Notes under the pieces: model-generated | Databases searched by the model: none | What the model saw: only the letters and a program-made list of their open reading frames with translations | What the model was told of the DNA's origin: nothing | Assembly: GCA_963848135.1 (NCBI GenBank) | Contig: CAWKCK010000018.1 | Coordinates: 696,938-760,937, forward strand | From: an uncultured delta proteobacterium | GTDB taxonomy: Bacteria; Desulfobacterota; Desulfobacteria; Desulfobacterales; SG8-13 | Length of the DNA: 64,000 nucleotides | Reading direction: 5' to 3' | Made by a program: the position numbers and the translations under genes | Shown here: positions 1 through 64,000 of the stretch, piece after piece | Numbering within the stretch: position 1 is the stretch's first letter | Layout: every line of letters begins with the position of its first letter

Positions 1-560
1 GTTCCGGCAAATCCACTTTACTGAATATTATCGGTTTACTGGATCGGCCCGATGACGGGGTTTATCTGCTGGATCGAGTGAACACGACCGAACTGAACGA
101 TGCCCGGCAGGCCTCTGTCAGACGTCACAAGATTGGGTTCGTCTTCCAGTTTTTCCATTTGGTGCCGCGTCTGACGGCGGCTGAAAACGTCGAGTTGCCG
201 TTGGTCCTGGCAGGAATCGATCCGGCTGAAAGGAAAAAACGCCTCGGCACGGCTCTTGAATCGCTGGGTATTGACGATCGGGCACGGCACCGGCCGGATC
301 AATTGTCGGGGGGGCAGCGCCAGAGAGTCGCCATCGCGCGGGCCACTATTATGCAACCCAATATCATTCTTGCGGACGAGCCAACCGGAAACCTGGATCG
401 CGCCTCCGGTACAGATGTTATCGACATCCTGGAGCAATTGAACAGCCAGGGTAAAATTTTGATCATGGTTACCCACGATCCGGCGATCGGCCAGAGGGCA
501 AAGCGTCAGATCCACATGCTCGACGGCCGGATTGGATCGGATTCAGGAGCGTCGACTTGA
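1..560 (+). CDS. ABC transporter ATP-binding protein (LolD/MacB-type), 5'-truncated by the window edge
   Basis: The frame is open from base 3 and reads SGKSTLLNIIG (Walker A), then LSGGQRQRVAIARA (signature), ILADEPTGNLD (Walker B) and VTHD (H-loop). Confidence 0.95.
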   Translation, partial: SGKSTLLNIIGLLDRPDDGVYLLDRVNTTELNDARQASVRRHKIGFVFQFFHLVPRLTAAENVELPLVLAGIDPAERKKRLGTALESLGIDDRARHRPDQLSGGQRQRVAIARATIMQPNIILADEPTGNLDRASGTDVIDILEQLNSQGKILIMVTHDPAIGQRAKRQIHMLDGRIGSDSGAST

Positions 561-1762
561 AAGCCTTAGACACCTTCCAATTCAGTTTTCGGGCCGCCTC
601 CGGGTATCCGGCACGCACCGCTCTCATTCTGCTTGCCATGGCCATCGGCGTGGGGGCGGTTATATTGCTGACGGCTCTGGGTGAAGGTGCCCGCCGCTAC
701 GTGACCCGGGAATTTACTTCTCTCGGCACCCATCTGTTGATTGTCATCCCGGGACGGTCGGAAACGACCGGCGGGCCCCCGCCCCTGCTGGGCGAAACGC
801 CACGGGATTTGACGCTCGAAGATGCTTTGGCGTTGAAGCGCAGTGCGAGCATTCGACGTGTCGCTCCAATTGCCCTGGGTAGTGCACCCGTTGTCTGGAA
901 GCAGCTTAACCGGGAAGTGACCATCATGGGTTCCACAGAAGCGCTGTATGGCATTCGGCAACTGACGATGGCTCAGGGGCGCTTTCTGCCGCCTGACAAT
1001 CCATCCCGGGGTACGGCCGTTTGTGTGCTGGGGTACAAAATTAAAAATGAACTTTTCGGCAACGGCTCACCCCTGGGCGAATGGGTGCGCATCGGCGGCC
1101 GGCGATTCCGGGTTATAGGCGTGCTGGCGCCGAAAGGGCAGAGCCTGGGATTGGACATGGGCGATATTGCCATTATTCCTGTGGCTTCGGCCCAGGCGCT
1201 TTTCAACACCTCATCCCTGTTCCGGATCATGATTCAGGCTACCGGACGGGATTCTGTTCTGTTGGCAAAAAAAGCCATCCTTAAAACGATCCGGGACCGA
1301 CATGAAGGCGAGGATGACGTGACGGTCATTACTCAGGACGCCCTGTTGAAAACGTTTGACCGAATATTCACCGCCCTGACACTGACCGTCGGCGGAATAG
1401 CGGCCATCAGCCTGGCGGTGGCGGGAATTTTGATCATGAACGTCATGATGATTTCCGTGTCCCAGCGGAAAGCTGAAATCGGCCTTCTTAAGGCCATCGG
1501 CTCTCCCAGAGACCAGATCTTGCGACTGTTTCTCTCCGAATCTGCAATATTGTCGCTCATCGGCTCTCTATTGGGTGTGCTTCTGGCACTCTTCGGTACC
1601 TGGATCAGTTTACGACTCTATCCCAACTTCCCGGTCACGATACCGTGGTGGGCATTGAGCGCCGCTATCGGGGTAGGCCTGATCACCGGGCTTGTTTTTG
1701 GTGTGCTTCCGGCCCGAAAAGCCGCCGCGTTGGAACCGGTTGAGGCGCTGTCCAGGCGTTAA
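557..1762 (+). CDS. ABC transporter permease (MacB/FtsX family)
   Basis: 401 aa with an N-terminal TM, a periplasmic core, a SVSQRKAEIGLLKAIG motif, three C-terminal TMs and a PARKAAALEPVEALS end. Overlaps the ATPase stop. Confidence 0.93.
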   Translation: MKALDTFQFSFRAASGYPARTALILLAMAIGVGAVILLTALGEGARRYVTREFTSLGTHLLIVIPGRSETTGGPPPLLGETPRDLTLEDALALKRSASIRRVAPIALGSAPVVWKQLNREVTIMGSTEALYGIRQLTMAQGRFLPPDNPSRGTAVCVLGYKIKNELFGNGSPLGEWVRIGGRRFRVIGVLAPKGQSLGLDMGDIAIIPVASAQALFNTSSLFRIMIQATGRDSVLLAKKAILKTIRDRHEGEDDVTVITQDALLKTFDRIFTALTLTVGGIAAISLAVAGILIMNVMMISVSQRKAEIGLLKAIGSPRDQILRLFLSESAILSLIGSLLGVLLALFGTWISLRLYPNFPVTIPWWALSAAIGVGLITGLVFGVLPARKAAALEPVEALSRR

Positions 1763-1774
1763 ATAGTTGAGCCA

Positions 1775-1865
1775 TCGGGGAGTTTTCGTTAATCCTGGAG
1801 CGGAAAGGGTAATCAGCGACTTCAGCGCGCAAACGCATGCATAAGGCAGCGTAACGAAAGAACAG
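1775..1865 (+). repeat. Partial (left-arm) copy of the 264-bp repeat family A
   Basis: tcggggagttttc...agcgg...aatcagcgacttcagcgcgcaaac-catgcataaggca...gaaagaacag matches the left arm of 22188-22451. Confidence 0.85.
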
Positions 1866-1990
1866 TGTTCCATTCTATACCGGAAACTGGCCAGTGCGAT
1901 TTATGAAACTGTAGGTGGGCACTAATTAGTCATCCGTCAATTGTAAGGGGTTATTCCGCTAGGATCTCATGCGGAGTAGAAAAGTACGCT

Positions 1991-3190
1991 ATGAGCTTTC
2001 GTGATCTCATCCGCTTGTCACTGGGTGCCGTTTTCAGCCATCGGTTGCGCAGTTTCCTGACGGCACTGGGAATTGCGGTGGGTATTGCGGCGGTGGTTCT
2101 TCTCACGTCCCTGGGTGAAGGCATCCACCGCTTCGTCCTGGGGGAATTCACGCAATTTGGCACCAATCTGATCGGCATTGCACCAGGGAAAACCACCACC
2201 GCCGGTATATCCGGCGCGATCATTAGTAATGTAAGACCGATGACCCTGGATGACGCGGAAGCAATGAAGCGAATCCCTGGGGTTGTGGCGGCCGTACCTG
2301 TGGTCCAGGGAAATGCTCCGGTTGAATTTGGACAAAGAAGTCGCCGAACGTATATATTCGGGGTCGGTCCGGAAGCACCAAATGTCTGGCGTTTTAACGT
2401 GGCCAAGGGCCAGTTTCTACCCAAAGACGATCCCCGATCCCCACGTGCACTTGTTGTTTTGGGGAGTAAAGTCCAGCAGGAACTCTTCGGATTCCGCACC
2501 CCCCTGGGCCAACCCGTTCGCATTGGCGGTGAAAGATACCGGGTGGTCGGCGTTATGGCATCTAAGGGACAAATGTTGGGCTTTGACCTGGATGACGCGG
2601 TATACATCCCGGCGACCCGCGCACTGTCATTGTTCAACCGTGAAAGCCTGATGGAAATCGATTTGCTGTATGCCGCGGGAACCAGCGCGAACACGGTCGC
2701 TGAGCGTGCCCGCAAGCTGCTGAGCGCCCGCCACGGCTCAGAAGACTTTACCATCACCACCCAGGAGCAGATGCTGGAAGTGCTCGGTTCGATATTGAAT
2801 ATATTGACCGTTGCCGTGGGGGCAGTGGGGGGCATATCCCTTCTTGTCGGCGGGGTCGGAATTCTGACGATCATGATCATCGCCGTCAACGAACGCACAT
2901 CGGAAGTTGGGCTGTTAAGGGCTCTTGGAGCCGAAAAGCGACAGATCCTGGCATTGTTCATCAGCGAAGCTGTCGTATTGGCTTGCGTCGGTGGACTGGC
3001 AGGCCTGATTATAGGCGCTGGCGGTGCCGGGTTGCTCCATATCGCCGTTCCGGCGTTGCCCACCCACACACCTTGGACTTATGTGGTTCTGGCCGAACTG
3101 CTGGCAGCGGTTATCGGGCTGGCAGCCGGTGTCCTGCCGGCGATACGGGCGGCCAACCTTGATCCTATTGATGCCCTAAGGGCCGAATGA
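1991..3190 (+). CDS. ABC transporter permease (MacB/FtsX family), second paralog
   Basis: 399 aa with AVNERTSEVGLLRALGA and PAIRAANLDPIDALRAE motifs. Paralogous to 557-1762. Confidence 0.93.
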   Translation: MSFRDLIRLSLGAVFSHRLRSFLTALGIAVGIAAVVLLTSLGEGIHRFVLGEFTQFGTNLIGIAPGKTTTAGISGAIISNVRPMTLDDAEAMKRIPGVVAAVPVVQGNAPVEFGQRSRRTYIFGVGPEAPNVWRFNVAKGQFLPKDDPRSPRALVVLGSKVQQELFGFRTPLGQPVRIGGERYRVVGVMASKGQMLGFDLDDAVYIPATRALSLFNRESLMEIDLLYAAGTSANTVAERARKLLSARHGSEDFTITTQEQMLEVLGSILNILTVAVGAVGGISLLVGGVGILTIMIIAVNERTSEVGLLRALGAEKRQILALFISEAVVLACVGGLAGLIIGAGGAGLLHIAVPALPTHTPWTYVVLAELLAAVIGLAAGVLPAIRAANLDPIDALRAE

Positions 3191-3193
3191 TCA

Positions 3194-3382
3194 GAAGCTA
3201 TCTCAAAGTAGTCTTTTGGCCCAAACTCTACGTTGGTTCCTCGTTTCAAGTCATAGGTATACTTCAGTATGCCTGCGGGCTGCGAACCACAGAGAAGACG
3301 CGATCAGACGGGAAGTCCCGCACAGCGGGGAAACTCGGGTCCGCCTTGACCTTGAACCACAATACTACTTTGAGATAGCTTC
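3194..3382. mobile_element. MITE-like element, 189 bp, with perfect 19-bp terminal inverted repeats
   Basis: gaagctatctcaaagtagt ... actactttgagatagcttc, with no credible ORF inside. Confidence 0.7.
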
Positions 3383-3543
3383 CATTGTGCCATATAAAAC
3401 CATTGATGGACACTCGCTAACTCGCGTATGACATGCCTATTGACATATGGCACGATAAACCACAGACATAAACCTCTACCATTTTGTTTAATATCATTTA
3501 AGGTTCACATGTAACCATCCACCCCAAGCAGACGAAAGGCACT

Positions 3544-4347
3544 ATGAAAACAATACCATTCTCCATTACCATCGAGGTGGTCCCACCGGCAGGGCCCGAT
3601 GCCAGAGCCCTTCTATCGACACTGCAAAAAACAGCGAAACTGCCTGTCGACGGCTTCAGTGTCGCCACGAATCCGGTAGCAAAACCGCGTATGAATGCAA
3701 TGGTTCTCTGTTCGCAAATTCAGCAAACCACCGGACGTCCCGCTATTCTTCATTGTACCATCCGTGATCAGAATCGTTTGAGCCTTCAGGCCATGCTTTG
3801 GGGCGCAAAGGCACTCGGAATCGAAACGGTCCTCGCCGCCACCGGAGATTTTGTTGCTCTGGATGACAAAACGACCACGACGAATGTGCGCGATGTGGAC
3901 GTTTTCGGCCTGATCGCCATGGCCCGTGAGACCGGCCTTCGCACCGGCGTCGTGCTCGACACACGACCGGAATCTAACGGCCTGAATCGGGAAATAGAGC
4001 GCCTGAAAAAAAAGCGCGATTACGGCGCCCAATTTGTCGTTACCCAACCGATTTATGACGCTGCCGGTGCCAATGAAATTTGCACGGCCACCCGTAATAT
4101 CAACCTTCCGATCGTTATGGGGATCCTGCCGCTGCGCACCCCCCGCCATGCAGAATTCCTGCACCAGAAGGTGGCCGGCATTGCCGTGCCGGAACCCGTT
4201 CGCAATCGTATGCATCAGGCCGAAGACCCCGTCGCGGCGGGAGCGGCCAACGCGCGTGAGATGCTGGCGCTGGCGCGCGAGGGATTTGCGGGGGCTTGTA
4301 TCATGCCGCCTTTTGACCACTATGAAGTGTTGGCCGATATTCTGTAA
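3544..4347 (+). CDS. Methylenetetrahydrofolate reductase-family protein (MetF-like, YitJ C-terminal type)
   Basis: ITIEVVPP, HCTIRDQNRLSLQAMLWGAKALGIETVLAATGD, KKRDYGAQFVVTQPIYD and VMGILPL motifs. Confidence 0.85.
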   Translation: MKTIPFSITIEVVPPAGPDARALLSTLQKTAKLPVDGFSVATNPVAKPRMNAMVLCSQIQQTTGRPAILHCTIRDQNRLSLQAMLWGAKALGIETVLAATGDFVALDDKTTTTNVRDVDVFGLIAMARETGLRTGVVLDTRPESNGLNREIERLKKKRDYGAQFVVTQPIYDAAGANEICTATRNINLPIVMGILPLRTPRHAEFLHQKVAGIAVPEPVRNRMHQAEDPVAAGAANAREMLALAREGFAGACIMPPFDHYEVLADIL

Positions 4348-4480
4348 TTAGTGCCCATCCACGATCTTTTGAAGGCACTTATGAGTGTCCAATTCATAAA
4401 TGTGGATTTTTCCGCTGGGCAAGGCCGCACAAGGGTTTGCCCAGCGGGACAAAGACCATTACTAGGTGGACACTAATTAG
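4345..4480. repeat. Repeat family B (REP/MITE-like), internally deleted copy
   Basis: Ends taattagtgccca / tggacactaatta. The interior (ccacgat...gtgtcc-attca-aaatg...ctgggcaaggccgcac-agggttt) matches the reverse complement of 8644-8843. Confidence 0.8.
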
Positions 4481-4516
4481 CGCGCAGTTTGAAGCAAAGC
4501 CAGGAGATTTTTCGAT

Positions 4517-4699
4517 CTAATCAGGCAGAAGATCATAGAAGTTGGGAAAAAGATCTTTATGAATGGACAAAAAGGCTTTAACGTTCGCATTCAATGTCTT
4601 CGGAAGAACGGGCAAGGCTCCAGGATATATGAGCGTGGCGGCAATGGCACTGGCCAGTGCATCGAAATCCGTATTTTTATGGGTTGTGACGATATGCAT
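4517..4699 (-). pseudogene. N-terminal remnant of a DHH/CBS-domain (tRNA nucleotidyltransferase-type) protein
   Basis: MHIVTTHKNTDFDALASAIAATLIYP is a DHH-family N-terminus, but the ORF stops after 60 aa. Confidence 0.7.
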
Positions 4700-4939
4700 T
4701 ATTCTCGATCACGAAACGATAGATGTAATAAAGACTCGCGGCCCAGCACGCCACCAAGGACGAATCCGGCAGTAAAACAAAACTGACAGCGAAAAAGTAC
4801 GGCAGCAATCCATAGAGCAACACGGCATCACGGGCAACATTACCGTCATAAATCCGCTGGGTTAACCGGTGACAGTAATACCCACCGACAAACCAGAAAA
4901 GAAACGGTCCCAGTCGCAGGGCGAACTACGCCCAGCGAT

Positions 4940-5546
4940 CTAAACACCAGACCACCCATCCCACCGGGCGGTGTCCAAATACCCCAGATCCAAATGCTGG
5001 GCATAATTCCAATAGTAACCTTCTTCGTGCAGGATTTCAGGCAAGCCGAGGTAAAAAAGCCTCAAGAGCACCGAATACGCGATCAACGCCAAACACAATA
5101 TTGGCCAGTTTTGATCACGTCGTGAATCACGGGTTGCAGGATGGAATACGTAACGGGCCGTGGCGACCGAATACACCAGACATGACACGGGTGCAGCGAT
5201 AAAAAAGGCGGCCAGATAAGAAAAGGACAATTGCCGTGCCAAGCAAGCCATGAGTCCGCTGCGAAGAAAAAGAATGGCCAGCGCAATCCACAGCCCCGAC
5301 AAAGGGCACCACCGCCGGATGCCATCGCCGCATTGTTCGTGACCGCCTTAACGGCGAAAGATACCGTGGCAGCAGCCATGAAACTGATGAATTGTGCCGT
5401 GAGGGACCCGTTTCCTGTCGGATCAACAGGAAAAACACCACCATATCGAATGTGATTCCCACCCAAAAGGTTTTGCCTGCGGATTTCTGAATCAGCATCC
5501 GAAAAGACTCTGGGTTCTGGACTGCGGGATCAGACAATGGTGCCAT
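4940..5546 (-). pseudogene. Frameshifted remnant of a GtrA-domain / PMT(GT39)-family glycosyltransferase
   Basis: GtrA-like pieces lie in different frames (DMVVFFLL, AQFISFMAAATVSF, LFLRSGL). LRLFYLGLPEILHEEGYYWNYAQHLDLGYLD breaks where HPP is expected. Confidence 0.7.
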
Positions 5547-5857
5547 CGTGCGGCTTAAACCAGTGGAATTTTGACATTCGTCAGAACCGTTCTCAAAAGA
5601 TTGCGGACTGGGTAAACCGGTCGAAACCTGTCGCTCTCCTTGCCAGTCCGCTTATCACGAAATACATAAAAAATTTTCTAAAATTAACACGTTAGACTGA
5701 AAAAATCTATGTTGACAAAAAGGCCTCTGCATTGTAGTTACCCCCAAACACATAATTCAGGTAATGTTTTCAAATCGTTATGTTAAAAACCGATGCTCGG
5801 CCCGTTTTTTCACCCTATCCGCACCAAACGACAGCGCTTCCTATAATATCCTCCTAA

Positions 5858-7558
5858 ATGGTAAGAATGATCAAGTCCGTCCCCATAAAGACGCCCCACG
5901 CGGCTGCAGGCAGAGCGAGGGATCACGTTGCCCCCAACCGGGAACAGGCGCTGAGGAAAAGCCGTCAGCGGGACATACTCTTTCTCTCGGCATTGCTCCT
6001 TCTCTGTCTCATATTGTTTTTTTTCTTACTTGGAAACCGGCCCCTATGGGATGTCGACGAAGGCATGCACGCCGCAACTTCCAAGGACATGGTTCTCAGC
6101 GGCGACTGGATAACTCCCCAGTTCAACGGTAAAAATTTCTATGACAAACCGGTCCTTTTCAACTGGCTGGCGGCTATTTCTTTTTTGTTATTCGGATTCA
6201 CCGAGTTTGCGGCCCGGCTGCCTGCGGCCGTACTCGGCACCGGATGCGTGCTGGTAACCTATTTCCTCGGGAAACGCATGTTCAGCCCCACGGTGGGACT
6301 TCTGGGTGGCGCCATACTGGCAACCAGCATGGAATTTGTTGTCCTTTCAAGGGTCGTGGTTCACGACATCGCCTTGACCTTTTTCATCACCCTGGCGCTG
6401 TATTTTTTTTACCTGGGTTATGCAGACAAATCTCATCGAAAAACGGTATGGTTTGCTTTCTATGCCTCCCTCGGTTTTGCGGTTCTTTCCAAGGGGCCCA
6501 TCGGGGTTCTGCTTCCGGGTCTCATCATCTTCCTTTTTCTCATAATCAAACAGCGGCTGAACATTATCAGGGATATGCGACTCGGATGGGGCCTGCTCAT
6601 TTTTCTGGCAATTGCCGCTCCCTGGTACGGGCTGATCATCCTGAAGAATGAAGATTACGCTGGCTATTTTTTTATCCAACAGAACCTGGCGTATTTTTTT
6701 TCCGGTGAATCCCGCCACCCCCGTCCCTTCTATTATTATATCCCGATACTCGTGGGCGGGTTTTTTCCGTGGTTCCTATTTTTACCCACGGCCCTTTTTC
6801 GTGCGCTGCGCAAGGGACTTGGCAACCCAAACGACGGGACGTTGTTCCTGGTGCTTTGGTTCGGCGCCATCTTCCTGTTCTTTTCCACGGCCAGTTCGAA
6901 GCTTGCCACCTATATCCTGCCCCTGTTTCCGGCGATTTCCCTGCTGGTGGCTGCACTGTGGGGAGATCTTTGGATTCTGCCGTCCCAGGACGGACCCCGC
7001 AAGGGAATCCTGTATCCACTGGCGTTTTTTATGGCGGCCACCACCGTCGTAATGGTGTATATGCTCGTAAGGCCTCTTGACGCTCTTTTTGTAAATTACG
7101 GAATCGCGCCGGAACGTATCAACATCCTCGGCGGTATCATGGTTGCCTGCACCGCTCTGATCTTCTTTTTATTTCTCAGTCGGCACTATAAATCCGCATT
7201 TGCCGCCATGACCGGAATGATCGTAATCGGACTTATGATGTTCCTTGTGCTTATCGTGCCGTATATCAATCCCTACCGCTCCACAAAAGGCCTGGCCGAA
7301 ATCGTCGACCCGCTTCTTCCCCAGGATGAAAAACTGACCTTTTTTCACAGGCTGCAGGATACGACATTGTTCTATACGGACAGGAAGGCCACGATCCTCT
7401 GGGGGAAAAAGTCTATTGTGGATTTTCTTGCCTCTGATAAAAGGGTTTTTTGTGTCATGGAAAAAAAATATTTCGATGATCTCAAGACCGACCTTCCAGG
7501 CGTAAACGTTTGGGCCCAGGAAGGCGACAAGTTTTTGATATCGAACACTAAACCGTAA
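5858..7558 (+). CDS. ArnT-like glycosyltransferase (GT83/PMT superfamily), probable lipid A modification
   Basis: LWDVDEGMHA, GDWITPQFNG, YDKPVLFNW, FAARLP, LSKGPIG, HPRPFYYY and SKLATYILP motifs in a multi-TM protein. Confidence 0.9.
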   Translation: MVRMIKSVPIKTPHAAAGRARDHVAPNREQALRKSRQRDILFLSALLLLCLILFFFLLGNRPLWDVDEGMHAATSKDMVLSGDWITPQFNGKNFYDKPVLFNWLAAISFLLFGFTEFAARLPAAVLGTGCVLVTYFLGKRMFSPTVGLLGGAILATSMEFVVLSRVVVHDIALTFFITLALYFFYLGYADKSHRKTVWFAFYASLGFAVLSKGPIGVLLPGLIIFLFLIIKQRLNIIRDMRLGWGLLIFLAIAAPWYGLIILKNEDYAGYFFIQQNLAYFFSGESRHPRPFYYYIPILVGGFFPWFLFLPTALFRALRKGLGNPNDGTLFLVLWFGAIFLFFSTASSKLATYILPLFPAISLLVAALWGDLWILPSQDGPRKGILYPLAFFMAATTVVMVYMLVRPLDALFVNYGIAPERINILGGIMVACTALIFFLFLSRHYKSAFAAMTGMIVIGLMMFLVLIVPYINPYRSTKGLAEIVDPLLPQDEKLTFFHRLQDTTLFYTDRKATILWGKKSIVDFLASDKRVFCVMEKKYFDDLKTDLPGVNVWAQEGDKFLISNTKP

Positions 7559-8625
7559 TGAATCCCGTGAGCGACAGTCAACCGGATCCCAAAATAGCCA
7601 ACAATAAGTCGGCCCCTGAAAGCGGGGAGCTCCCGCCGTCACTTTGGGGCTGGCATACCATCCTGAGTCTTGCTATAACCATCGCCATATTTGCTTTTTT
7701 GGCCAGCAAACTCGATCTCGCCCGTATTTGGCACGAAGTATCACAATCAAATGTGACGCTTCTGATTCTCGGAGCACTTGCCCATTATGCCACCTACCCG
7801 CTGAGGGGGGCACGCTGGCAACGCTGTATGACCCACTTGCCGACACGATGCGGGCAAGGCAAATTCGGTCTGCTGCTCTTCTTTTACAATGCGGTGGACA
7901 ATGTGGTTCCGGCGAAGCTGGGAGATGTCTATGGTGCCCACCTGGCCCGGATTAACTGCGGGATTCGACGTTCGGCCGCCATGGGCTCACTGGTGTTTTT
8001 ACGCATGGTGGATGCCTGGATCGTGCTCGCCCTGGCCCTGCCGGCCTCGTGGCTGTTATTTTCGGCAAAATTACCCCAAGCCGTCTTTTGGGCTTTGATC
8101 GGGGGCGGCATCATTGCCGTCGCGGTCACCGCGATCATCTTGATCTTTTTCTTTTTGAAGAAGTCACTGCCCGGTTGGCTACCGGATAAAATCAAGGATA
8201 TCGTGCGCGCCTTCCAAACGGGCATGTGGCCCCGGCCGAGTGAAGCCATCCCCATAGCTGCGCTCACAATAGCGATATGGGTTCTGGAAACGCTCTGGAT
8301 ATTTTTGCTCGTGTTGGGCTTCGGCGTGACGCTCAATGGCAAGGAGGCCGTCTTTTTAACAATGATCCCGCTCCTGGCCTCCGGGTTCCCGCTGACGCCG
8401 TCCGGCGCAGGGGTCGTTGATATTACGCTCTTCAGTTGCCTGCGAGTGGTCGGTGTGACCTCGCCCCTGGCCGTATCCATAACGGTCGTCAATCGCTTCA
8501 TCGACTATTGGCTTCATATTGGATTGGGGCTTTTGGTCTGGGCACTGCGAGAGAAGCTGGGTATCCGTGCGGTGCGTGATGTGGCCGGAGCAGAGCCAAA
8601 CCCATCGGATACTGCCGATGCTTAG
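7558..8625 (+). CDS. Lysylphosphatidylglycerol-synthase TM / flippase-like protein (UPF0104)
   Basis: LRGARW, NVVPAKLGD, PLTPSGAGV and NRFIDYW motifs in a multi-TM protein. Confidence 0.85.
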   Translation: MNPVSDSQPDPKIANNKSAPESGELPPSLWGWHTILSLAITIAIFAFLASKLDLARIWHEVSQSNVTLLILGALAHYATYPLRGARWQRCMTHLPTRCGQGKFGLLLFFYNAVDNVVPAKLGDVYGAHLARINCGIRRSAAMGSLVFLRMVDAWIVLALALPASWLLFSAKLPQAVFWALIGGGIIAVAVTAIILIFFFLKKSLPGWLPDKIKDIVRAFQTGMWPRPSEAIPIAALTIAIWVLETLWIFLLVLGFGVTLNGKEAVFLTMIPLLASGFPLTPSGAGVVDITLFSCLRVVGVTSPLAVSITVVNRFIDYWLHIGLGLLVWALREKLGIRAVRDVAGAEPNPSDTADA

Positions 8626-8643
8626 GATTCACGACGGCGCGTA

Positions 8644-8843
8644 TTAACTATTGTCCGTCCATAAATGGTCCTTTTCCCTCTGTGCGGCGTTCTCCGCGGG
8701 TTTTGATCCTCAACGTAGCCATGCTACGCTTGCGGTCAAAACCCTAGTGCGGCCTTGCCCAGAGAACAAATTACTCATTTGTGAATCGGACACATACATA
8801 GGTGCCCATCGATTTTCACAACAATCGTGGATGAGCACTAACT
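8644..8843. repeat. Repeat family B (REP/MITE-like), full ~200-bp copy
   Basis: Nested inverted repeats gggttttga-c...cgtagc-cat-gctacg...g-tcaaaaccc. Similar to 4345-4480 in the opposite orientation. Confidence 0.8.
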
Positions 8844-8939
8844 AAAAGTTGATTTGGTTTTGTAGGTATCGGTATCTTGCGGATACCCTCCGGGTGTTAC
8901 CCGGTATTCGAAATATTTTATAATGAAAAGGAGCTGAAG

Positions 8940-10208
8940 ATGACCATGGATTTTTTTGGAGCCGTCCCCAGAAGATGCGTCAACCTTCCACCGGGTAGCC
9001 TGAGAACGCTGGTAAATTGCGCCGCTCGCGGTGTCGTGGAAGACGGACCCGACCTTCAGGCATTCTTTCAGGAATTTGGAAAATGGATCGGCGTCCCGCA
9101 TGTATTTGGCGCATCTTCGGGACGCACCGCCTTTCATCTGGCCCTGGAAGCGTTGGACCTCGAAAAAGGGGCTGAAATCATCTTCCCGGCGTTTACCTTC
9201 CCGGTAATGCCGATGGTGGCCAAAATGCTCGGATTTGAACCGGTTTTCTGCAATGTCGATCCGGACACTTTCAATGCCGGGGCCGCACACATCGCGGAAA
9301 AAGTTACCGACAGAACCGGTGCCATTCTCGCCACCCACCTCTTCGGACAACCCTGCCCTATTCAGGAAGTGGCCGCCCTGGCAAAGGAGCGCAACATACG
9401 CCTGATCGAAGATTGCGCCCATGCCTGCGGCGTCAGGGTCGACGGTCAACAGGTCGGGACTTTTGGAGACATCGGTGTCTTCAGTTTCGCCGAAGGTAAA
9501 AACATGCCGTGTTTTGGCGGCGGCGTCATCGTAACCGCAAACAACGATATCGCCCGGCGGGCAGAGAAAATCACGTCGCAAACGCTCGCTCCGCCCAAAG
9601 GTGAAACCATAAAAAAAGCGTTCAAGATATGGATCCAGTATCTGCTCACGCGCCCTGCCATATTCGGTCTGACCGTTTACCCGATTCTGCGTCTCAAAGG
9701 TCTGCTGGGCCAACCGTTAATGGATTCAGTCGTGGGCGATGATCTGCTTGCGTCATTCGCACGCTCAGCTCCGCGCATTAGCCGCCTGTCGAACCTGCAG
9801 GCCACGATCGGAAGACGGCAGATCGGTCGGATCGATGCGTTTAACGAGGGCGCCCGCCAAAATGCCGAAGTGCTGACGGATCATATCGGAGACGTTCCGG
9901 ATATTCAGGCCTGCCATTCCGCCGCCGGAAATCATATCTATGTTTACTACCCGCTGAAAATCGCGGCGGAAGAACGCGACCGGCTGCGGCATTTTCTGTT
10001 GAAACATCGTATCGATTCAAAAAACACCGATATGGACGATTGCTCCACGCTCAAGGTTTTCCGAGACCCGAGTCTGCCGCAAGATGACAGCAACCAGCCG
10101 ACGGCGGCCTCTATCCTTGAAATTTGCGTTTACCCGGTCATTCCGCAAAATGAAATGCGCCGGATTGGCCGGGTAATTCGAGCATGGGCCGGTTTACCGC
10201 AAAAGTAG
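8940..10208 (+). CDS. DegT/DnrJ/EryC1/StrS (ArnB-like) sugar aminotransferase
   Basis: SSGRTA, THLFGQP, IEDCAHACG and FSFAEGKNM (PLP Lys) motifs. RBS aaggag precedes ATG 8940. Confidence 0.9.
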   Translation: MTMDFFGAVPRRCVNLPPGSLRTLVNCAARGVVEDGPDLQAFFQEFGKWIGVPHVFGASSGRTAFHLALEALDLEKGAEIIFPAFTFPVMPMVAKMLGFEPVFCNVDPDTFNAGAAHIAEKVTDRTGAILATHLFGQPCPIQEVAALAKERNIRLIEDCAHACGVRVDGQQVGTFGDIGVFSFAEGKNMPCFGGGVIVTANNDIARRAEKITSQTLAPPKGETIKKAFKIWIQYLLTRPAIFGLTVYPILRLKGLLGQPLMDSVVGDDLLASFARSAPRISRLSNLQATIGRRQIGRIDAFNEGARQNAEVLTDHIGDVPDIQACHSAAGNHIYVYYPLKIAAEERDRLRHFLLKHRIDSKNTDMDDCSTLKVFRDPSLPQDDSNQPTAASILEICVYPVIPQNEMRRIGRVIRAWAGLPQK

Positions 10209-10251
10209 GTCCGGTTTCCACCGGCAGTTAAGAGTGTGAGGAATAACGCGA

Positions 10252-11421
10252 ATGAATGTACTTGCCGACCGATTGAAGAACGTACCCCAATATCTATTCA
10301 TGGAACTGCGGGACCGGATCAAGCAGATCAAGGCCTGTGGCACCGAATTTATCTCCCTTGCCATCGGAGACCCGGTGGAACCGACACCGGCATACATCAT
10401 CGAGAGCCTGCGGCAGGCCGCACTCGATCCGAGCAATCACCAGTACCCGACCGACGAACAGAAGGGTATGCACGATTTCAGAGCAGCTGTGGCGCGCTGG
10501 TACCGGCGGAAATACGGCGTTCAACTCGACCCGGAAACCGAAGTCCTTGGCTTGAGCGGTTCCAAGGAAGGCATACACAACCTCCTGATGGCCATCGTAA
10601 ATCCGGGGGAAGTGGTCATGGTAACAGACCCCGGCTACCCCGGCTATCTTGCCAATATACCGATTGTCGACGGTGAAGCCTACCGGATACCCCTTCTGGC
10701 GCAAAACGGATTTCTGCCCGATCTGGATGATATACCTGAAAACGTCTGCCGAAGGGCTAAAGTCTTCTTTTTTAATTATCCCAACAATCCGACCGGTGCC
10801 TGCGCCACCACGGATTTTTTCACCCGCCTGGTGGCCTGGGCGACGACACATCAGATTTTCCTGGTGCACGACAACCCGTACAGCGAATTTGTCCTGCCCG
10901 GGGGAGAGAAGTTGAGCCTGCTCCAGATTCCCGGGGCCAAGGAGATCTGTGTTGAATTCAACTCCCTGAGTAAGACATACAATATGACCGGCTGGAGAAT
11001 CGGCATGGCCGCCGGACATCCGGCCATCATCCAGGCCATGTCGAAATTCAAGGAAAACGTGACTTCGGGAATTTTCAATGCCATTCAACTGGCCAGCATC
11101 AAGGCTTTGGACGATGGTGATGAAGATATTGAAAAGATGATCCGAATCTATGCCAGGCGACGGGCGATGGCCCTGAAAGAGATAAGGGAATGGGGCATTG
11201 ACACCCATGTCGGCAAGGGAACATTTTACTTGTGGCTGCCGGTCCCGAAGGGCATGTCATCGATAGAATTCACGACACGCCTGCTGGAGGACGCCCATGT
11301 TCTCGTTACCGCAGGAAGTGCCTTTGGAGAACACGGCGAAGGCTATTTCCGCATGTCCCTAACGGTGTCGGACGACCGCCTGGCGTGCGCTTTAGAGCGG
11401 ATGAAGCGAACGTTAAATTAA
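10252..11421 (+). CDS. Class I/II PLP aminotransferase (LL-diaminopimelate aminotransferase-like)
   Basis: GSKEG, NYPNNPTG, HDNPY, SLSKTYNMTGWRIG and GEGYFRMSL motifs. Confidence 0.9.
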   Translation: MNVLADRLKNVPQYLFMELRDRIKQIKACGTEFISLAIGDPVEPTPAYIIESLRQAALDPSNHQYPTDEQKGMHDFRAAVARWYRRKYGVQLDPETEVLGLSGSKEGIHNLLMAIVNPGEVVMVTDPGYPGYLANIPIVDGEAYRIPLLAQNGFLPDLDDIPENVCRRAKVFFFNYPNNPTGACATTDFFTRLVAWATTHQIFLVHDNPYSEFVLPGGEKLSLLQIPGAKEICVEFNSLSKTYNMTGWRIGMAAGHPAIIQAMSKFKENVTSGIFNAIQLASIKALDDGDEDIEKMIRIYARRRAMALKEIREWGIDTHVGKGTFYLWLPVPKGMSSIEFTTRLLEDAHVLVTAGSAFGEHGEGYFRMSLTVSDDRLACALERMKRTLN

Positions 11422-11450
11422 GATGACTGCTCAAGTACTACAGGAGAATT

Positions 11451-12659
11451 ATGGATATCGGCAACCAGCGAAAAATTGACCGCGTTCTGGGATCCTTTCT
11501 CTGCCGCATTTTTTCGTTGTTTCACAGCAATAGAACCGCAGCCAACCAGACGCCCAAGGTCGAGAAGATCCTCATTATTCTCTTATCAGAAATGGGCAGC
11601 TGGGTTCTCGCCCATTCAATGTTCCAGCGCCTCGTACGCAAATATCCGCAAGCATCCGTAAGCGTTCTTCTTTTCAAGAAGAACAAGGAAATCGTCGACA
11701 TTCTCGATTATGTACCTGAAACCAACATCCTCACCATCGATCCCTCATCCATTTTTACTCTCGCTACCGACATTATCCGGGTGTGGAGTGACATGCGGCG
11801 CATACGTTTTGACACCGTGATCGACTGCGAGCTGTTTCACCGCATAAGCAGCATATTGAGTTTTCTCAGTGGGGCGGCCACCCGGGTCGGCTTCCACCCG
11901 CACACCCAGGAAGGGCTATATCGCGGCAATTTCTTCAACCGGCCGGTTCTCTACAATCCCTACCAGCATATCTCCCAGCAGTTTGTCACCCTTGTGGCAG
12001 CCATCGAATCGGAAACGGTGCCGAAAGCAAAACGGATTGTTGCCGCCGATACGGTGCCACCACCGCCAGTCGATGTCAGCCCGGCGGAGATCGAGACCAT
12101 ACGAAAAAGACTCCACGCTTCTACGCCGGCCGGTGTGGATCTCAATCGCAAACTGGTACTGATCTACCCGGGTGGAGGCATCCTGCCGATTCGCGCCTGG
12201 CCCTTGGAATCTTTTTGCCGCCTGTCGGCATCATTGGTCCAATCCGATTGCCGCGTCGGGGTTATCGGTCTCGAAGAAGATAAACCCCTCGCCGAAAAAA
12301 TCGTCTCCCACTGCAACAATCCTTTGTGCGCCGACCTGACCGGCTTTACCAAATCGGTGCGGGAGTTAATGGTCCTGTTTCATCTGTCCGCGCTACTGAT
12401 CACAAATGACGGCGGCCCCGGCCAATTTGCGGCACTGACCCCGGTACCGGTGATCGTCTTTTTTGGCCCCGAAACACCGGTTTTGTATGGCCCGCTGAAC
12501 GACCGCACGTTTGTAATGCATACGCAGCTGTCATGCGCGCCGTGTCTGACCGCATACAACCACCGCCATTCACCCTGCGACGGCGACAATGTCTGCCTGA
12601 AATCAATCCGGGTGGAAGAGGTTCTGGAAAAGGCACGCACGGTCCTTAAGATTCAGTGA
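11451..12659 (+). CDS. Glycosyltransferase family 9 (LPS heptosyltransferase-like)
   Basis: SEMGS, PGG...RAWP, ITNDGGPGQFAA and FFGPETP motifs plus a C-terminal CAPC...C...C. Adjacent to hldD/hldE. Confidence 0.88.
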   Translation: MDIGNQRKIDRVLGSFLCRIFSLFHSNRTAANQTPKVEKILIILLSEMGSWVLAHSMFQRLVRKYPQASVSVLLFKKNKEIVDILDYVPETNILTIDPSSIFTLATDIIRVWSDMRRIRFDTVIDCELFHRISSILSFLSGAATRVGFHPHTQEGLYRGNFFNRPVLYNPYQHISQQFVTLVAAIESETVPKAKRIVAADTVPPPPVDVSPAEIETIRKRLHASTPAGVDLNRKLVLIYPGGGILPIRAWPLESFCRLSASLVQSDCRVGVIGLEEDKPLAEKIVSHCNNPLCADLTGFTKSVRELMVLFHLSALLITNDGGPGQFAALTPVPVIVFFGPETPVLYGPLNDRTFVMHTQLSCAPCLTAYNHRHSPCDGDNVCLKSIRVEEVLEKARTVLKIQ

Positions 12660-12799
12660 CCTCCGGTAAAGCCGAAGGAATGTTTTGTGATCGGAATTTT
12701 TTTTGAAAAGCGGTAAATAATCATTATTTCAGACAACCCGCCGCGATCATTGAATGTGGCGCAAGTTTGGAAAGATTATGTCTTCCTATGCTCCAAGTC

Positions 12800-12846
12800 G
12801 ATATATAAAAATCCCCCTGTTTTCAATAGGGGGATTTTTATATATC
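12800..12846. terminator. Bidirectional intrinsic terminator between convergent genes
   Basis: 19-bp perfect stem gatatataaaaatccccct / agggggatttttatatatc with A/T tracts on both sides. Confidence 0.8.
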
Positions 12847-12853
12847 AAGCCGT

Positions 12854-13813
12854 CTATATGCCAGCGTTGAGCCACTCCACGTAACGGGCGATGCCTTCTT
12901 CGAGAGATACCGGCTTATGGTGGTAGCCCGTGGCGCTCAACTTCTTCATGTCGGCTTCTGTAAAGTACTGGTAGCTGTTTTTTATGGCATCCGGCATTTC
13001 GAAATATTCTATTTCTTCCGGAAGATTCAAGGCGCTGAATATGGCCATGGCGAGGTCGTTGAAGCTTCTGCTGTGCCCCGTCCCGGCATTGTACAGCCCG
13101 CTGGGTGCGGTTGAATCGAGGAAATGAATTACCGAATCGACCACGTCCTGCACATATACAAAATCCCTTTTCTGCTCACCGTCTTCCACTTCCGCACGGC
13201 ATGACTTGAAAAGTCGTATCTTGCCACTCTGCTGGGCCTGAGGAATGGCGAAATTGGGCACACTGGCCATGCGCCCTTTATGGTTCTCACACGGGCCATA
13301 CACATTGAAGAATTTAACCCCGTACCACCGCGCGGGGGTCTTCTTTTGCTGCAGCGCCCATAAATCGAAAAGGTGTTTTGAATAGCCGTAGGGGTTAATC
13401 GGCTTGTAAGCGGCGGTTTTCTCGTGGGCATCCGAGAACCCGCTTCCGCCGTCACCGTAGGTGGCGGCACTGCTGGCGTAGACGAATGGAATCTGTCTGT
13501 CTGCGCAAAACCGCCATAATCTCCGGGAATACGTCACGTTGTTTTCAACAAGATAATCGAAATTTTTTTCCATCGTATCGGTGCAGGCGCCAAGATGAAT
13601 TACGGCCTCGACGCTCTCCCGGTCATGCTTTTCGAGCCACGACCAGAGAGAATTTTTGTGCACGTACAACCGGAAACTCCTGCCGACCAGGTTTTTCCAT
13701 TTCGGGGAACTATCGACATTGTCCACGACCAGAATGTCGGAACAGCCCATCCGGTTCAACGTCGCCAGGGTGTTGCTGCCGATAAACCCGGCACCACCTG
13801 TTAATATATACAT
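12854..13813 (-). CDS. hldD: ADP-L-glycero-D-manno-heptose 6-epimerase
   Basis: TGGAGFIGSN, YASSAATYG, PINPYGYSK, FFNVYGPCENHKGRMAS and YQYFTEAD motifs. Confidence 0.95.
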   Translation of the reverse strand: MYILTGGAGFIGSNTLATLNRMGCSDILVVDNVDSSPKWKNLVGRSFRLYVHKNSLWSWLEKHDRESVEAVIHLGACTDTMEKNFDYLVENNVTYSRRLWRFCADRQIPFVYASSAATYGDGGSGFSDAHEKTAAYKPINPYGYSKHLFDLWALQQKKTPARWYGVKFFNVYGPCENHKGRMASVPNFAIPQAQQSGKIRLFKSCRAEVEDGEQKRDFVYVQDVVDSVIHFLDSTAPSGLYNAGTGHSRSFNDLAMAIFSALNLPEEIEYFEMPDAIKNSYQYFTEADMKKLSATGYHHKPVSLEEGIARYVEWLNAGI

Positions 13814-13823
13814 ATGCCGCCTT

Positions 13824-15308
13824 TCATTTGCCGTTTCCCATGCGAGACATCTTTTCTGTGAGACCGGTCGTGCTGTAACCCGCTCTCACGGGCACGAGAT
13901 GCACCCTGCCGCCGTTGGACTCAACGATGTCCCGGCCGACGACATCCTCCAAGCGGTAGTCGGCACCTTTGACAAGGACATCCGGTTTGAGGGCGTCGAT
14001 GAGTTTGAGGGGTGTGTCTTCATCGAATATCACCACCAGGTCGACACAGTCCAGGGCGCCGAGGATGGCCGCGCGGTCGCTATCTGTCAGTATCGGCCGT
14101 TGAGACCCTTTGATCCGTCTCACCGATACGTCTGAATTCAGTCCGACGATCAACCGCTGACCACATCGCTTGGCCTCGTTGAGAAGATGAATGTGTCCCG
14201 GATGCAGTAAATCGAAGCATCCATTTGTAAAAATAACCGTCTCGCCGACGGCTTTCCAGGCCTGCACCTGAACCACAGCCGCAGCCAGAGAGTGGATCTT
14301 GGTATTTACCGTTCCGCAGATGTCGTCTCTGTTCAGCCCTTCGGCCGCTCTCAATTCCAGAAGGTTGATCGGTTGGGTACCCAGTTTGCCGACAACGACC
14401 CCGGCGGCGATATTGGCCATTCGGGCCGCGTCCGGAAAGGACATCCCGGCGGCAACCCCAAGGGTCAGGGTGGCGATAACCGTGTCCCCGGCCCCGGACA
14501 CATCATACACTTCCCGGGCGATGGCAGGTATGAACTGCGGGCTGCGCCCCTCGCTCGACAAACACATCCCCAGCGCCCCCCGGGTCACCACCAGATTTGT
14601 CAGTCCGTATTTTTGTCGAACAGCGTCCATGGCCGCCACCAGGGCCTCGTCATCACGATACTGTTCTCCTGTAACCAGGCTGAATTCAGCGGTGTTGGGC
14701 GTAACACATGTGGCCCCTGCATACCGCTCCCACTTCTTTCCCTTTGGGTCGACGACCACGGGGATGTTGTGGCTGCAGGCGATATCGACGATGGTTTCCG
14801 TCAGGCCGTTTGCTTGAAATATGCCCTTTCCATAGTCAGACAATATAACGGCGCCGGATTCGGGGATGCGCTGCTCGGCTTCGGCGATGATGTTGGATTT
14901 CAATGCGTCATCGATGACCATGGTGCTTTCATCGTCGATCCTCAACAATTGTTGCCCCCTGGAAAGAAGACGTGATTTCGTAATTGTCGGCCGGGAACTG
15001 TCCTCGATCAGAATGGCGTCGATCTTCCGATCGTCGAAGAGCCGCCCGAGCATGGCGCCGTAATCGTCCGTGCCGATTATACCGAGCAATGTCGCCGACG
15101 CGCCCAGCCCGATAAGGTTCAACACCACGCTGCCGGCACCGCCAGGAACCGCCGAACGTTTCTTTACGTGGTAGACCGGCACCGGCGCTTCCGGCGATAT
15201 GCGCCTGACATCGCCCCATAGATAGCGGTCCAGCATCACATCTCCGATCACCAGGATTCGGCAGCTTCCAAAGTCTATATCGGTTGAGTTCATAAGCGTA
15301 TCCGTCAT
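13824..15308 (-). CDS. hldE: Bifunctional heptose-7-phosphate kinase / heptose-1-phosphate adenylyltransferase
   Basis: GDVMLDRY..RISPEAPVP, DVSGAGDTVIA and FTNGCFDLLHPGH motifs. Confidence 0.96.
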   Translation of the reverse strand: MTDTLMNSTDIDFGSCRILVIGDVMLDRYLWGDVRRISPEAPVPVYHVKKRSAVPGGAGSVVLNLIGLGASATLLGIIGTDDYGAMLGRLFDDRKIDAILIEDSSRPTITKSRLLSRGQQLLRIDDESTMVIDDALKSNIIAEAEQRIPESGAVILSDYGKGIFQANGLTETIVDIACSHNIPVVVDPKGKKWERYAGATCVTPNTAEFSLVTGEQYRDDEALVAAMDAVRQKYGLTNLVVTRGALGMCLSSEGRSPQFIPAIAREVYDVSGAGDTVIATLTLGVAAGMSFPDAARMANIAAGVVVGKLGTQPINLLELRAAEGLNRDDICGTVNTKIHSLAAAVVQVQAWKAVGETVIFTNGCFDLLHPGHIHLLNEAKRCGQRLIVGLNSDVSVRRIKGSQRPILTDSDRAAILGALDCVDLVVIFDEDTPLKLIDALKPDVLVKGADYRLEDVVGRDIVESNGGRVHLVPVRAGYSTTGLTEKMSRMGNGK

Positions 15309-15649
15309 GCGGCCTTTTGTTTAAATATCATGTGGTTACATTCTGATTTCAGCCAATTACCGGAGGGAGCGGTGATTGTCAACGTCGAAGATCAGATTTT
15401 GTGATTTCGGGGTTATCTAAGCCACGAAAATGGCACTGCAATTTCATCAATGTCTACCGTCTGAGTCAGTTTCCAACAAGTGTACCAAAAACCATACACA
15501 AAGATAAAGAATAATATCGTGTATTTACAGTGTGCGTAAATGCCTGACAGAGCTTATCGAAGGAAATCCCCTACACTTCACCAGGGAAAACCCCCGTAAA
15601 AACCAATTAATAACTATTAATTCAAACGTTTATCATACTAACCACATTG

Positions 15650-15665
15650 TGGCACACGCTTTGCT
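15650..15665 (+). promoter_or_regulatory. sigma54 (-24/-12) promoter
   Basis: TGGCAC-ACGCT-TTGCT, a consensus match ~165 bp upstream of 15829. Confidence 0.8.
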
Positions 15666-15828
15666 ATCCACCACGATGTAGTAGATTCGATCATGAAAGA
15701 ATGGATAAAAACATTGAACAGCAACGTTACCAATATAGACCATTTAAGAAATCTTTTCACCAGCACCATCAATCCGAACGGCATGTGTACCATTCGTTCA
15801 AAATTTAATTCAGGGGGGTAATACAGGT

Positions 15829-17814
15829 ATGATCCAACGCGACAGTTTAAAAAACAAACGTAGACGAGCATATTTAAAACCGATGTTCTTATTTATTATT
15901 GGAATGGCCCTAACGATCGGGGTTAGTAACAATTCATATGCGACTTCAGGGCAAGGATGCGACTGTAATTCCTGTCATAGCTTTGCGGATCAATGTGCCC
16001 CCGCCGATACACCACCGGTCGCCAGAGCGGGTTCGGACCAAACAGTCAATGCTGGGGGATCTGTAACCCTCGATGGTTCGGCATCTTATGATCCGGAAGG
16101 ATCAGCGATAACATACAATTGGAGCCAGACCGGTGGCACGAATGTAAGCTTGTCCGGCCGTACAACGGCAAAACCGACATTCACCGCACCTCAACCGTCA
16201 TCGACCTCCGCAACCTTGACCTTTACCCTGACCGTCTCCGACAGCGCCGGCAACACGGACACCGATACATGCATCGTTACGGTCAATCACGTCAACGCAC
16301 CACCGGTGGCCGATGCCGGCGCCACGCAAACTGTGGCGCCCAATACCCAAGTCATTCTGGATGGTTCCAATTCGCGTGATCCTGATGATGGCATTTCAAC
16401 TTATCTGTGGACTCAAACCAGCGGACCGGGGGTTGTTTTTTCCAATTCCGGAATCGCCAAACCGACCTTCATTTCTCCTGACGTCGGTGCCGGTTCGGTG
16501 TCTCTGAATTTCAGCCTGACCGTCACAGACGGGTTCGGGCTATCGAACACCGACACCTGTATCGTCAACATCTCTGCCGGGAACCTACCGCCAAGCGCGA
16601 ATGCCGGAACTGATCAAGATGCCGATGAGGGCGTCCTGGTGACCCTCGACGGTACGGGTTCCAGTGATTCCGATGGCAGCATCGTCGCATATCAATGGAC
16701 ACAAACCAATGGACCGAGTGTCACTCTCTCCAATCCGGCTTCTGCGTCACCGACGTTCACCGCGCCGTCCTTTGGTACCGGTGGCGGTTCGTTGGCTTTT
16801 CAATTGACGGTGACCGACGATCTGGGTCTGCAGGCCACCGATACCATTATCGTCAACGTCGCCTGGGTCAATTTGCAGCCCACCGCCAATGCGGGGGATG
16901 ACCAGACCGGCGCCTTCAGTATCGAAGAAGGCAATACGGTTGTACTCGACGGCACCGGTTCGAGTGACCCGGATGACGGTATCGCTTCGTACCAATGGGA
17001 GCAGACAGGGGCAGGGACCGTGGTCACGCTGTCGGATCCCACCGCTGCGCAACCGACCTTCTTAACACCGTTTGTCGACACCGGTGAAATCACACTGACA
17101 TTCCGGTTGACCGTAACGGATACCGGGGGCCTGCAAGCCAGCGATGAAGTCCTCGTGACCGTTTACGACAATGGCATCACCGGTTTTCCGGACGGGGTAA
17201 TGACCACGATGTCGGCACAAAACACTCCGATTGGCATCACCGCGCCTGTCGGTGGGAATATTACCAAATTGGACGTCATGGATCCGTCTTCCCTGCCGGC
17301 CAACGTGCAGGTCCCGGAGGATATGGTACACGGACTTGTTGACCTGGAAATCAAAACCGACACCCCCGGGGCCAAGGTCACGGTCACAATCCTCTTGTCA
17401 AGTCCGGCTCCGGCGGGCTACAAATGGTATAAGTTCAACCCCATCACCCAGGTCTGGACGGATTATGAAACGGTCACCGACCCAGACGGTGATGCCGGCG
17501 CCGTCTTTAATGCTGCCCGCGACCAGGTGACCCTCACCCTGGTGGACGGTGGTATGGGCGATGACGACGATATCAGCAATGGCGTGATAAAGGATCCGTC
17601 TGGTCTCGGTGCAGAGACCAATTTTACGACACCAACCACTTCCTCCGGCTCTTCTCTGTCGAACAGCTTCGGATCGGGCGGTGGCGGGTGTTTTGTCTCC
17701 ACATCGCAGGCGGGTGCAGATCGACAGACGTTGCCGCCCATGCTGGCATTCCTGGCCGTCGTCCTATCACTCGCTGCACCAGTGGCACTGATGCGGTCGA
17801 ACAGGAAAAAGTAG
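15829..17814 (+). CDS. Secreted surface protein: single CxxCH, four PKD/Ig-like repeats, choice-of-anchor-U-like domain, GGGGCF-TM-basic C-terminal sorting signal
   Basis: Signal peptide, CNSCH, four P-x-A-x-AG-x-x-Q repeats, VTLTLVDGGMGDDD...NGVIKDPSG, then SGGGGCFVS...hydrophobic...RSNRKK. The start could be slightly downstream. Confidence 0.8.
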   Translation: MIQRDSLKNKRRRAYLKPMFLFIIGMALTIGVSNNSYATSGQGCDCNSCHSFADQCAPADTPPVARAGSDQTVNAGGSVTLDGSASYDPEGSAITYNWSQTGGTNVSLSGRTTAKPTFTAPQPSSTSATLTFTLTVSDSAGNTDTDTCIVTVNHVNAPPVADAGATQTVAPNTQVILDGSNSRDPDDGISTYLWTQTSGPGVVFSNSGIAKPTFISPDVGAGSVSLNFSLTVTDGFGLSNTDTCIVNISAGNLPPSANAGTDQDADEGVLVTLDGTGSSDSDGSIVAYQWTQTNGPSVTLSNPASASPTFTAPSFGTGGGSLAFQLTVTDDLGLQATDTIIVNVAWVNLQPTANAGDDQTGAFSIEEGNTVVLDGTGSSDPDDGIASYQWEQTGAGTVVTLSDPTAAQPTFLTPFVDTGEITLTFRLTVTDTGGLQASDEVLVTVYDNGITGFPDGVMTTMSAQNTPIGITAPVGGNITKLDVMDPSSLPANVQVPEDMVHGLVDLEIKTDTPGAKVTVTILLSSPAPAGYKWYKFNPITQVWTDYETVTDPDGDAGAVFNAARDQVTLTLVDGGMGDDDDISNGVIKDPSGLGAETNFTTPTTSSGSSLSNSFGSGGGGCFVSTSQAGADRQTLPPMLAFLAVVLSLAAPVALMRSNRKK

Positions 17815-17867
17815 AACGGAATCCGTCTCGTTTCTTTACCCCATATGCGACGAGATGTTCGCTAAAA

Positions 17868-17902
17868 ATGCAAGGGCGGAGATTACTCCTCCGCCCTTGC
17901 AT
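17868..17902. terminator. Strong hairpin after the surface-protein gene (possible terminator or stabiliser)
   Basis: 14-bp stem atgcaagggcggag / ctccgcccttgcat with no adjacent U-tract. Confidence 0.5.
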
Positions 17903-18149
17903 GGCACTCATCGGATGACTTCCTGAATAACTTCTTGAATTCTTTTTTTGTTTTTAGTAAATTACGGGTGGGTAGGTTTCGATAATTCACGGTGCGTACT
18001 TCTCCTTCCATAATTACAGACGGAATCCGCAAGTGACCGCTCGTTAGCGGAGCCTTCTCGAACAAAAACCTAAGGCATCTATATCGTTGTTACAAAGCCC
18101 GGATATCACCGATTGAATCTTACGTAATCAAAATAATGGAGGCGATTGC

Positions 18150-19073
18150 ATGCAGGCAAAATTCTTCATTGTCCTTTGCACGGCACTCTCTATCTTTCTT
18201 CTATCCGGCGTAACACAAGCCGCCGAGGAGGCGCAATACGCCGGTGACGAGACATGCATGGAGTGTCACGAGGAAATTTACGAAGGGTTCTGGAAAAATA
18301 TCCACGGCATCAAAGGCGATCCACGGACGCCGGCCGCTCAACACGGCGGTTTTGTGTGCGAGTCCTGCCATGGTCCGGGTTCGGTTCATGCCGAAGAAGG
18401 CGAGGGCGGGAATATTATTGCCCTGAACGCCAGATCCAAAACGCCTGCGACTCAGAAAAACGATGTTTGTTTGAACTGCCACAGCAAGGGCAAAGTGGCC
18501 CGTTGGAAAAACAGTACCCATGACACGCGGGCACTCAGCTGTGCGAACTGCCATAACGTCCATCAAGACTACCCCCGGTACATGACAAAACGCACCCAGA
18601 CCGAAGTGTGCACACCCTGTCATCGGCAGATCACCCCGCAACTGATGCTCCAGTCCCGCCATCCGATCCGGGACGGTAAAATGAAATGCTCCGACTGCCA
18701 CAACAGCCACGGCACCATCGCGGACAAACTCGTGGACGCGCAACACGTTAACTTGAAATGCTTTGAGTGCCACGCGAAGACGAGAGGGCCTTATCTGTGG
18801 GAGCATCCGCCGGTGGTCGAGGATTGTCTCAGCTGTCACGTTCCCCACGGCTCCACCCAGGCTTTTCTCTTGAACAGCCGGACACCTTATCTGTGTCAAC
18901 GGTGCCACTCGAACGTCAATCACCCCAGTGACTTGCAGGCCAGAAACAGTCAACAGGCCGGCCAATCGGTCTACAGAACGCTGAATAACAGGGGTTTCTA
19001 CCGCGGGTGCTTGAACTGCCATAGCTCCATACACGGGAGCAACCATCCTTCCGGCAAGAGTTTGCTGCGATAG
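18150..19073 (+). CDS. DmsE/MtrA/PioA-family decaheme c-type cytochrome
   Basis: Signal peptide plus ten CxxCH (CMECH, CESCH, CLNCH, CANCH, CTPCH, CSDCH, CFECH, CLSCH, CQRCH, CLNCH), GPYLWEHPPV and a IHGSNHPSG end. Confidence 0.95.
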   Translation: MQAKFFIVLCTALSIFLLSGVTQAAEEAQYAGDETCMECHEEIYEGFWKNIHGIKGDPRTPAAQHGGFVCESCHGPGSVHAEEGEGGNIIALNARSKTPATQKNDVCLNCHSKGKVARWKNSTHDTRALSCANCHNVHQDYPRYMTKRTQTEVCTPCHRQITPQLMLQSRHPIRDGKMKCSDCHNSHGTIADKLVDAQHVNLKCFECHAKTRGPYLWEHPPVVEDCLSCHVPHGSTQAFLLNSRTPYLCQRCHSNVNHPSDLQARNSQQAGQSVYRTLNNRGFYRGCLNCHSSIHGSNHPSGKSLLR

Positions 19074-19121
19074 CGCGTTGAGTGAAGCACCGACAACCAA
19101 ATGGACTCAAGTGAGGGGCTG

Positions 19122-21983
19122 ATGATGAAAAAATATTTCTTGCTACCTTTCGTTGCCATGCTGCACCTCTGCCTACTGGCACCCCATGGATGGTCGGCAT
19201 CATCGACACGGTTGTTCGATATCCGATTCGGCCAGCACACCGGTTTCAGCCGCCTGGTTATCGATTCCGCCGGTGCCCGGCCGCTAAAAATTGGACCGGT
19301 ATCGGCCCAAGGGCTTCCCATTGTCTTCGATCAACTCGAAGTGGTGGGTGATAAAAGCAAAATCTTCGGGGAAATGAGAGGCGCTGTCGCGCGCGTGAGC
19401 CTCGATCGTGGGAACAACCAACCGATGGTATCGGTTATTTTCAAGCGCCCCAATACACAAGTCAAATCTTTTTTCATGAAGGGCCAATCTTCCACACCGG
19501 ATTCATACCGCCTCGTTCTCGATTTTTATCCGGAAGGCAACCAGGCATCCGGCCCCGGTACCGCCGTTCCGCTGGCATCTGCGGTGGCCGGCGCGACCGT
19601 AGCGGCCGCAGCGACTGCATTATCTAAGACATCGCCCCCCCCGACGGTGATCGCGGCATCGTCGACAGCGCAGACTTCACCGTCAGCAAAGCAACCCATC
19701 AGCGCACCAGCGAGTGCGGTTTCCGAAGCAAGCAGCACGCCGGCGGCGACGACGACAGTTGCAGCAGAAAGCAGCGATGCGGCGGCGACCGGAGAGGTTC
19801 AGAATTCACAACCACCGGCCCCGGCTGAAGAACAGGAAGAAGAAGCCGGCGATAAGATGTCTTTTGCAGACAGATTCTCCGGAGAAGCCACCCTGATTGG
19901 CCGACCATATATTTCGGGCGATGATGAATCTTCGAACTTCACCCAATACGGGGAGTATAACAATGTGACCGGCGCATGGTCGATCAAATATTCGGACCTG
20001 GAACGGTACTTCTTCAGTACCGATGCCGCTAATGTCGGTCAGGACAATCAATATTATTTTCTCGGCGGTGGTCGTTACGGCAAATTTAAATTCGGCCTGA
20101 GCTACGATGAAATTCCACACAAGTATGCCTTCAACCAAAAGACGCTCTATAACGGTGTCGGCTCCCAAACGCTTTTATTATCCGACGCCCTGCAATCCGA
20201 TCTTCAAGGCCTGGCCGGCGACCCGGTCGCCCAGGCCGATCAATTAAACACGGCCTATGCCACTGCTAACATCGGCGACCCGCAAGTCCAACGGAAAGAT
20301 CTGGCACTGAACATGGACCTGGTGGCACTCGACCCGTTCAGCCTGAGGATCGAATTTGCCGGAGAAAAACAGGAGGGCACCCGGCCGCTGTTCGGCTCGT
20401 TCAGCCTGAATAACGCCATGGAACTTTTCGAACCAGTCAACAATGAGACCTTCGACATGAAGTTCATTGCCGAGTATGCCAAAAAGTCCTATTTTCTTAA
20501 CGCCACTTACTATTTCCAGAACTTCAACAACAAAAACGACACCCTCACTTTCGACAACCCGTTCCGGGTCGATGACGCCTTGTTTGGACCGTCCAATGGC
20601 CGACTCGACCTGGCCCCGGACAACAATTATCAGAACATTTCGCTGTCGGGTTCTTACATGGATTTGCCGTTCAGAACCCGCCTCTCGGGAACAGCGGCCT
20701 GGGGGTGGATGAGCCAGGATGACGCGTTGATCCCATTTACGACAAACTCGGCCCTGGCTCCTCCCGGTGTGCCTATTGACTATACCAGCCCGTCGAGCCT
20801 TCCAACCCAGAAAGCCGATGTCAAGGTGAACACCGCCCTATACCAACTCGCCTTGTCCTCAAACCCTTTGGCGTTCATGCATGTGAAAGGTAATTTTCGC
20901 TACTATAGTTACGACAACGATACGGACCCAGTGGCATTCCCCGATGGGTATGTCAACTCGGATTCATTCCCGGTCGTGGGTGTGCTACCGAATCCCATAT
21001 CGACCCTGCCGTCGAGTTACAGCACGACCAAAGCCGATATTGACGTGGGGTTCGATATATGGACCCAAACCCGGCTCAACCTGAAGTACACCTACAATCT
21101 GATAGAACGGACGAACCGGGAGGTCGATCGGCAGCATGACAACATTTTCGGGGTATCGATCGACTCCAACCGGCTCGATTGGCTGGGGTGGCGACTGGCC
21201 TATGATCGAACCGAAACCGATATCAATAACTACATTTATGACATTTATTTGAAAGGCGGACAGGACCTGGAACAATTGCCGGCATTGAGAAAATACGACC
21301 AGGCCGATGTTTCACGGGACAGGCTTCGCTTTACCATGAATCTGTATCCCACCGATCAGCTAAACTTCGGAGGAAGCCTTGTTTACGGGCGCGATAACTT
21401 CAGTGACTCGCCCTACGGGTTGACCAGCAGCAAGTACTACTCTTTCTCGCTGGACGCCGGTTATGCCCTCACGGATAGAATGGATATCAATGCCTTTTGG
21501 GTCTATGAAAAATATAAAAACGAGCAGATCGCTCAGGGAGGGTTCGATGCAAACAATGACGGACTCCTGACGGTCACCGATTGGCTGGCCGAGGGTCAGG
21601 ACGAAATCAACACATTCGGCCTGGGCGTCAAATACGCGCTGATCCCCAAGAAGCTCGATTTCGATCTCAATTACTCCTTCACCAAGACCGACGGCTCGAT
21701 CGATTTTGATATTCCTGTTGGTGGGGTTGACAACTTCGACACGGTGAATGACTCCACCCTGAATGCCCTGGACACCCGGCTCACATATAATTTCTTCAAA
21801 AGTTACTATTTCATTCTCGGTTATTACTGGGAACGGTTCGACTACGACGACTATAACACGCAAGGCTTCACAAACGTACCAACGGATGCCAGCGGGGCAT
21901 ACAACGGCGCCCTGCTCTCAGACTCTCTTTGGGAACCCTATAACGCCTATTATATTTACACCAACATCGCCGTTAAGTTCTAA
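19122..21983 (+). CDS. MtrB/PioB-family outer-membrane beta-barrel with an extra N-terminal AMIN-like domain and Ala/Thr/Pro/Glu linker
   Basis: Follows the decaheme gene. Motifs GRYGKFK..YDEIPH, DNPF, LAPDN, LRKYDQADVSR and a terminal F. The N-terminus reads IRFGQHTGFSRLVID...YRLVLDFY. Confidence 0.88.
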   Translation: MMKKYFLLPFVAMLHLCLLAPHGWSASSTRLFDIRFGQHTGFSRLVIDSAGARPLKIGPVSAQGLPIVFDQLEVVGDKSKIFGEMRGAVARVSLDRGNNQPMVSVIFKRPNTQVKSFFMKGQSSTPDSYRLVLDFYPEGNQASGPGTAVPLASAVAGATVAAAATALSKTSPPPTVIAASSTAQTSPSAKQPISAPASAVSEASSTPAATTTVAAESSDAAATGEVQNSQPPAPAEEQEEEAGDKMSFADRFSGEATLIGRPYISGDDESSNFTQYGEYNNVTGAWSIKYSDLERYFFSTDAANVGQDNQYYFLGGGRYGKFKFGLSYDEIPHKYAFNQKTLYNGVGSQTLLLSDALQSDLQGLAGDPVAQADQLNTAYATANIGDPQVQRKDLALNMDLVALDPFSLRIEFAGEKQEGTRPLFGSFSLNNAMELFEPVNNETFDMKFIAEYAKKSYFLNATYYFQNFNNKNDTLTFDNPFRVDDALFGPSNGRLDLAPDNNYQNISLSGSYMDLPFRTRLSGTAAWGWMSQDDALIPFTTNSALAPPGVPIDYTSPSSLPTQKADVKVNTALYQLALSSNPLAFMHVKGNFRYYSYDNDTDPVAFPDGYVNSDSFPVVGVLPNPISTLPSSYSTTKADIDVGFDIWTQTRLNLKYTYNLIERTNREVDRQHDNIFGVSIDSNRLDWLGWRLAYDRTETDINNYIYDIYLKGGQDLEQLPALRKYDQADVSRDRLRFTMNLYPTDQLNFGGSLVYGRDNFSDSPYGLTSSKYYSFSLDAGYALTDRMDINAFWVYEKYKNEQIAQGGFDANNDGLLTVTDWLAEGQDEINTFGLGVKYALIPKKLDFDLNYSFTKTDGSIDFDIPVGGVDNFDTVNDSTLNALDTRLTYNFFKSYYFILGYYWERFDYDDYNTQGFTNVPTDASGAYNGALLSDSLWEPYNAYYIYTNIAVKF

Positions 21984-22187
21984 TCCGAAAATTTCCTTTA
22001 ATTCAAGAATACAGCCGTAGTAAATCTACTGCAAGTCCTTGATAACGCAGCCAATGGATGTCTCAGTGAGCGCCCAAAGGGTGAAGTCTTTTCTGCTTGT
22101 CTCTAAAAATCATATGTTGCAAACTGTGCTTTGACTATTATGCTTCAATATCAGTTCAAGTATCTAAAATTCCATATATTTTAGCCC

Positions 22188-22451
22188 TCGGGGAGTTTTC
22201 ACCACCCGGTAGCGGAGAGAATAATCAGCGACTTCAGCGCGCAAACTCATGCATAAGGCAACCTAAGGAAAGAACAGATTTCATAATGATATAAAACTTT
22301 TGAGCTCAGTTCACTTATTGTGATCCGAATCTGATAACCGGGGTTCCCGCTGTTCTTTCCCAAAGTTGCCTAATGCATTCGGACAGTGCACGCTTTCGCT
22401 GCTGATCACTCCCTCCGCTCTGGTTCAGCATTTGCGGGAAAAACTCCCCGA
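22188..22451. repeat. Repeat family A, copy 1: 264-bp foldback element with 12-bp TIR
   Basis: tcggggagtttt / aaaactccccga ends and long self-complementary arms. Highly similar to 23201-23464. Confidence 0.9.
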
Positions 22452-22530
22452 CCCCTGATATATTTAATCGCAGCTTAGAAAAGAATTCATAAAATATTCG
22501 GGATAGAACCTTGCGTGTCTTTGACGCGGT

Positions 22531-22800
22531 TTAGGTGAGCTCTTTCGCTGTCTCGTTGACGGCCCGCACCAGATCGTCGATGGCATCGTGAATGCCTTCA
22601 CTGACCGAACCGCTGGTTTCCAGCGGTCCCCCGGACTTTTCCCTGACCACTGTTTTGAGTTCTTCCAAGCGTTGAACTTTTTGCTCGTATGCCGTGCGTT
22701 GCTCTGCCCCCATCCCTTCTATTTTTTCGGAGTAAATCTGTCGGATGAGATCATCGGCTTCAGCCACAACCTGATCTATTTTACTGGGTTTGAAATCCAT
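22531..22800 (-). CDS. Hypothetical 89-aa helical protein
   Basis: Strong RBS (aaggagg), ATG start and coiled-coil-like composition. Confidence 0.7.
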   Translation of the reverse strand: MDFKPSKIDQVVAEADDLIRQIYSEKIEGMGAEQRTAYEQKVQRLEELKTVVREKSGGPLETSGSVSEGIHDAIDDLVRAVNETAKELT

Positions 22801-23200
22801 CTTTTTTTCCTCCTTTCCTTACTCTGGTTAACCTTGACTTCCTGGCGGCGAGAAAGCTGTCATATCAATTATTATCTGGATTTTGAACGAGTCGGAGGGT
22901 TTCATCTGCAAGGCATTTAAGGGCGCGGCCATAGTGGAACTATTGCAAGTCCCTAATAACGCAGCAGATGTAGGCCTGCGGCTCGCTCGAAGGGTGAAAA
23001 TTGAAAAAATAAAATGACTTTTATCATTTTTACCTACTTGGTGATTCATATCGATTCTCAAAATCGTATGAAATGCCGTTATTATTATTTTCCTATATAC
23101 TTTTTTAATTTTCATGCAAGATTCAGGTATTAATGTCTTATAGTGGATAAGATAAGGCTGATTCGTAAAATGAAAAGTATTCACTTAAATAATCGAGCCC

Positions 23201-23464
23201 TTGGGGAGTTTTCACCATCCGGTAGCGGAGGGAATACTCAGCGACTTCAGCGCGCAAACTCATGCATAAGGCAACCTAAGGAAAGAACAGATTTCATAAT
23301 GATATAAAACCATTGAGCTCAATTCACCTATTATGGTCCGAATCTGAAAGTTGGAGTTCCCGCTGTTCTTTCCCAAAGTTGCCTAATGCATTCGGACAGT
23401 GCACGCTTTCGCTGCTGATCACTCCCTCCGCTCTGGTTCAGTATTTGAGGGAAAAACTCCCCGA
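23201..23464. repeat. Repeat family A, copy 2 (264 bp)
   Basis: Direct copy of 22188-22451, with the same length and ends. Confidence 0.9.
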
Positions 23465-23553
23465 CCTCTTAAATAGTCCGCACGCGGATTAAGAATTGAC
23501 ACCATCTGGATTTTCCCATTTAATCGAACATATGTCCAACCAAGAGGTTCTGA

Positions 23554-24870
23554 ATGCATCACCAAACATTAATAAAAGATCTCGTCCAAAACCCGGCCAT
23601 CCGGGATTATATCGTCTCATTCAGTAACAGTGAGGTTCTGTGCGTCGAAGGGGCCGATACCAAGGACCTGTTTATCCTCCTCTCCGGTGCACTGGAACTT
23701 TTCAAGGGGAGCAACAAAATTGCCGAAATATCCGGCGAAGGTGCTCCGGTGGGCGAAATCTCGTTTCTGCTCGGATCAAAAAGGACCGCGACGGTCAAGG
23801 CCGTCACTGACGGGGAGGCCATTCGGATTCCGCACGCCAAACTGGAACAGGAGCTCAAAAATTTCCCATCGCTGATGTGGTTGATTGCCGAATATTTAGC
23901 CCGCCGCCTGGATGCACGGACAGAGACTCTGCATGCCCTGAAGGAGTTCTGTGACAACCTGCCGGACGCTGTCGTCGCCGCCAAAAAAGACGGGAACATT
24001 ATCGCCTGGAACCGCGCGGCTGAGACTCTGTTCGGATGTGGTTGGGCTGAGATGGAAAATGGCGCGATGTCAGAACTTTACGATCATCCGGATCAGTTCA
24101 CCAAGGCGCTAAGCGAATTGAAAAAGCCCGACAGTGTAAGGGAAGAAATCCTCAAGGTGAAGCATCCGATAAAGGGTGATCGCTATATTGCCACCAATCT
24201 GAGTTTGCTCACTGACAGTCAAGGCCAAACCGATGGCGTCCTGGCTATGAGTCGGGACGTAACCGACATCCAGAGGATAAAGCGTAAATACCAGCGCTTT
24301 CGTTTGTGGTTCATCCCCCTGCTGATTGCCCTGGGCCTCGGTACGGCCGCTTTCTTTTATGCGTCGCCCCAATTTCTGCAAGATAAAAAAATCATCAGTA
24401 TCAAGCAACAGGCGCTGCGCGATCAGATCGCCAACGACTACCTGCTGTTGAAATCGATCCTGAAGGAAGCGTTTGCTTCCAGGAACCGCGATAAAGCGAA
24501 CCAGGCCATGTCGGAATTCTTCCGGCTTCAAAAAGATGCGCTGGCGCCCTACCGTGGCGTTGTCTTGCTGGGAACGGATAAAAGGATCTTTGCCTCATTT
24601 GCCATGGATGAAAAGAAGAAACTGGATGGAATCATCGGCAGCAGTTACGCCGGGGTTCCGTTTACAGGGAGGGAGGATTCGCATCACAGCGTGCTCTCGT
24701 TATATTGGGACGATGGTCAGCAGTCGCTCGGGCAAAAAGGTATCGAGGTGGCATTTCGAATTGTCGAGAACGGGATCGAGGCCGGATGGCTGGTATTACA
24801 GATGGACGCAGAACGATTGGCCAGTGAGTTCGATGCGGATGAGGAAACCCTGAGAATATTTAGATTTTAA
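23554..24870 (+). CDS. Membrane signalling protein: cNMP-binding + PAS + TM + extracytoplasmic Cache-like domain
   Basis: DLFILLSG...GEISFL..KRTATVKA (cNMP), NLPDAVV...IIAWNRAAETLFG...SRDVT (PAS), and one TM (WFIPLLIALGLGTAAFFY). Confidence 0.8.
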   Translation: MHHQTLIKDLVQNPAIRDYIVSFSNSEVLCVEGADTKDLFILLSGALELFKGSNKIAEISGEGAPVGEISFLLGSKRTATVKAVTDGEAIRIPHAKLEQELKNFPSLMWLIAEYLARRLDARTETLHALKEFCDNLPDAVVAAKKDGNIIAWNRAAETLFGCGWAEMENGAMSELYDHPDQFTKALSELKKPDSVREEILKVKHPIKGDRYIATNLSLLTDSQGQTDGVLAMSRDVTDIQRIKRKYQRFRLWFIPLLIALGLGTAAFFYASPQFLQDKKIISIKQQALRDQIANDYLLLKSILKEAFASRNRDKANQAMSEFFRLQKDALAPYRGVVLLGTDKRIFASFAMDEKKKLDGIIGSSYAGVPFTGREDSHHSVLSLYWDDGQQSLGQKGIEVAFRIVENGIEAGWLVLQMDAERLASEFDADEETLRIFRF

Positions 24871-25028
24871 AATAGGCAAATATTTCTGCAAGAATACAAT
24901 TCGGCTTGACCGCTGCCGTGTAAGCGCCTAAATATGACCTGTAGGCGATCATCGCCCCCGTAATTTCACGCATGTTTTTCAGTACGTTCAAAAAGAACGA
25001 CAGTGTAGATTATTTACATGGTGTCATT

Positions 25029-25733
25029 ATGACCAAACTATTCAACGTGCTGCCGTCTCTGTGTACAGTGCTTGCCATTCTGATCGCGCCGCTGTTTTAT
25101 ACCTATGCCGGCGAATCGACGGTCGTGGCAGATGACCGCCCGTCGGAGAATCAACCGATTACAATCAGCGTGCAGAATGAACCGCTGGGACAGGTGCTGG
25201 AGAAAATCGGAGAAGAAACCGGGTTTGCCTTCAGCATCGATGTGCAGTGGAAAACTCATCCGGTGAGCGTCTCTCTTCGGCAAACGCCCCTGCATAAAGG
25301 TCTGAAACGCATTCTGGCCGATCTGAACAACGTGATCATTTATGAGTCGAACAACAAGGTAAAAATTATTATCCTTGGAAAGATCGAACAGAGTAAGAGG
25401 GCACCTGTATCCGGAGCAGCTCCCAAATATCAACCCACGCCAGCCTATCAACAACCCGGCCCGAGACCTGAGCCTGAGCCCGAACCTGAACCAGAGGTAC
25501 CGGATGAGCCTCCGGAACCTGAACCCAATACCGATGAGCAAACAGAGGAAAAAGCCGGAGCCGATTCCAACGGGGCAGAGGATGGTGAGAAAGCGGAGGA
25601 ACCTGCGCCAGAAGGTCAGGTAGAAGAGGGTTCAGCGGAAGATCAAGCGGCGGCAGAGAATGCCCCGGAAGCGCCGGAGAATCCCGCTGAAGTTAAAGAA
25701 GAATCTCCCGACGCCGATACCGCCGCAGAATAA
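25029..25733 (+). CDS. STN (secretin/TonB short N-terminal) domain protein with a Pro/Glu-rich tail
   Basis: ITISVQNEPLGQVLEKIGEETGFAF...VSVSLRQTPLHKGLKRIL, followed by PEPEPEPE and an acidic tail. The start could be 24972. Confidence 0.7.
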   Translation: MTKLFNVLPSLCTVLAILIAPLFYTYAGESTVVADDRPSENQPITISVQNEPLGQVLEKIGEETGFAFSIDVQWKTHPVSVSLRQTPLHKGLKRILADLNNVIIYESNNKVKIIILGKIEQSKRAPVSGAAPKYQPTPAYQQPGPRPEPEPEPEPEVPDEPPEPEPNTDEQTEEKAGADSNGAEDGEKAEEPAPEGQVEEGSAEDQAAAENAPEAPENPAEVKEESPDADTAAE

Positions 25734-25799
25734 CAGAACGGCGGCTGAACCCGAAAATTCAATGAAATCTTTTCTGCATCCCAATACCCTTGATTCAGG

Positions 25800-26669
25800 C
25801 TACTGAGATCCGGTTTTTTTCAATTCTTCATCGATAATCGCCTTAAAACCATTAAGCGACCGGTCCCGCAATGTCCGCCCGTTAATGAAAACCACCGGGG
25901 TGCCCTTCACGCCCGCTTTTTGAGCGTCTTGCATGTCCTGGCGAATTTGATTCATAATGTCGGGCGCCTTCCGTGCTTGCTCGAACTTTTTCTGGTCCAA
26001 CTTCAGCACGACGGCTATATCGTTGATCATTTTGTCGTTCAATCGATTGTAATTTTTAAACAACTGGTCATGAAATTCCCAAAATTTGCCCTGGCTACCG
26101 GCAGCGAGGGCCGCTGTTGCTGCATTCATGGCATTTTTGTGGTTGCGGAGGGGGAAGTTTTTAAAGACAATTTTTACTTTTCCGGGATACGTCTCGAGCA
26201 CCTGCTCGAGTAGCGGCACGAGTTGCGCGCAGTACGGTCACTCGAAGTCGCTGAAAACGGCGATGAGCACTGGCGCGTTTTCTGCGCCCTTGTAGGGGGA
26301 GCCGGACACGTCGATCTGCTGGATGTAATCGATCGCGAGAACCCTTACCCTTTTGTCCTTCGAACTGCTCAGGAGCAGCACATTTCCTTGGGGCCCGACG
26401 TTTATCCGGTCCACGTGCCCATCGACAATGATTTTTTCCGCCAGAGCGGTTCCAGATGAGTAGATCAGGATTTCCCCGTTAGCAGTCAGGACAAACATCT
26501 TCTGCCAGTCCGGCGACATCGCAACGTCGACGGGGGCCGCGTCAAGATCGATCGACTGTCTGATGGCCCACTCAACCTCCGCCGATGCAACACTCCAGAC
26601 CCAAAAAGGAAATGCGGCCACCGCCATCAGGAGCAAGACTGTTTTCAATTTCGTTGTTTTCAATTTCAT
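25800..26669 (-). CDS. Selenoprotein DsbA/thioredoxin-fold oxidoreductase (UxxC), 289 aa with UGA read-through
   Basis: FSDFE-TGA-PYCAQL runs in frame into VPLLEQ...KNFPLRNH...GVKGTP. A SECIS-like hairpin follows the UGA. Confidence 0.9.
26193..26210 (-). promoter_or_regulatory. Putative bacterial SECIS stem-loop
   Basis: CUCGAGC-AGGU-GCUCGAG. The stem starts 27 nt and the loop 34 nt after the UGA, with G in loop position 2. Confidence 0.7.
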
Positions 26670-26747
26670 TCCCGATACCTCTTTGCGATAGTAAACGTTA
26701 TAAATGAATGCATAGCGCGTTGAGTCAACCAGATAACCCGATGGCTG

Positions 26748-27749
26748 TCAATAGCCGTCCAGCCTGAAATCCGAGAAGATCATCGGATACACCGAAATGG
26801 CCGTGAAAACAATATATCCGATCATCGACCATATACTGAGCTTCTTCTGCAGCTGGGGGATAACCGTCTTCAGCGATGGGACATCCCGAAAACGGTCGAT
26901 CACCCCGACGCCGGCACCGGTGATCCCCGCGGTAAAAAGCGCCAGATACAACGGGTAACCAACATAGTGGTATTCCCCCTGCAACAGGCAGAAGGGGCAA
27001 TGATGGGTCGGCAGTTCATAATAATACACCGATATGACCGCAATTACAGCGCCAATGGAAAAAACCATCATGCCGGTGCTCAACCAGGAAAATATGCGGG
27101 TGCCCCGCCCCGTCACGATGACATGGATACCGGTACGCAGCACGAGAACCACACCCAGGTACAGAAGCACTTTTGTTGCGTATGACGGCAGCGACGCCAG
27201 GTCACCGGCAATACTCTGCGTATCCGTGCTGAAAAGAGTGCCGCAGCAGGATGTGATCACATCGGCCTTTAATCCGCCAAAATAGTTCACCGTCAGATAG
27301 GTTTCCAGAGCGAGCATGGCGGCGATTCCCATGAGGAATCGGTATTTGCGCCGGATCAGCGGATAGTCAGCCGCCTGGCCGTCGGCGTAATTCACGATCA
27401 GCCACAGCCCGCACAGGAAGAAATTCAAGAGCTTCACCACCAACAACGGGTAACCGTAGGGGTTTACATTGAGGGTACCGGCGGCGCACATGGCACCAAC
27501 AAAGAGGCTGTGGATGTGGTCACCGGTGTAGATAAAGAGGAAGGTCGAAAAAAGGGCCATCCCGAACAGGTATGCCATAACCGTGGATATCAGGTAGGTT
27601 TTGCGCTCCAGGGCCAGTTGGCGCTCGCTGCCGCTGTGGATATCCCAGTACCGGATGATCCGCAGGCCGAAGATCGAGGCATAGGCCGCGTAAGCGGTCA
27701 CCAGCAGGGAACTGAGAATAATGGCGATGATGGCCGGACTGAGGATCAA
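26748..27749 (-). CDS. Conserved multi-TM membrane protein with Cys/His motifs
   Basis: Several TMs plus GAMCAAG, TSCCG and THHCPFC motifs. Co-oriented with the NosL/ABC operon. Start uncertain (27749-27779). Confidence 0.75.
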   Translation of the reverse strand: MILSPAIIAIILSSLLVTAYAAYASIFGLRIIRYWDIHSGSERQLALERKTYLISTVMAYLFGMALFSTFLFIYTGDHIHSLFVGAMCAAGTLNVNPYGYPLLVVKLLNFFLCGLWLIVNYADGQAADYPLIRRKYRFLMGIAAMLALETYLTVNYFGGLKADVITSCCGTLFSTDTQSIAGDLASLPSYATKVLLYLGVVLVLRTGIHVIVTGRGTRIFSWLSTGMMVFSIGAVIAVISVYYYELPTHHCPFCLLQGEYHYVGYPLYLALFTAGITGAGVGVIDRFRDVPSLKTVIPQLQKKLSIWSMIGYIVFTAISVYPMIFSDFRLDGY

Positions 27750-27771
27750 GGTATTATCTTTCCTTCGGAAA

Positions 27772-27840
27772 GAGCTCAATGCTCAAAGGTAAAGGCTCAA
27801 AGCAAATGAAGTTCAAGGCAGATGAGCTCAATGCTCAAAG
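27772..27840. repeat. Degenerate heptamer (gctcaaa) tandem array downstream of the four-helix-bundle gene
   Basis: gagctcaatgctcaaaggtaaaggctcaaagcaaatgaagttcaagg..., inverted relative to 29928-30028. Confidence 0.8.
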
Positions 27841-27909
27841 AAAAAAACAGTATTAATACTCAGCTCTTTTAGATAAAACATCGGTCATGCAATATCTTAA
27901 GACTTTTTT

Positions 27910-29236
27910 GGGAGTGTTCAATATTCTGTGTCAGCCTGTTTTTTGATTAGCAATCATATCAGAGCCTTAATTCTTTATCCAGCCTTCCTTCAAAAAATAT
28001 GGCTAACTGAGATATGGTCAAAGACCAGTTTTGAACCGGCATCGTCCATTTTTTACTGGCATTCTGAATACCCATATAGAGCAGTTTGAGCAGGCTGTCC
28101 TGGTTTGGGAAAGCCCCTTTGGTCTTGGTTAATTTTCGGAATTGCCGGTGAACCGCCTCAATGGTGTTGGTCGTGTAAATGATCCTTCGAATATCATCCG
28201 GATACTTGAAAAATTGACTGAGCCGCTCCCAGTTGTTTCGCCAGGATTTGATGACAATTGGATATTTGTTGTTCCACTTGTCTTCAAGCCTGTCTAACTC
28301 AGACTCGGCCAAATCCTTGTTAGTGGCCTTGTATACTCGCTTGAGATCGACCATGAATTCTTTTTGATTCTTTGAACCAACATATTTCAAGGTGTTGCGA
28401 ATTTGATGCACAACACAAAGTTGGACTTCCGTTTGGGGAAAGATTGTTTCGATGGCTTCCGGAAATCCCTTAAGACCATCGATACAGGCGATCAGGATAT
28501 CGTCAACACCTCGGTTGGATAGATCGGTCAGAACCTGCAACCAGAAGTTGGCCCCTTCGTTCTCTGAAATATACAGCCCAAGGACTTCTTTGCGGCCTTC
28601 AATATTGACACCAAGGATCGTGTAAACAGCTTTGCTGAAGACCTTGCCGTCCTCACGAATTTTGTAGTGAATGGCATCCAGCCAGACAATGGGATAAATC
28701 GATTCTAATGCCCGGGCCTGCCACTCTTTTACTGTATGGATGATTTTATCGGTAATCGCCGTCAGGGTGCCCTTTGAGACCTCAATGCCATAGATATCCT
28801 CAAGATGGGCGGATATATCTTGATAGCTCATCCCCAGGCCATACAGGGCCAGGATTTTTTCTTCAATCTCATCACTGAGGGTCGTTTGGTGCTTTTTGAT
28901 CAGCTTGGGCGAAAATGTACCGGCGCGATCGCGCGGTGTGTCGAGTTCAAAAGATCCATTGAGAGTCTTGATCGTCTTTTTGCTCTTGCCATTCCTGCGG
29001 TTGGCAGCTATCTCCTGGCCGAGGTGGGAGTCTATCTCCCCTTCGAGGGCTGCTTCCGTCAGATTCTTTATCAGTGGGGTGAGAACCCCGTCTTTACCGG
29101 TGAGGGGCTTGCCTGATTGGATGGCTTTGAGGGCTTTCTGGAAATCAAATTCGCTGTCGTCTTTTGCCATGTCAGTCTCCTTTTAGCTTTATATATCAGC
29201 TTTTTATTTGACTGACACAAAATTATGAACACCCTC
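27910..29236 (-). mobile_element. IS256-family insertion sequence, 1327 bp
   Basis: Imperfect ~25-bp IRs gggagtgttcaatattctgtgtcag / ctgacacaaaattatgaacaccctc, and an 8-bp target duplication ACTTTTTT at 27902-27909 and 29237-29244. Confidence 0.95.
27959..29170 (-). CDS. IS256-family transposase
   Basis: NRRNG, TPRDRAGTF, VWLDAI, CIDGLKGF, QLCVVHQIRN and IYTTNTIE motifs. Confidence 0.96.
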   Translation of the reverse strand: MAKDDSEFDFQKALKAIQSGKPLTGKDGVLTPLIKNLTEAALEGEIDSHLGQEIAANRRNGKSKKTIKTLNGSFELDTPRDRAGTFSPKLIKKHQTTLSDEIEEKILALYGLGMSYQDISAHLEDIYGIEVSKGTLTAITDKIIHTVKEWQARALESIYPIVWLDAIHYKIREDGKVFSKAVYTILGVNIEGRKEVLGLYISENEGANFWLQVLTDLSNRGVDDILIACIDGLKGFPEAIETIFPQTEVQLCVVHQIRNTLKYVGSKNQKEFMVDLKRVYKATNKDLAESELDRLEDKWNNKYPIVIKSWRNNWERLSQFFKYPDDIRRIIYTTNTIEAVHRQFRKLTKTKGAFPNQDSLLKLLYMGIQNASKKWTMPVQNWSLTISQLAIFFEGRLDKELRL

Positions 29237-29887
29237 ACTTTTTTAGCGAATTGATAAGACCTTTGATCATCGATGCGATTTCTATACCGGTAGTCTCAAA
29301 TTTTTCATAATCCTCATCTGAAATCCATTTGACTCTTCTGAAAACCTCAAGAAGTGTCATGGTTTCATAGAGCGATCCGCGGGCTATATAACAATATTGA
29401 ATGAATTCTTTCTTTGAGAAACGGCCTTTTCCTTCCCTCCGGGGCGTAGCCTATTTTTGAATGCGATTTTTATCTAACCATTTTATTCGTTTACCTCTTG
29501 ATCCTTTTAACGATCGTTCCAACCACCTCGCTTCGTTTTTGCTCGCAGCTTTTTCAAAAGCGACCAAAGTCCAGGGTCTATCCTGAGCAGTTGATTTAAC
29601 ATATCCCGAATTATGGTATTTTAGACGTTGATCTATATCTGCTGTATGTCCGATATATATTCGTCTATTTGCTAAACTTTCTAACGCATAAACACAGTAC
29701 ATATTTAAAATCCCTACGGGGCGGAGCCTGCCAAATTCATTGAAATACTTGTAGAACTCGATTCAATCTGTTCCAGGAGACGATAATGCTTTCGATCGGT
29801 CGCTATATTCTCAACGGCGGTTATAACATCCACAGCAAAATTAACCGCCTTATCCCATACCGATAAATCTTCATACCCAAACCGCAT
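29235..29887 (-). pseudogene. Four-helix-bundle protein (23S rRNA IVP-like) interrupted by a 293-bp insertion
   Basis: 29887-29729 encodes MRFGYEDLSVWDKA...SISMNLA (53 aa) and 29435-29235 encodes EGKGRFSKKEFIQYCYIARGSLYET...SLKK* (66 aa). Joined they give an intact 119-aa ORF. Confidence 0.9.
29451..29702 (-). CDS. Small GIY-YIG nuclease (UPF0213/YhbQ-like)
   Basis: YCVYALES...IYIGHT.D...RLKYHNSG..KST...RPW...EARWLE motifs. Confidence 0.9.
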   Translation of the reverse strand: MYCVYALESLANRRIYIGHTADIDQRLKYHNSGYVKSTAQDRPWTLVAFEKAASKNEARWLERSLKGSRGKRIKWLDKNRIQK

Positions 29888-29927
29888 TATCCTTTTTCCC
29901 CTATTCCTCAGACTTGTTCCTCACTAC

Positions 29928-30028
29928 CTTTCAGCTTTGAGCCTTGAACTTTGAGCTTCTCCTGCTTTGAGCTTTCACCTTTGAGCGCTAATTCCTTTGA
30001 GCTTTGAGCTTCATTTGCTTTGAGCTTC
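29928..30028. repeat. Degenerate heptamer (tttgagc) tandem array upstream of the four-helix-bundle gene
   Basis: ctttcagctttgagccttgaactttgagc...gctttgagcttcatttgctttgagcttc. Overlaps the ABC ATPase stop codon. Confidence 0.8.
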
Positions 30029-30694
30029 TATTATTTGCCCATCGCGCATCTTGAAGACATGGCTGATGATGGCGGCATCGAAGACCAGTGGATCGTGACT
30101 GGCGATCAGCAGGGTTTTCCCTTCCTCCGCGAGGTCGGCGGCAATATCCAGAAATTCACGTGACAATTCAGAGTCCAGGTGCGCCGTCGGTTCATCGGCG
30201 ATGAGGATGACCGGATCGTTTATCAGGGCCCGTGCAATCGCGGTACGTTGGCGTTCCCCGCCGGAGAGCTCCTCGACTCGCCGACCGGCCTTGGTTTCGA
30301 TCCTCAAGCGCTTCAGGATCGTCATGGCCCTGTCCTTGATGGCACCAAACCTTTCACCGCTGGGATATGCCGGCAGCATGGTGTTCTCGATGACACTAAT
30401 GCCCTTGATCAGATTGTGGTCCTGAAAGACAAATCCGAAGGTCGATCGCCGGATCTGCGCCATGAATTTTTCCGGCAAGCTGGTGGTTTCCTGACCGTTT
30501 ACGAGAATCCGCCCGGTCGTCGGGCGGCTCATGCAACCGATTACGGACAGCAGGGTCGTTTTCCCCGATCCACTGGGCCCGATGAAGGCCGCGATCGTGT
30601 TAGGCGCAATCGTCAGGTCGATGTCCCCGATGGCGGTGAACTCATTGGCCCGGCCGGCGTTGTAGGTCTTGGTTATTTGTTTCAGTTCGATCAT
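30011..30694 (-). CDS. ABC transporter ATP-binding protein (LolD-type)
   Basis: GPSGSGKTT, LSGGERQR, IADEPTAHLD and ASHD motifs. Confidence 0.95.
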   Translation of the reverse strand: MIELKQITKTYNAGRANEFTAIGDIDLTIAPNTIAAFIGPSGSGKTTLLSVIGCMSRPTTGRILVNGQETTSLPEKFMAQIRRSTFGFVFQDHNLIKGISVIENTMLPAYPSGERFGAIKDRAMTILKRLRIETKAGRRVEELSGGERQRTAIARALINDPVILIADEPTAHLDSELSREFLDIAADLAEEGKTLLIASHDPLVFDAAIISHVFKMRDGQIIEAQSK

Positions 30695-30704
30695 CTTATT
30701 ATTA

Positions 30705-31125
30705 TGGGACACAGATTGACTCAGATTTACACAGATTGTTCATTATATTTTTTACCAAGGGAATTATCTGGAGTATGTCGATCTTATCCACTTCTATTGG
30801 CAATTTTCTGCTATTGTATTAGATTCAATAAAACACTGATTTTCACAGATTTACACAGATGTTTTCATGATTTTATTTTTTATTTAGCTATAATCCGTGT
30901 TCATCTGCGTTTATCCGTGTTCATCTGCGTTTATCCGTGTCCTAAATAATTGGACACAGATTGACTCAGATTTTCACGGATACTTTTACCTAAATTGATT
31001 GGTTCAGGGTTCAAAGGTTATTAATCCTGATTTCAGTAACTTTGTACCCCACTGTTTGCATTGGTCGCTTAGACCCAATATGATCTTCTAATCCTTGTTC
31101 ATCTGCGTTCATCTGTGTCCTATTT
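30705..31125. repeat. Two empty brackets of inverted 9-mer arrays (ggacacagat.../...atctgtgtcc)
   Basis: Left arms ggacacagattgactcagattt at ~30707 and ~30952. Right arms atccgtgttcatctgcgtttatccgtgtcc at ~30892-30942 and atctgcgttcatctgtgtcc at ~31101-31120. Confidence 0.8.
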
Positions 31126-31151
31126 AATGGGACGCTGATCTTCGCTGATTG

Positions 31152-31571
31152 TCACAGATGATTCATTATAGTTTGTCGTTTTCGGTGATTATCAAAAATT
31201 TTTCTCTTCACCTCAGGAAGTGGGCCAAAATTCAATAACAGTCCAACTTCGACTTTGGTTGCCTTGAGATAGTTAAGCAGCTGCGCCTCGTTTTCTATAA
31301 CCAGTGATTTGGCAGCTTTAATTTCTACGATCACCTTGTCTTCCACCAGTAGATCCGCAAAATATTCACCAATGATTTCGCCCTCGTAGATTACCTTAAT
31401 AAATGATTGAGGATTGACTGCTATCTTTTTCTTTTTCAACTCAATCACCATCGCGTTTTCATAAACCTTTTCCAGAAAACCGTATCCAAGCTGATTATAC
31501 ACCTTATAAAAGCACTGAATGATTTTTTCGGTTAATTCTACGAACTTGTAATTCTTAAAATCTGTGTCCAT
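31152..31571 (-). CDS. GxxExxY protein (PD-(D/E)XK-like)
   Basis: LGYGFLEKVYENAM, ADLLVEDKVIVEIKA and QLLNYLKAT..GLLLNFG motifs. Confidence 0.93.
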   Translation of the reverse strand: MDTDFKNYKFVELTEKIIQCFYKVYNQLGYGFLEKVYENAMVIELKKKKIAVNPQSFIKVIYEGEIIGEYFADLLVEDKVIVEIKAAKSLVIENEAQLLNYLKATKVEVGLLLNFGPLPEVKRKIFDNHRKRQTIMNHL

Positions 31572-31596
31572 CGGCGTAAATCTGTGTCCTATTTTT

Positions 31597-32727
31597 TTAT
31601 CTCATCACTGCATCCGGGTCTGTCACCGCCACCCGCCAGGCCGGTACAATCGTTATCAACGTGTACGGCACCACTGTCAGGCCGAATACCGCCGCCAGTT
31701 GATAGGCATCGAACGCCGGTGTCAATTCGAAGGAAGGATAAAGCACCGCCCAACCCTTCAGAGCGTGCTCGAAAAGGGGGGCATCCGCCAGAAAAACGTG
31801 TAAATATGCCGCAGACACGCCGATCAAAAATGCCGACAGGCAGACGACCATCCCTTCCCAGAACTTGAGCAGCAGCACATCGCCCGTATCCCATCCCAGG
31901 GCCTTTAAGATGCCGATTTCGGTTCGCTCCTCGGCCGTAAGGCCGGTGGCCTTATCCCAGGCGAAGATAAGAAAGGCCAGCACGGCACCGGCCAGAAGCA
32001 CGATGACATAACCGCTGCGCCAGTCGAACAGCGAGGTGTACGTGCGCACGATCTCTTCCCGCAAAATCGGCCGGGTGTCAGGCAACAACGCGGCGATCTT
32101 CTCGGCAATGGTCGGACATTCGTTTATGTTGCGAACAGTGGCAGTCAAATCGGTAAAAAACCCCTCCCTGACACCGAAAATCCGCCGGAATGTCGTTTCG
32201 TTCACGAGGATAAGGTCGGACGACACCAGGGCCGTGTTTTCGGAGAGTTCGCCGACAATCTCGAGTGGAACGGCGACCCCGTCGTAGGCCCTGAAGTACA
32301 ATTGGTTTTCAAGGGCACCTTTCCAGGTGCGCCGCACCCCCTCGCCAATGACGGCCTGGTCGTCCGTCAGCGAATGGCCGTCCGTCGCCATAACCGTGTA
32401 GTTGGCCCGGGAGGCCTGGTGGTAGTAATACCCCCAGAGACGGCCTTCCACCTTGCGAACCCCGCGAATCTCCTTCACGGTCTCGGCATAGGCGGCCGGA
32501 ATCAATTCATGCCGGCCGGCCACGGTGCGCTGAACGATGATCTCCGGCGCTCCCTCCAGCACGCTTTCGGCTTCCTTGCGGACGGCACCGGAGAAAAACA
32601 GCACCGATGCGAGCATGAAGACGATCAAGGCATACACCGCCACCAGGGAAATATTCTTCCACTTGCGCCGCATGAGGGAAGACAGCGTGAAGTCCAAGAA
32701 GTATCGGTGTCGTTCGAGCGATTTCAT
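31597..32727 (-). CDS. ABC transporter permease (FtsX/LolE-like)
   Basis: ERTEIGILKALGW, a four-TM layout and a VPAWRVAVTDP end. Confidence 0.9.
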   Translation of the reverse strand: MKSLERHRYFLDFTLSSLMRRKWKNISLVAVYALIVFMLASVLFFSGAVRKEAESVLEGAPEIIVQRTVAGRHELIPAAYAETVKEIRGVRKVEGRLWGYYYHQASRANYTVMATDGHSLTDDQAVIGEGVRRTWKGALENQLYFRAYDGVAVPLEIVGELSENTALVSSDLILVNETTFRRIFGVREGFFTDLTATVRNINECPTIAEKIAALLPDTRPILREEIVRTYTSLFDWRSGYVIVLLAGAVLAFLIFAWDKATGLTAEERTEIGILKALGWDTGDVLLLKFWEGMVVCLSAFLIGVSAAYLHVFLADAPLFEHALKGWAVLYPSFELTPAFDAYQLAAVFGLTVVPYTLITIVPAWRVAVTDPDAVMR

Positions 32728-32846
32728 AATTTAATTTTGGCCACAGACCCACACTGACACACACAGAAAGTATTAGGTTACTTTATGCAGGCTGTATTAT
32801 TGATGAAGCGACTATTCGTTAAATCCATTGACATTCAAACGAACGG

Positions 32847-33209
32847 TTAAAAGACAAATCTTTTTATTTCAGCTTTTGGGTGAGTAAAATTAACTAAAAG
32901 TCCAACCTTAAAACCCGTTGCTTTTAGATAGTTTAAAATCTGAGCTTCGTGAATTTTTTGCAGCTGACTGATAGCCTTGATTTCCAATATGATTAAATTC
33001 TCGACAACGATATCGGTGATATATTCCCCGACAATCTTGCCTTTATAATTGACGGATATTGGCACTTGTGACTGAGTACCCAACCCACGGTGATTTAATT
33101 CTGCCAACAAGGCATTCTCATAGACCTTTTCTAAAAATCCAGCACCGAGTATTCGGTTTACTTCGTAAATCGCACCATTAACCTGATATGTCAGCTCGTT
33201 TATATCCAA
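32847..33209 (-). CDS. GxxExxY protein, second copy
   Basis: LGAGFLEKVYENAL, TDIVVENLIILEIKA and QILNYLKAT motifs. Confidence 0.93.
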   Translation of the reverse strand: MDINELTYQVNGAIYEVNRILGAGFLEKVYENALLAELNHRGLGTQSQVPISVNYKGKIVGEYITDIVVENLIILEIKAISQLQKIHEAQILNYLKATGFKVGLLVNFTHPKAEIKRFVF

Positions 33210-33323
33210 TGTTCTGATTAACCTATTTCCTCCAAAGCGACAGTTTTTTCCCGGTCAGGTCGACCGGGCAAAACTTCTTTTGTCTGCGTCTTTCCGTGTG
33301 GGTCCGTGGCCGATATCGCTTTT

Positions 33324-33629
33324 TTACCTCTCTTTTCCAGCAGTGAATCGAGTTGGTGGTAGGGCAATAGACCCTGACGGAAAATGCTCGAAGCTCATGG
33401 GGTGATCCTGGAAAGCCGAAAACAGATCCGCCTGGGACAGATGGCGGGTATAACGGGCCTCTGTAAAAAGGCACAGGTCGGTCAGACCGAGCGTTGCAAC
33501 CAGCTGCTTTTTCTCCTGCATGGCCGTATCGTAGCGCGCCGAGCCAATCAGTGGATAGCCGATAAGTAGGACTCCGAGCAGACCGATGAAGAGGATAGTG
33601 AAGCTGATATATAGGGTCGATTTTCGCAT
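33324..33629 (-). CDS. Small membrane-anchored hypothetical protein of the NosL/ABC cluster
   Basis: N-terminal TM and LGLTDLCLFTEARYTRH. Co-oriented with the operon. Confidence 0.7.
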   Translation of the reverse strand: MRKSTLYISFTILFIGLLGVLLIGYPLIGSARYDTAMQEKKQLVATLGLTDLCLFTEARYTRHLSQADLFSAFQDHPMSFEHFPSGSIALPPTRFTAGKER

Positions 33630-33635
33630 TTTTTA

Positions 33636-33733
33636 ATGGGACACTGATGAACGCTGATGTTCACAGATTGTTTTAAACAGTTCAGTAAAATAATTTTTTA
33701 TCTGCGCTTATCTGCGCAAATCTGTGTCCTATC
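33636..33733. repeat. Empty inverted 9-mer bracket
   Basis: atgggacactgatgaacgctgatgttcacagat ... atctgcgcttatctgcgcaaatctgtgtcctat. Confidence 0.75.
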
Positions 33734-33734
33734 A

Positions 33735-34214
33735 TTAATCCAGTTTTTTGATCACCGCCGGTTTGACCTGCGCGAAGGTCAGGATTAGCGTGCCGCCGTG
33801 ATCCTTCTTGAACTGCTCGGCATCCTCCCGGGTTTTACAGGGAATCAGCTCCCGGCCCATGGGGCCATAAACGTCACTGCCGACAACGTAATGCGCGATC
33901 AGTCCATCAATCAGTTCCATGTCGTAGTATTCGGTGACATAAATCGCGGTGATGTCATCAGCCGTTTTTACTTTTTCATATTTCTTCAGGTTGAAGAAAT
34001 ATTTGAACAGGTCCTTGGCCCCATCGAAGAAGACGGTGGCTCCGTCCTTGAAGATGATCTCCCCCACCCAGTCGGGATACTTGTACACGAACATACCGCA
34101 CACCGGGCACTTGTCCTTCTTTTCCGGCTGCATCGGTTCGGGATCTTCGGCAAAGGCGTAGCATATCGAGAAAAGACAAATAATAATTGCGGCAATAGTT
34201 GGTTTTAGCTGCAT
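33735..34214 (-). CDS. NosL-family copper-chaperone-like protein
   Basis: Signal peptide plus CPVCGM, FDGAKDL, YVVGSDVYGPMG and FKKDHGG motifs. Confidence 0.9.
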   Translation of the reverse strand: MQLKPTIAAIIICLFSICYAFAEDPEPMQPEKKDKCPVCGMFVYKYPDWVGEIIFKDGATVFFDGAKDLFKYFFNLKKYEKVKTADDITAIYVTEYYDMELIDGLIAHYVVGSDVYGPMGRELIPCKTREDAEQFKKDHGGTLILTFAQVKPAVIKKLD

Positions 34215-34242
34215 GACCTATTTTCCAATTTGTTTTTAATAT

Positions 34243-34444
34243 TCACCACGGAGGCACAGAGGTCACCGAGAGGATGACAGTTTTGTCCGATCGGGAGATA
34301 CCGATCGGACAAAAGAAGCTCAGCCCTTCGGGCGAATTTTAAGCATTCAGACCGCGAAGCGGTTGAGGGGTTATTGCTTTGCCGCCGTCTCACGGCAAAG
34401 CAATGAAATTAAACACCTCTGTGTCCTCCGTGTCTCTGTGGTGA
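34243..34444. repeat. Highly structured intergenic element (9-mer-armed bracket with four internal hairpins)
   Basis: Arms tcaccacggaggcacagagg / cctctgtgtcctccgtgtctctgtggtga. Internal stems ttttgtccgatcgg/ccgatcggacaaaa and attgctttgccg/cggcaaagcaat, plus gcccttcgggc and ccgcgaagcgg. Confidence 0.75.
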
Positions 34445-34486
34445 TATTTAATCCGTGTCCGTCTGTGTGTGTCCGTGGCAAATTTT

Positions 34487-34999
34487 TTACTGCTTCTTTT
34501 TCATCTTCTCCTTCATCATCTTGCGCTTTTCACGGAGCATCTGGTTGTCCTGGTACATGTCGGCATAAGCGGCTTCAAAAGCCTCCTCGAAGTTGGCAAC
34601 CTTACCACCGCTGGCCTTAACAAACGCCTCAGCGTCACTCTTTTTCTCAAACGCCCACTTGGCCCGCTTGGTCATCACGCCCATCTTGTCGCCGCCGATC
34701 ACCCAATAGGCCTTTTCGGCATCGATCAGCTTTTTGGTTTTGTAATCACCGACGCCGTAGGACTGGGGTGTCATATCAATAAACATCGCTTCGCTCACAG
34801 CTGTGCAACGGATAGAGCAAAAACCCATAGTCGCGCCGTTGCTTTGTTCCATGAGCATTCGAGAATGGGCAAACTTGGCGCGGTCCATGCCGCATAAAGG
34901 ACACTCGGGATGTTTAGCTATGTCATCCTCGCCGCCAAACGCTGGAGCATATACCCCCAACAGAACTATCAATCCTAAAACCAGAATAATTCTTCGCAT
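34487..34999 (-). CDS. NosL-family protein, second paralog
   Basis: RBS aaggagg, signal peptide, CPLCGMDR, CSIRC, AYWVIGGDKMGVM and a Met/Lys-rich tail. Confidence 0.88.
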   Translation of the reverse strand: MRRIILVLGLIVLLGVYAPAFGGEDDIAKHPECPLCGMDRAKFAHSRMLMEQSNGATMGFCSIRCTAVSEAMFIDMTPQSYGVGDYKTKKLIDAEKAYWVIGGDKMGVMTKRAKWAFEKKSDAEAFVKASGGKVANFEEAFEAAYADMYQDNQMLREKRKMMKEKMKKKQ

Positions 35000-35070
35000 G
35001 CCAACCTCCTTCATGGTTAAACAGTCAATCGCCTGGCGCAGATGACCAAACAGCCAGATAGAACGATTCC

Positions 35071-38000
35071 TCATCCGCATGCTGCCTTAGACGACTCTAT
35101 TTTTTCCTGTGGAGCAATTTTCGTACCACGATTGAGCCGAAATTCCTTTAAACCGCAGTAGAGTACCGGCACCACCAGCATCGTTGCAATTTCAAAGGCC
35201 ATACCTCCGAATGTGGGGATCGCCATGGGAACCATGATATCCGATCCGCGACCGGTCGAGGTCAAGACCGGCAGGAGTGCCAGTAGCGTTGTGGCCGTGG
35301 TCATAAGACACGGTCGCACCCGCCGCAGGCTGGCCTTGATGGTCGCCCGCCGGATGTCCTGGACGGAATTAATACTTTTTTGCTCATAGGCACCGTTCAA
35401 GTAAGTGGCCATCAAAACGCCATCATCCGAGGCGATCCCGAAAAGAGCGATAAACCCGACCCAGACGGCCACGCTCAGGTTGATTGGCTGCACCTGGAAC
35501 AGCTCACGCATGGAAGTCTCGAAGATGGAAAAGTTGAGAAACCACGGCTGACCGTACAGCCATATCATGATAAATCCGCCGGCCCAGGCCACGGCCACCC
35601 CTGAAAAAACAAGCAGGCTTGTTGTCAGGGATTTGAATTGGAGATAGAGGATGATAAAGATGATCGAAAGGGCCAGCGGCAATATCAAGGCCAGCTTTTT
35701 CCCGGCCCGAACATCGTTTTCGTAATTTCCGGTAAAGCTGAAACTGACTCCAGCGGGAAGCTCCAGATCTCCGTAGGTAATGCGATCCAGCAAATACTCC
35801 TGGGCCTCCTCGACAACGTTTGTCTCAGCAAACCCCGGCTTTTTGTCAAACAGCACATACCCCACATGAAACGTGTTCTCGCTTTTGATCACCTGGGGGC
35901 CGGGTACATAATTGATTCTGGCCAACTGAACCAGCGGCACCTGGATGCCATTCGGCGCCGTGACCAGCACTTTGCCGATGGAGTCGATATGGTCGCGCAG
36001 CTCCCGCATATAGCGCACCCGCACCGGATAGCGCTCACGGCCCTGAACAGTGGTCGTGATGCGTTTGCCGCCGATAGCGATCTCGATCACGTCCTGCACC
36101 TGCTGCAGATCGATACCGTATTGGGCGATGGCCCGTCGGTCGATATCGATCTCAAGATAGGGTTTACCGACAATGCGATCGGCAATAACCGAGAAAGGAT
36201 CGATGGAAGGAATCTCTCTGAGGATATTTTTCAATGCGGCGGGTTACCTGTTTCGATCGTGTGCAGGTCGGGCCCGTAGACTTTCACTCCCATATTGGCC
36301 CGGATGCCGCTTTGCAGCATGACGATTCGGGCGGAGATCGGCTGGAGTTTGGGGGCCACCGTGGTGCCCCGGAAGCGTGGCCGCCTTGACGATTTCAGTC
36401 CCAGATGTCGTCCGGTTTGTCTGATTCCCGGCCATGACGTCGGTTGGGGTTCAAGGCGGGATCCAATGCCGGACGCCAAAGCCGAAACGGTCTGGCCGTT
36501 GGGATCGGGGATCAGACGGCTGTCTTTCGTCCCGTTCAAAGCGGCCCTGGACATGGTAAGGATTCGCCGTCATGCGGCCGGGAGAGGCCGGCCGTCCGGA
36601 GCCGCGAAAAAGATCGAGCTCATGCGGGCTGAAACCGAAACGGTCCGGGTTGCCATTGCCGCTCAACCAATAAATACTGCGGCCGATAGTTGATCAGGGT
36701 CTCAATCATGGATATCGGGGCCGGGTCCAGTGGGCTTTCGACTCGGCCCAGTTTACCCACCGCTGATCTCCACCTCCGGAATGGCTGCCAAGGCCCGGTC
36801 CTGACGCTGCAGGATATCCAGAACTTCACCGATAGAGGCGTGCGGCATGGTCACCGGCATGTAAAGGTAGGCGCCCTCATCCAGCGGAGGCATAAATTCT
36901 TTGCCCATGCCGGGAAACTGCCTGGCGAGATGACGTGCCGGGGCCGAATCCGTAAACAGTCTGGGCAGCCACCCGAACAACGGTGTCGTAGCCCTGCCAG
37001 ACAAGACCGCCCAGAATCAGAAGCCCCACAGGGATAGACAAAAAAGCCGTCTTATGATCCAGGCACCACCCCAATATCCGGTCGTAATAGTGTTGAAAAA
37101 CCCGAAAAGCGACCATAATTCCGCCGATGAGCACCGCCACAAACACAAAATTACGGATGGCACTCTTTTCATAGCCCAGCGGTTGCCAGAAACCGGTCAA
37201 AAAACAGGCTACGCCAATGGCCACCAGGCCACTATTGACAGTGGGCATCCAGCGCTTGAACCGATCGGAGACGAAGGCGTCAGCAGGTTGTATACTGCCC
37301 ATAAAAAGCCACGAAAAGGCCCGCGCGCCAGTCGAAAATAATGGCCAGCACGCCGCCCAGATAAATGAGTCCTTCGTAGAAGATCCAGCCATATTTTTTC
37401 TGCCGGCCCGGCTTGCGTCTGAAAAGAGCATAGGCCAGGGGCGGGATGAGACACAGGGCCACGAACAAGGAGGCCAGCAGGGCAAACGTTTTGGTAAATG
37501 CCAGCGGCCTGAAGAGTTTACCTTCCGCCGCCGCCATGGTAAAGACCGGCAGAAAGCTGACGATGGTGGTGGATACCGCCGTCAAGACGGCGCCGCCCAC
37601 CTCCCGAGATGCCCGCAGAACGGTTTCCAGGCGATCTTCTTCGGGTGACGCCGCAATTCCAGATGCCGAAAATATTTTCGGTGATGATGATTCCCATGTC
37701 CACGATGGTGCCGATGGCGATCGCAATGCCGGAAAGGGCCACGATGTTGGCATCCACCCCGAAGATTTTCATGGCGATGAAACAGAGAGAACCGCCAGCG
37801 GCAGCAACCCTGAAATCAGGATCGAACTGCGCAGATGCACCATCATCACGATGATGACGATAAATGATAATCAGCATTTCGTTGGAAAGCGCCGAACTAA
37901 GGGTGCCCAGTGTTTCGTGGATCAAATCGGTGCGGTCGTAAAACGGGACGATACTGAACCTGGCTGACCGTGCCGTCCGCAAGGGTCCGTTTCGGCAGGC

Positions 38001-39012
38001 CGAGGGAAATTTCCTCGATCTTCTGTTTGACGTCGCTGATGACATCCAGCGGGTTTTCCCCGTAGCGCACCACGACCACACCGCCCACGGATTCAATGCC
38101 GCCCTTGTCCAGGGCTCCGCGACGCGCCGCCGGACCGAGAGAGACATTGGCGACATGTCGGATCAGAACGGGTGTGTCATCGACGAGTTTAATGACGGAA
38201 TCTTGGATGTGCTCCAGATTTTTTATAAATCCGAGGCCCCGGATAACATACTCGACCTTGTTGACCTCGATGGTGCGCGCCCCGACGTCCACGTTCGCCC
38301 GACGGACGGCATCAACCACCTCTTCGAGGCGTACATTGCGATAACGCATCCGATCAGGATCAACATCAATCTGATATTCCTGAACGAAACCGCCCACCGA
38401 CGCCACTTCGCTGACACCCGGAACGGCCATCAGGGAATAGCGGACATACCAGTCCTGAATGGTGCGCAGTTCATGAAGATCCCAACCGCCGACCGGCTGC
38501 CCCTCGGGATCGAAGCCTTCCAGGGTGTACCAGTAAACCTGTCCCAGGGCGGTCGCATCCGGCCCGATGGTGGGTTTGACACCTTCAGGCAGTTCGCGTG
38601 CCGGCAGGCTGCTCAGGTTCTCCAGAACCCGGGTACGAGACCAGTAAAAATCAATGTCTTCGTTGAAGATCACGTAAATCAGGGAGAAACCGAACATCGA
38701 ATAACTTCGCACGGTTTTCACGCCCGGCAGTCCCAACAGCGACACGGAAAGCGGATAGGTGATCTGGTCTTCCACGTCCTGGGGCGAGCGACCGATCCAC
38801 TCGGTGAAAACAATCTGCTGATTTTCCCCGATGTCCGGTATGGCGTCCACCGGCACGGGATCGCGCCACATTCCGCCCAGCTGCCAGTCGAACGGCGCCA
38901 CCACCAGACCCCAGCCGATAACGATCAGAGTCGTCAATAAAACAATCACCCGGTTTTGCAAACAAAACCGGATGATGAGGTCGAGCCAACTCTCTCCAGA
39001 TTTCTTCAGCAT
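35071..39012 (-). pseudogene. cusA: CusA/CzcA heavy-metal RND efflux pump, multiply frameshifted between ~36230 and ~37960
   Basis: PVDAIPDIGENQQIVFT, GPDATALGQVYWY, IVPFYDRT, ALSGIAIAIGTIVD, EGKLFRPLAFTKT, EFMPPLDEG and RVRPCLMTTATT motifs, spread over many frames. Confidence 0.88.
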
Positions 39013-39211
39013 TCGTTATTCAGTTCCAGCAAAGGGGTGGCTGGTAGAAACTATCCCGGTCTCTCATCCCGCAGACTTTTCTGCTGGGTGTATCAAGCGC
39101 AAGGTTTGATCCCGTGTGCACTAATACCGAGATCACTTGAGAAAAAACGATGGGGTCCATTCGCCTGATGAAGATGACAAAGATAATCGTTATAACGCTC
39201 CGTCCGCTGGC

Positions 39212-39943
39212 TTATTCATCCAACAGCAGAAAGGGAACACCCGGTATCGCCTTGCCCGCCGTAGCGGGCATCAGACCAAGACTGAAATCATCCGCGCCAA
39301 TAACTTTTTCATCCCCGGTTTTTCCCTCTGTTTCCCGAATTTCAAAAGTGCTAAACCCCGCAGTGTCAATTACTCCGAAGAACTTGTGTGCGGCCGTGAC
39401 GACACCCTGGTCGCCGAAATCGACCGGGTTGGCTTCGTTGCCATCCAGAACAAAAAGTATATTACCACCAGCAGTACCGGTAATCCAGGCACCAACGCCG
39501 AAAAACGGACTCGCTCCTTGTGCGGCCGTCCCCTTGATCCCGTCATGCTGGAAACATTCAGGCGGCACGGACTCTACGTCACATAAAAGAATGGAAGTCT
39601 GGCGATCCGGGTCTCCGTGGGGATCGGACAACAATCCCCACAACCCCGTTCGCACGGGTCCACCACCGGTCTTTATCCGGTTCGCTGTAAAGTTGGAAGT
39701 CCACACGATTCCCGATCGGGTCACGCTGGCAACCGTCAACGGTGATCGCGAAGACCCCCATGCAGCATCATCTTCGAAACCCTCCTGTAACGTACTGACG
39801 CTAAGGTTGGTCAGCGCATTCAGGTAGGCGGCCTCATCGGTATAAACAGTCATTTCGGCCGAGGCCGGCGCAGTCTCCCCGAATGACAGCGTTGCCACGA
39901 CGAGAAAGGTCAACGACCAATAGGTCATCAGATTATTTTTCAT
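39212..39943 (-). CDS. Secreted protein with a short hydrophobic C-terminal motif (IPGVPFLLLDE)
   Basis: Signal peptide. Its ATG overlaps the cusB stop (ATGA). Confidence 0.75.
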   Translation of the reverse strand: MKNNLMTYWSLTFLVVATLSFGETAPASAEMTVYTDEAAYLNALTNLSVSTLQEGFEDDAAWGSSRSPLTVASVTRSGIVWTSNFTANRIKTGGGPVRTGLWGLLSDPHGDPDRQTSILLCDVESVPPECFQHDGIKGTAAQGASPFFGVGAWITGTAGGNILFVLDGNEANPVDFGDQGVVTAAHKFFGVIDTAGFSTFEIRETEGKTGDEKVIGADDFSLGLMPATAGKAIPGVPFLLLDE

Positions 39944-41679
39944 TCTTTCGCCTCCCTGTTACGGTCATGCATGCGCCGCTTGTTTTCAACGGGTTCACTT
40001 CCGGCATCCATAGGCATGGTCTCTGAAGCGCCAGTATGTTCATGATTGGCCACCGGCTTTTCCACAGTCGAATCGATTGGCATGGCGTGTGGTGCAGTGG
40101 CCTCCGGCCGAACCCTCTCTTGAATCTGCATGTTGTGCCCATCTGCTCCGGTCGCATTCATTTGTTGCGCACCACCGTGATGATGACCAGCGCCTGCCTG
40201 CCCTCCCCCCGGTTCCATCATGCTTGGCTTGGCGAGAATCTGAACCGCACTGTCAATTTTGAAGTTTCCGTTGACCACCACCCTTTCACCCTTTTGTAAC
40301 CCGGCCTTGACGACGTAATAGCCTTTGGCCCGCGGTCCCAGTATCACCTCGCGTGGCTCGTAAATTCCTGCCTCTTGGGGGATCTCCACGTAAACAACTG
40401 CCCTTGTGCCCGTGATGAGGGGTGCAGTTTCGGGTATCACGAGCGGGGCTTTCGCGCGGCCTTGCCGGCCGGGTATCTTGACGCCTTCCGCGGTCAGCTG
40501 TGCCTGCAGTGAACAGCGCACGAGCATGTTCGGCTTCAAACGTGCCTTGGGGTCCAGGTAAAGCACCCCGACTTTGAAGGTCCGCGTATTCGCATCAAAG
40601 TAAGGGTCGAGGTAGGTCACTTTTCCTTCAAATGTTTCTCCAGGGAAAGCGTCGGTTTCGAATTCCGCCGTCTGGCCGATCCGTATCCAGGGAAAGTCCG
40701 ATTCGTAAGCATCGAGCCGCGCCCACATGTATTTGGGATTGGCAATATTGAAAATCGTCTCGCCGGTGTTCACGTAAGACCCTTTGAATGCATACTGTTC
40801 GAGAACGATACCGGTGATCGGGGTGATGACCGTCGAAACCCCGGTGGGGCGACCCCGGGCCATGACATCGTCGATATCCTTTTTCTCCAGGCCCAAAAGC
40901 ATCATTTTGCGTTGAATCTGGTCTAGCTTTTTTAGGGCAGCGGCTTTTTTCTCGTCGACCTTGCCAGTTTCGTCCTTGGCCGTCAATCCCTTGCGGTAAG
41001 CCGGTCGCATCAGGCGCCGGTATCGCTGTCCCCGGGAAGGCCGGTAGTCGAGCGAATCGGGAAACAGCTTCAGCACTTCGAAAAGCTCCTGCTCCAGAAA
41101 GAAAAGTTCGGAAGAATGGATATCGAAAAGCGGATCACCCGTTCTGACACTCTGCCCGGCACGCTTGACATAGATGCGGTCAATAATGCCCGGCGCAAAA
41201 GCGGTGATCATGTACTGCTCGACCGGATCGTATTCGATTTTTCCGAAAAGCCGAACTTCGGTCGTGACGAACTTCTCTTCTACCGGAGCTGTCAAGATGC
41301 CGGCCCTTCGTATGGTCTCTTCCGGGAACCGGATCCTGTTTGGACCCGATTCATGGCGGTGCTCCTGTGCCAGCGCTTCCACCAGCTCCATCCCGCAAAC
41401 GGGACAATCGCCGGGAATTTCCATGGGAGGAACGCAGTTCATCGGACAAACGTAGATCCGTTCGTCCACGGTCGTTGCTGGTTCAAACGGCAAGGGTCTT
41501 GAATCAGAATCGGCTGTTGCATCCGCCGCGGCCGGCACGCCGGTGACTCTCGATTTGTCATCAGTACCGCTATTGTTCAACCCGAACCCGACACCGACAC
41601 CCAGGATCAACGCCACCAGCACCACAACCATGTATTTTTTATTCTCTATAAATTTGAATGATTCTTTCATGACAACCAT
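39940..41679 (-). CDS. cusB: CusB-like RND periplasmic adaptor with a heavy-metal-binding domain and His/Met-rich tail
   Basis: YVCPM...CPVCGMEL, PITGIV, YLDPYFDANTRT, LKPNM, GNFKIDS and GHHHG motifs. Confidence 0.9.
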   Translation of the reverse strand: MVVMKESFKFIENKKYMVVVLVALILGVGVGFGLNNSGTDDKSRVTGVPAAADATADSDSRPLPFEPATTVDERIYVCPMNCVPPMEIPGDCPVCGMELVEALAQEHRHESGPNRIRFPEETIRRAGILTAPVEEKFVTTEVRLFGKIEYDPVEQYMITAFAPGIIDRIYVKRAGQSVRTGDPLFDIHSSELFFLEQELFEVLKLFPDSLDYRPSRGQRYRRLMRPAYRKGLTAKDETGKVDEKKAAALKKLDQIQRKMMLLGLEKKDIDDVMARGRPTGVSTVITPITGIVLEQYAFKGSYVNTGETIFNIANPKYMWARLDAYESDFPWIRIGQTAEFETDAFPGETFEGKVTYLDPYFDANTRTFKVGVLYLDPKARLKPNMLVRCSLQAQLTAEGVKIPGRQGRAKAPLVIPETAPLITGTRAVVYVEIPQEAGIYEPREVILGPRAKGYYVVKAGLQKGERVVVNGNFKIDSAVQILAKPSMMEPGGGQAGAGHHHGGAQQMNATGADGHNMQIQERVRPEATAPHAMPIDSTVEKPVANHEHTGASETMPMDAGSEPVENKRRMHDRNREAKE

Positions 41680-41954
41680 TTACAAATGGAAAAGTCCCTA
41701 CCATAACGGCCTTATCGGTCGACAGTATCAAGCCGCAACAACTGATTATACCATAGGGCCACCGAATTAAAAGGGTCTTTCGACATGTTGCAGGCAGAAA
41801 ACGACTGTTTGACGTCTTCAAGCCTGTGATGAGAAAGTTTTCCGGCGGATACCGGCCGTCGGGAGATCGGAAGGTGTGTATCGCGGGCCATCAATGATCA
41901 GACTGCTGATGAAGGCTGAGGTTCGGCGTGGACCATGTCGCCACCGTCCCATCC

Positions 41955-43454
41955 TCATTGGGAGGCATTGCGGCCGAATCCGTAGGCAAATGCGGCCAAA
42001 TATCCGTTGGTGGCTGCGGCGGAGTATACCGCCAGGTCATTGCCGTCCACATCCCCGTCCCCGTCGCTGTCAAAGGGTGATCCGACATGGGTCAGCAACC
42101 AATCGTAGGCGGACATGGCATTCAGCAGACCGTAACCGTACGAGTTGTCCGGACCGGGCGTTCCCAGGTCGACAGCACTCTCTTTCAAGGCCTGAAGCAA
42201 CTGGCTGACAGAAGTGCCTGTCATGGTACCGCCCAGCAGAGCCAGCGCACCGACGACGTGGGGCGCAGCAAAGGATGTTCCGGTTTCAAATATATAACCT
42301 GCGCCAGGATGGGCCGTACAGACGCCAACACCGGGGGCCGTTACATGCGGATAAACGCTGCCGTCATAACTCGACGGGCCGCGGGAACTGAAAGAGGCAA
42401 TATTGAGGTCCCAGTCCACAGCCCCCACGGCGAAGCTTCCGGGATCGTTGGCCGGGCTCACGTCGCCGTCGGTGCCGGAGTTGCCCGCCGCAAACACCAC
42501 CGCGATCCCGGTGTCATTGAGCGTCTGGATATCGCCTCTGAACTCCGTGTTATATGAGCCCTCGGTGCCAATTATATACCATGAGTTGTTGACGATGTCG
42601 GGAAAGTCCGGCGTGTTTGGGTTGCCGTCCGGGTCAAGGAGCCACTCAAACCCCTGGTGTAACAAACTAACCGTTGATTGACGAGCCGCATCGAAAACTT
42701 TGACCGCGATCCACTGGGCACCGGGCGCAACACCGATGGCATAGCCTGAGGCATCTCCACCGACGATGATCCCTGTGACCTGGGTGCCGTGGCCATTATC
42801 GTCATAGGGTTCTGTATTATTTCCGTTGACAAGATCCTTCCAGCTGTTGGATCCGTCGCGGTACCTGGATGCGATGTCGGGGTGGCCGCCGTCGGCACCC
42901 GTGTCCATGACGCCCACCACGCTCCCGGCCCCGTTGTAGCCAAGAGCCCACAGCTCGGGAACGCCCACATCGAATATGTTATCTCCACAATTGATTCCCG
43001 CGGTTCCGCCCAAACCAGCCACGACCGGCTCCGGCGGCAGGGTGACAACCGCATCCAGCGTCACCCGCTCGACCGTAGGCAGGTTAGCCAGCTCATCCAC
43101 CAGCGAAACCGGCACCCGCGCGGCAATGCCGTTGATTATCCATAGCGACAGGGGATTTTTGACCTTGTTATCCTTGAGAAACGTGAGAATATCCTTCTGG
43201 TCGCGATCCTTACGTTCGATGAGGGCCTTAATGATTTTGGAACTGCGAACGGCCTTATCCTTGTCGCTGAAGCTCTTCAGATTCACCGTTTCAGTAAGCC
43301 GGATGATAACCGGCACCTCCGCCTCGGGCGCAAGTGTCCTGACAGCGTCTTGCACGTCCGGTGCCACCACGCCGGCCATTGCAGCACTCGCCGCCTGTAA
43401 GGCGAGCAACAGCCCGGTTAAAACGGTCAGTATCTTTTTCAACATTCTCGGCAT
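41955..43454 (-). CDS. Secreted S8 subtilase with propeptide and a C-terminal dockerin-like Ca-binding motif
   Basis: Catalytic triad MDTG, HGTQVTG and GTSFAAPHV. C-terminus FDSDGDGDVDGNDLAVY...FAYGFGR. Confidence 0.93.
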   Translation of the reverse strand: MPRMLKKILTVLTGLLLALQAASAAMAGVVAPDVQDAVRTLAPEAEVPVIIRLTETVNLKSFSDKDKAVRSSKIIKALIERKDRDQKDILTFLKDNKVKNPLSLWIINGIAARVPVSLVDELANLPTVERVTLDAVVTLPPEPVVAGLGGTAGINCGDNIFDVGVPELWALGYNGAGSVVGVMDTGADGGHPDIASRYRDGSNSWKDLVNGNNTEPYDDNGHGTQVTGIIVGGDASGYAIGVAPGAQWIAVKVFDAARQSTVSLLHQGFEWLLDPDGNPNTPDFPDIVNNSWYIIGTEGSYNTEFRGDIQTLNDTGIAVVFAAGNSGTDGDVSPANDPGSFAVGAVDWDLNIASFSSRGPSSYDGSVYPHVTAPGVGVCTAHPGAGYIFETGTSFAAPHVVGALALLGGTMTGTSVSQLLQALKESAVDLGTPGPDNSYGYGLLNAMSAYDWLLTHVGSPFDSDGDGDVDGNDLAVYSAAATNGYLAAFAYGFGRNASQ

Positions 43455-43549
43455 TTGTCACTCTGGTCCGTAGCGTTGTCTCCGTCAGCGGTATCCGTGA
43501 TCTGAAGGACTTTTTTCGGTACCGGAGAAGTCTTGTTGCCGACTTTTCT

Positions 43550-44020
43550 TTATTCAACAGTGATGTTTTCCAGCCTAAAGTCGCCAATCACCACCGTAAC
43601 CTTATCCCCTGGTTGCACCAGGCGGGTCTTGTTACCAAAAAACATCCAGTAGACGCGGCCCTCCTGAGGCGTATCGGAGCTGCGCAGAGGTCCGACCTTG
43701 GCCGTTACCGGCACCTCCAGGACCTTGCCGCTTTCCTGGTGAATCAGATACGGTTTGGTATCACGTTTGAAGAGCGCCACCGCCTTTTCGGCATCCAGCA
43801 CCCGGTAGCGGAAGTCGACCATGCTACCGGCCGCGGTGGTGCGTACGGCCACGATGTCAACCCCCCATTGTTTCTGCAGGGTGGCCCGCTTATCAGGCCC
43901 GCTTTGCGGACCGGTCGCACAACCGGCCAGAAGGAGCACCAGGGTACAAAAGAGCAGAACCCATACCGTACGCCCTGTCGTCATCAGCTTCATCGATCTC
44001 ATCTCCGCCTTCGGCTTCAC
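43550..44020 (-). CDS. Putative lipoprotein
   Basis: Lipobox LLAG-C and a beta-rich body (MVDFRYRVLD...YWMFFGN). The true start may be 43996 or 43984. Confidence 0.8.
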   Translation of the reverse strand: MKPKAEMRSMKLMTTGRTVWVLLFCTLVLLLAGCATGPQSGPDKRATLQKQWGVDIVAVRTTAAGSMVDFRYRVLDAEKAVALFKRDTKPYLIHQESGKVLEVPVTAKVGPLRSSDTPQEGRVYWMFFGNKTRLVQPGDKVTVVIGDFRLENITVE

Positions 44021-44083
44021 TCCTGACGGGAAGACAGAGCCGGATGCGACTCTGTCTTCTTTTTATCGTAATATTTATATATA

Positions 44084-45199
44084 TTATTGACAGATCGAAC
44101 CAAAGTTCAGAGCAAACACGTCAAGTGCCGGTATCACGCCAGGTCCGAAGATCGCTTCATACCTTTCAAGGTCCGTACCGTCCACGTCCAGGTCGCCGTC
44201 AAAATCACCCGGGCAGGAAACCTGCAGCAGAGCCAGCAGACCGCCTTCGCTCGATGCTCCGGAGACCAGGTGGTGGCTGCGGTCGAAGATCGGGAATGTG
44301 CCCTGTGCCGTCGGATCCCAGAGGGCATCCATCGTTTTGCCCGGGGCCAAATTCACCATGTACTGCTCTTTGGCATAGGGATAAGGATGGCCGTCCTCGG
44401 CAATCACTTTCATGTAAGGACCGTTCAGGATCAAGGGCATGTAAGACTTGAGCCCGATGTTCGCGAAACGGATGAGCGTTCTCGCACCCGGAAACCCTGC
44501 CGGCACCGGTGAAGCGGGTGCATCGAATGGCTGACCGTTGATCAGAAAATACTTCGGGCTGTAGGTCCGGGGTCGCGCCACTTGCAAGGAATCAGGATCA
44601 TTATTCAAAGCCGGGTCGATCTCACTGTAGAGCAGGAGGGCCTCATTATTATAAGCGAATGCTGCACCGGCAGCGGGATCGGGATAGGCCTCACCGGGGG
44701 CATTATCCACGATGATGGCACCGTAGAGCCCCATGGGCACCTGCCGTCCGGGATTGGTGCCACTATGATAAATGAAAGTACCCGCGTTGAGGCCGGTCCA
44801 ACTGTAAATCCCCGGAGTCGCAGGAAACGGATCCGTTTCCGTCGTGAACGACTGGACCCGACCGGTGGGCGGTACGGGTGTTCCCGTTGCGACCTGCCCG
44901 GGAATCATGATCGAGACCGGTACACTTAAGCAATTGCGCAGGTTGATTGTCAGCGATCCGTCGGTGGGCCGCAGCACCGGTCCCGGCGTCCAGGGGGAAC
45001 CAGGGGCGGGGCAGCTACCCGGATCGTCGACAAAGCCCCACATACGGATTTCATCGCCGGCCGTTCCGCCCGGTGGCAACCACTGAGTTTCCACTGCTGC
45101 AAGTTCGAATACCTGGGCAACAGAGGGACTCGCTACAAGAACGGCGCAGATTATCGCCAGCACCGGTAGCATCGCGTGCATTAAAATGGTTTTCTTCAT
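44084..45199 (-). CDS. Two-domain multicopper-oxidase-like protein C (copper ligands largely lost) with a C-terminal dockerin-like motif
   Basis: PGPVL, SIMIPGQ, GTFIYHSG...MGLYGAIIV, YFLING and RFANIG motifs. C-terminus CPGDFDGDLDVDGTDL...FALNFGSIC. Confidence 0.85.
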   Translation of the reverse strand: MKKTILMHAMLPVLAIICAVLVASPSVAQVFELAAVETQWLPPGGTAGDEIRMWGFVDDPGSCPAPGSPWTPGPVLRPTDGSLTINLRNCLSVPVSIMIPGQVATGTPVPPTGRVQSFTTETDPFPATPGIYSWTGLNAGTFIYHSGTNPGRQVPMGLYGAIIVDNAPGEAYPDPAAGAAFAYNNEALLLYSEIDPALNNDPDSLQVARPRTYSPKYFLINGQPFDAPASPVPAGFPGARTLIRFANIGLKSYMPLILNGPYMKVIAEDGHPYPYAKEQYMVNLAPGKTMDALWDPTAQGTFPIFDRSHHLVSGASSEGGLLALLQVSCPGDFDGDLDVDGTDLERYEAIFGPGVIPALDVFALNFGSICQ

Positions 45200-45218
45200 C
45201 TCGTTATCCCTCCTTTAC

Positions 45219-46698
45219 CTAATCTATATCCACATTCCAGCCTTCGATGATCAGCATGGTCAGCATGCCACCAGGGAAGATGTCGAAGTTTGTCAGCTCC
45301 TTTTCCGTGTGGGAATGCCACATGTAGCTGAAGCCGCCGTTGGGGTTGAGACCGCCTTCGCCCGGAGGCAAGGCCCCCATACTACCGAGAAACGGGCTGC
45401 CGCCGTACCAGCCGCCGAAGGCCAGATCCAGTTTCTGGGGCAAAAGGGTCGGGAACATGCTTATCGTGGTCGTCACAGTATTCCCATGGTGTGTCTGTGC
45501 CCGGATCTCCGTATCCGTCAGGAGGGGCCACCCCGGTTTCATTGTCCACCAGATCGGTACAGTCGTGGGGAAGAGGGGGGTCGGTGGCGAACTGGGGGTC
45601 ATCTGATACACCGTAGATGTCCCAGTTGAGGCCCTTGCCGGTCCATTCGAAGATGGCGTCTACGGTCTCCCCCGGCACCGAGTTGATGGTGAAAACCTCG
45701 AAGCTCAGGTCCGGAAAAACTCCAGCCGCGGGTGGCCCTCCGGTGCCCGTATCGAGCAAGCGACCGTCCCGGGCAATGACCCGGGCGTGGTTCCCGTGGT
45801 GGTGAAAGGGGTGCATTTCACGGTTGCCGCCGATGACCCGCATCAGCATTCGTTCGCCCGGATGCATTCGCGGCAGGGAGTTGTAGGGCTGGTAGAGCAG
45901 CAGCGAACCCGCGCTCTCACCGGCATTGCCCATGTTATCCGGGGCTGTCCGCCCATTCATGAACCAATATTTGGAAAAATAATCCGACAGGGCGTCGGTT
46001 TCCATCAGCTCGGGGGCATCCGGCCCGTAAGCGAACACCGTCTCGTGGATCAAGGGGTCCATCTCGCTCAACAGGAACAAAAACTCCCTGTCATATTCGG
46101 TGCCGGGGCCGTAAGCCGTGCGGTTGGTATCCGGATCGAAACCGGCCGGCCGAATGATCAGCGCCCCCAGCAGCCCCATTTCCACCTGCAGTTCGGGGCG
46201 GGTGCCGCTGTGGTACATGTACGTGCCGGGGTGGGTAGCCGTAAACGTGTAAGTTACCGTGCCACCCGGTGCGGCCTCGTTCGTCATTAGTCCGGGCACC
46301 CCCGGATCCGCTGTCTCAACGGTCACCTGTTGACCTGGGAAAACGATCGACACGTTGGGCGTTGCACCAGTGAAAAGGTTCAACTCGTTGGTCAATCGAA
46401 TCTTTACCGTTTGACCCTGTTCGACGATCAGGGTCGGACCGGGGTACTGAGGCCGATTGGCGTTGCTGGGCGGGGCCAATGTGTCGGCGTACCCCCAGAA
46501 AACCACCGATCCGCCGTCAGCGGTGGAGATGGCATTCATCTTGACGGTCAAGTCGAATGTTACGGGATCGGTAGGCGTTCCCGCCCCTGTCCCCGAGATA
46601 CCGTCAATAGCGGCGGTCGCGCTCCCTGCCAACAGGAAAAGGAGCACGGCCGCCCATACGAAGAGGCTATGTGAATTTGAAAACAGTTTATATTTCAT
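45219..46698 (-). CDS. Two-domain multicopper-oxidase-like protein B, with one frameshift near 45458
   Basis: YPGPTL, GTYMYHSG and HPFHHHGNH in one frame. The C-terminus FPTLLPQK...MWHSHTEKE...PGGMLTMLII continues in another frame after ...HDK. Confidence 0.8.
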
Positions 46699-46714
46699 GG
46701 CAGTTCTCCTTTTC

Positions 46715-48010
46715 TTATGGCGAAATTCTGATCTCGGTCAGCATGCCGCCTATACCGTCATCCGTCTCTCCGTTGACCAGGAAATTCAGGTCGGTGGCGT
46801 ACAGAAAATGTGTACCGGACATTCCGGTGGTGTCGAGAATCACATCGTAGGACATGCCCCCGCCGAAGGTCAGCGAATGGGTGGTGTATGACAGGTCTAT
46901 GCCGTCCGGTCCGCGCAGCAGCTTGGCGTCCTTGCCCACCACCCGCATGGGGATTCCCGGGCTGGCCAGGGTAAAATAGCGCGTGACTTCCAGGTTGGAG
47001 AGGCGCAGCAGGACCCTGTCTCCGGCCGCGGCCTCTATCAGGGCATTTACCTTTTGGGTACTGAAACCATCAAGTGGTCTGGCCTCGGGCGGTGCAGCCG
47101 GCCCGACCGGAGCAACCGTGTCCGGATAGCCGCGGCCGTTGATCATGGGGTAGTCGGCACGCATCAGGGCAAAGGGCAGCGGCTGTGTGTTTACACTGGC
47201 ATCATGGAAGTCCGAGTCGAAACCGCCGAGTTGGAGGACAAACTCGACATCGTAAGCGGTGGAACCGTCCCCGTCGTTGTAAACATAACCTGTGGGGCCG
47301 GGGCCGCCTTCCTTGCCGGCGACGGTGTTCGGATCACCGCCGAAGCCGGTCTGATTTTGGATCGGGTCCACGTATAGACTCCCTAACATACCCATCTGCA
47401 TGTGTTCGGTGGCCTCCACATGGCAGTGGTACATATAGGTGCCGGGATCGTTGTTCAGGTAGTAATAGGTCAGGCTGGCCCCCATCTTGATGGAAAGACC
47501 GCTCTCCGGCAGTCCGTCATAGATGTTGGAGGACTGGGGAAAACCGTGGTAATGCACCGTGTGGGGGTCGAAAAGATCCGGTCGGTCCACCATACCCACG
47601 TTGCTCAGGGTCAGCCAAAACACATCGCCCTCGCGTAGGGCTATCTGCGGTGCCGGAAACTCGTGCGATAATTGGCCATCGATGAACACATTGTCCGCGG
47701 GAATGCCGGTGACATCCGAAAACCCGAACATGTACATCGGGCGTCCATCGCCCATGGTAATATAACCGTCCCCCGACGACAGGTGCATGCATTTGACATT
47801 GGGATCAAAGTCTGGGTTGGGATCTCCAACCAGGATCCCATCAGGATTGGGATCCGGCAGGGTATGAGCCTCATAAACGGGATCCGGAACGGCGTCCCCG
47901 TCGAGATCCCCCTGACACTGGACCGAGATGGCCGCCCCGACTGGCAGGGTGCCGAACATCACCACCAGTAGCAGTAGGAGCGGCAGAAGGTAGCGCCTGT
48001 ATGTTTCCAT
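46715..48010 (-). CDS. Two-domain multicopper-oxidase-like protein A with a complete type-1 Cu site
   Basis: HTVHYHG and GTYMYHCHVEATEHMQMGM in domain 1. No HxH motif in domain 2. Confidence 0.9.
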   Translation of the reverse strand: METYRRYLLPLLLLLVVMFGTLPVGAAISVQCQGDLDGDAVPDPVYEAHTLPDPNPDGILVGDPNPDFDPNVKCMHLSSGDGYITMGDGRPMYMFGFSDVTGIPADNVFIDGQLSHEFPAPQIALREGDVFWLTLSNVGMVDRPDLFDPHTVHYHGFPQSSNIYDGLPESGLSIKMGASLTYYYLNNDPGTYMYHCHVEATEHMQMGMLGSLYVDPIQNQTGFGGDPNTVAGKEGGPGPTGYVYNDGDGSTAYDVEFVLQLGGFDSDFHDASVNTQPLPFALMRADYPMINGRGYPDTVAPVGPAAPPEARPLDGFSTQKVNALIEAAAGDRVLLRLSNLEVTRYFTLASPGIPMRVVGKDAKLLRGPDGIDLSYTTHSLTFGGGMSYDVILDTTGMSGTHFLYATDLNFLVNGETDDGIGGMLTEIRISP

Positions 48011-48083
48011 GGGTTGACTCCTTTCTATTCTGTTTCAGCCGCACCGGGGATGGCCCCCGGTTGCGGCGGTTTGGTCTCTACTG

Positions 48084-51000
48084 TTACGGTATCTGTAATT
48101 CGTCGGCACCCCAGTCGGAATTTCCCCCGGCGGGGAAAGGCCGCGGCTCATTGTCGATATCCACGGAAAGTGCGCCAGGGACGTTCGTGGGGCCCGCATT
48201 CTGAGCCGTCGAAACGCCAGTGATGTGGTAGTCGCTGCACATCCCGGGATTACCGTCATCAGGAGTTGCGTCGTCACACAGGGTCAGCGGGCCGAAACGC
48301 ACCCGGATGAAATTGCCGCCCTCGTCGAACGCCGCCGGTGTCGAAATCAAGGTTGTCGGCTCGCCCGGCAAGAGGGTTTCACCACGCCCGCCGTTAAAAT
48401 ATTCCATTACAAACGCCGGGTTGGCGATGCCAGCCTCGTCCTGATTGTTGGCGACGTAGGTGCACTGAGGTTGATCCTCAAATCGACTCGTCAGGATATT
48501 CCTTTGCGGGTTGAGACATCCCGCCGTACCCAGGACAGCCAGGTCGTCGTACGGGTTCGCCGCTGGAATCAAGGAGTACGGCGGGGCGGCTGGATCGGGT
48601 GGATCGGTTGGGGGAGTTTCGCCGTAGTAGAATGAGCGATTGTGCCAGATAATGTTTTCTGTCAGTACAGGGTCGGGATTATCCGAATTGCAAAACCGGC
48701 TCGTACTGCCCGCATCGGCACAAGCCGCCGCCACTGCCGGACCCAATCCAAGAAGACCCAGAGCCGGGTTATCCTGGCTGTGGGCGCGTGCCACGATGCC
48801 GGCCGGTTGCGGGGTGGAAGTAAATGTGGCAAGGTCGATGGCGTTGCCCGACGTGGCCGTGCTGTCGTTGTTGGCCACCACGTTGAAGCGTATCCGCGCC
48901 TTGGCGACATCTTGGAGCGAAATGCCGCCGCCGGCCAGAGCCGCTACATTGTTGACGATCATGTTGCTGTAAATATTAACAGCTTTCCAACTGCCCGGAG
49001 CGCCGCTCACGTCCTGGCCGTTGACCCGACTCAAGCGGATGCCGCCGCCGTCTCCGACGCCGGCCGAATTACTCTGGATCAAGTTGCGGAAAATATTCAC
49101 GTTGCCCGTCCCCGGGCTCAGGGTGTTGGCCTCCAGGGGCAGCTTACCGCCGACGAAAATACCGCCGCCGCTGACGGTCAGCCCCTGGTTGAACTGTTCG
49201 TTGAAAAGGATCTTGTTATCGGCGATAAGGCCGTTATTGCTCTCCCCAAAGTGGCCGATACCGGCCCCGTCTCCCAGGGTGAAATTGCCGCAGATCCAGT
49301 TCGCGCTGACGTTGTACCTCGTCGAACCGGTGCACAACGACACCCCGCCGCCGGCGCCGCCCAGGCCGCCGTTCTGGGTGATCTGGTTGTGGTGAATCCT
49401 GACATTATCATTGTCAGCATCCGTATGGATCTCTAATTGGGTATCCGGGTCGATCGTTGTCAATTCGGGGTGGCCCAAACGCACACCACCGGCGTAGAAT
49501 CCGCTGTTATTCAGGATAATATTGTTACCAATATCCATGAACTTCGCATAACCGTTGGCAATGATGCCGCCGCCGGTGCTCGCGCCGCGGATGGTAAAAC
49601 CGTCGATCCGCGCGCCGCGATTAACCCAAGTTGACTGGTTTCGAGCGAACCGGTTGGGTCCGGTTGCCTTGGCCAGCACCAGCACACCGGCCCCCTCCTC
49701 GGTAAACAGGGTGCCCGGTTCGACACCGCCGAAGGCCTGCTCCTGACCAGGCAGCAGATCCACCTCAAGGTCTTCGACCAACTGCCTGAGTTTCTGACGC
49801 CAGAATTCCAATTTCTCCATGGGCGTGTTAATGGCGTTGATGGTGACCACGCCCGGCCCCCAGCCCTGGAGCTGGACGGGTTTGTGCATGATGACCATTT
49901 CTTCGTAGTTGCCGGGTCCCACCAGGATGAGGTTGTTGATCCCATCGTTGAACCCAGCCGCATCGATGGCCTGCTGAATCGGCCCGAGGCCATCGGCATT
50001 CGGCGGCCCCGGTGTCACCTGTACGACGTTTGAACCCGGCCGCAGACCCACCTGGACCGTCAACCCGGTGATGGTGGTCTGGTTGTTGTCGCCGCGGGTC
50101 ACCATCAACTGTTGGCCGCCAGCGTCGAGCCCGGCCGGTATCGTGGCCGTAATGGTGGTGTTCGACCAGGTCACATCCAACGGATTCAAGGTGACATCGC
50201 CGATCGACACGGTCCCCTCAGTACCGCCGAAACCGTAATCGCGGTTGATAGTAGTGGGCTCGGTACCACCCACGCCGTCATAGATTGGGTTCGGTACGGA
50301 GACTGACCCCATGGACGTAATGTCGATTGTCTGCCCGCCCAAGGTGTTGGGGATGAAAGGACCGCCGCCGACACCGTTGTCGACCGTTGCCATGCTGATC
50401 CGCGGTGTCCCGTCCGGAAACTCGCAGTCGAGCGGGGCCTGGTCGGGCCCGGCAAAGGCCGCCGAGGGAACCACAGGGGTATCAAGATACGTGGTCGCTC
50501 CGGGCATGTACTGGAAAGTGTAGCAAAACGTGCTGTACTGCGGGTTGAATAACGGATCGTCAATAAACATGCCCGGATCGGCTGGATCGGGTTTCCGCGG
50601 GTGGTTCATGCAGGTGGTCAGCATGTTGGGTGACATGCCGCTGGGTTGCGGCAGGTTATTGGTGTAGGTGGAGGGCACCAGGGCGTTGAAGCGCCCGTAC
50701 TCGTCGGAATAGGTGCGTGAGATCTCCCGGCCGGTCCAGTCCTGAATCGATATCGGCATGAAGGGTGGCGCGAACTTCTCGCCGAACTGGGGCGAGGCGG
50801 GATCGAACTCGTTGGCGGTGTCGTCCAGGATACCGCCGACGATGTGGCCCGCTATCGGCACCTCGGTGAACAGGAAGAAATCGGCCGCAGCGTTTTGAGC
50901 GGGGTTAAGAAAGACCTGCTTGCGGTCGCACAAAGGCCTGATGGTGCCACCGAAGTCGGAGCCGACCGGCTCGCCCGGAAACAGCGTCAGCTCAGCCGGA

Positions 51001-53558
51001 ACCGGATGGTCGTCACCCACACATTCCGGTGCCACCAGTAGCGGGCTGGGGGTGTATTCGTCGCCGAAATCGACGTTGCGGTCTTCCTCCTTAACGATCT
51101 CGTAACCCGGAGGGGTTTTGACCTCGACGATATAAAACCCAGGTTTCATGACGCCATAATCGGGATTTCCAGTGCCGTCGGGTTGTTGAATCCAATTAGG
51201 TATCACACCTCCAAAATCTTCCGAAATGCTGTACTCGGGTCCGAAGGCGTAGCCGCCGTCGAACACCCCCGGTCGCACCTGGTTCCAATTGCGCATGCCG
51301 TCGTAGCAGTCGGTGGCCTGACCCCGGAAGACATAAGGATCATCGGTGCCGCTGCCGGCGTTGACCCCGTATTGGCAGTTTGCGGGCAGGCTGTCGTCCC
51401 AGCTGTCGGTCCAGGTGACCTGAATGGCGTCATTTTGATCGAAAGTCGCGTTAGCTGGAACAGAATTTTCGAAATCCTCCGGTCCCATAGCGCCACCGGC
51501 GGACCATTCAAAAGGATAGTTGTCCACATCGGCAAGCTGGATGCCATTTGGCGAAACATCCTGGTCTAGGATGTTACCGGCCCCGTCGCTCTGGTACAGG
51601 TTGATCTGCACCCGCGGGATGCCGGGCTCCCAGGGTTCGACCGCCGCGAGGCGCGGGTCGTCCTCGGCCCGGGTGGTGGCATAGTAGACCACGCCTGAGA
51701 CGCCGCCGGTTTCGCTGAATTCGTAGAGCTTCTTGCCCCATATCATGACGCTGGTCTGCCCCAGGAAACCCTGGAAGCCTTCGACCAGAGCCGGGCCTCT
51801 CTCGATCCGGTAAAGATCCGTATTGGGTGCCATCGGCCACCAACTATCGGGATCCTCTGGATTGCCTTGGACCTGGGGGGTGAGTTGACCGCCGAATGTC
51901 CAGTAGCTCGCCGGGCCATCCTGCGGAATCGGGCCGCCGTCGTCCACGACAACCATCACGCCGGTGGCCTTGAAACGCGCGAAATCAACCTCGGCCGTCA
52001 GCCAGGAAAAAAATGGAAAAACCTGGTCGAAGGGCGCGAAACCATCGCCATCGGTGGGAAACGATTGGTAGAGCGTGCCGTCGCGCCAGCGCAGGTTCAC
52101 CGCCTGTTCGAGAATCGGCGGCTGCGACGCCAATCCGGTTTCGCCCGGATTCCATAATCCGTTGCCGTCAAGGTCGTTGAAGACGTGATTCTCCAGGCGG
52201 GTGAACCACTGAAAGACCCCAATATCTCCCAGGTCACAGTCAGGGCTGCACGTACCATCGGGGTTGACCGTTATACCCTGAAACGCAAAAACCACATCGA
52301 GATTGTCGTCCCACACCATGAGCTGGTAGTCCCCCGGCGGTACATTGGGGATCGTAAATCCGCCTCCGTCCGTCCGCGCGGCGTAAATACCGTTGGAAAC
52401 CGCTGCCAGGCCGGCGTTGTCGTTCAGGCCGACCCAGGGTGTCGTGTGGGTCAAAGGGGCGCCCAAGTTGAAGGCACCACCGGCATAGGGGGGGCGGGAA
52501 AGGTGGTTATTGACCACGCTACCTGTGATGCTGGCCGTCGTATCGCCGGCAGGAATGTCGTTGAACGGTTCGACAAAGCCAATAAAGACATGGTAGCCCG
52601 GCGGCCCGAACTCGGCGAAAAACGGCGGCTCGTTGGCCTTGACCCAGGCGTCGATCACTTTCGTGCCCTCAATGGTGGAGGTCTGCTGCCAATTGGAACC
52701 TGCCGGCGGCGACGCGAGGATGCCGTACTTGCCCGGGGCCAGGTTCTTGATCGTGATCAGCCCGGTGGCATCGGTGACCAGGGGTTCGAAACCGGTCACG
52801 TTGCCGGCCGCATCATATTGGGTTCCCAGGGGGTTACCGAAGGCGTCGAAGAGCTGTTCACCGGCCGATGCGCCGTAACGGCCGCCGGCGTCCTCCACCT
52901 TGATCTGGAAGCCCGCCAATCCCGGCTCCGTCGCATCGGGCGCGTTGTTGATCGGCTGGGTGTCTTTGAATATGAAAATGGTGATCTGGGCCGTGGGTAT
53001 CGGGTTTTGATTGAGGTAGACGGCAACATCTCCGGTGTCACTGCCTTTAAATTGGCCACCGCCGATGCTGTAGGTACCCGGATCCTTTGGCAGGACCGAA
53101 ACGAAGTAGTGTTTGGCGGGGTTCAAACACGGAAAATCGGTAACTGGATCCGTGCAGACCGGCGGAAAGGCTGTCGCATCATCCCCCTTGGCCACCACAG
53201 GCATGTAGCTGCGGTGAAAACTGGTTGAAAGGGGGTACGGCTTGGGAGTGACGGTTGGCGGGACATTTTTCGAGGGGTTATCCAAATGGTGCCAGTTGGG
53301 ATCGACCACCGGAAAACCGTCACCATCCAGTTGCACCTGGCCGCTGGCATCACGCTGAACGTGATAGGTCGCGTCCTCTTCGATCACCCAGCGGTAGGTT
53401 GTGACGGGTGACAGGGATCCGTCCTTATCGACGCCCGTAACGGTCAGTGTCGGCACCGCCATCACTGTGGCGGCAGAGCACACCAAGAAAATGGAGACGA
53501 GCAGCACAAGCCAAAGCCTGCCAACCCCGGTTGAATTTATGTTGATCACCTTCTTCAT
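48084..53558 (-). CDS. Large (1824-aa) secreted protein with SdrD-B/Cna-like, IPT/TIG-like and parallel beta-helix regions
   Basis: RBS aaggagg and signal peptide. VFNDLDGNGLWNPGETGL, NLAPGKY, WSNTTITATIP, IQQAIDAA...GPGNYEE, IDGFTIRG and repeated N...GGGI motifs. Confidence 0.85.
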   Translation of the reverse strand: MKKVININSTGVGRLWLVLLVSIFLVCSAATVMAVPTLTVTGVDKDGSLSPVTTYRWVIEEDATYHVQRDASGQVQLDGDGFPVVDPNWHHLDNPSKNVPPTVTPKPYPLSTSFHRSYMPVVAKGDDATAFPPVCTDPVTDFPCLNPAKHYFVSVLPKDPGTYSIGGGQFKGSDTGDVAVYLNQNPIPTAQITIFIFKDTQPINNAPDATEPGLAGFQIKVEDAGGRYGASAGEQLFDAFGNPLGTQYDAAGNVTGFEPLVTDATGLITIKNLAPGKYGILASPPAGSNWQQTSTIEGTKVIDAWVKANEPPFFAEFGPPGYHVFIGFVEPFNDIPAGDTTASITGSVVNNHLSRPPYAGGAFNLGAPLTHTTPWVGLNDNAGLAAVSNGIYAARTDGGGFTIPNVPPGDYQLMVWDDNLDVVFAFQGITVNPDGTCSPDCDLGDIGVFQWFTRLENHVFNDLDGNGLWNPGETGLASQPPILEQAVNLRWRDGTLYQSFPTDGDGFAPFDQVFPFFSWLTAEVDFARFKATGVMVVVDDGGPIPQDGPASYWTFGGQLTPQVQGNPEDPDSWWPMAPNTDLYRIERGPALVEGFQGFLGQTSVMIWGKKLYEFSETGGVSGVVYYATTRAEDDPRLAAVEPWEPGIPRVQINLYQSDGAGNILDQDVSPNGIQLADVDNYPFEWSAGGAMGPEDFENSVPANATFDQNDAIQVTWTDSWDDSLPANCQYGVNAGSGTDDPYVFRGQATDCYDGMRNWNQVRPGVFDGGYAFGPEYSISEDFGGVIPNWIQQPDGTGNPDYGVMKPGFYIVEVKTPPGYEIVKEEDRNVDFGDEYTPSPLLVAPECVGDDHPVPAELTLFPGEPVGSDFGGTIRPLCDRKQVFLNPAQNAAADFFLFTEVPIAGHIVGGILDDTANEFDPASPQFGEKFAPPFMPISIQDWTGREISRTYSDEYGRFNALVPSTYTNNLPQPSGMSPNMLTTCMNHPRKPDPADPGMFIDDPLFNPQYSTFCYTFQYMPGATTYLDTPVVPSAAFAGPDQAPLDCEFPDGTPRISMATVDNGVGGGPFIPNTLGGQTIDITSMGSVSVPNPIYDGVGGTEPTTINRDYGFGGTEGTVSIGDVTLNPLDVTWSNTTITATIPAGLDAGGQQLMVTRGDNNQTTITGLTVQVGLRPGSNVVQVTPGPPNADGLGPIQQAIDAAGFNDGINNLILVGPGNYEEMVIMHKPVQLQGWGPGVVTINAINTPMEKLEFWRQKLRQLVEDLEVDLLPGQEQAFGGVEPGTLFTEEGAGVLVLAKATGPNRFARNQSTWVNRGARIDGFTIRGASTGGGIIANGYAKFMDIGNNIILNNSGFYAGGVRLGHPELTTIDPDTQLEIHTDADNDNVRIHHNQITQNGGLGGAGGGVSLCTGSTRYNVSANWICGNFTLGDGAGIGHFGESNNGLIADNKILFNEQFNQGLTVSGGGIFVGGKLPLEANTLSPGTGNVNIFRNLIQSNSAGVGDGGGIRLSRVNGQDVSGAPGSWKAVNIYSNMIVNNVAALAGGGISLQDVAKARIRFNVVANNDSTATSGNAIDLATFTSTPQPAGIVARAHSQDNPALGLLGLGPAVAAACADAGSTSRFCNSDNPDPVLTENIIWHNRSFYYGETPPTDPPDPAAPPYSLIPAANPYDDLAVLGTAGCLNPQRNILTSRFEDQPQCTYVANNQDEAGIANPAFVMEYFNGGRGETLLPGEPTTLISTPAAFDEGGNFIRVRFGPLTLCDDATPDDGNPGMCSDYHITGVSTAQNAGPTNVPGALSVDIDNEPRPFPAGGNSDWGADELQIP

Positions 53559-53668
53559 CTTGTGTCCTCCTTTCATGAAGGAAAATTTGACGTCAACTTG
53601 TCTGGTGACGGATATCGACCCGAATCATTATTCATCAGGGTTCTCGACTTAGTATTCGATACTGAATA

Positions 53669-53684
53669 GGCAATTTTCATACCA
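53669..53684 (-). promoter_or_regulatory. sigma54 promoter of the large-protein/MCO operon
   Basis: Minus strand TGGTAT-GAAAA-TTGCC, with CCCA-N3-TGGG palindromes at 53786 and 53846. Confidence 0.75.
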
Positions 53685-53901
53685 CAATGTGTAGCGGTAA
53701 CATTGGTGATTGATTTCAAGATGTTAGGACAATGACGGTGGATTTTGGCCCATTCTTGTCGACCGTATCCCCTTCGACGTTGCCTCCCAATTTGGGAGGC
53801 CAATGTTAAATTATCATTTAATTATAATCGTTTAGGTTAACATAGCCCACATTGGGATGATGTCTCCCGACGTCTATTTGCGACCGCGAAGATCAGCGTC
53901 T

Positions 53902-54252
53902 TTACTGCGCGAGAAATTGACATAGAACAGCCGCCTGTTCGGCCGTCAATTCGCTGAAAGTCAAACCGCAAATCCGGATGTCCTGGCCCGTGAATGAGCG
54001 CTGCTGCGAGAGGTCGCTGATGTCGTAGATCAACCGGCAGCAGACGGACGACAGCACTGCACCGTGGGCATTGCCGAAAGCGATGTCTATCAGCTTCCAC
54101 CCGTCCGGTGATACCGACCCGTGCATGTATTCCGCCTTCAACCCGCCCAAGCTGATATCTCTGACGGCAGCGAAACCACCCGAATACCGATCTATGGCGA
54201 ACAATCCTTTCTCAGACGGGAAGTACCGTCTGTGAGCCCGCCTTTCCGTCAT
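53902..54252 (-). CDS. PilZ-like single-domain protein
   Basis: ERRAHRR (RxxxR) and DISLGG (DxSxxG) motifs. Confidence 0.75.
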   Translation of the reverse strand: MTERRAHRRYFPSEKGLFAIDRYSGGFAAVRDISLGGLKAEYMHGSVSPDGWKLIDIAFGNAHGAVLSSVCCRLIYDISDLSQQRSFTGQDIRICGLTFSELTAEQAAVLCQFLAQ

Positions 54253-54394
54253 TCTTTCTTTCCCCGTGGCCCAATGGAATGGACTCAAGTTGTCCAATTT
54301 GGTATTCAATGCCGCGAATGGACATAAGGCCCAATGCTGACCGGCGGCCAGCAAGCGATCTTTGTTAAATGGGTTTCAATCGAAAAGGTAGGAG

Positions 54395-54410
54395 AGCAAA
54401 AGATGTGCCG
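54395..54410 (-). promoter_or_regulatory. sigma54 promoter of the PilZ-like gene
   Basis: Minus strand CGGCAC-ATCTT-TTGCT, with upstream palindromic sites at 54510 and 54571. Confidence 0.7.
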
Positions 54411-54645
54411 AATAATGTTAATTTGAATTAATACAATGTTTTCAGAAAATTACAGATTAGAGCCAGATACGAAACGGGATATGCGCCGCGGCGCACGCTA
54501 AGAAGCTCTCCCATTACGGGGCGCCCAGATAAAATTAATATTAATATTTCAGTCAGTTGGAATGAAACCGGCCATTGTGGGACGGTGCGCTTTAGCCGCT
54601 CATTGTGGGGAGAACGCCCGTGGGCGACGATCGGCCCACAAAACA

Positions 54646-54687
54646 CAACCGGGCGGTCATCGGAAAACCGATAACCGCCCGGTTGTA
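54646..54687. terminator. Long hairpin downstream of the PEP-CTERM genes
   Basis: acaaccgggcggt-c-atcgg aaaa ccgat-a-accgcccggttgt. Confidence 0.5.
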
Positions 54688-54900
54688 TGTGTAAGCTGGT
54701 TCTCGCGCTTCTTTATTGACCCAAAATCTTTGAACCAGCCCTGTCGATATATGGGGGCCTTATAATTACCTTTGAGTTCTCTCTTGCTATTTCGCGAAGA
54801 CGGCGTAACACTATTCCCTAAGTCTTTAATTCACTTGTAGTCGACCTAATCCACTGGATTTGATGCCTCACACTGCCCTTGTTCCACTCCACAAATCGAC

Positions 54901-55563
54901 CTATCCGTAAAACTTCCGCCTCACGGCAGCGAGGCCCAATAACCCCGATCCGAGCAGAAGCATGGCCGGGGGCACCGGTACCGGACTCCCGGCAATACCT
55001 TGTAAGGCGAACTCGTGATTCTGAAGCTGACCCGCCACGTTGATCAATCCCGGTGCGGTGAACAAGATGCTTTCAACGGTTACACCGCCGATAATGAGTG
55101 CGAGCTCACCATTGTCACCGGCTTCGCCTAAATTTTGATCGGCTGCAGCTAAAAATGCTACCGTATTGCCCCCATCCAATTGATAGAACCCACGTTCCGT
55201 ATAGCCATTCTCATTAAAGAGATCGGCGATATAGATGGTATCCAATACAAACGGTTTGGAGAAACTCAAGCGCAGATACTCGGAACCCTCGATTTCATCC
55301 TCTTCGTAGCTATACTGCACGCCAAAACCATCTATGTTGTCCCACCACAGAGACGGCTGAAAGACCGGGTCTGGGGGACCGGGCGTCAATGTAAGATCGA
55401 CACCGCCGATATCAATTGTAAACGAAGGTAAACCCAGAGCCGGACTAAAATCCAGAACAGGGGCCGGACCGTCATCGGTGAAACTGATGACAGCGGCCTG
55501 AACACCGGTTGTCAGGAGCAGTATCCCCATAACAATCAGGAAGATTTTTTTCATTTGCAACAA
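54901..55563 (-). CDS. PEP-CTERM/VPLPA-CTERM surface protein
   Basis: Signal peptide and C-terminus VPVPPAMLLLGSGLLGLAAVRRKFYG. Confidence 0.9.
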   Translation of the reverse strand: MLQMKKIFLIVMGILLLTTGVQAAVISFTDDGPAPVLDFSPALGLPSFTIDIGGVDLTLTPGPPDPVFQPSLWWDNIDGFGVQYSYEEDEIEGSEYLRLSFSKPFVLDTIYIADLFNENGYTERGFYQLDGGNTVAFLAAADQNLGEAGDNGELALIIGGVTVESILFTAPGLINVAGQLQNHEFALQGIAGSPVPVPPAMLLLGSGLLGLAAVRRKFYG

Positions 55564-55616
55564 CTCCTTCCCGTATCAATTAGGAACTCCAACAGTAAAT
55601 GCATTTTGTTCACCAA

Positions 55617-56192
55617 TTAGCTCCTCACCCGTCGGCGGATGCCCACCAGACCCACCAGACCCGCACCGAGCAGCAGAACGGTGGGGGGGATAGGGACGAC
55701 GGCGCTAACGGTGATATCACTGCCTTGATTTAATGGCTGAAAGGGTACGCTGGATCCGTCCAGCCAGTTAAAAGCATTAATCTCTATGGCGGTACTTGAC
55801 ACAGCTTGGAAAGTTAGCGTAGCAAGATTATAATCGCCAGCAGGATGGGGAGGCTGGTTAAAAGGTGGGAAGGTCAAATTAGCAAAATTAAATTGAACAA
55901 AATCTTGCGTTGCATTAGATCCTACGGCAGCTGTTGCTTGACCCCAATTAGTACTATTTGGGATAGCAGTTACCAGGCTCAAAGTTCCGAGGTCCCATAG
56001 AACTTGAACATTACCGCCAGCTGCAGTTGGAAATTCTATAGCTTCTACGTCTATCGTGAATATTTCGCCTACGAATACTGTATCGGTAGCAGGTAAAGAA
56101 GCCACTGTCGTCGCCGCACTCGCAGAGCCGATGGTTAATAAAGCAACCACGATTACTAATGATCCGTAAAGTAGTTTTCCAAAATTTCTCAT
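55617..56192 (-). CDS. Cohesin-like domain protein with a VPLPA/PEP-CTERM anchor
   Basis: VFVGEIFTIDV...GGNVQVLWDLGTLSL...GDYNLATLTFQAV, followed by VPIPPTVLLLGAGLVGLVGIRRR. Confidence 0.8.
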   Translation of the reverse strand: MRNFGKLLYGSLVIVVALLTIGSASAATTVASLPATDTVFVGEIFTIDVEAIEFPTAAGGNVQVLWDLGTLSLVTAIPNSTNWGQATAAVGSNATQDFVQFNFANLTFPPFNQPPHPAGDYNLATLTFQAVSSTAIEINAFNWLDGSSVPFQPLNQGSDITVSAVVPIPPTVLLLGAGLVGLVGIRRRVRS

Positions 56193-56258
56193 TTTTATAT
56201 CCTCTCTTTTAATTAAAAAATGTTACTTATTATGTAATAACAATTCTGTCTGATAGAC

Positions 56259-57083
56259 TTACAACGGGGGCGCGGTTGGACAATTAATACGTCCGAAGTC
56301 AGCGCCCGCGGTTTGAAGATCCAATATATCTACTGTACCGTCTCCGTTGAAATCCGAAAGGCATATATTACCAGCATTATTACAGTCAATTCTCCCAAAC
56401 TCAGCACCAATGGCAGTAAAATCTAAGATATCCACAGTGTTATCACCATTCAGATTGCCCTCGCACGCATTATCGCCGACGTAAACCCAGCTCAGATCGG
56501 CAGGCAGACCAGCCGGATCTTCGACGGTTCCGTTAAGGGTGACAAAGTTGTCGAAAGTGTCATCTGGATCATTGGGGTGTATCTCGGCAAGGGCGACATT
56601 AAGAGAAGTGCTGCCATTTCCGACCGTATTAAAATCGATCCACCCCAAAAGAACAGTGCCATTCAGACCGTCGGTGGTGGTTCCCGGCCCGATCAGTCTT
56701 CCGCCTTTCATGGTCACACTGCCCGGGGTGCTGGTATCCACTGCCGGAGTCACGTACTGATCATCTTCGGTCGCCGGGTTGCCATCCCCATCCATGATGA
56801 AACCATCGGTAAAGCTGATATTTTTGGAAGCACTCGCTATCGATAGTACGGCCGGATCGAAAGTAACCAGAATCCCCATGCTGATCAAATCGATGGCATT
56901 ATTGCCAAATATCTGAACGCGCAATTTGTTCGTTGCCCCGGTACTATCCGTTCTCGAAGCCTGGTCCGGAGTTATTGAAATATTCAGTGCATACCCGGAT
57001 CCTGCAAACAGAAAAATGACGGTGGTAAATACCACAAAACCCCTTGATAAACACTTCAATTTAAACTTTTCCATGGCCCTCAT
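56259..57083 (-). CDS. Secreted cohesin-like + dockerin-like protein
   Basis: ISMGILVTFDPAVLSI...GTVLLGWIDF..VGNGSTSLNV, then two repeats GNLNGDNTVDILDF and SDFNGDGTVDILDL. Start 57083 or 57074. Confidence 0.8.
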   Translation of the reverse strand: MRAMEKFKLKCLSRGFVVFTTVIFLFAGSGYALNISITPDQASRTDSTGATNKLRVQIFGNNAIDLISMGILVTFDPAVLSIASASKNISFTDGFIMDGDGNPATEDDQYVTPAVDTSTPGSVTMKGGRLIGPGTTTDGLNGTVLLGWIDFNTVGNGSTSLNVALAEIHPNDPDDTFDNFVTLNGTVEDPAGLPADLSWVYVGDNACEGNLNGDNTVDILDFTAIGAEFGRIDCNNAGNICLSDFNGDGTVDILDLQTAGADFGRINCPTAPPL

Positions 57084-57113
57084 CTCTCCTTTCCGGCAAA
57101 CGCCAGATGATTT

Positions 57114-57129
57114 TGCACGTAACATGCCA
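57114..57129 (-). promoter_or_regulatory. Possible proximal sigma54 promoter
   Basis: Minus strand TGGCAT-GTTAC-GTGCA (GG-N10-GC). Confidence 0.5.
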
Positions 57130-57430
57130 GATAATTGATTGCAATAGCTTTTTATATATAACTGAAATTATAATTCATTTTTGGTATTACCGCTGCCGGA
57201 TAAGCCGCCGCGTTCTTCAAATTGTGACATACGGTCGTGATATTGTGTGGTGTTTTTTTCACAATGTGTGAAATTCGTTTCTTATGTGTTATTAGCGGCG
57301 CCGCAGACGATTGAACGCCAGCGCAGCGTATTGTCAGGTTTCAGAAAATTATTTTTTATAACCCGTCCCTGGATCGGTCACTTTTGGACACACCACCCTC
57401 TTGGCACAACGGCACATTCATATTCGACAT

Positions 57431-57446
57431 AGCAATGCGTGTGCCA
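57431..57446 (-). promoter_or_regulatory. sigma54 promoter upstream of the cohesin/dockerin genes
   Basis: Minus strand TGGCAC-ACGCA-TTGCT, with palindromic sites at 57546 and 57607. Confidence 0.8.
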
Positions 57447-57702
57447 GAAAACGTATATTGAAAATTACCGTGCATTTTCAGATAGATGATAAAAGAACGG
57501 CAGCCAAATGCACGCGCCGGACGGCGGCGTATTCCGCCAGGGTCTCCCATTCTGGGGTGGTCAATGATAAATAAGTGTATGATTCCAGAAGGATGACGCT
57601 ATATCAACCAATCTGGGAGGGTACAACGCCAATAGCTTCCCTCCCGCAAAGCGTCTGGACATTTTTAGGGGCCTATTGGAGAATAACTATCCAATATCAA
57701 AT

Positions 57703-57915
57703 GGTTATTCCGATGGGTGCTCTTATTAAATCCCCCTGTCTCCCTTTGTCAAAGGGGGGACTATAAGAGGCCTGCCGTGGTTGCGACCACAGCACTTACA
57801 GCACTTGCGACAAGAAGGGATGCCGGCGTAGGTGCGTTCCCCCTTTTTAGGAAAGGGGGGCCAGGGGGGATTTTGGCCGGTCACACACACCCACCAATCG
57901 GCACATATTTATGGT
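57703..57915. repeat. Repeat family C (REP-doublet-like), copy 1
   Basis: aaatccccctgtctccctttgtcaaagggggga ... ccccctttttaggaaaggggggccaggggggatttt. Reverse-complement similar to 59508-59706. Confidence 0.8.
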
Positions 57916-58041
57916 AACAGCCATAATTAGAGGAGTGGTTTTATCGTTTTTCGCTGCCAAATTGTCGTGGACCCATTTATCGGTTGGCTGCATTGGAAAA
58001 AGCGCTAAGGCCTTGCCCCTGAAAGCCAAAGGTGCCTGAAG

Positions 58042-59409
58042 TTATTTAACACCGTAAGACTCGAGCTTGCGCCGCAAGGTGTTGATGCCGATTCCCAGCA
58101 CCCGGGCGGTCTGGGCCTTGTTGTTCTTCATCGACTGGTAGGTGTGGACAATGTGGGCTTTTTCAATGTCGGCCAGCGTTTGAACCGGTTTGTCCGGATT
58201 TTTGCCTGCCCGGCTCATGCTGGTGGCTTTTTTGACGAGCTGCGCCGGCAGGAAGCGGGCTGTGATCGTTTTTCCGCGGGCCAGATTGACCGCTGATCGA
58301 ATTATCGATTGGAGCTCGCGAATATTGCCAGGATACTCGTAATACATCAGCATGGACATGGCTTTTTCATCGATTTCACCGCCGGATGGTCCGCAGAATT
58401 CTTTCAGGAAATGGCTGATCAACAGCGGAATGTCGTCCTTTCTTTCCTTGAGGGGCGGCAGGTGCAGCCAACTGCCGCTGAGGCGGTAGAAAAGATCCTT
58501 GCGGAACGTGTTGCGCGCCATCGACACCTCCAGGTCCTTATTGGTGGCCGCAATGAACCGCACATCCGTCCGGCTGGGCTTGCTGGTGCCGATCTTCAAA
58601 AACTCCCCGTCTTGAAACACGCGCAACAATTTTCCCTGGAGTTCCACCGCCAAATTACCGATCTCATCCATGAAGAGGGTACCCTTGTGGCTGCTCTCGA
58701 GATAGCCGGAGCGCTCCTTTTCGGCACCGGTGAAAGCCCCCTTGGTGTGCCCGAAAAATTCGGCATCGAACAGTGTGGGTGTCAGGGCGTCCATATTGAT
58801 GGGGGTAAAAGAGCGACCGGCCCGCGGACTGGCCTGGTGTATGGCCCGGGCCAGCAGCTCCTTTCCCGTGCCTGTCGCCCCGGTAATAAGAATCGGCGCT
58901 TCACTGACCGCGTGAAGTTCCGCTTCCTTCAGAATCCTGAGCATGTGGTCATTGCGGGTCACAATGGGGGAAAAGGCTCCGGCATTGTCCAATCGGGGAA
59001 TAGACTTTTTCTTACTGAGATCGAGAATATCGAGCAGACGCTTCCTTTCCAGGGCGCGGTTGATCGATGATATCAGGTCCTCCTTGGATATCGGCTTGAC
59101 CAGGTAATCGTAAGCGCCCTTTTTCAAGCAATCCACCGCCGTGCGGGCTTCGTCGAGGGCCGTGATCATGATGCACTCGGTGCGCGGCTGCACGTTTTTG
59201 ATGCTCTGCAGCAACTCGATGCCGGTCAGGCCCGGCATGGTGATATCGATCAGGGCGATATCGAAGTTTTCCCCACCTTCGATGACCTCCGCGGCTTTTA
59301 TCGGATCCACTTCCGTGTAGATGTTTTTAAAACCGGATGTGATCAGTCCCCGTCGAACACTGTCGAGAAAGTCGGATTCGTCATCCACCACCATGATACG
59401 GGCGCGCAT
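58042..59409 (-). CDS. sigma54-dependent response regulator (NtrC/AtoC family)
   Basis: REC (VVDDE, DITMP, KP), AAA+ (GATGTGKE, GAFTGA, MDEIG, PGNIREL) and a Fis-type HTH. Confidence 0.96.
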   Translation of the reverse strand: MRARIMVVDDESDFLDSVRRGLITSGFKNIYTEVDPIKAAEVIEGGENFDIALIDITMPGLTGIELLQSIKNVQPRTECIMITALDEARTAVDCLKKGAYDYLVKPISKEDLISSINRALERKRLLDILDLSKKKSIPRLDNAGAFSPIVTRNDHMLRILKEAELHAVSEAPILITGATGTGKELLARAIHQASPRAGRSFTPINMDALTPTLFDAEFFGHTKGAFTGAEKERSGYLESSHKGTLFMDEIGNLAVELQGKLLRVFQDGEFLKIGTSKPSRTDVRFIAATNKDLEVSMARNTFRKDLFYRLSGSWLHLPPLKERKDDIPLLISHFLKEFCGPSGGEIDEKAMSMLMYYEYPGNIRELQSIIRSAVNLARGKTITARFLPAQLVKKATSMSRAGKNPDKPVQTLADIEKAHIVHTYQSMKNNKAQTARVLGIGINTLRRKLESYGVK

Positions 59410-59507
59410 ATTACACGTTCCTTTCCCTATCCTGCATACGTCATGAACACTTTTCAGATTAACTTAATAAATAACATAATATCAATGGGTTAATTTTTAC
59501 AACCATT

Positions 59508-59706
59508 GGCATAAATATGATCCGATTGGGAGGAACATGCGGCATTAGGAAATCCCCCCTGGCCCCCCTTTCAAAAGGGGGGAACGCATGCACGCCGGCA
59601 ACCCTATCTTGGCGCAAGAGCCCCGTTGAAACCAAGCCAAGCCTTTACCAGTACCCCCTTGTCAAAGGGGGACAGGGGGATTTTAAAAACGTACCAATCG
59701 GAGTAA
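59508..59706. repeat. Repeat family C, copy 2 (inverted)
   Basis: aaatcccccctggcccccctttcaaaaggggggaacgca ... ccccttgtcaaagggggacagggggatttt. Confidence 0.8.
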
Positions 59707-59812
59707 AATTCTGACATTCGCTGTACCGTAGGTTTATATTCGATTTAAACGCAGCAAGCTGCGGGGTATTAAACCCGTAGAAAGATCAAATTTCGCGATA
59801 GACTGCGGCCGC

Positions 59813-62800
59813 TCAGGTCGGCAGGGTTTCAACCGCGGCGACGGCCGGACGGGGTTTTTTACGGCGGTCCCTGTCCGGCAGGTACACGGCAAATGTGCTG
59901 CCCTCTCCCGGCCGGGTTTCCACGTCGATTCTGCCCCCCAGGCTTTCAATCAGGTTGTGACACACGTACAATCCCAAGCCGGTCCCCTCGGCGGCCGACT
60001 TGGTGGTATAAAAAGGATCGAATATCCGCTCGCGCGTTTTCTGATCGATGCCGCACCCGTTGTCAATGACTTCAATGATGGTGTGATCCCGCCAGTTCCG
60101 GCCGGAGGATGCACGCAGGAGTACAGAGGAATCTTTCTTGTCCATCGCCTGAACGGCGTTTACGATGAGATTCAGCAATACCTGCTCCAAAGAGTACTCG
60201 TCCGCATAGACCGGCGGCAGGTTGGCCGGCAGGTCCGTTTCGAAGGTTTTGACGTGCTTTTTGATCTGGCTGCGGCAGATGCTGAGTACCTTGTCGAGAA
60301 CCACCGGCAGTTCGAGCATCACCTTTTGCCGGTCGCCGTTGCTCTGGGAGAACTCGCGCAAATTGGAGACAAAGGTGCTGATACGGCTGGCGCCGTGTTC
60401 GATATTGTCGACAAGGTTGAAGACATCCTTGCGAAATTCGGCATAGGTCATGTGAAACAGCTCGAATTCGGGTTGCTTCTCGGCGTAGGCGTCGGCGATA
60501 CCGATCAACGCCTCCAGGTATTCCCGCAGGATGGGAATGTTGAACGTTACGAAGCTGTTGGGATTGTTGATCTCGTGGGCAATGCTGGACACCAGGATGC
60601 CCAGGGAGGCCATTTTTTCACTCTGGATCAGCTGCCGCTCGAAGCGCCTCTCCTCGGTGATATCGGAGATGCGCACGATGGCGCCGCCGATTTCACTGTC
60701 TTTCTCTTTGACAGGATAGACCGAGACCTGTTCCAATGTTTTATCATCCCTCAGGCCCGTGCGCTCGAAGACGAGTGTTTGACCTCTTTCAACTGCCTGG
60801 GGAACTTCACAACTGGTACAGGCACCCACCGCCCCGTTCGCATTGAAGCATTGCTGACCGATGACGGCCTCATAGGAGGTCATTCCGTAAAGTTCGGCCG
60901 CCCGGCGATTAAGCATGCGTAGACGCATATCGTGATCGACGAGAATCAAGGCGTCATTTATTCCGTCAATCAGGGTCTGCATCATAGTACTGCTTTCCCG
61001 CAGGCGTTCTTCAGCTTGCAGACGCACCGCGATTTCGGCCTTGAGATTCTCGTTGGCCAGAGACAGTTCAATGGTGCGTTCCAATACCCGGTCTTCGAGC
61101 ACTTGATAGGCAGACTTCAGTGCTTCCTCCGCCCGCAATCGTCGGATGGTCGCGCCGAGCTGCATGGCGGCCGCCTCGAGCATTTCAACCACCTCAAGGG
61201 CAAACAACTTCCCGCGCCTGTCGGCGACGTGAAGCAGTCCCAGGGTATGTTCACCAAGCCGGATGGGAATCAGTGCCAGGGATCGGAAGCCGAACCGATT
61301 GCAGGTGTTGCGCAGGCAATGTTCAAGACCTTTTTCGTTGCCGCTGGCCACCTGAGAAAAATCGTTTATAAAGTACGATCCCATCCTTGTAAAATTGGGC
61401 AATTCCGGATCGATGTCATTGCGCACCACCTGCACGCACATCCCTTGGTCCTTTTTCACGGACAAAAAATTTTCAACTTCACAGAACGCGGCACCGAATC
61501 CTTCCTCAAAGGCATAGGGAATATGACCCTCTTCATCCAGGATCCGGATGGCGGCAGCCTGGCATCCGGTCAGTTTTTTAGTGGCGGCAACAAAATCGGC
61601 CAACATCGGCTGCATTTCTGTCTGGCGATTGGCGATTTTCAGGAAATCGTGTGCGGCCCGTCGTTTCTGCTCGGCGAATTTGCGATCGGTGATATCTTTT
61701 TGGAATATAACGATGCAGTCAACAGTTCCCTTTTCGTCGCGAATGACCGATGCCGAGCAGTCGACGGTAACGCGACGACCGCCTTTACTTTCCATGTTGA
61801 CTTCGCACATCAGATCCCCATTGTCTGGCAAACCGGAAAAAGCATGGTCAAAATAGTCCCGGCTCGCCGGATCGACGAAATTCGCCAGGCGGCAACCACG
61901 CATCTCTGTTTCCGAATAGCCCAAAAGTTCGGTGGCAGCCGGATTGGACACGAGGATACGACCTTCCAGGTCCAACAGGTAAATCTTGTCGGCAGCAGAT
62001 TCAAACAAGCCCCGGAACCTTTCCTCGCTTTCCCGCATGGCCATCTCGGCTTCTTTGAGCTCACTGACGTTGCGGGCGACGGTGATGAAATGAGGTTCGC
62101 CTTTAAGTTCGATGGCATTGACCGAAAGCAGGGCCGTCTTAACATTGCCGTCCTTCATCTGGAAACGGGATTCGAAGTTGTGAACATAACGCCTGGATTC
62201 GAGAATGGAAACGAACCGATCCCGCTTTTCGTTATCTTCCCACAGCGTCAAGTCGAGTGCGGTTTGACCGATCACATCGTTTTTACTGAACCCCGTCAGC
62301 TCGAGAAATCCGTTGTTGACGTCAACGATCGTGTTGTCCTGAAGACGGCTGACGATTATTGAATCGGGAATGGTTTCAAATACGGTTCGGAATAAATTTT
62401 CGCTCTCTTTGAGGGCGTGTTCAATCTTTTTCCGTTCCGATACCTCTTTTTCAAGCTGTGCATTGGTATCCTTCAAACTGAGAACATATTCAGAGCGGCG
62501 GCGCTCATAACGCCGGATGGTCAGCCATACGGTTATCATTAGGAATATGCAAAACAGAGCGAGGGAAGCGTGGCTGAACCGAAACAGCGTCTGATCCTTG
62601 CGCATAACCCGGATGATGTCGCTTTCCAGCCGGTCGATTTGTTGGAGGAAGTCTGTGAATTTTTGGTCGTAAATAGCCAGGGCAGCGGAAATGTCATCCT
62701 TTTGCCAGAGGACCCCGGCTTGCTGGGTGGTATGATCCTTTAGTTCTGCAAACCGTGATTTCAGAATATCAATTTGGTTTTGAATACCTTTGTTTCGCAG

Positions 62801-63130
62801 CGGAACAACATCTTGTAATGGTTCAATTCCGGAGTTTAAAAGGTTTTCGAAATACCAGATGGACCTGTCAAGATAATCCCAGACATCCTCAGTGACCGGG
62901 TTCACACCGTCCTCTAAAATTTCATAAACCCCGAGCCGGGTGGCGTTGGCATCAAGCCGGATCTCCTTTACGGCGGACAGCAGTGGCGAGTTCAAGTCAT
63001 GCAGGCGCTGGCCGTTATAATACCCGTAAAGGATGAGGACCAGCATGCTTAGCCCCGCAAGGCTCACCAGCAGGTTTATTCGCCGAAGGACGGTTTTGCC
63101 ATTATCGTTTTTGTAATCTGACGTTTTCAT
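59813..63130 (-). CDS. Membrane sensor histidine kinase (2 TM, PAS-PAS-GAF-PAS-HisKA-HATPase)
   Basis: IAHEINNP, QVLLNLIVNA, DNGCG, FDPFYTTK and GTGLGL motifs, with PAS and GAF signatures upstream. Confidence 0.95.
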   Translation of the reverse strand: MKTSDYKNDNGKTVLRRINLLVSLAGLSMLVLILYGYYNGQRLHDLNSPLLSAVKEIRLDANATRLGVYEILEDGVNPVTEDVWDYLDRSIWYFENLLNSGIEPLQDVVPLRNKGIQNQIDILKSRFAELKDHTTQQAGVLWQKDDISAALAIYDQKFTDFLQQIDRLESDIIRVMRKDQTLFRFSHASLALFCIFLMITVWLTIRRYERRRSEYVLSLKDTNAQLEKEVSERKKIEHALKESENLFRTVFETIPDSIIVSRLQDNTIVDVNNGFLELTGFSKNDVIGQTALDLTLWEDNEKRDRFVSILESRRYVHNFESRFQMKDGNVKTALLSVNAIELKGEPHFITVARNVSELKEAEMAMRESEERFRGLFESAADKIYLLDLEGRILVSNPAATELLGYSETEMRGCRLANFVDPASRDYFDHAFSGLPDNGDLMCEVNMESKGGRRVTVDCSASVIRDEKGTVDCIVIFQKDITDRKFAEQKRRAAHDFLKIANRQTEMQPMLADFVAATKKLTGCQAAAIRILDEEGHIPYAFEEGFGAAFCEVENFLSVKKDQGMCVQVVRNDIDPELPNFTRMGSYFINDFSQVASGNEKGLEHCLRNTCNRFGFRSLALIPIRLGEHTLGLLHVADRRGKLFALEVVEMLEAAAMQLGATIRRLRAEEALKSAYQVLEDRVLERTIELSLANENLKAEIAVRLQAEERLRESSTMMQTLIDGINDALILVDHDMRLRMLNRRAAELYGMTSYEAVIGQQCFNANGAVGACTSCEVPQAVERGQTLVFERTGLRDDKTLEQVSVYPVKEKDSEIGGAIVRISDITEERRFERQLIQSEKMASLGILVSSIAHEINNPNSFVTFNIPILREYLEALIGIADAYAEKQPEFELFHMTYAEFRKDVFNLVDNIEHGASRISTFVSNLREFSQSNGDRQKVMLELPVVLDKVLSICRSQIKKHVKTFETDLPANLPPVYADEYSLEQVLLNLIVNAVQAMDKKDSSVLLRASSGRNWRDHTIIEVIDNGCGIDQKTRERIFDPFYTTKSAAEGTGLGLYVCHNLIESLGGRIDVETRPGEGSTFAVYLPDRDRRKKPRPAVAAVETLPT

Positions 63131-64000
63131 GAAATTCGGCCCGGTCGCGGGCGGATCCCTATGTTCTTGATTCCGGTTCGGGCAGGTGATTCGCTGTCAA
63201 GCCCATCGGTCAGGCATCCGAATCGGTGCGTGGACATATCGGTAAAATTTTCCAAACCTTTTGTAGGACATGCAATTTTCATGCAATATGTTAAATGCCA
63301 ACTCCCGAGGCACGCAGGCTTTCACAAAACCGTCTTGCTTGTTGGGACTGTAAGGAATAAGAATGCGATCCCCATCAAAACGAAAGAATACGTTTTCACG
63401 AATCTTTGGTTTGATTTTCTCGAACATAGGAAATATTTTTCATAATTGAATGTAACCGGCACTTCCAGGGAAGAGACCGATCGATCGGGCGCCGTCAGGA
63501 CGGGGAGGGCCTTGCAATGTAAAGACCCTAATGGAGTGTTTTTTCGACCGCACCGGTTGAAAGCGGTCTGCTGTTAGGCTGGATCTGCCCCCGTACAACC
63601 AGATATCTATCTGTTTTTTTATATTTTAATGTTATATAATGATCATCGTCTCGGGTATCTGTAAACGCCTGGAACCGTGAGGCTTTGGGCGTCTCCCCAG
63701 CCGAGCTGGGGTTTATGGATGATGATTATTAGGTTGAAAATAGCGTGAGGATAGAATAAATTCTTAAGGCTGACAAGGCCAAAATGGGACGTTTGAATAC
63801 ACCGCAAACACTGAAAAACATACCACCCTCGTCAGTGGTCTCGGCTTATGGTGGTTGTCAATATAATGTTCCCTTATTAAAATGTCTTTTTCACCGACCG
63901 CTTATACCATCCTTCCGTATTTCGGAATTTATTTTTTATAGACGGTATAATTTCGAACTAATACACTAATAACGATATGCCGGTATTCGAATACACAGCA

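Follow-up and report, generated by a model that had tools for sequence, protein, structure and literature searches.

Insertion sequences of the IS200/IS605 type are very small, carry imperfect palindromes in the same orientation, insert in a fixed orientation 3′ of a short sequence without target duplication, and have miniature derivatives that lack an ORF. REP/REPIN repeats are mobilised by RAYT tyrosine transposases, whereas GIY-YIG homing endonuclease genes, either free-standing or intron-encoded, are exemplified by those for the Seg proteins of phage T4, I-TevI and I-BmoI. Genes split by a homing endonuclease gene are called "fractured genes" in the accessible text of Dassa et al. (2009; PMC2677866). 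The Ssn nucleases, as characterised in the accessible text of Chenal (2025, Nat Commun; PMC11893778), are 94-aa single-domain GIY-YIG enzymes that cut only ssDNA, adjoining a hairpin motif (NTS/SRM repeats) present on the flanks of the gene encoding them; they accept a hairpin built from two strands and are inactive on RNA and dsDNA. In that text the layout of the Ssn genes is termed "identical to" that of an insertion sequence, and a host role on ssDNA is proposed for SsnA in Neisseria (PMC11893778). A literature search returned no description of the element reported here, the closest being this 2025 paper on nuclease-plus-hairpin cassettes; neither the end motifs of our element nor the words "four helix" occur in its text or in 12 of its 14 supplementary files (PMC11893778).

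The window, which is the whole stretch of 64,000 nt that was analysed, contains a small gene for a four-helix-bundle protein interrupted by a single mobile cassette. This 293-nt insert (minus strand) falls between positions 47 and 48 of profile PF05635 and likewise splits TIGR02436 (profile positions 1-43 vs. 44-109), while deletion of 29436-29728 fuses ...SMNLA with EGKGRF... to give 53 + 66 = 119 codons. Profile split and restored frame thus agree on the exact 293-bp insert of the original prediction, with a slide of one base (a G) possible at its boundary. The features of the region are:

29729..29887, minus strand, N-terminal half of the host gene, 53 codons, ATG at 29887 (PF05635 positions 1-47, E 1.3e-8)
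29436..29728, minus strand, whole insert, in the order left end motif, spacer, nuclease gene, right end motif
29712..29728, minus strand, left (5′) end motif GGCTCCGCCCCGTAGGG, near-invariant in 27/27 non-redundant copies
29703..29713, minus strand, variable spacer of 11 nt, from the host-frame stop to the nuclease ATG
29451..29702, minus strand, gene for a single-domain GIY-YIG nuclease of 83 aa (PF01541, E 2.4e-15)
29436..29451, minus strand, right (3′) end motif GGCTACGCCCCGGAGG, near-invariant in 27 copies
29235..29435, minus strand, C-terminal half of the host gene, 66 codons plus stop (PF05635 positions 48-106, E 3.2e-14)
27959..29237, minus strand, insertion sequence of the IS256/Mutator family, whose end abuts the host gene stop codon (PF00872, E 1.8e-107)
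29920..30030, no strand assigned, short repeats of the CTTTGAGC type forming an array (families D1 and D2), shortly before the host start

The insert is made up of the nuclease ORF (252 nt including the stop) plus 41 nt. Four codons into it the host frame meets a TAG (29714-29716, inside the left motif) that terminates the N half, and the interrupted host ORF (29714-29887) finishes as ...NLAGSAP*; the TAG stop codon of the nuclease gene, in turn, overlaps the right motif. The C half, whose PF05635 match spans 29238-29435, lacks a start codon of its own. The original prediction had also proposed a search for empty alleles; one exists as P0121, an uninterrupted protein of 120 aa that is 92% identical to the N half and 94% to the C half and runs unbroken through ...NLAEGKGRF.... 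Among 40 relatives in which we sought the orthologous empty site, the host gene was not found and the matches were confined to IS ends, upstream repeats and one related element.

The element belongs to a family of which we collected 27 non-redundant complete copies of 279-302 nt, spread over about ten host subfamilies, all co-oriented with the host gene and all placed at the same junction, AAY-ATH-GCN/GAR-GG (the slash marks the insertion point). Conservation of the left flank (A-9, A-8 and T-5 in 27/27 copies, G-3 in 26/27 and C-2 in 24/27) is matched on the right (G+1, A+2 and G+4 in 27/27, G+5 in 26/27); none of the 27 copies shows a target duplication, with a boundary ambiguity of only 1 nt. 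We also examined occupancy in a set of 40 loci with a nuclease at least 52% identical to the query nuclease. A PF05635 half is directly adjacent in 39 of them, and both halves in 31; where the sequence extended far enough upstream or downstream to tell, the N half was found in 35 of 36 loci and the C half in 31 of 33, respectively. The same repeat pair brackets related GIY-YIG genes at 27 non-redundant loci, a positive outcome of the check proposed with the original prediction, every time at the N(I/L)AEG codon junction, in line with a homing-like specificity; the family supports the idea that the nuclease cassette is mobile and that its conserved ends are functional.

At our locus, the repeat takes the form of two 19-nt copies (29434-29452 and 29711-29729) that are identical at 17 of 19 positions; the number of matches expected by chance is 0.11 per window, with two being reached in one of 100 shuffles, and the 6.03-Mb genome holds no further copy with up to two mismatches. 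The ends pair through 5 bp, an internal CCC/CCC loop and another 5 bp, both in the single-strand fold and in the consensus fold of the 27 copies, in accordance with the mutual pairing around a 3x3 loop that had been proposed. Rather than as a direct repeat, they are best viewed as perfect inverted repeats in the terminal arms, combined with direct repetition of the centre and of the G flanks. Both motifs are near-invariant, whereas mean column identity over the element is 72%, third codon positions vary and the spacer (6-20 nt across the 27 copies) is not conserved in sequence; the ends are thus far more conserved than the silent sites of the nuclease gene. For instance, the end motifs are identical in loci L021 and L034, despite an ORF dS of 0.50 and differing spacers. 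Within this subfamily, the consensus fold of the 27 copies revealed no covariation in the terminal helix, so that support for the terminal pairing comes from comparison between lineages only. This comparison involves sister nuclease lineages (39-48% identical to our nuclease) that use the same site with different, mutually complementary ends, pairing at 12/12 positions in L093, 11/12 in L081, 8/8 in L074 and 10/11 in L016, the latter being a second, sister-lineage copy in this same genome. Beyond the terminal helix, the consensus fold yields no other conserved structure, and the ssDNA fold of the insert does not exceed those of shuffled sequences in stability (z -0.38).

The original prediction had read the repeats as attL/attR-like ends, with a 277-bp circle that integrates and excises by recombination between the 19-bp direct repeats. 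The direct repeats are real, and the arithmetic of that proposal is right, in that recombination between them removes 277 nt and leaves 16. Furthermore, hybrid ends forming perfect palindromes occur in 3 of the 27 copies (left end of L033; right ends of L042 and L055) and as solo or ORF-less forms, as would be expected from such exchanges, but each hybrid amounts to a single-base difference, for which a point mutation suffices, and the asymmetry between left and right repeats is retained in the remaining 24 copies. The element does not encode a recombinase, its sole ORF being the GIY-YIG gene; the ends of the sister lineages are inverted and not direct repeats; and none of the motif hits examined showed the 16-nt GGCTCCGCCCCGGAGG footprint, with its frameshift, within a four-helix gene. 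Likewise, no circle or excision product was seen in the public runs examined. Recombination of the att type is thus exceedingly unlikely.

Comparison of nucleases and hosts indicated that the element changes its location. Between L033 and L040, divergence is 7% for the hosts and 31% for the nucleases, and the nuclease nearest to that of L033 is from L029 (17% different), which resides in a host that is 68% different; additionally, in a congeneric genome the element occupies another four-helix subfamily. Nuclease and host relationships thus disagree, from which it follows that the element moves between unrelated host genes. A correlation between both phylogenies (Mantel r 0.51) was discarded as proof of an ancient insertion, since it is driven by close pairs and the nearest neighbours disagree. 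Altogether, the exact insert, the shared site, the conserved ends and the disagreement between host and nuclease lead us to consider it a mobile element.

Forms of the element without an ORF, of 31-38 nt, were also found (L118 and L120). Loci L051 and L052 are set apart by an insert of 31-32 nt, located within the left motif at its CCCC loop, and otherwise by 9 mismatches over 1,101 positions; ORF-less derivatives therefore exist and are polymorphic for presence or absence. They occupy non-homologous, non-genic sites and also the insides of end motifs. ORF-less motif copies are most numerous in five genomes, with 9-31 each, and none of the five has a close homologue of the nuclease, with one weak match of 34%. 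As short imperfect palindromes with GTAG/CTAC, arranged in inverted doublets and reaching up to 31 copies per genome, these derivatives resemble REP/REPIN repeats. Y1 genes do occur in all five repeat-rich genomes, but we rejected a RAYT/Y1 transposase as their mobiliser: no copy of the motif lies close to any of 10 Y1 loci of these genomes (roughly 1.5 kb examined per side) and, unlike in the REP/RAYT system, the autonomous form carries a GIY-YIG gene.

The 83-aa nuclease aligns with PF01541 over residues 1-71 (profile positions 1-74 of 78), and neither profile nor structure comparison revealed a separate DNA-binding domain. We found 136 homologues, mostly of 81-85 aa, the best 120 of which are 60-94% identical. 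Across 29 homologues, residues Y5, Y16, G18, R26, H30, N31 and E62 do not vary, and they include the presumed catalytic residues of GIY-YIG enzymes (one Tyr from each of the GIY and YIG motifs, plus Arg and Glu). The ORF is under purifying selection (dN/dS 0.14-0.30). Its reading as a read-through fusion with the C half was discarded, for although both are in frame here and in most copies, they are out of frame in L023, L048, L053 and L057. The nearest solved structures are the UPF0213 proteins 1zg2 (E 7e-8) and 1ywl, followed by SLX1.

The resemblance to Ssn lies in a single-domain GIY-YIG protein of around 90 aa and in a gene placed between short pairing or hairpin motifs, as far as the accessible text describes them (PMC11893778). 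With 83 aa, all of them within PF01541, our protein has the single-domain size expected of the Ssn family (cd10448; about 90-100 aa, no DNA-binding extension), and imperfect palindromes able to form hairpins lie on both sides of the gene in the 27 copies. Conversely, the ends do not fit the SRM consensus given in that text, which has no match on either strand of 29381-29780 or of the whole window. Also unlike the Ssn cassettes described there, the element is a compact 293-nt unit at one codon, present in single copy and without hundreds of repeats, and it shows a mobility and a target specificity that are not described for Ssn in the accessible text (PMC11893778).

In its composition, the element consists of one single-domain GIY-YIG gene and two end motifs of 16-17 nt, and nothing else. 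Our preferred explanation, to which we assign a probability of about 0.55, is that it is a minimal autonomous DNA element of around 290 bp, specific for site and orientation, which uses a nuclease of UPF0213/Ssn type and moves in a manner akin to peel-and-paste. By analogy with Ssn, the nuclease would recognise the folded ends in single-stranded DNA, with the ends either paired with each other or each making an imperfect hairpin, and would cut at the two junctions, which flank the stem at a distance of 2 nt on its 5′ side and 1 nt on its 3′ side; the element might then enter a sequence resembling its target, on the 3′ side of GCN. This route would resemble the peel-and-paste of IS200/IS605 with a hydrolytic nuclease plus host ligation or repair. 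A scan of 29150-30100 found no promoter or terminator, and the nuclease, probably lacking a promoter of its own, could be expressed off the host-gene transcript, with host translation stopping at the TAG of the left motif and restarting 6-20 nt downstream; the insert would presumably inactivate the host gene. Neither transposition nor the cut site was observed, and we infer the route from the sequences and the Ssn analogy.

The element is similar to IS200/IS605 in its subterminal imperfect palindromes, the lack of target duplication, the oriented insertion (27/27 at GCN/GAR), the very small size and the existence of miniature ORF-less derivatives. Conversely, it does not contain an HUH/Y1 transposase (PF01797), its ends pair perfectly with each other, and its sole protein is a hydrolytic GIY-YIG enzyme, which cannot do strand transfer via a covalent intermediate. 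That a hydrolytic nuclease by itself cannot rejoin DNA also speaks against our preferred explanation.

If the nuclease drives movement, this would be a type of insertion sequence powered by a GIY-YIG nuclease, an enzyme class not known among bacterial transposases. At around 290 bp it would count among the smallest self-contained mobile elements, and would reveal a natural role for ssDNA-specific nucleases of Ssn type as the engine of hairpin-ended selfish DNA. The enzyme, the two ends of 16-17 nt and the 14-nt target form a defined triple that is directly testable and might serve as a programmable ssDNA tool. For annotation, the element explains the "four helix bundle" fragments often called beside genes for a "GIY-YIG nuclease family protein".

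Several of these observations would also be produced by a classical homing endonuclease gene, which would break the empty NIAEG site and be copied from the filled allele by repair, persisting through homing at the population level; signs of selection in the host halves would then be a legacy of the working genes to which they belonged until recently. Indeed, as occurs with GIY-YIG homing genes, the element has a fixed position and a single orientation in one highly conserved coding motif, and both filled and empty alleles are known; it is found once per genome, and the flanking halves have low dN/dS. Locus L038, in which the C half of the L021 family is joined to the N half of another family, fits co-conversion or, alternatively, recombination through the element, and the syntenic pair L021/L034 is likewise compatible with homology-directed copying between alleles. 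Homing, however, does not need conserved termini, yet the termini are the best-conserved part of the element, which also differs from these genes in lacking a surrounding intron or intein and a separate DNA-binding domain in its 83-aa protein. Additionally, it has moved between hosts that are 68% different in protein and share some 14 nt around the site, probably too little for homology-directed copying, and its forms without an ORF are found within end motifs and at places that are neither homologous nor genic. Characterised relatives of this size cut only ssDNA, according to the accessible text of the Ssn paper (PMC11893778). We thus regard homing as rather unlikely.

The element is present in single copy in this genome, in the complete 7.7-Mb chromosome of G420, and in G419 and G423, and at least two perfect core targets are unoccupied in this genome (AACATCGCAGAAGGA and AATATAGCCGAGGGT). 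Single copies next to unoccupied perfect targets indicate that the element is not spreading freely. They would also fit a resident cassette, domesticated or decaying and immobile here, whose nuclease would be retained because it serves the host on ssDNA and whose split gene would be the fossil of an old insertion; the purifying selection on the nuclease ORF agrees with this, and the accessible text of the Ssn paper proposes domestication of such cassettes (PMC11893778). Nevertheless, the family moved recently elsewhere, this copy has kept its ends perfectly, and the genome has just two copies of the cognate hairpin repeat instead of an array, all of which makes a resident cassette very improbable.

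In some copies the host frames are broken beside an intact nuclease, in keeping with our preferred explanation, but most are still open, namely 24 of 26 N halves and 21 of 25 C halves. Loci L021 and L034 are syntenic, being homologous along the whole 1.28-kb contig with 76-81% identity, and the element is single-copy in G419, the one genome of that pair searched. Between them, dS is 0.47 in the N half, 0.50 in the nuclease and 0.44 in the C half, and dN/dS is 0.14 in all three, with significant depletion of non-synonymous changes (P = 2e-4, 6e-6 and 6e-5, respectively). If the insert is ancestral in this pair, a dead host gene would not show a dN/dS of 0.14; however, such low values may also stem from recombination with working empty alleles. 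Given the purifying selection on both halves, restoration of the host gene by some means keeps a low probability.

The equal dS, the dN/dS of 0.14 in both halves of a syntenic, single-copy pair and the lack of a start codon for the C half are pointers to a split gene that still works. In that case the insert would have to be removed exactly, either from RNA or, in some cells, from DNA. The sole guide would be the 5+5-bp end helix, which brings together the junctions lying at its foot, and the nuclease and/or host enzymes would carry out the removal. If true, bacteria would possess a new kind of intervening sequence, dependent on protein and having a "core" of roughly 40 nt. The minimal-intron reading of the original prediction fared poorly, though. 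A scan of 29000-30100 against Rfam (E up to 10) gave three chance matches, none better than E 1.4, and the non-coding part is just 41 nt with no conserved internal structure. A group I or other self-splicing intron was discarded for want of a recognisable ribozyme core (Rfam and consensus fold), and an intein because the host frame stops in the insert and the length of the inserts (279-302 nt) is not divisible by 3. Additionally, ORF-less relatives lie outside genes, where splicing plays no part; host halves are broken beside an intact nuclease in 4 of 25 (C half) and 2 of 26 copies (N half), with L027 having frameshifts in both; and Ssn enzymes do not touch RNA, as stated in the accessible text (PMC11893778). 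Exact removal of the insert is, in our opinion, quite improbable.

Four public runs, a weak test limited to Logan contigs and in which no run covers half the stretch, did not contain spliced or skipped joints. One 151-nt contig from an RNA library matches the C half exactly, and another of 151 nt spans the left junction of a relative unspliced, which is weak evidence against splicing since DNA may be in the library. These contigs demonstrate neither splicing nor excision and carry little weight against either. Among the DNA contigs, one connects the right end of the element to a different C half.

As for the surroundings of the host gene, the end of the IS256/Mutator-family insertion sequence (29171-29237) is found at three other places in the genome with 100% identity. 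Short tandem repeats comparable to those upstream of the host start also precede four-helix genes at other loci.

The four-helix-bundle gene breaks off after codon 53 (...SMNLA) and continues with 66 further codons (EGKGRF...), all features of the split locus lying on the minus strand:

29887 (start), resuming at 29435, minus strand: host four-helix-bundle gene (PF05635 / TIGR02436), from profile matches
29436–29728, minus strand: insert of 293 nt, whose boundary slides by one G
within 29436–29728, minus strand: GIY-YIG nuclease ORF of 83 codons (PF01541, E = 2.4e-15)

The two pieces match positions 1–47 and 48–106 of the Pfam PF05635 profile, and 1–43 and 44–109 of TIGR02436, so that the break is exact; the original prediction of an insert splitting this ORF was thus borne out, with profile matches contiguous across the break. 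The GIY-YIG domain extends throughout the nuclease ORF, leaving just 41 non-ORF bases in the insert. Read on the coding strand, the insert starts with GGCTCCGCCCCGTAGGG and ends with GGCTACGCCCCGGAGG; the host frame terminates at a TAG within the left end motif (...NLAGSAP, then stop), 11 nt upstream of the nuclease ATG, and the TAG that ends the nuclease gene lies partly within the right motif. The predicted 19-nt repeat pair lies at 29434–29452 and 29711–29729, with 17 of 19 positions in agreement; its chance expectation is 0.11 per window and it is unique in the 6.03-Mb genome.

Database searches retrieved at least 136 homologs of the nuclease, the 120 listed being 60–94% identical and mostly of 83 aa. 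We fetched six loci from species genomes (Deltaproteobacteria/Desulfobacterales-type MAGs, one Verrucomicrobia and one Colwellbacteria) and 79 distinct loci corresponding to the best 80 of 261 confirmed metagenome hits. Where the nuclease was at least 52% identical to that of the window, a PF05635 half directly adjoined it in 39 of 40 loci, and both halves did in 31; within this subset, the N-half was found in 35/36 loci with at least 200 nt upstream and the C-half in 31/33 with at least 200 nt downstream. In the one apparent miss (L059), the N-half is farther off, behind an extra small insert. Removal of duplicates left 27 complete elements of 279–302 nt, all of them located between AAY-ATH-GCN and GAR-GG and none with a target duplication. 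Conservation was complete upstream of the junction at A-9, A-8 and T-5 (26/27 for G-3), and downstream at G+1, A+2 and G+4. The suggested search for the repeat pair around related GIY-YIG genes therefore returned near-invariant ends at the same site in 27 non-redundant elements. Their hosts fall into about ten highly divergent subfamilies (EGKGRFSKKEF, EGYSRKGDKEL, EGYGRYTPADR, EAWRKRRYKA, EGDERGSNKD and others).

One copy (L131; contig 487 of genome G050), which carries a mini-insert within its right motif, apparently has a site displaced downstream by two codons: it follows ...NLAEA, at a look-alike GCT/GG. This displacement hints at recognition of the target by its DNA sequence, not as a protein motif. 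Separately, distant relatives of the nuclease (40–50% identical) adjoin tRNA-like sequence (L026, L067–L069, L078, L082, L083, L089 and L090), where short tRNA pieces are directly duplicated on either side of them; the nuclease family seems to have another class of target here.

Both end motifs are nearly invariant, while mean column identity over the whole element is 72%, with silent positions free to vary. The mismatches between the repeat copies, described originally as reciprocal, are real: the difference between left (CTCCG..CGTAG) and right (CTACG..CGGAG) is preserved in 24/27 copies, and the three exceptions are single-base changes (on the left in L033, on the right in L042 and L055). 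The arms, each of 5 nt, form perfect inverted repeats, the top-strand left end equaling the bottom-strand right end, and the CCC at the center and the G runs outside are repeated directly; from this geometry follows a single-strand pairing of 5+5 nt that encloses a CCC/CCC loop and leaves the junctions 2 nt 5′ and 1 nt 3′ of the stem. Each end could instead fold by itself into a hairpin with one central mismatch. The anticipated end-to-end pairing (5+5 bp around a 3x3 loop) was recovered in the consensus fold of the 27 copies and in the minimum-energy fold. The terminal helix was the sole structure recovered by RNAalifold, which found nine pairs present in 24–27 of the 27 sequences, no compensatory changes in the helix and no conserved internal structure. 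As ssDNA, the element of the window is no more stable than shuffled sequences (z = -0.38), and its minimum-energy fold includes the terminal helix.

Comparison between lineages lends support to the pairing of the ends. The same site is occupied by nucleases 39–48% identical to that of the window in 10 of 45 more distant loci, and lineages with divergent nucleases have ends that are unrelated to those of the window, yet mutually complementary (12/12 positions in L093, 11/12 in L081, 8/8 in L074 and 10/11 in L016). The last of these is a second, decayed split four-helix gene in the window's own genome (contig 4, about 212.0–212.6 kb; L016 1359–1980), with a GIY-YIG gene of a different lineage (32% identical) at the same site and a host N-terminus truncated by an IS3-type transposase gene.

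Host and nuclease relationships are in conflict. The hosts of L033 and L040 differ in 7% of residues and their nucleases in 31%, and the nuclease nearest to that of L033 (L029, 17% different) resides in a host 68% different; the overall host-versus-nuclease correlation (Mantel r 0.51) is due to close pairs. Likewise, a genome of the same genus as the window's contains an element with 71% DNA identity in another four-helix subfamily. Empty alleles, whose search had been proposed, do occur: an uninterrupted protein of 120 aa (P0121), 92% and 94% identical to the two halves from the window, is contiguous across ...SMNLAEGKGRF..., so an empty state of this host lineage exists. We conclude, with a probability of about nine in ten, that the insert is a copy of a mobile, site-specific nuclease element. 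As a further observation, L038 has a chimeric host, with the C-half from the L021 subfamily and the N-half from another, compatible with recombination through the element or co-conversion of one flank.

No promoter-like or terminator-like site was found within 29150–30100. Each copy runs in the direction of its host gene, whose frame always ends inside the left motif, 6–20 nt ahead of the nuclease start, which suggests termination-reinitiation; judging from this arrangement, nuclease expression is probably parasitic on the host gene. The C-half lacks a start codon. Host frames were broken in 2/26 N-halves and 4/25 C-halves and the nuclease was intact in 26/27 copies, counts biased by a sample chosen through the nuclease. 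On one metagenome contig (L027, 150–2154) the window's host gene is present twice, 1.6 kb apart and filled both times; frameshifts affect both host halves of the first copy, whose nuclease gene is intact. Most simply, then, the host gene would be dead.

An intron-like or reversible excision, restoring the host gene, would instead account for the pattern of selection in L021 and L034, which are syntenic (76–81% DNA identity across the whole shorter contig), the element being single-copy in the genome of L021. Here, dS is 0.47 for the N-half, 0.50 for the nuclease and 0.44 for the C-half, with dN/dS of 0.14 in all three and depletion of non-synonymous changes (P = 2e-4, 6e-6 and 6e-5, respectively); if the insert was ancestral to both loci, both halves of the interrupted gene were kept under protein-level selection. 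However, population-level recombination with working empty alleles, or repeated re-invasion, could also explain the low dN/dS. We consider restoration of the host gene improbable. No joint was seen in public-run data, which comprised assembled contigs only and no run spanning the full stretch; these data speak neither for nor against excision.

Derivatives without the ORF also occur. In L118 and L120 the left motif is fused to the right motif (31 nt in total), and in full elements related forms of 32–38 nt interrupt the CCCC loop of the end motifs. Such an insert, of 31–32 nt, distinguishes L051 from L052, which have only 9 mismatches over 1,101 other positions; this is a recent presence/absence polymorphism, again without target duplication. 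The full element is single-copy in the window's genome, where at least two perfect core targets are unoccupied. It also occurs just once in each of two other genomes and in a complete chromosome of 7.7 Mb. With one mismatch allowed, the end motif is present in 140 of 401 genomes of the class, although low counts mean little because reversed-pattern controls also match many genomes. A few genomes have 9–31 motif copies and hardly any control hits, or none, and ORF-less doublets such as GCCTCCGGCCCGTAGG+GCCTACGCCCCGGAGG reach 9–31 copies per genome in G350, G236, G089, G264 and G332. None of these five repeat-rich genomes has a close homolog of the nuclease (one weak 34% match), and the motif was absent beside their Y1 transposase genes (0/10 loci).

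Among published systems, the Ssn family comes closest. Its members are single-domain GIY-YIG enzymes of 94 aa that cut ssDNA only, next to a hairpin motif, are inactive on dsDNA and RNA and accept a hairpin assembled from two strands; the motif is on both sides of the gene in 42% of homologs, a layout that its authors equate with an insertion sequence and compare with IS200/IS605 (Chenal et al., 2025, PMC11893778). Our element resembles these cassettes in its single-domain-sized nuclease and in the pairing motifs flanking the gene, but its ends depart from the published SRM consensus. The solved proteins nearest to the nuclease are UPF0213 BH0048 and EF2693, followed by SLX1. With IS200/IS605 the element shares imperfect palindromes that have the same orientation at the two ends, oriented insertion 3′ of a short sequence without duplication, and derivatives of miniature size; however, the defining HUH transposase was looked for in the element and is absent, and we rejected membership in that family, even though the element would work like one of its members. 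Its site choice recalls homing endonuclease genes, from which it differs in moving between non-homologous hosts and in lacking a DNA-binding domain and any intron or intein. The original interpretation is accordingly supported in part: the mobile, site-specific nuclease cassette with family-conserved ends stands, but no intron or intein surrounds the nuclease gene. We class the element with nuclease-plus-hairpin cassettes and homing-type selfish genes. Neither literature searches nor the text and searched supplements of the Ssn paper describe a GIY-YIG mini-element that occupies the NIAEG site in four-helix-bundle genes. From the analogy with Ssn and the IS200/IS605-like anatomy without HUH transposase, we lean slightly toward a gene-disrupting mechanism in which the hairpin-ended element would be handled as ssDNA by its own nuclease, and host functions would perform the joining step.

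The surroundings of the split gene contain other repeats and mobile sequences. An IS256/Mutator-family insertion sequence (27959–29237; 403-aa transposase), whose terminal 66–67 nt recur with 100% identity at three further sites in the genome, terminates precisely at the split gene's stop codon, which may therefore come from the IS end. At 1.3 kb from the split gene there is a gene for a GxxExxY / PD-(D/E)XK_3 protein (31152–31571, minus strand; TIGR04256, E = 8.5e-40), a member of another small family known from rRNA intervening sequences. A short tandem repeat array of the CTTTGAGC type (29920–30030) precedes the split gene, and four-helix-bundle genes elsewhere (L052, L048, L050 and L107) are also preceded by tandem repeats (GAAACTT, CAATTGAAC-type and GAAGCTG-type); in L107, partly complementary repeats come after these, and the gene would seem to lie in the loop of a long imperfect hairpin.

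Follow-up and report, generated by a model that had tools for sequence, protein, structure and literature searches.

A putative two-tier cohesin–dockerin tethering module with PEP-CTERM-type sorting tails beside a copper-oxidase and protease operon of a Desulfobacterota bacterium

A cellulosome has glycoside hydrolases with dockerins, a scaffoldin with several cohesins and a module that binds cellulose. The cohesin fold is a nine-stranded beta-sandwich, and a type I dockerin (PF00404) is made up of two repeats of about 22 residues, each with a calcium loop and a helix. Cellulosomal scaffoldins (the Ruminococcus flavefaciens ScaE cohesin with the ScaH adaptor dockerin, PDB 8ajy, and Acetivibrio cellulolyticus ScaA, ScaB and ScaC) were among the best structural matches of two proteins, A and B, encoded in the 64-kb stretch of DNA that we analysed (the window). 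As in cellulosomal anchoring and adaptor scaffoldins, the parts include a putatively cell-anchored single cohesin, a predicted adaptor joining a cohesin to a dockerin, and enzymes with dockerin-type tails. However, the anchor here would be of the PEP-CTERM/exosortase type in a double-membraned host, rather than a sortase LPXTG signal or SLH, the cargo has no glycoside hydrolase or carbohydrate-binding module and one calcium loop per plug, and the cohesins score below Pfam's model.

Shortened dockerins are not without precedent. According to the consulted passages of PMC12270676, group-2 truncated dockerins of R. flavefaciens FD-1 have one calcium loop of the two and still bind cohesin, one of them is joined to a cohesin-like module, and they match the C-terminal part of group-4 dockerins. 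The tails described below, by contrast, retain loop one and the final helix. The phylum, the cargo and the anchor differ as well; PDB 9gvb, from the R. flavefaciens truncated dockerin system, was among our fold matches.

Outside cellulosomes, the Archaeoglobus fulgidus cohesin (PDB 2xdh) was a fold match of both A and B. For the syntrophic sulfate-reducing partners of ANME archaea, the consulted passages of PMC10553843 describe cohesin/dockerin proteins as putative adhesins that are highly expressed and show signs of inter-clade transfer; S8 proteases are among the adhesin-type domains listed. As far as these non-cellulosomal proteins are described there, our module resembles them in its occurrence in non-cellulolytic anaerobes, including Desulfobacterota, and in its patchy, transfer-prone-looking distribution. 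The same passages and 12 of the 17 supplementary files hold no PEP-CTERM or exosortase link in the adhesin table, no adaptor, no one-loop tails and no copper-oxidase operon. A further relative is XrtD/VPLPA-CTERM sorting (NCBIfam TIGR04152, TIGR03370): the tails of B and of a third protein, C, resemble such signals in their motif, and the better exosortase match of the genome is an XrtD with EpsI, but the signal scores here lie under the curated cut-offs, the XrtD-like gene is two-framed and the sorted domain would be a cohesin. The cohesin–dockerin principle itself is not new, and adhesins listed for related bacteria already include such proteins; we found no publication on an exosortase link, a two-tier adaptor or one-loop tails of such a system. 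On balance, we favour the reading that the locus encodes a two-tier, non-cellulosomal cohesin–dockerin tethering system, on the grounds of predicted folds, tail–dockerin homology, gene order and co-occurrence.

Gene order and transcription units

The ten open reading frames of the described block all lie on the minus strand at the positions previously given for them, and their translations contain the motifs quoted in the preliminary description, namely the two repeats of A, the VPIPP-hydrophobic-RRR end of B, and the tails of the subtilase and MCO-C (Table 1). These genes had been read as one co-oriented block. Instead, the candidate promoter, the terminator-like hairpin and the gene order of orthologs divide the block into at least two transcription units, a cohesin operon (A-B-C) and, adjoining it, an independently conserved oxidase operon of the giant protein E, MCO-A, MCO-B, MCO-C, a lipoprotein and the subtilase.

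Table 1. Features of the cohesin module and the adjoining oxidase operon (positions in the window)
Feature	Position	Strand	Basis
PAS/GAF sensor histidine kinase	59813..63130	-	Pfam PAS, GAF, HATPase_c
Sigma-54-dependent response regulator	58042..59409	-	Pfam Response_reg, Sigma54_activat, HTH_8
Candidate sigma-54 -24/-12 promoter of A-B-C	57431..57446	-	TGGCAC-N5-TTGCT
Gene A, secreted adaptor, cohesin + two-repeat dockerin, 271 aa	56259..57074	-	Pfam, profile, AF2/Foldseek
A cohesin-fold domain, residues 28-200	56475..56993	-	AF2 model, Foldseek
A dockerin, residues 203-267, two calcium-loop repeats	56274..56468	-	Pfam Dockerin_1, profile vs PDB
Gene B, cohesin-fold domain + PEP-CTERM-type tail, 191 aa	55617..56192	-	AF2, Foldseek, phmmer, HMM
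Gene C, second PEP-CTERM protein, 220 aa	54901..55563	-	PEP-CTERM HMM, ESM Atlas
Terminator-like hairpin closing A-B-C	54644..54687	-	20-pair stem, 12 G-C pairs, then T run
Sigma-54-like element 2 (one mismatch), ahead of D and E	54395..54410	-	Motif match
Gene D, PilZ-like small protein	53902..54354	-	Pfam PilZ E 0.044, 14.5 bits
Gene E, secreted, 1830 aa, head of conserved oxidase operon	48084..53576	-	Pfam Ig-like domains
MCO-A, cupredoxin protein	46715..48010	-	HxxHxH and HCH...H...M copper motifs
MCO-B, cupredoxin protein	45219..46698	-	Conserved HxxHxH
MCO-C, cupredoxin-like subunit, tail bearer	44084..45199	-	Pfam, ortholog alignment
MCO-C tail, one-loop truncated dockerin, 45 aa	44087..44221	-	Tail alignment, hhalign, complex test
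Conserved small lipoprotein-like protein	43550..44020	-	Ortholog position
Subtilase (S8)	41955..43454	-	Pfam Peptidase_S8 E 1.1e-45
Subtilase tail, one-loop truncated dockerin, 41 aa	41958..42080	-	Tail alignment

The A-B-C operon, with its own terminator, lies between the gene of a sigma-54 activator and the oxidase operon. Its candidate promoter, one of only two exact matches to the motif in the window, is situated about 360 bp upstream of the start of A on the same strand and would drive A-B-C, probably with the adjacent activator; the second sigma-54-like element may serve D and E in a similar way. Orthologs of the response regulator immediately precede E in L031 and L033 (57% identity) and lie upstream of A in L038 (86% identity), and those of the histidine kinase head the oxidase operon in L031, L033 and L038. 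Orthologs of E, 44–53% identical, occur in L031–L034 and are fused to MCO-A in L032 and L034. Those of the lipoprotein-like protein come after MCO-C in all 8 of the 8 comparator genomes, and those of the subtilase are present in L031, L033, L034 and L020. The PilZ match of gene D is below the cut-off, yet covers the whole profile, and a relative of D (32% identity) lies beside the oxidase operon in L033.

Multicopper oxidases have four histidine-rich copper motifs: HxH, HxH, HxxHxH and HCHxxxH...M. In this operon the motifs are divided among the subunits MCO-A, with HxxHxH and HCH...H...M conserved in 5/5 sequences, and MCO-B, with HxxHxH conserved in 9/9. The WHSH motif of MCO-B is out of frame: near 45440–45470 the reading frame is interrupted, and the conserved C-terminus with WHSH runs on to 45219 in a different one. 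No His or Cys is conserved in MCO-C. The putative copper oxidase does bear a tail, as had been proposed, but on a subunit without conserved copper ligands and not on the catalytic ones.

Predicted cohesin folds, dockerins and candidate sorting tails

The recorded call of gene A (P0001) begins at M18 and yields 271 residues, which replaces the earlier start at 57083, although the frame is open back to 57125. The AF2 model of A (mean pLDDT 77.1 for the cohesin domain) gave 82 Foldseek matches in the PDB at E ≤ 0.001, and those listed were all cohesins or cohesin–dockerin complexes. The model of B (pLDDT 79.5) gave 110 matches at the same threshold, mostly cohesins, with a few other beta-sandwiches among them (integrins, TTHA1873, AvmM). 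Moreover, phmmer matches of B coincide with Pfam-Cohesin stretches of P0036, P0037 and the five-cohesin protein P0034. Both predicted models therefore have the cohesin fold, as the preliminary description had supposed from the letters, even though Pfam Cohesin (PF00963) matched neither A nor B at E ≤ 0.1 and nothing in the whole genome at E ≤ 1.

The C-terminus of A carries two repeats, GNLNGDNTVDILDF...FGR and SDFNGDGTVDILDL...FGR, framed by four cysteines that are conserved in the A-family alignment. It scored 24.1 bits against Pfam Dockerin_1 (PF00404), above the cut-off of 22.9, and the A-family profile matched solved PDB dockerins with a best E of 4.9e-9. With both loops and the HMM match, it can be classed from its sequence as a type I dockerin, in line with the two-repeat tail described earlier.

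A PEP-CTERM signal combines a P-x-P motif at the C-terminal end with a membrane-spanning segment and a cluster of basic residues. At the ends of both B and C, V-P-[IV]-P-P is followed by hydrophobic residues and a group of R/K residues (VPIPP-hydrophobic-RRR in B). Against the PEP-CTERM HMM (PF07589), B and C scored 15.1 and 18.9 bits, under the cut-off of 20.7, and VPLPA-CTERM was among their best sorting-signal matches (E 0.013 and 0.0014, respectively), also below its cut-off. The neighbours of C in the ESM Atlas are PEP-CTERM clusters, and no relatives of C were found among the compared loci. Gene C, which the preliminary description does not mention, belongs to the cohesin module. The window contains no exosortase gene, as had been stated; the whole genome has two exosortase (PF09721) matches, of 228.5 and 145.1 bits. 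The better one is XrtD-like with EpsI, lies inside a glycosyltransferase cluster and reads in two overlapping frames, split over two open reading frames; the other is XrtC-like and below the cut-off. The frame breaks of the XrtD-like gene and of MCO-B are either assembly errors or the mark of inactive parts.

The subtilase and MCO-C end in DSDGDGDVDGNDL...FGR and GDFDGDLDVDGTDL...FGS, respectively. Their family, with at least 739 members, follows the pattern C.GDFD.DGDVDG.DL...L..FA..FG...C, and alignment of the tails confirmed a single 12-residue D-x-D-x-D-x-D-x-D-x-x-D loop in each, as first noted. The tails do not match Pfam Dockerin_1 (PF00404) even at E ≤ 10. However, hhalign placed a profile of nine tails onto the dockerin of the A family with 94% probability (E 1.4e-7), bearing out the proposed relationship, and the alignment jumps 22 columns, those holding the second calcium loop. 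Relative to the dockerin of A, the tails retain loop one and the final helix but not the stretch between them, which contains the second loop; they share with it the closing helix and the FGR..CP end. With one loop only and homology to the dockerin of A, the tails are a dockerin derivative rather than a canonical member of the class.

A genome search for other tail bearers, as had been suggested, returned five: a second subtilase, a metallophosphoesterase, a GDSL lipase, an RHS protein and a 201-aa protein. Among all tail bearers of the genome, we detected neither a glycoside hydrolase nor a carbohydrate-binding module, and A and B have one cohesin each; of the cellulosome-like character ascribed to the locus, the predicted cohesin and dockerin parts stand and the cargo does not.

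Predicted pairing of cohesins with dockerins and distribution of the module

In the predicted complex of the A cohesin with a tail, one of the checks recommended at the outset, ipSAE was 0.89 (median of three runs) versus 0.02 for the best control, a score that may reflect memory of the class, since solved cohesin–dockerin complexes exist, and that is mute on specificity, as the controls were unrelated proteins and not non-cognate dockerins or cohesins. Of 157 solved complexes, 116 attained the mark applied in this test, as did 2 of 215 mismatched pairs. Contacts agreed between runs by at least 91%, partner pLDDT was at least 85, and the interface included 13 of the 41 conserved columns of A versus 8.3 expected (hypergeometric p 0.034). 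The cohesin of A is thus predicted to bind the one-loop tails.

The same parts could be wired in another way, with the tails entering the anchored B or both cohesins, and with A chaining to itself (its dockerin entering the cohesin of another A), capping or competing, so that it would be a matrix component or regulator and not an adaptor. The cohesin of A is the most conserved part of the system (58% mean identity, nearly flat over groups, 63% within and 57% between), and the conserved tails suit it better than they suit the B-like cohesins, which are highly divergent (23% mean identity). The dockerin of A tracks the groups of B-like proteins (61% identity within, 39% between), in a comparison of linked genes from related genomes with the groups defined by B. 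These patterns, together with the high score of the A-cohesin/tail model and the enrichment of conserved columns at its interface, make the other wiring unlikely, despite the fact that A has both a socket and a plug and could self-chain, that the tails share their ends with the dockerin of A, that the complex score covers this single pairing, and that the A subfamily of L039, L040, L042 and L043 has no adjoining PEP-CTERM cohesin.

The A family is patchy: of the 400 other genomes in the order sample, 4 gave a full-length match (E ≤ 2.4e-22), and the 8 other genomes of the genus gave none. This would fit A, B and C being matrix or cell–cell adhesins with no functional tie to the oxidase operon, and the tails being stabilisers that bind calcium, or else a tag by which other machinery exports or sorts the proteins, as would the large tail family on very diverse proteins and the putative adhesins with signs of inter-clade transfer in the consulted part of PMC10553843. 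We regard such a separation as improbable. The tail of MCO-C was found only in the two genomes with an A module next to the operon; in 8/8 other genomes with MCO-C orthologs and without full-length A it is absent, and the orthologs end in other C-terminal modules or in none at that position. The second genome, G401, is the one other found with module and operon; its module lies beside RR54-E and its MCO-C ortholog is tailed. Operons with tails and without cohesins, named in the preliminary description as counter-evidence, were not seen. Additionally, the tail is homologous to the dockerin of A and predicted to dock on A, and sigma-54-type elements precede both units beside one activator.

The gene next downstream of the A homolog encodes a PEP-CTERM protein at 9 of 11 genome loci and at 5 of 10 metagenome loci with room downstream, which leaves 7 of 21 such loci without one. 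Five of the nine B-like neighbours match Pfam Cohesin (PF00963) at E ≤ 0.01, with a single one scoring above the cut-off, and tail- or dockerin-bearing neighbours occur in L001, L005, L006, L007, L011, L039, L042, L043, L051 and L054. That the resemblance is functionally meaningless, with generic beta-sandwich PEP-CTERM proteins, chance aspartate-rich ends and accidental adjacency, is very improbable and already disfavoured, although Pfam Cohesin misses A and B and non-cohesins appear in the fold list of B, given the sequence matches of B on Pfam cohesin stretches, the five matching neighbours, the size and conserved pattern of the tail family, the recurrent gene order and complex-test controls of at most 0.02.

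In the two-tier tethering system that we favour, B would be a cohesin sorted by an exosortase via its PEP-CTERM-type tail, C a second PEP-CTERM protein made by the same operon, and A a secreted adaptor that joins a single cohesin to a dockerin of two repeats. The dockerin of A would plug into B, as the co-variation suggests, and its cohesin would receive the short one-loop tails. In a copper oxidase of several subunits (E, MCO-A, MCO-B and MCO-C), MCO-C would be the cupredoxin subunit without a catalytic role, and its tail an exchangeable localisation module, replaced by other ends or none in orthologs without the adaptor. The tether would presumably depend on calcium, lie outside the cell and be regulated. 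As proteins of the oxidase operon were found with shortened plugs only in genomes that also have sockets, the kit probably tethers these enzymes outside the cell. The initial interpretation is partly supported.

More tentatively, and with somewhat less than an even chance of being right, double-membraned bacteria may have a widespread unannotated tether, made up of an exosortase-sorted cohesin, an optional adaptor and a one-loop "mini-dockerin" tag of about 40 residues, a cassette for localisation that secreted enzymes gain and lose in evolution. The tag would stand here in place of the cadherin-like repeats or other ends of orthologs and, under sigma-54 control, would fix a multi-subunit copper oxidase and its protease to the cell surface or matrix by way of a non-catalytic subunit.

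Counting against the favoured reading, dockerin-like matches on other large proteins were present in 3 of the 8 tail-less comparator genomes, and one of the tail-less comparators, G299, gave a weak cohesin-like match (E 2e-3).

Gene arrangement and transcription units

Ten co-oriented open reading frames (ORFs), all on the minus strand, make up the region in our ORF reading of the window, and every motif quoted in the preliminary description was found in their translations. They encode A, a cohesin-fold protein with a two-repeat dockerin; B, a cohesin-fold protein with a PEP-CTERM-type tail; C, a second PEP-CTERM protein; D, a small protein; and an oxidase operon composed of E, MCO-A, MCO-B, MCO-C, a lipoprotein-like gene, and a subtilase gene. 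MCO-C and the subtilase end in a dockerin-like tail of about 40 residues.

Features of the A-B-C and oxidase operons and their upstream region
Feature	Coordinates	Strand	Remarks
PAS/GAF histidine kinase	59813-63130		upstream of the ten-ORF region
Sigma-54-dependent response regulator	58042-59409		upstream of the ten-ORF region
Sigma-54 -24/-12 element TGGCACACGCATTGCT	57431-57446	minus	exact match, upstream of A
Gene A	56259-57125 (ORF)	minus	recorded gene call from M18, 271 aa, start coordinate 57074
Gene B	55617-56192	minus	191 aa
Gene C	54901-55563	minus	220 aa
Hairpin	54687-54644		20 pairs, with T run, 3' of C
Sigma-54-like element	54395-54410		one mismatch, precedes D and E
Gene D	53902-54354	minus	
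Gene E	48084-53576	minus	1830 aa
MCO-A	46715-48010	minus	
MCO-B	45382-46698 (ORF)	minus	
MCO-C	44084-45199	minus	
Small lipoprotein-like gene	43550-44020	minus	
Subtilase	41955-43454	minus	

The region had been described as one block; the sigma-54 elements, the hairpin after C, and the operon order in other genomes divide it into two units. The element upstream of A is one of two exact sigma-54 -24/-12 matches in the window (the other lies at 15650-15665 on the plus strand). The exact pattern was not found upstream of homologs in other loci, and a looser pattern gave elements upstream of A homologs in three of the nine loci scanned, a count with no chance estimate behind it, and also upstream of E in one locus (L008). 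In two other genomes of the order (L031 and L033), the gene order is kinase, sigma-54 regulator, E, MCO-A, MCO-B, MCO-C, lipoprotein, and subtilase, with the regulator directly before E. As nothing separates the regulator from E in these genomes, the oxidase operon is an independent conserved unit, and the A-B-C operon here sits between its regulator and E. On one metagenome contig, the kinase, the regulator, and an A with 89% identity follow each other as they do in the window.

The G+C content of the oxidase operon (41955-53576) is 59%, as compared with 50.5% for the genome, which ranks it among the highest 1.2% of 2.5-kb windows and suggests that it was acquired from elsewhere. The A-B-C operon was rejected as the compositional outlier, since its G+C content of 47.4% is ordinary for this genome.

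D is placed between both units, and a relative of it adjoins the operon in L033. It appears to be PilZ-like: its Pfam PilZ match (E 0.044) is below the cut-off, yet covers the full profile, and RxxxR and D-x-S-x-x-G motifs were seen in it by eye. This hints at c-di-GMP control.

Cohesin and dockerin modules and their predicted pairing

A matched Pfam Dockerin_1 with 24.1 bits (cut-off 22.9), as did nothing else in the genome (6.03 Mb), and a 16-member A-family profile matched solved dockerins (best E 4.9e-9). The Pfam Cohesin model matched neither A, nor B, nor anything else genome-wide, and the NCBIfam scan of A and B for cohesin gave no match. The AlphaFold2 model of A (mean pLDDT 77.1, pTM 0.74) had 82 PDB matches at E ≤ 0.001, and among the matches listed, all were cohesins or cohesin–dockerin complexes. 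The model of B (pLDDT 79.5) had 110 matches at E ≤ 0.001, mostly cohesins, the minority being other beta-sandwiches (integrins, TTHA1873, and AvmM). The predicted structures of A and B thus match solved cohesins, as had been proposed, and the dockerin of A is recognized by both Pfam and profile comparison. A B-family profile gave only chance-level matches to PDB sequences. When the B domain was searched with phmmer against 1.84 billion representatives, five proteins besides B were returned. In two of them (P0036 and P0037) the alignment coincides exactly with a Pfam Cohesin domain, and P0034 is a five-cohesin protein; P0033 (LCCL repeats) and P0035 (DUF11 repeats) were discounted, their matches being driven by the repeats. 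Protein C matched only generic PEP-CTERM clusters in the ESM Atlas.

Pfam Dockerin_1 matched neither enzyme tail, even with the limit relaxed to E 10. The pattern C.GDFD.DGDVDG.DL...L..FA..FG...C is common to nine tails of this genome and of related loci, and their profile aligned with the A-family dockerin at 94% probability (E 1.4e-7). Loop 1 and the following helix of the tail align to repeat 1, the closing helix with the FG..C end corresponds to the end of repeat 2, and a gap of 22 columns spans the second loop. Because the alignment skips this loop, the tails are truncated one-loop dockerins, which explains the correct caveat of the preliminary description that each has only one clear Ca loop.

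A genome-wide search with the tail HMM found five further bearers beyond MCO-C and the window subtilase: a metallophosphoesterase and a second subtilase (both with fn3, the latter also with Laminin_G_3), a GDSL lipase whose module sits near the N-terminus, a protein of 201 aa, and a 1461-aa RHS-repeat protein (L028, C4:233507-237892) with a two-loop dockerin-like module near its N-terminus. In a large protein collection, the tail profile matched at least 739 proteins among 8000 scored. The best 120 of these include 6 subtilases, 5 members with RHS repeats, and 3 copper-oxidase-like proteins, the window's own among them, and only 4 of the 120 have a Pfam dockerin annotation. RHS fragments with the tail also occur in the wider family.

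We predicted the complex of the A cohesin (residues 28-200, 16-row alignment) with the MCO-C tail (9-row alignment), one calcium ion being included. The ipSAE score was 0.89 (median of three runs), as compared with 0.02 for the best control, with contact agreement of at least 91% and partner pLDDT of at least 85. In calibration, this level was reached by 116 of 157 solved complexes and by 2 of 215 mismatched pairs, a benchmark in which pairs similar to known complex structures can score well through memorization and which covers neither our own alignments nor the added ion. The pass therefore supports, rather than demonstrates, binding of the tail by the A cohesin. The predicted interface includes I64, S65, M94, P110, G124-L127, F174, N176, and F177, and it takes in 13 of the 41 conserved columns of A, versus 8.3 expected (p 0.034).

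In 9 of 11 loci of species-representative genomes (Desulfobacter latus and otherwise mostly Desulfobacterales MAGs), a PEP-CTERM protein is encoded directly 3' of the A homolog, the exceptions being L004 and L010. The same holds for 5 of 10 metagenome loci with at least about 600 bp of downstream sequence (L038, L039, L046, L049, L050, and L053 were left out as too short, and L045 as a duplicate of L001). The downstream proteins form several sequence groups; all five members of the largest match Pfam Cohesin (E 2.5e-5 to 7e-3), and the other four of the nine from the species-representative genomes do not. Neighbors bearing tails or full dockerins include subtilases (L006 and L007) and FG-GAP/CARDB, DUF6345, and DUF7901 proteins. 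L006 comes from a cultured relative, Desulfobacter latus AcRS2, and combines an A homolog, a cohesin-PEP-CTERM gene, and two tail-bearing proteins, a subtilase and a CARDB/FG-GAP protein.

Conservation was compared among nine A proteins with a B-like neighbor (L009 was dropped for its cut N-terminus, and L004 and L010 as having no such neighbor). The mean identity of the A cohesin is 58% and varies little with the B-like groups (63% within and 57% between). The A dockerin follows these groups (61% within and 39% between), and the B-like domains are very divergent (23%). Thus, the conserved tails fit a conserved socket in A, and the variable A dockerin fits a variable socket in B. As the genes are linked and the genomes related, this comparison is only suggestive of a pairing between the A dockerin and B.

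Copper-oxidase operon with and without the tail

The HxxHxH and HCH...H...M motifs of MCO-A are kept in all five orthologs compared, and HxxHxH of MCO-B in all nine. No His or Cys of MCO-C is kept across orthologs. E is fused to MCO-A in two genomes (L032, 10523-17446, 2307 aa; L034, 2745-9125, 2126 aa), which argues that E and MCO-A act as one complex. From these sequence features, we read E, MCO-A, and MCO-B as a probable multi-subunit copper oxidase with MCO-C as its non-catalytic subunit, so that the tail would be borne by the latter. In this assembly, the MCO-B frame breaks near 45440-45470, and the conserved C-terminus with the WHSH copper motif runs on in another frame to 45219, 19 bp before MCO-C; either the frameshift is real or a homopolymer was misassembled. 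Downstream of the region lies a gene for a CusB-like protein with a heavy-metal-binding domain. The AcrB/CusA-like pump 3' of the CusB-like gene (37518-39012, minus strand) is present as fragments only, of 371 aa on profile positions 1-313 of 1021 and 212 aa on positions 372-410, and this may be another frame break.

A sample of 400 other genomes of the order contained orthologs of MCO-C (E ≤ 1.4e-36) in eight, and all eight alignments end at query residues 321-340, either ahead of the tail or at its start. Beyond this point, three of the tail-less orthologs carry about 300-385 residues of repeats that read as cadherin-like, one carries another repeat, and two end at once. The remaining two (L017 in G330 and L019 in G156) continue with 9-14 consecutive glycines and then CFINTLLD or CFIHSLLN; this end, summarized as CFI[NH][ST]LL[DN], may be a so far unrecognised signal for C-terminal sorting or lipidation. 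In one genome (G299, locus L031), the subtilase (3807-6140) and MCO-C (6889-8781) orthologs share a terminal repeat module whose last 40 residues are nearly identical, which parallels the tail shared by the same two proteins in the window.

Neither single-protein nor profile searches found a full-length A in the eight tail-less genomes. In three of them, other large proteins gave dockerin-like matches, and G299 also gave a weak cohesin-like one (E 2e-3). In a further genome (G401, locus L008), the regulator-E pair is adjoined by an A homolog with two PEP-CTERM genes after it, and the MCO-C ortholog has this type of tail at its end. The MCO-C tail is thus present in both genomes with the module beside the operon and in none of the eight genomes without full-length A, a pattern and not a statistic, as the genomes are few and related. 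The opposite arrangement, with tails kept and cohesins missing, was not seen. Taken together, the observations of the preliminary description are confirmed, and prediction and co-occurrence support its proposed architecture and the putative link from adaptor to enzymes.

Known systems and proposed exosortase sorting

In cellulosomes, cohesin–dockerin assembly is textbook knowledge, as are adaptor scaffoldins and anchored single cohesins. To our knowledge, a good understanding of such assembly is confined to the cellulosomes of Gram-positive bacteria. Our literature search found no paper joining cohesin, dockerin, and PEP-CTERM, and no dockerin–multicopper oxidase fusion in the titles and abstracts of the papers listed. 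One-loop dockerins binding a cohesin were reported in 2025 from R. flavefaciens (PMC12270676). A study of syntrophic sulfate reducers lists their cohesin/dockerin proteins among putative adhesins with high expression and points to transfers between clades (PMC10553843); neither PEP-CTERM nor exosortase appears in its adhesin table, as judged from 12 of the 17 supplementary files. Among the papers listed by our search, only one covers cohesin, dockerin, and exosortase, though separately; it describes cohesin and dockerin domains as abundant in ANME archaea, with a non-cellulosomal function that it calls unknown (PMC5244752).

What the locus adds is a two-tier adaptor with a putative B-A link, a swappable one-loop tail, the comparison of orthologous operons with and without it, and the placement of this tail on a predicted non-catalytic oxidase subunit. 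The case is compact and testable and has a control provided by nature: the oxidase operon occurs both tagged and untagged, and the tag accompanies the socket genes. Should binding be confirmed, the locus would reveal how a Gram-negative anaerobe keeps a copper oxidase, together with proteases and other hydrolases, attached outside the cell, define a tag of about 40 residues missed by current domain models, and offer a small orthogonal plug-and-socket pair for surface display.

Exosortase anchoring had been proposed for this complex, and a genome search found two exosortase genes. One is XrtD-like with an EpsI part (L029, 8704-10558, contig C4); it lies inside a glycosyltransferase cluster, followed by an IS3 transposase, and spans two overlapping ORFs (profile positions 1-231 and 278-486). 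The second (L030) is XrtC-like, with a score below the cut-off, and adjoins an IS110 transposase. B and C gave sub-threshold matches to the PEP-CTERM and VPLPA-CTERM models. A simple pattern found seven PEP-CTERM-like tails in the genome, five of them on contig C18, and three of these five are of the VPIPG..WLLG type (C18:593098-594177, 601264-601980, and 880092-880973).

Follow-up and report, generated by a model that had tools for sequence, protein, structure and literature searches.

A multicopper oxidase centre predicted to be divided between two paralogous subunits of a conserved secreted module

Three adjacent genes, here called A, B and C, probably encode the subunits of one heteromeric two-domain multicopper oxidase (MCO), with a composite active site at the interface between A and B (we put the probability at roughly 0.7). 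They lie in a window of 64,000 nucleotides from an uncultured delta proteobacterium, and belong to a conserved secreted module made up of big (a giant beta-helix protein), A, B, C, the lipoprotein p156 and an S8 protease. The split arrangement is widespread but uncharacterised; no published description of it was found in literature searches.

The module and its genes

A preliminary description of the window had placed three paralogous genes here, and they are indeed found as tandem open reading frames (ORFs) on the minus strand at those positions. The features of the module and its context are as follows.

48084..53576, minus strand: big, a secreted protein of 1830 aa that combines Ig/prealbumin-like repeats with a right-handed beta-helix; the module's first gene
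46715..48010, minus strand: subunit A, two-domain MCO paralogue of 431 aa with a Sec signal peptide
47546..47563, minus strand: A motif HTVHYH, aa 150-155; type-1 His and one His pair
47387..47428, minus strand: A motif HCHVEATEHMQMGM (HCH-x5-H-x4-M), aa 195-208; His-Cys-His, type-1 His and Met
45460..46698, minus strand: subunit B, stretch preceding the frameshift; signal peptide, domain 1 without ligands and start of domain 2
45796-45813, minus strand: B motif HPFHHH, aa 296-301, in domain 2
45459..45459, no strand: extra base breaking the frame of B, from comparison of frames and contigs of relatives
45219..45458, minus strand: subunit B, stretch following the frameshift; remainder of domain 2, including WHSH (45309-45320)
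44084..45199, minus strand: subunit C, ligand-free two-domain paralogue of 371 aa with an Asp-rich C-terminal tail
43550..44020, minus strand: p156, conserved small lipoprotein with the lipobox LAGC
41955..43454, minus strand: subtilisin-like S8 protease, catalytic D184, H222 and S394; last gene of the module
39940..41679, minus strand: CusB-like metal-efflux adaptor with a heavy-metal-binding domain; variable context outside the core
35071..39012, minus strand: CusA-like RND pump in at least five frame pieces; context

All three chains score above the cut-offs of MCO cupredoxin families of Pfam (Cu-oxidase_3, Cu-oxidase_2 or Cu-oxidase). Each has two cupredoxin domains: Pfam matches cover both halves of A, both halves of C and domain 1 of B, and both domains of the Nitrosomonas europaea blue copper oxidase (3G5W) are covered by profile and sequence alignments. 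They are not of the CopA/CueO type, scoring 52-62 bits against TIGR01480 (copper_res_A), for which the cut-off is 479, and 23 against CueO, for which it is 525 (NCBIfam).

The big protein adjoins A-B-C in nearly all related loci and is conserved over its full length, with 20 Cys and no CxxCH. Its Pfam matches are to SdrD_B, fn3_3 and SpaA, with Beta_helix in the fused homologue P0123, and a search of the PDB gave no sequence match. No Pfam family or PDB relative was found for p156. The protease matches Peptidase_S8 (Pfam, E 1e-45) and has the triad motifs DTG184, HGT222 and GTSFAAP392. The CusB-like adaptor also neighbours the module in the loci L003, L119, L141 and L142, and genes of a type II secretion system (T2SS) adjoin it in two lineages.

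No Rfam family was found in 33000-58000, and neither a sigma-70-like promoter nor an intergenic terminator in 41400-54500. A candidate sigma-54 promoter of big, TGGTATGAAAATTGC, lies ~94 nt upstream here, but such a site occurs in just one of 59 related loci and the candidate was rejected; across the window there are 9 sigma-54-type matches compared with 4.75 expected, which is not above chance. Contigs from one metatranscriptome run cover parts of A, B and C, indicating presence in an RNA library but not proving transcription; the uncovered parts are uninformative.

Division of the copper ligands

The first domain of A contains the motifs HTVHYH and HCH-x5-H-x4-M. Both had been pointed out earlier (the second as HCH-x4-H-x4-M), together with the lack of HxH in domain 2, and are real. 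The motif positions and the alignment with 3G5W assign H150, C196, H203 and M208 to the type-1 site, and H153, H155, H195 and H197 to the trinuclear cluster. HTVHYH aligns with PHTIHWHG of 3G5W, in a column that is invariant in all 70 of the A sequences compared. Past the HCH motif there is no HxH, and domain 2 is without ligands. The type-1 columns are present only in A in 70/70 operons; B and C have V/T, S, Q and L there.

Domain 1 of B is ligand-free, with SIVFPGQ at aa 117-123 and YHSG at aa 162-165 in place of the motifs. Its domain 2 carries H-x-x-H-x-H, in which the three His are invariant in 70/70 B sequences, and W-H-S-H, which is invariant in the B alignment and aligns to the second domain-2 HxH of 3G5W. 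The degenerate first domain and the HPFHHH and WHSH of the second are as the preliminary description gave them, but B is not one open frame in the window, which has a shift at about 45459. The ORF of B (45382-46698) ends in out-of-frame residues, and WHSH sits in a second ORF (45219-45611) in a different frame. Reading from 45458 gives MFPTLLPQKLDLAFGG...WHSH, resembling ...DHNKRFPVTLPEKQDLAFGG of an intact homologue. B is a single ORF in 74 of 76 related loci. Taken as assembled, the frameshifted B would leave the oxidase of the window without one His pair.

The break might be a real mutation in a system that is decaying in this genome, which would leave the oxidase here without activity irrespective of the family's behaviour in other genomes; we consider this a serious possibility, if somewhat short of an even chance. 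Relatives ~95-97% alike lack the extra base: their contigs, from three DNA runs belonging to two studies, have one letter fewer at 45459. The neighbouring CusA-like pump is also in pieces, while rpoB and seven or more other RND pumps are whole in the same genome. Indels are therefore not general in the assembly, and the frameshift may be a genuine inactivation rather than an assembly error. Against decay, no run with the exact window sequence was found (best share of words 0.62), and A, C, big, p156 and the S8 protease are all intact. Similar single breaks in B, in the draft genome of a cultured strain (L013) and in a metagenome-assembled genome (MAG; L004), may be sequencing errors.

C has neither HCH nor a conserved His pair. 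The earlier statement that it has lost essentially all motifs holds beyond the window, its ligand columns being empty across the 70 operons.

The division of ligands was traced through each ligand column for 70 operons, which come from at least nine phyla. A keeps 8/8 of the domain-1 ligand columns in every operon, and B and C keep none; five domain-2 His are kept by B in every operon, and none by A or C. The proposal that domain 1 of A and domain 2 of B together supply the eight His and the type-1 site of a single centre was made from the window; the same complementary split recurs in 70/70 homologous operons and in 8/8 loci of a divergent clade, where A is ~30-42% identical to that of the window. 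Conservation in homologues, which had been set beforehand as a check, thus favours the proposal. Such column-for-column recurrence takes the pattern far beyond chance. By motif, the A signatures were found in 80/80 loci, with no HxH after HCH in 76 of them, and among 74 B ORFs HxxHxHG is present in 74 and WH[ST]H in 72, with HCH absent from 73.

No chain carries all eight trinuclear His: the domain-1 pairs are confined to A and the domain-2 pairs to B, and C is without either. The tally over A+B+C permits exactly one trinuclear site, in the window and in the 70 operons. Judged by these ligands, a homotrimer of A, or of B, could not hold a trinuclear cluster. As a control, two ordinary MCOs of the same genome have all four motifs within one chain.

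Relation to known multicopper oxidases

Compared by sequence with the PDB, A and B match 3G5W and the metagenomic mgLAC (2ZWN) best; these are members of a group that we take to be the two-domain MCOs named 'type C'. Common to these enzymes and A-B-C are two cupredoxin domains per chain, a type-1 site in domain 1 and a trinuclear site needing two subunits. The order of motifs is also the same, with H-x-x-H-x-H and H-C-H...H...M in domain 1 and H-x-x-H-x-H-G and H-x-H in domain 2; on alignment with 3G5W the motifs of A fall on those of domain 1, and the two motifs of B on the HxH motifs of domain 2. In the known enzymes a single gene product forms a homotrimer with three complete sites, whereas here the ligand sets are on different products. 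Since they are split over A and B and the third product has none, there can be at most one site per A+B+C. The accessible portion of PMC11761707 describes two-domain MCOs as trimers with the trinuclear site at the interface between two subunits.

Six-domain MCOs are described in the accessible portion of PMC3600357 as single polypeptides with type-1 sites in the even-numbered domains, and at most one trinuclear cluster among three possible interfaces. Like A+B+C, ceruloplasmin, hephaestin and the bacterial six-domain MCOs show loss of sites after triplication, and have at most one trinuclear site among their six cupredoxin domains. Unlike the ceruloplasmin type, A, B and C are three separate genes with one type-1 site, located in a first domain, and the only fusions found between them are four-domain B::C proteins. 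A-B-C is a route parallel to the six-domain MCOs and not a member of that family.

Two further systems bear comparison. The three tandem MCO genes of Sideroxydans lithotrophicus ES-1, a sediment or groundwater bacterium, are likewise adjacent, with products predicted to be extracellular and of unknown role; compared by description only, that cluster has a mofC-like cytochrome and a copper chaperone, and the accessible part of the paper (He et al. 2017, PMC5566968) mentions no ligand split. A family search around one Gallionellaceae MAG, seeking a link to ES-1, reached five genomes. Nmar_1354 of Nitrosopumilus maritimus (9CCK) is a two-domain MCO reported, in the part of the source available, to have crystallised as an 'alpha-alpha-alpha-prime heterotrimer'. 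Its asymmetry is there ascribed to proteolysis, which removed an additional domain from one of the chains encoded by a single gene, and all of its subunits are fully liganded.

Linkage, proposed assembly and significance

A, B and C are held by an identical set of genomes (19/401 of the phylum). In 68 of the 69 loci with room after A, this gene is followed by an intact B and then C; the remaining locus has a frameshifted B. A FastTree tree of 66 rows was built from 18 loci chosen at random from the 70 holding A+B+C, together with three metagenome loci and the window. In this tree a single branch separates each of A, B and C from the other rows, with support of 100, 98 and 93 respectively. Natural fusions in other lineages join B::C (e.g. 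P0246), big::A and C::big, with B::C being rare (two of the best 150 representatives). The longer homologues listed include no A::B fusion, and those 150 representatives no six-domain A-B-C fusion; both absences are weak evidence. The module is common: with A alone, 5886 proteins reach E <= 0.001 among 8000 candidates scored, and 507 loci were confirmed in species genomes.

In the assembled enzyme, domain 1 of A would supply the type-1 copper site (His150, Cys196, His203 and Met208) and four of the trinuclear His, and domain 2 of B would supply the remaining four. With the domain-1 ligands coming from A and the domain-2 His from B, an O2-reducing centre could form only at the A(d1)/B(d2) interface, where the His-Cys-His triad of A would wire the trinuclear centre to the type-1 site. 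C most likely closes a pseudo-threefold A-B-C ring, and most likely holds the enzyme at the cell surface, either by its own tail or by way of the giant beta-helix protein. The parts of the module are all predicted to be Sec-exported, with release probably by a type II secretion system. We infer the physical assembly and the oxidase activity of A-B-C; the order of the ring and a stoichiometry of 1:1:1 would follow by analogy with the homotrimeric two-domain MCOs. As a guess, the electron donor could be a metal ion, e.g. Cu(I), Fe(II) or Mn(II), or a surface-bound substrate.

The tail of C had been called dockerin-like. A dockerin identity is rejected for the window, where the last 58 aa of C give no match to Pfam Dockerin_1 at E <= 1. 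The tail is an Asp-rich DxDxDxxVDG loop (DFDGDLDVD at 44180-44206), with a weak likeness to the tail of the S8 protease (21/44 identical, E 0.88). Extensions of at least 90 aa are present on C in 54/71 loci, and on neither A nor B. Of those scanned, 45/53 are cadherin-like and one of 53 matches Dockerin_1; PKD extensions also occur on some homologues of C. The suggestion that C tethers the enzyme is supported indirectly by these C-only cadherin-like, PKD and dockerin extensions, and by the C::big and B::C fusions.

The enzyme might be heteromeric without forming a ring, as an A-B dimer, A2B or AB2; C would then act only as an adaptor between the oxidase and the giant protein. We think this improbable, since the solved two-domain MCOs are trimers (accessible portion of PMC11761707), and C retains both cupredoxin domains, is always present, constitutes its own ancient clade and is fused to B in one lineage. 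Consistent with an adaptor, C bears the anchoring modules and is the least conserved subunit (mean pairwise identity 46-49% versus 58-69%). It is more doubtful still that A and B share no site, with A a type-1 electron-transfer protein having a vestigial half-cluster, B binding copper or another metal separately, and the chains forming three separate homo-oligomers: all six domains are under purifying selection (mean pairwise identity 46-69%), so the three proteins could have separate roles, but exactly eight His and the type-1 set survive in 70/70 operons at positions facing each other in trimers of two-domain MCOs, the three genes co-occur strictly and are adjacent, the B::C fusions fix a 1:1 ratio, and we know of no function for a trinuclear half-cluster.

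The heteromeric oxidase with its site between A and B can be extended to a fuller proposal, which to us stands in even balance. This would be an obligate heterotrimeric MCO with a single centre at A/B only, docked via C and A on the giant beta-helix protein; a secreted machine spread over at least nine phyla, including strict anaerobes; and an independent replay, at the level of genes, of the 'one site out of three' of the ceruloplasmin type.

The arrangement is directly testable because the cluster is present in Cupriavidus metallidurans CH34. Its genes there may be Rmet_4699-4704, a guess from the neighbouring T2SS (Rmet_4704-4713), and no functional study of the genes under these tags was found in the literature.

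To our knowledge, the catalytic cluster of an MCO is always built by a single gene product, whether inside one chain or where identical chains meet. If the heteromeric reading is correct, a cluster that depends on two gene products, with a silent paralogue as the third, would be a quaternary arrangement of a new kind, and would show how duplicated paralogues grow mutually dependent. It would also offer a present-day parallel to the route proposed to lead from trimeric two-domain enzymes to six-domain proteins. The genes of A, B and C currently carry the annotation 'multicopper oxidase domain-containing protein'; on this reading none of the three would be active when expressed by itself, and surveys of MCO genes that equate a gene with an oxidase would over-count. 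The carriers of the module include sulfate reducers, sulfur and iron oxidisers, Acidobacteriota and Myxococcota, so the substrate may bear on the cycling of metals and oxygen in sediments; the reaction would then possibly be of biogeochemical importance, for example in metal oxidation or the removal of O2 at the cell surface.

Organization of the gene module and its copper-ligand motifs

The module is formed by six co-directional genes on the minus strand, separated by short gaps of 16–95 nt. These include three neighbouring two-domain multicopper oxidase (MCO) paralogues, A, B and C.

48084–53576, minus strand: big, the giant beta-helix protein, secreted, 1830 aa
46715–48010, minus strand: A, 431 aa
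45219–46698, minus strand: B, in two frames
44084–45199, minus strand: C, 371 aa
43550–44020, minus strand: p156, a lipoprotein of 156 aa
41955–43454, minus strand: S8, a subtilisin-like protease, following p156

A search of the gaps between the six genes gave neither a sigma-70-like promoter nor an intergenic terminator, and the module region has no Rfam match. A, B and C each match the multicopper-oxidase cupredoxin families of Pfam, and their scores lie far under the cut-offs of the NCBIfam models for CopA, CueO, laccase and nitrite reductase. Pairs of Cys are conserved in the giant protein, which lacks a haem motif. The contigs of close relatives carry one additional base after 44012, near the start of the p156 ORF (called from GTG), and another after 48036, between big and A.

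The copper-ligand motifs are divided between A and B. A contains HTVHYH (aa 150–155) and HCH-x5-H-x4-M (aa 195–208), with no HxH beyond, and C is free of motifs, both essentially as in the preliminary description. In B, domain 1 shows SIVFPGQ and YHSG, and domain 2 shows HPFHHH, as described there; the WHSH assigned to the same protein is in another frame. The dockerin-like tail ascribed to C has no Pfam match and consists of a single Asp-rich loop; its likeness to the tail of the S8 protease is weak on sequence comparison. With B frameshifted and the dockerin not confirmed, the original observation is thus only partly upheld. By profile and sequence alignment the motifs of A correspond to the domain-1 motifs of the solved two-domain oxidase of Nitrosomonas europaea (PDB 3G5W), and those of B to both of its domain-2 motifs. 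As a control, two ordinary MCOs in the same genome each have all four motifs on one chain.

The B ORF beginning at 46698 runs out of frame past ...DHDKH, and WHSH is located in a second ORF (45219–45611) in a different frame. Reading from 45458 yields MFPTLLPQKLDLAFGG...WHSH..., and this frame matches ...DHNKRFPVTLPEKQDLAFGG... of an intact homologue, so that the window contains a single surplus base, at 45459. Two studies provided three DNA runs whose contigs, ∼95–97% alike, are each one letter short at exactly this position. No run containing the window's own sequence was found, the best share being 0.62. Indels are not general in the assembly, where rpoB and at least seven other RND pumps are whole. 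Yet a CusA-like RND pump 6 kb downstream (35071–39012, minus strand), which follows a CusB-like adaptor, is fragmented between frames, with five or more pieces; it is likely to be a pseudogene, or else the assembly is poor at this place. Since rpoB and the other RND pumps are whole and this pump is not, a real mutation in B, reflecting local decay, is a live possibility, the alternative being an assembly error.

Conservation of the divided ligand set

Among 8000 candidates scored, 5886 relatives of A had E ≤ 0.001. A survey with one genome per species confirmed 507 loci, and 80 of them were retained. By record labels these belong to Pseudomonadota (25), Thermodesulfobacteriota (21), Acidobacteriota (12), Myxococcota (9), Nitrospirota (5) and four other phyla (one each), with four unlabelled. 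The order big-A-B-C-p156-S8 recurs across the related loci. Sequence of 2.7 kb or more follows A in 69 loci, and in 68 of these it holds an intact B and then C; in the remaining locus (L004) B is in two frames, followed by C. B is a single ORF in 74 of 76 loci showing both of its parts.

The ligand columns were aligned for 210 proteins from 70 operons with all three genes. The eight domain-1 columns of A are H, H, H, H, C, H, H and M in 70/70, and the corresponding positions of B and C are V/T, V, P, H/Y/Q, S, G, Q and L. The five domain-2 histidines of B are present in every one of the 70 operons. Neither A nor C conserves His in these columns, only the first being often His in C (43/70). The same partition is found in 8/8 loci of a divergent metagenome clade whose A is only ∼30–42% identical. 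The complementary pattern first seen in the window is kept in both of these sets. Conservation of domains 1 and 2 is 69 and 61% in A, 58 and 59% in B, and 49 and 46% in C.

In a sample of 401 genomes from the phylum of the window, searches with the three profiles all led to one identical set of 19, with the genes adjacent; none of the 401 has one of the three without the others. In a FastTree phylogeny (66 rows, including the divergent clade) A, B and C each occupy one side of a branch, with support of 100, 98 and 93. As they separate even with that clade included, the triplication predates the spread of the system.

Several fusions join the module genes. B::C fusions of 866–1177 aa form six clusters at 90% identity, with His motifs solely in the B half, and are rare (two of the best 150 representatives). 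A big::A fusion occurs in many proteins of ∼2100 aa, and C::big in four Acidobacteriota loci and in Cupriavidus metallidurans CH34. C carries an extension of at least 90 aa in 54 of 71 loci, and A and B have none. Bacterial Ig or cadherin-like domains were found in 45 of the 53 extensions scanned, PKD in eight and dockerin in one. The split system has another variant in other lineages, where both the A-like and the B-like subunit (P0135 and P0242, ∼790–830 aa) have an N-terminal PAP2-superfamily domain.

A putative heteromeric oxidase

The nearest relatives are the type-C two-domain MCOs. Membership among two-domain MCOs entails all eight His on one chain; none of A, B or C has this arrangement, and the trio is therefore not an ordinary member.

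Two-domain MCOs of solved structure are trimers with the trinuclear cluster at the contact of two subunits (PMC11761707). Judged by sequence, a trimer of A only or B only can hold no such cluster, and contact of A domain 1 with B domain 2 would create exactly one, wired to the type-1 copper of A. Because of this difference we read A-B-C as a putative single oxidase that would have only one active centre, and in which C would close the ring and provide anchoring. That the subunits bind each other, in what ratio and in which ring order, is inferred; the comparative evidence supports the heteromeric interpretation.

PMC3600357 describes six-domain proteins with at most one cluster per six domains, and A-B-C would be alike in this respect. 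It differs in being encoded by three genes and in having the type-1 site in a first domain. The 'three tandem MCO-coding genes' of Sideroxydans lithotrophicus ES-1, of unknown role (He et al. 2017, PMC5566968), may belong to the same family; the passages on them mention no ligand split. No heterotrimeric, heteromeric or split MCO fitting A-B-C was found in the literature searched.

All the module proteins have Sec-type signals, p156 has in addition a lipobox, and type II secretion system (T2SS) genes adjoin the module in two unrelated lineages; the enzyme is for these reasons probably secreted or surface-bound.

Genomic context and other hosts

Outside the core the context is variable: the window shares CusBA with four other loci, and elsewhere T2SS genes or glycosyltransferases are the neighbours. 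The following features flank the module in the window.

57432–57446, minus strand: sigma-54-type −24/−12 box, upstream of a dockerin-domain protein (56259–57125)
54396–54410, minus strand: sigma-54-type −24/−12 box, upstream of a small ORF
53670–53684, minus strand: sigma-54-type −24/−12 box, upstream of big
35114–35128, minus strand: sigma-54-type −24/−12 box, ∼35 nt ahead of the NosL ORF 34487–35080, at the 3′ terminus of the final CusA-like piece
58042–59409: NtrC-type activator, upstream
59813–63130: PAS/GAF sensor kinase, upstream
33735–34214 and 34487–35080, minus strand: NosL-family copper-chaperone lipoprotein genes, just past the efflux genes

Other genomes do not share the box in front of big as a conserved feature (1/59). 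Between the regulators and the oxidase module are two small minus-strand proteins (54901–55563 and 55617–56192) with weak matches to PEP-CTERM sorting signals (E = 0.0016 and 0.025). The two NosL-type chaperones may serve in copper loading of the oxidase; NosL genes are not a conserved neighbour of the module elsewhere.

In one of the secretion-linked loci (L137, G222:C24:175200–193000) an S8 protease with a MopE-type metal-binding repeat precedes a complete type II secretion operon (GspE, F, G, H, J, K and PilN-like). In another (L145), on the chromid of C. metallidurans CH34 (NC_007974.2, 1336094–1355419), the cluster adjoins secretin and GspE, in the order GspE, secretin, A, B and finally C fused to the giant protein in one product of at least 2445 aa. 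The locus probably lies beside the small T2SS cluster Rmet_4704–4713 named in the CH34 genome paper. No functional study of the CH34 oxidase genes was found in the literature searched. The cluster is also present on replicons of Paraburkholderia and Ralstonia. The A-B-C system is thus widespread and, with the model metal-resistant bacterium C. metallidurans CH34 among its carriers, experimentally approachable.
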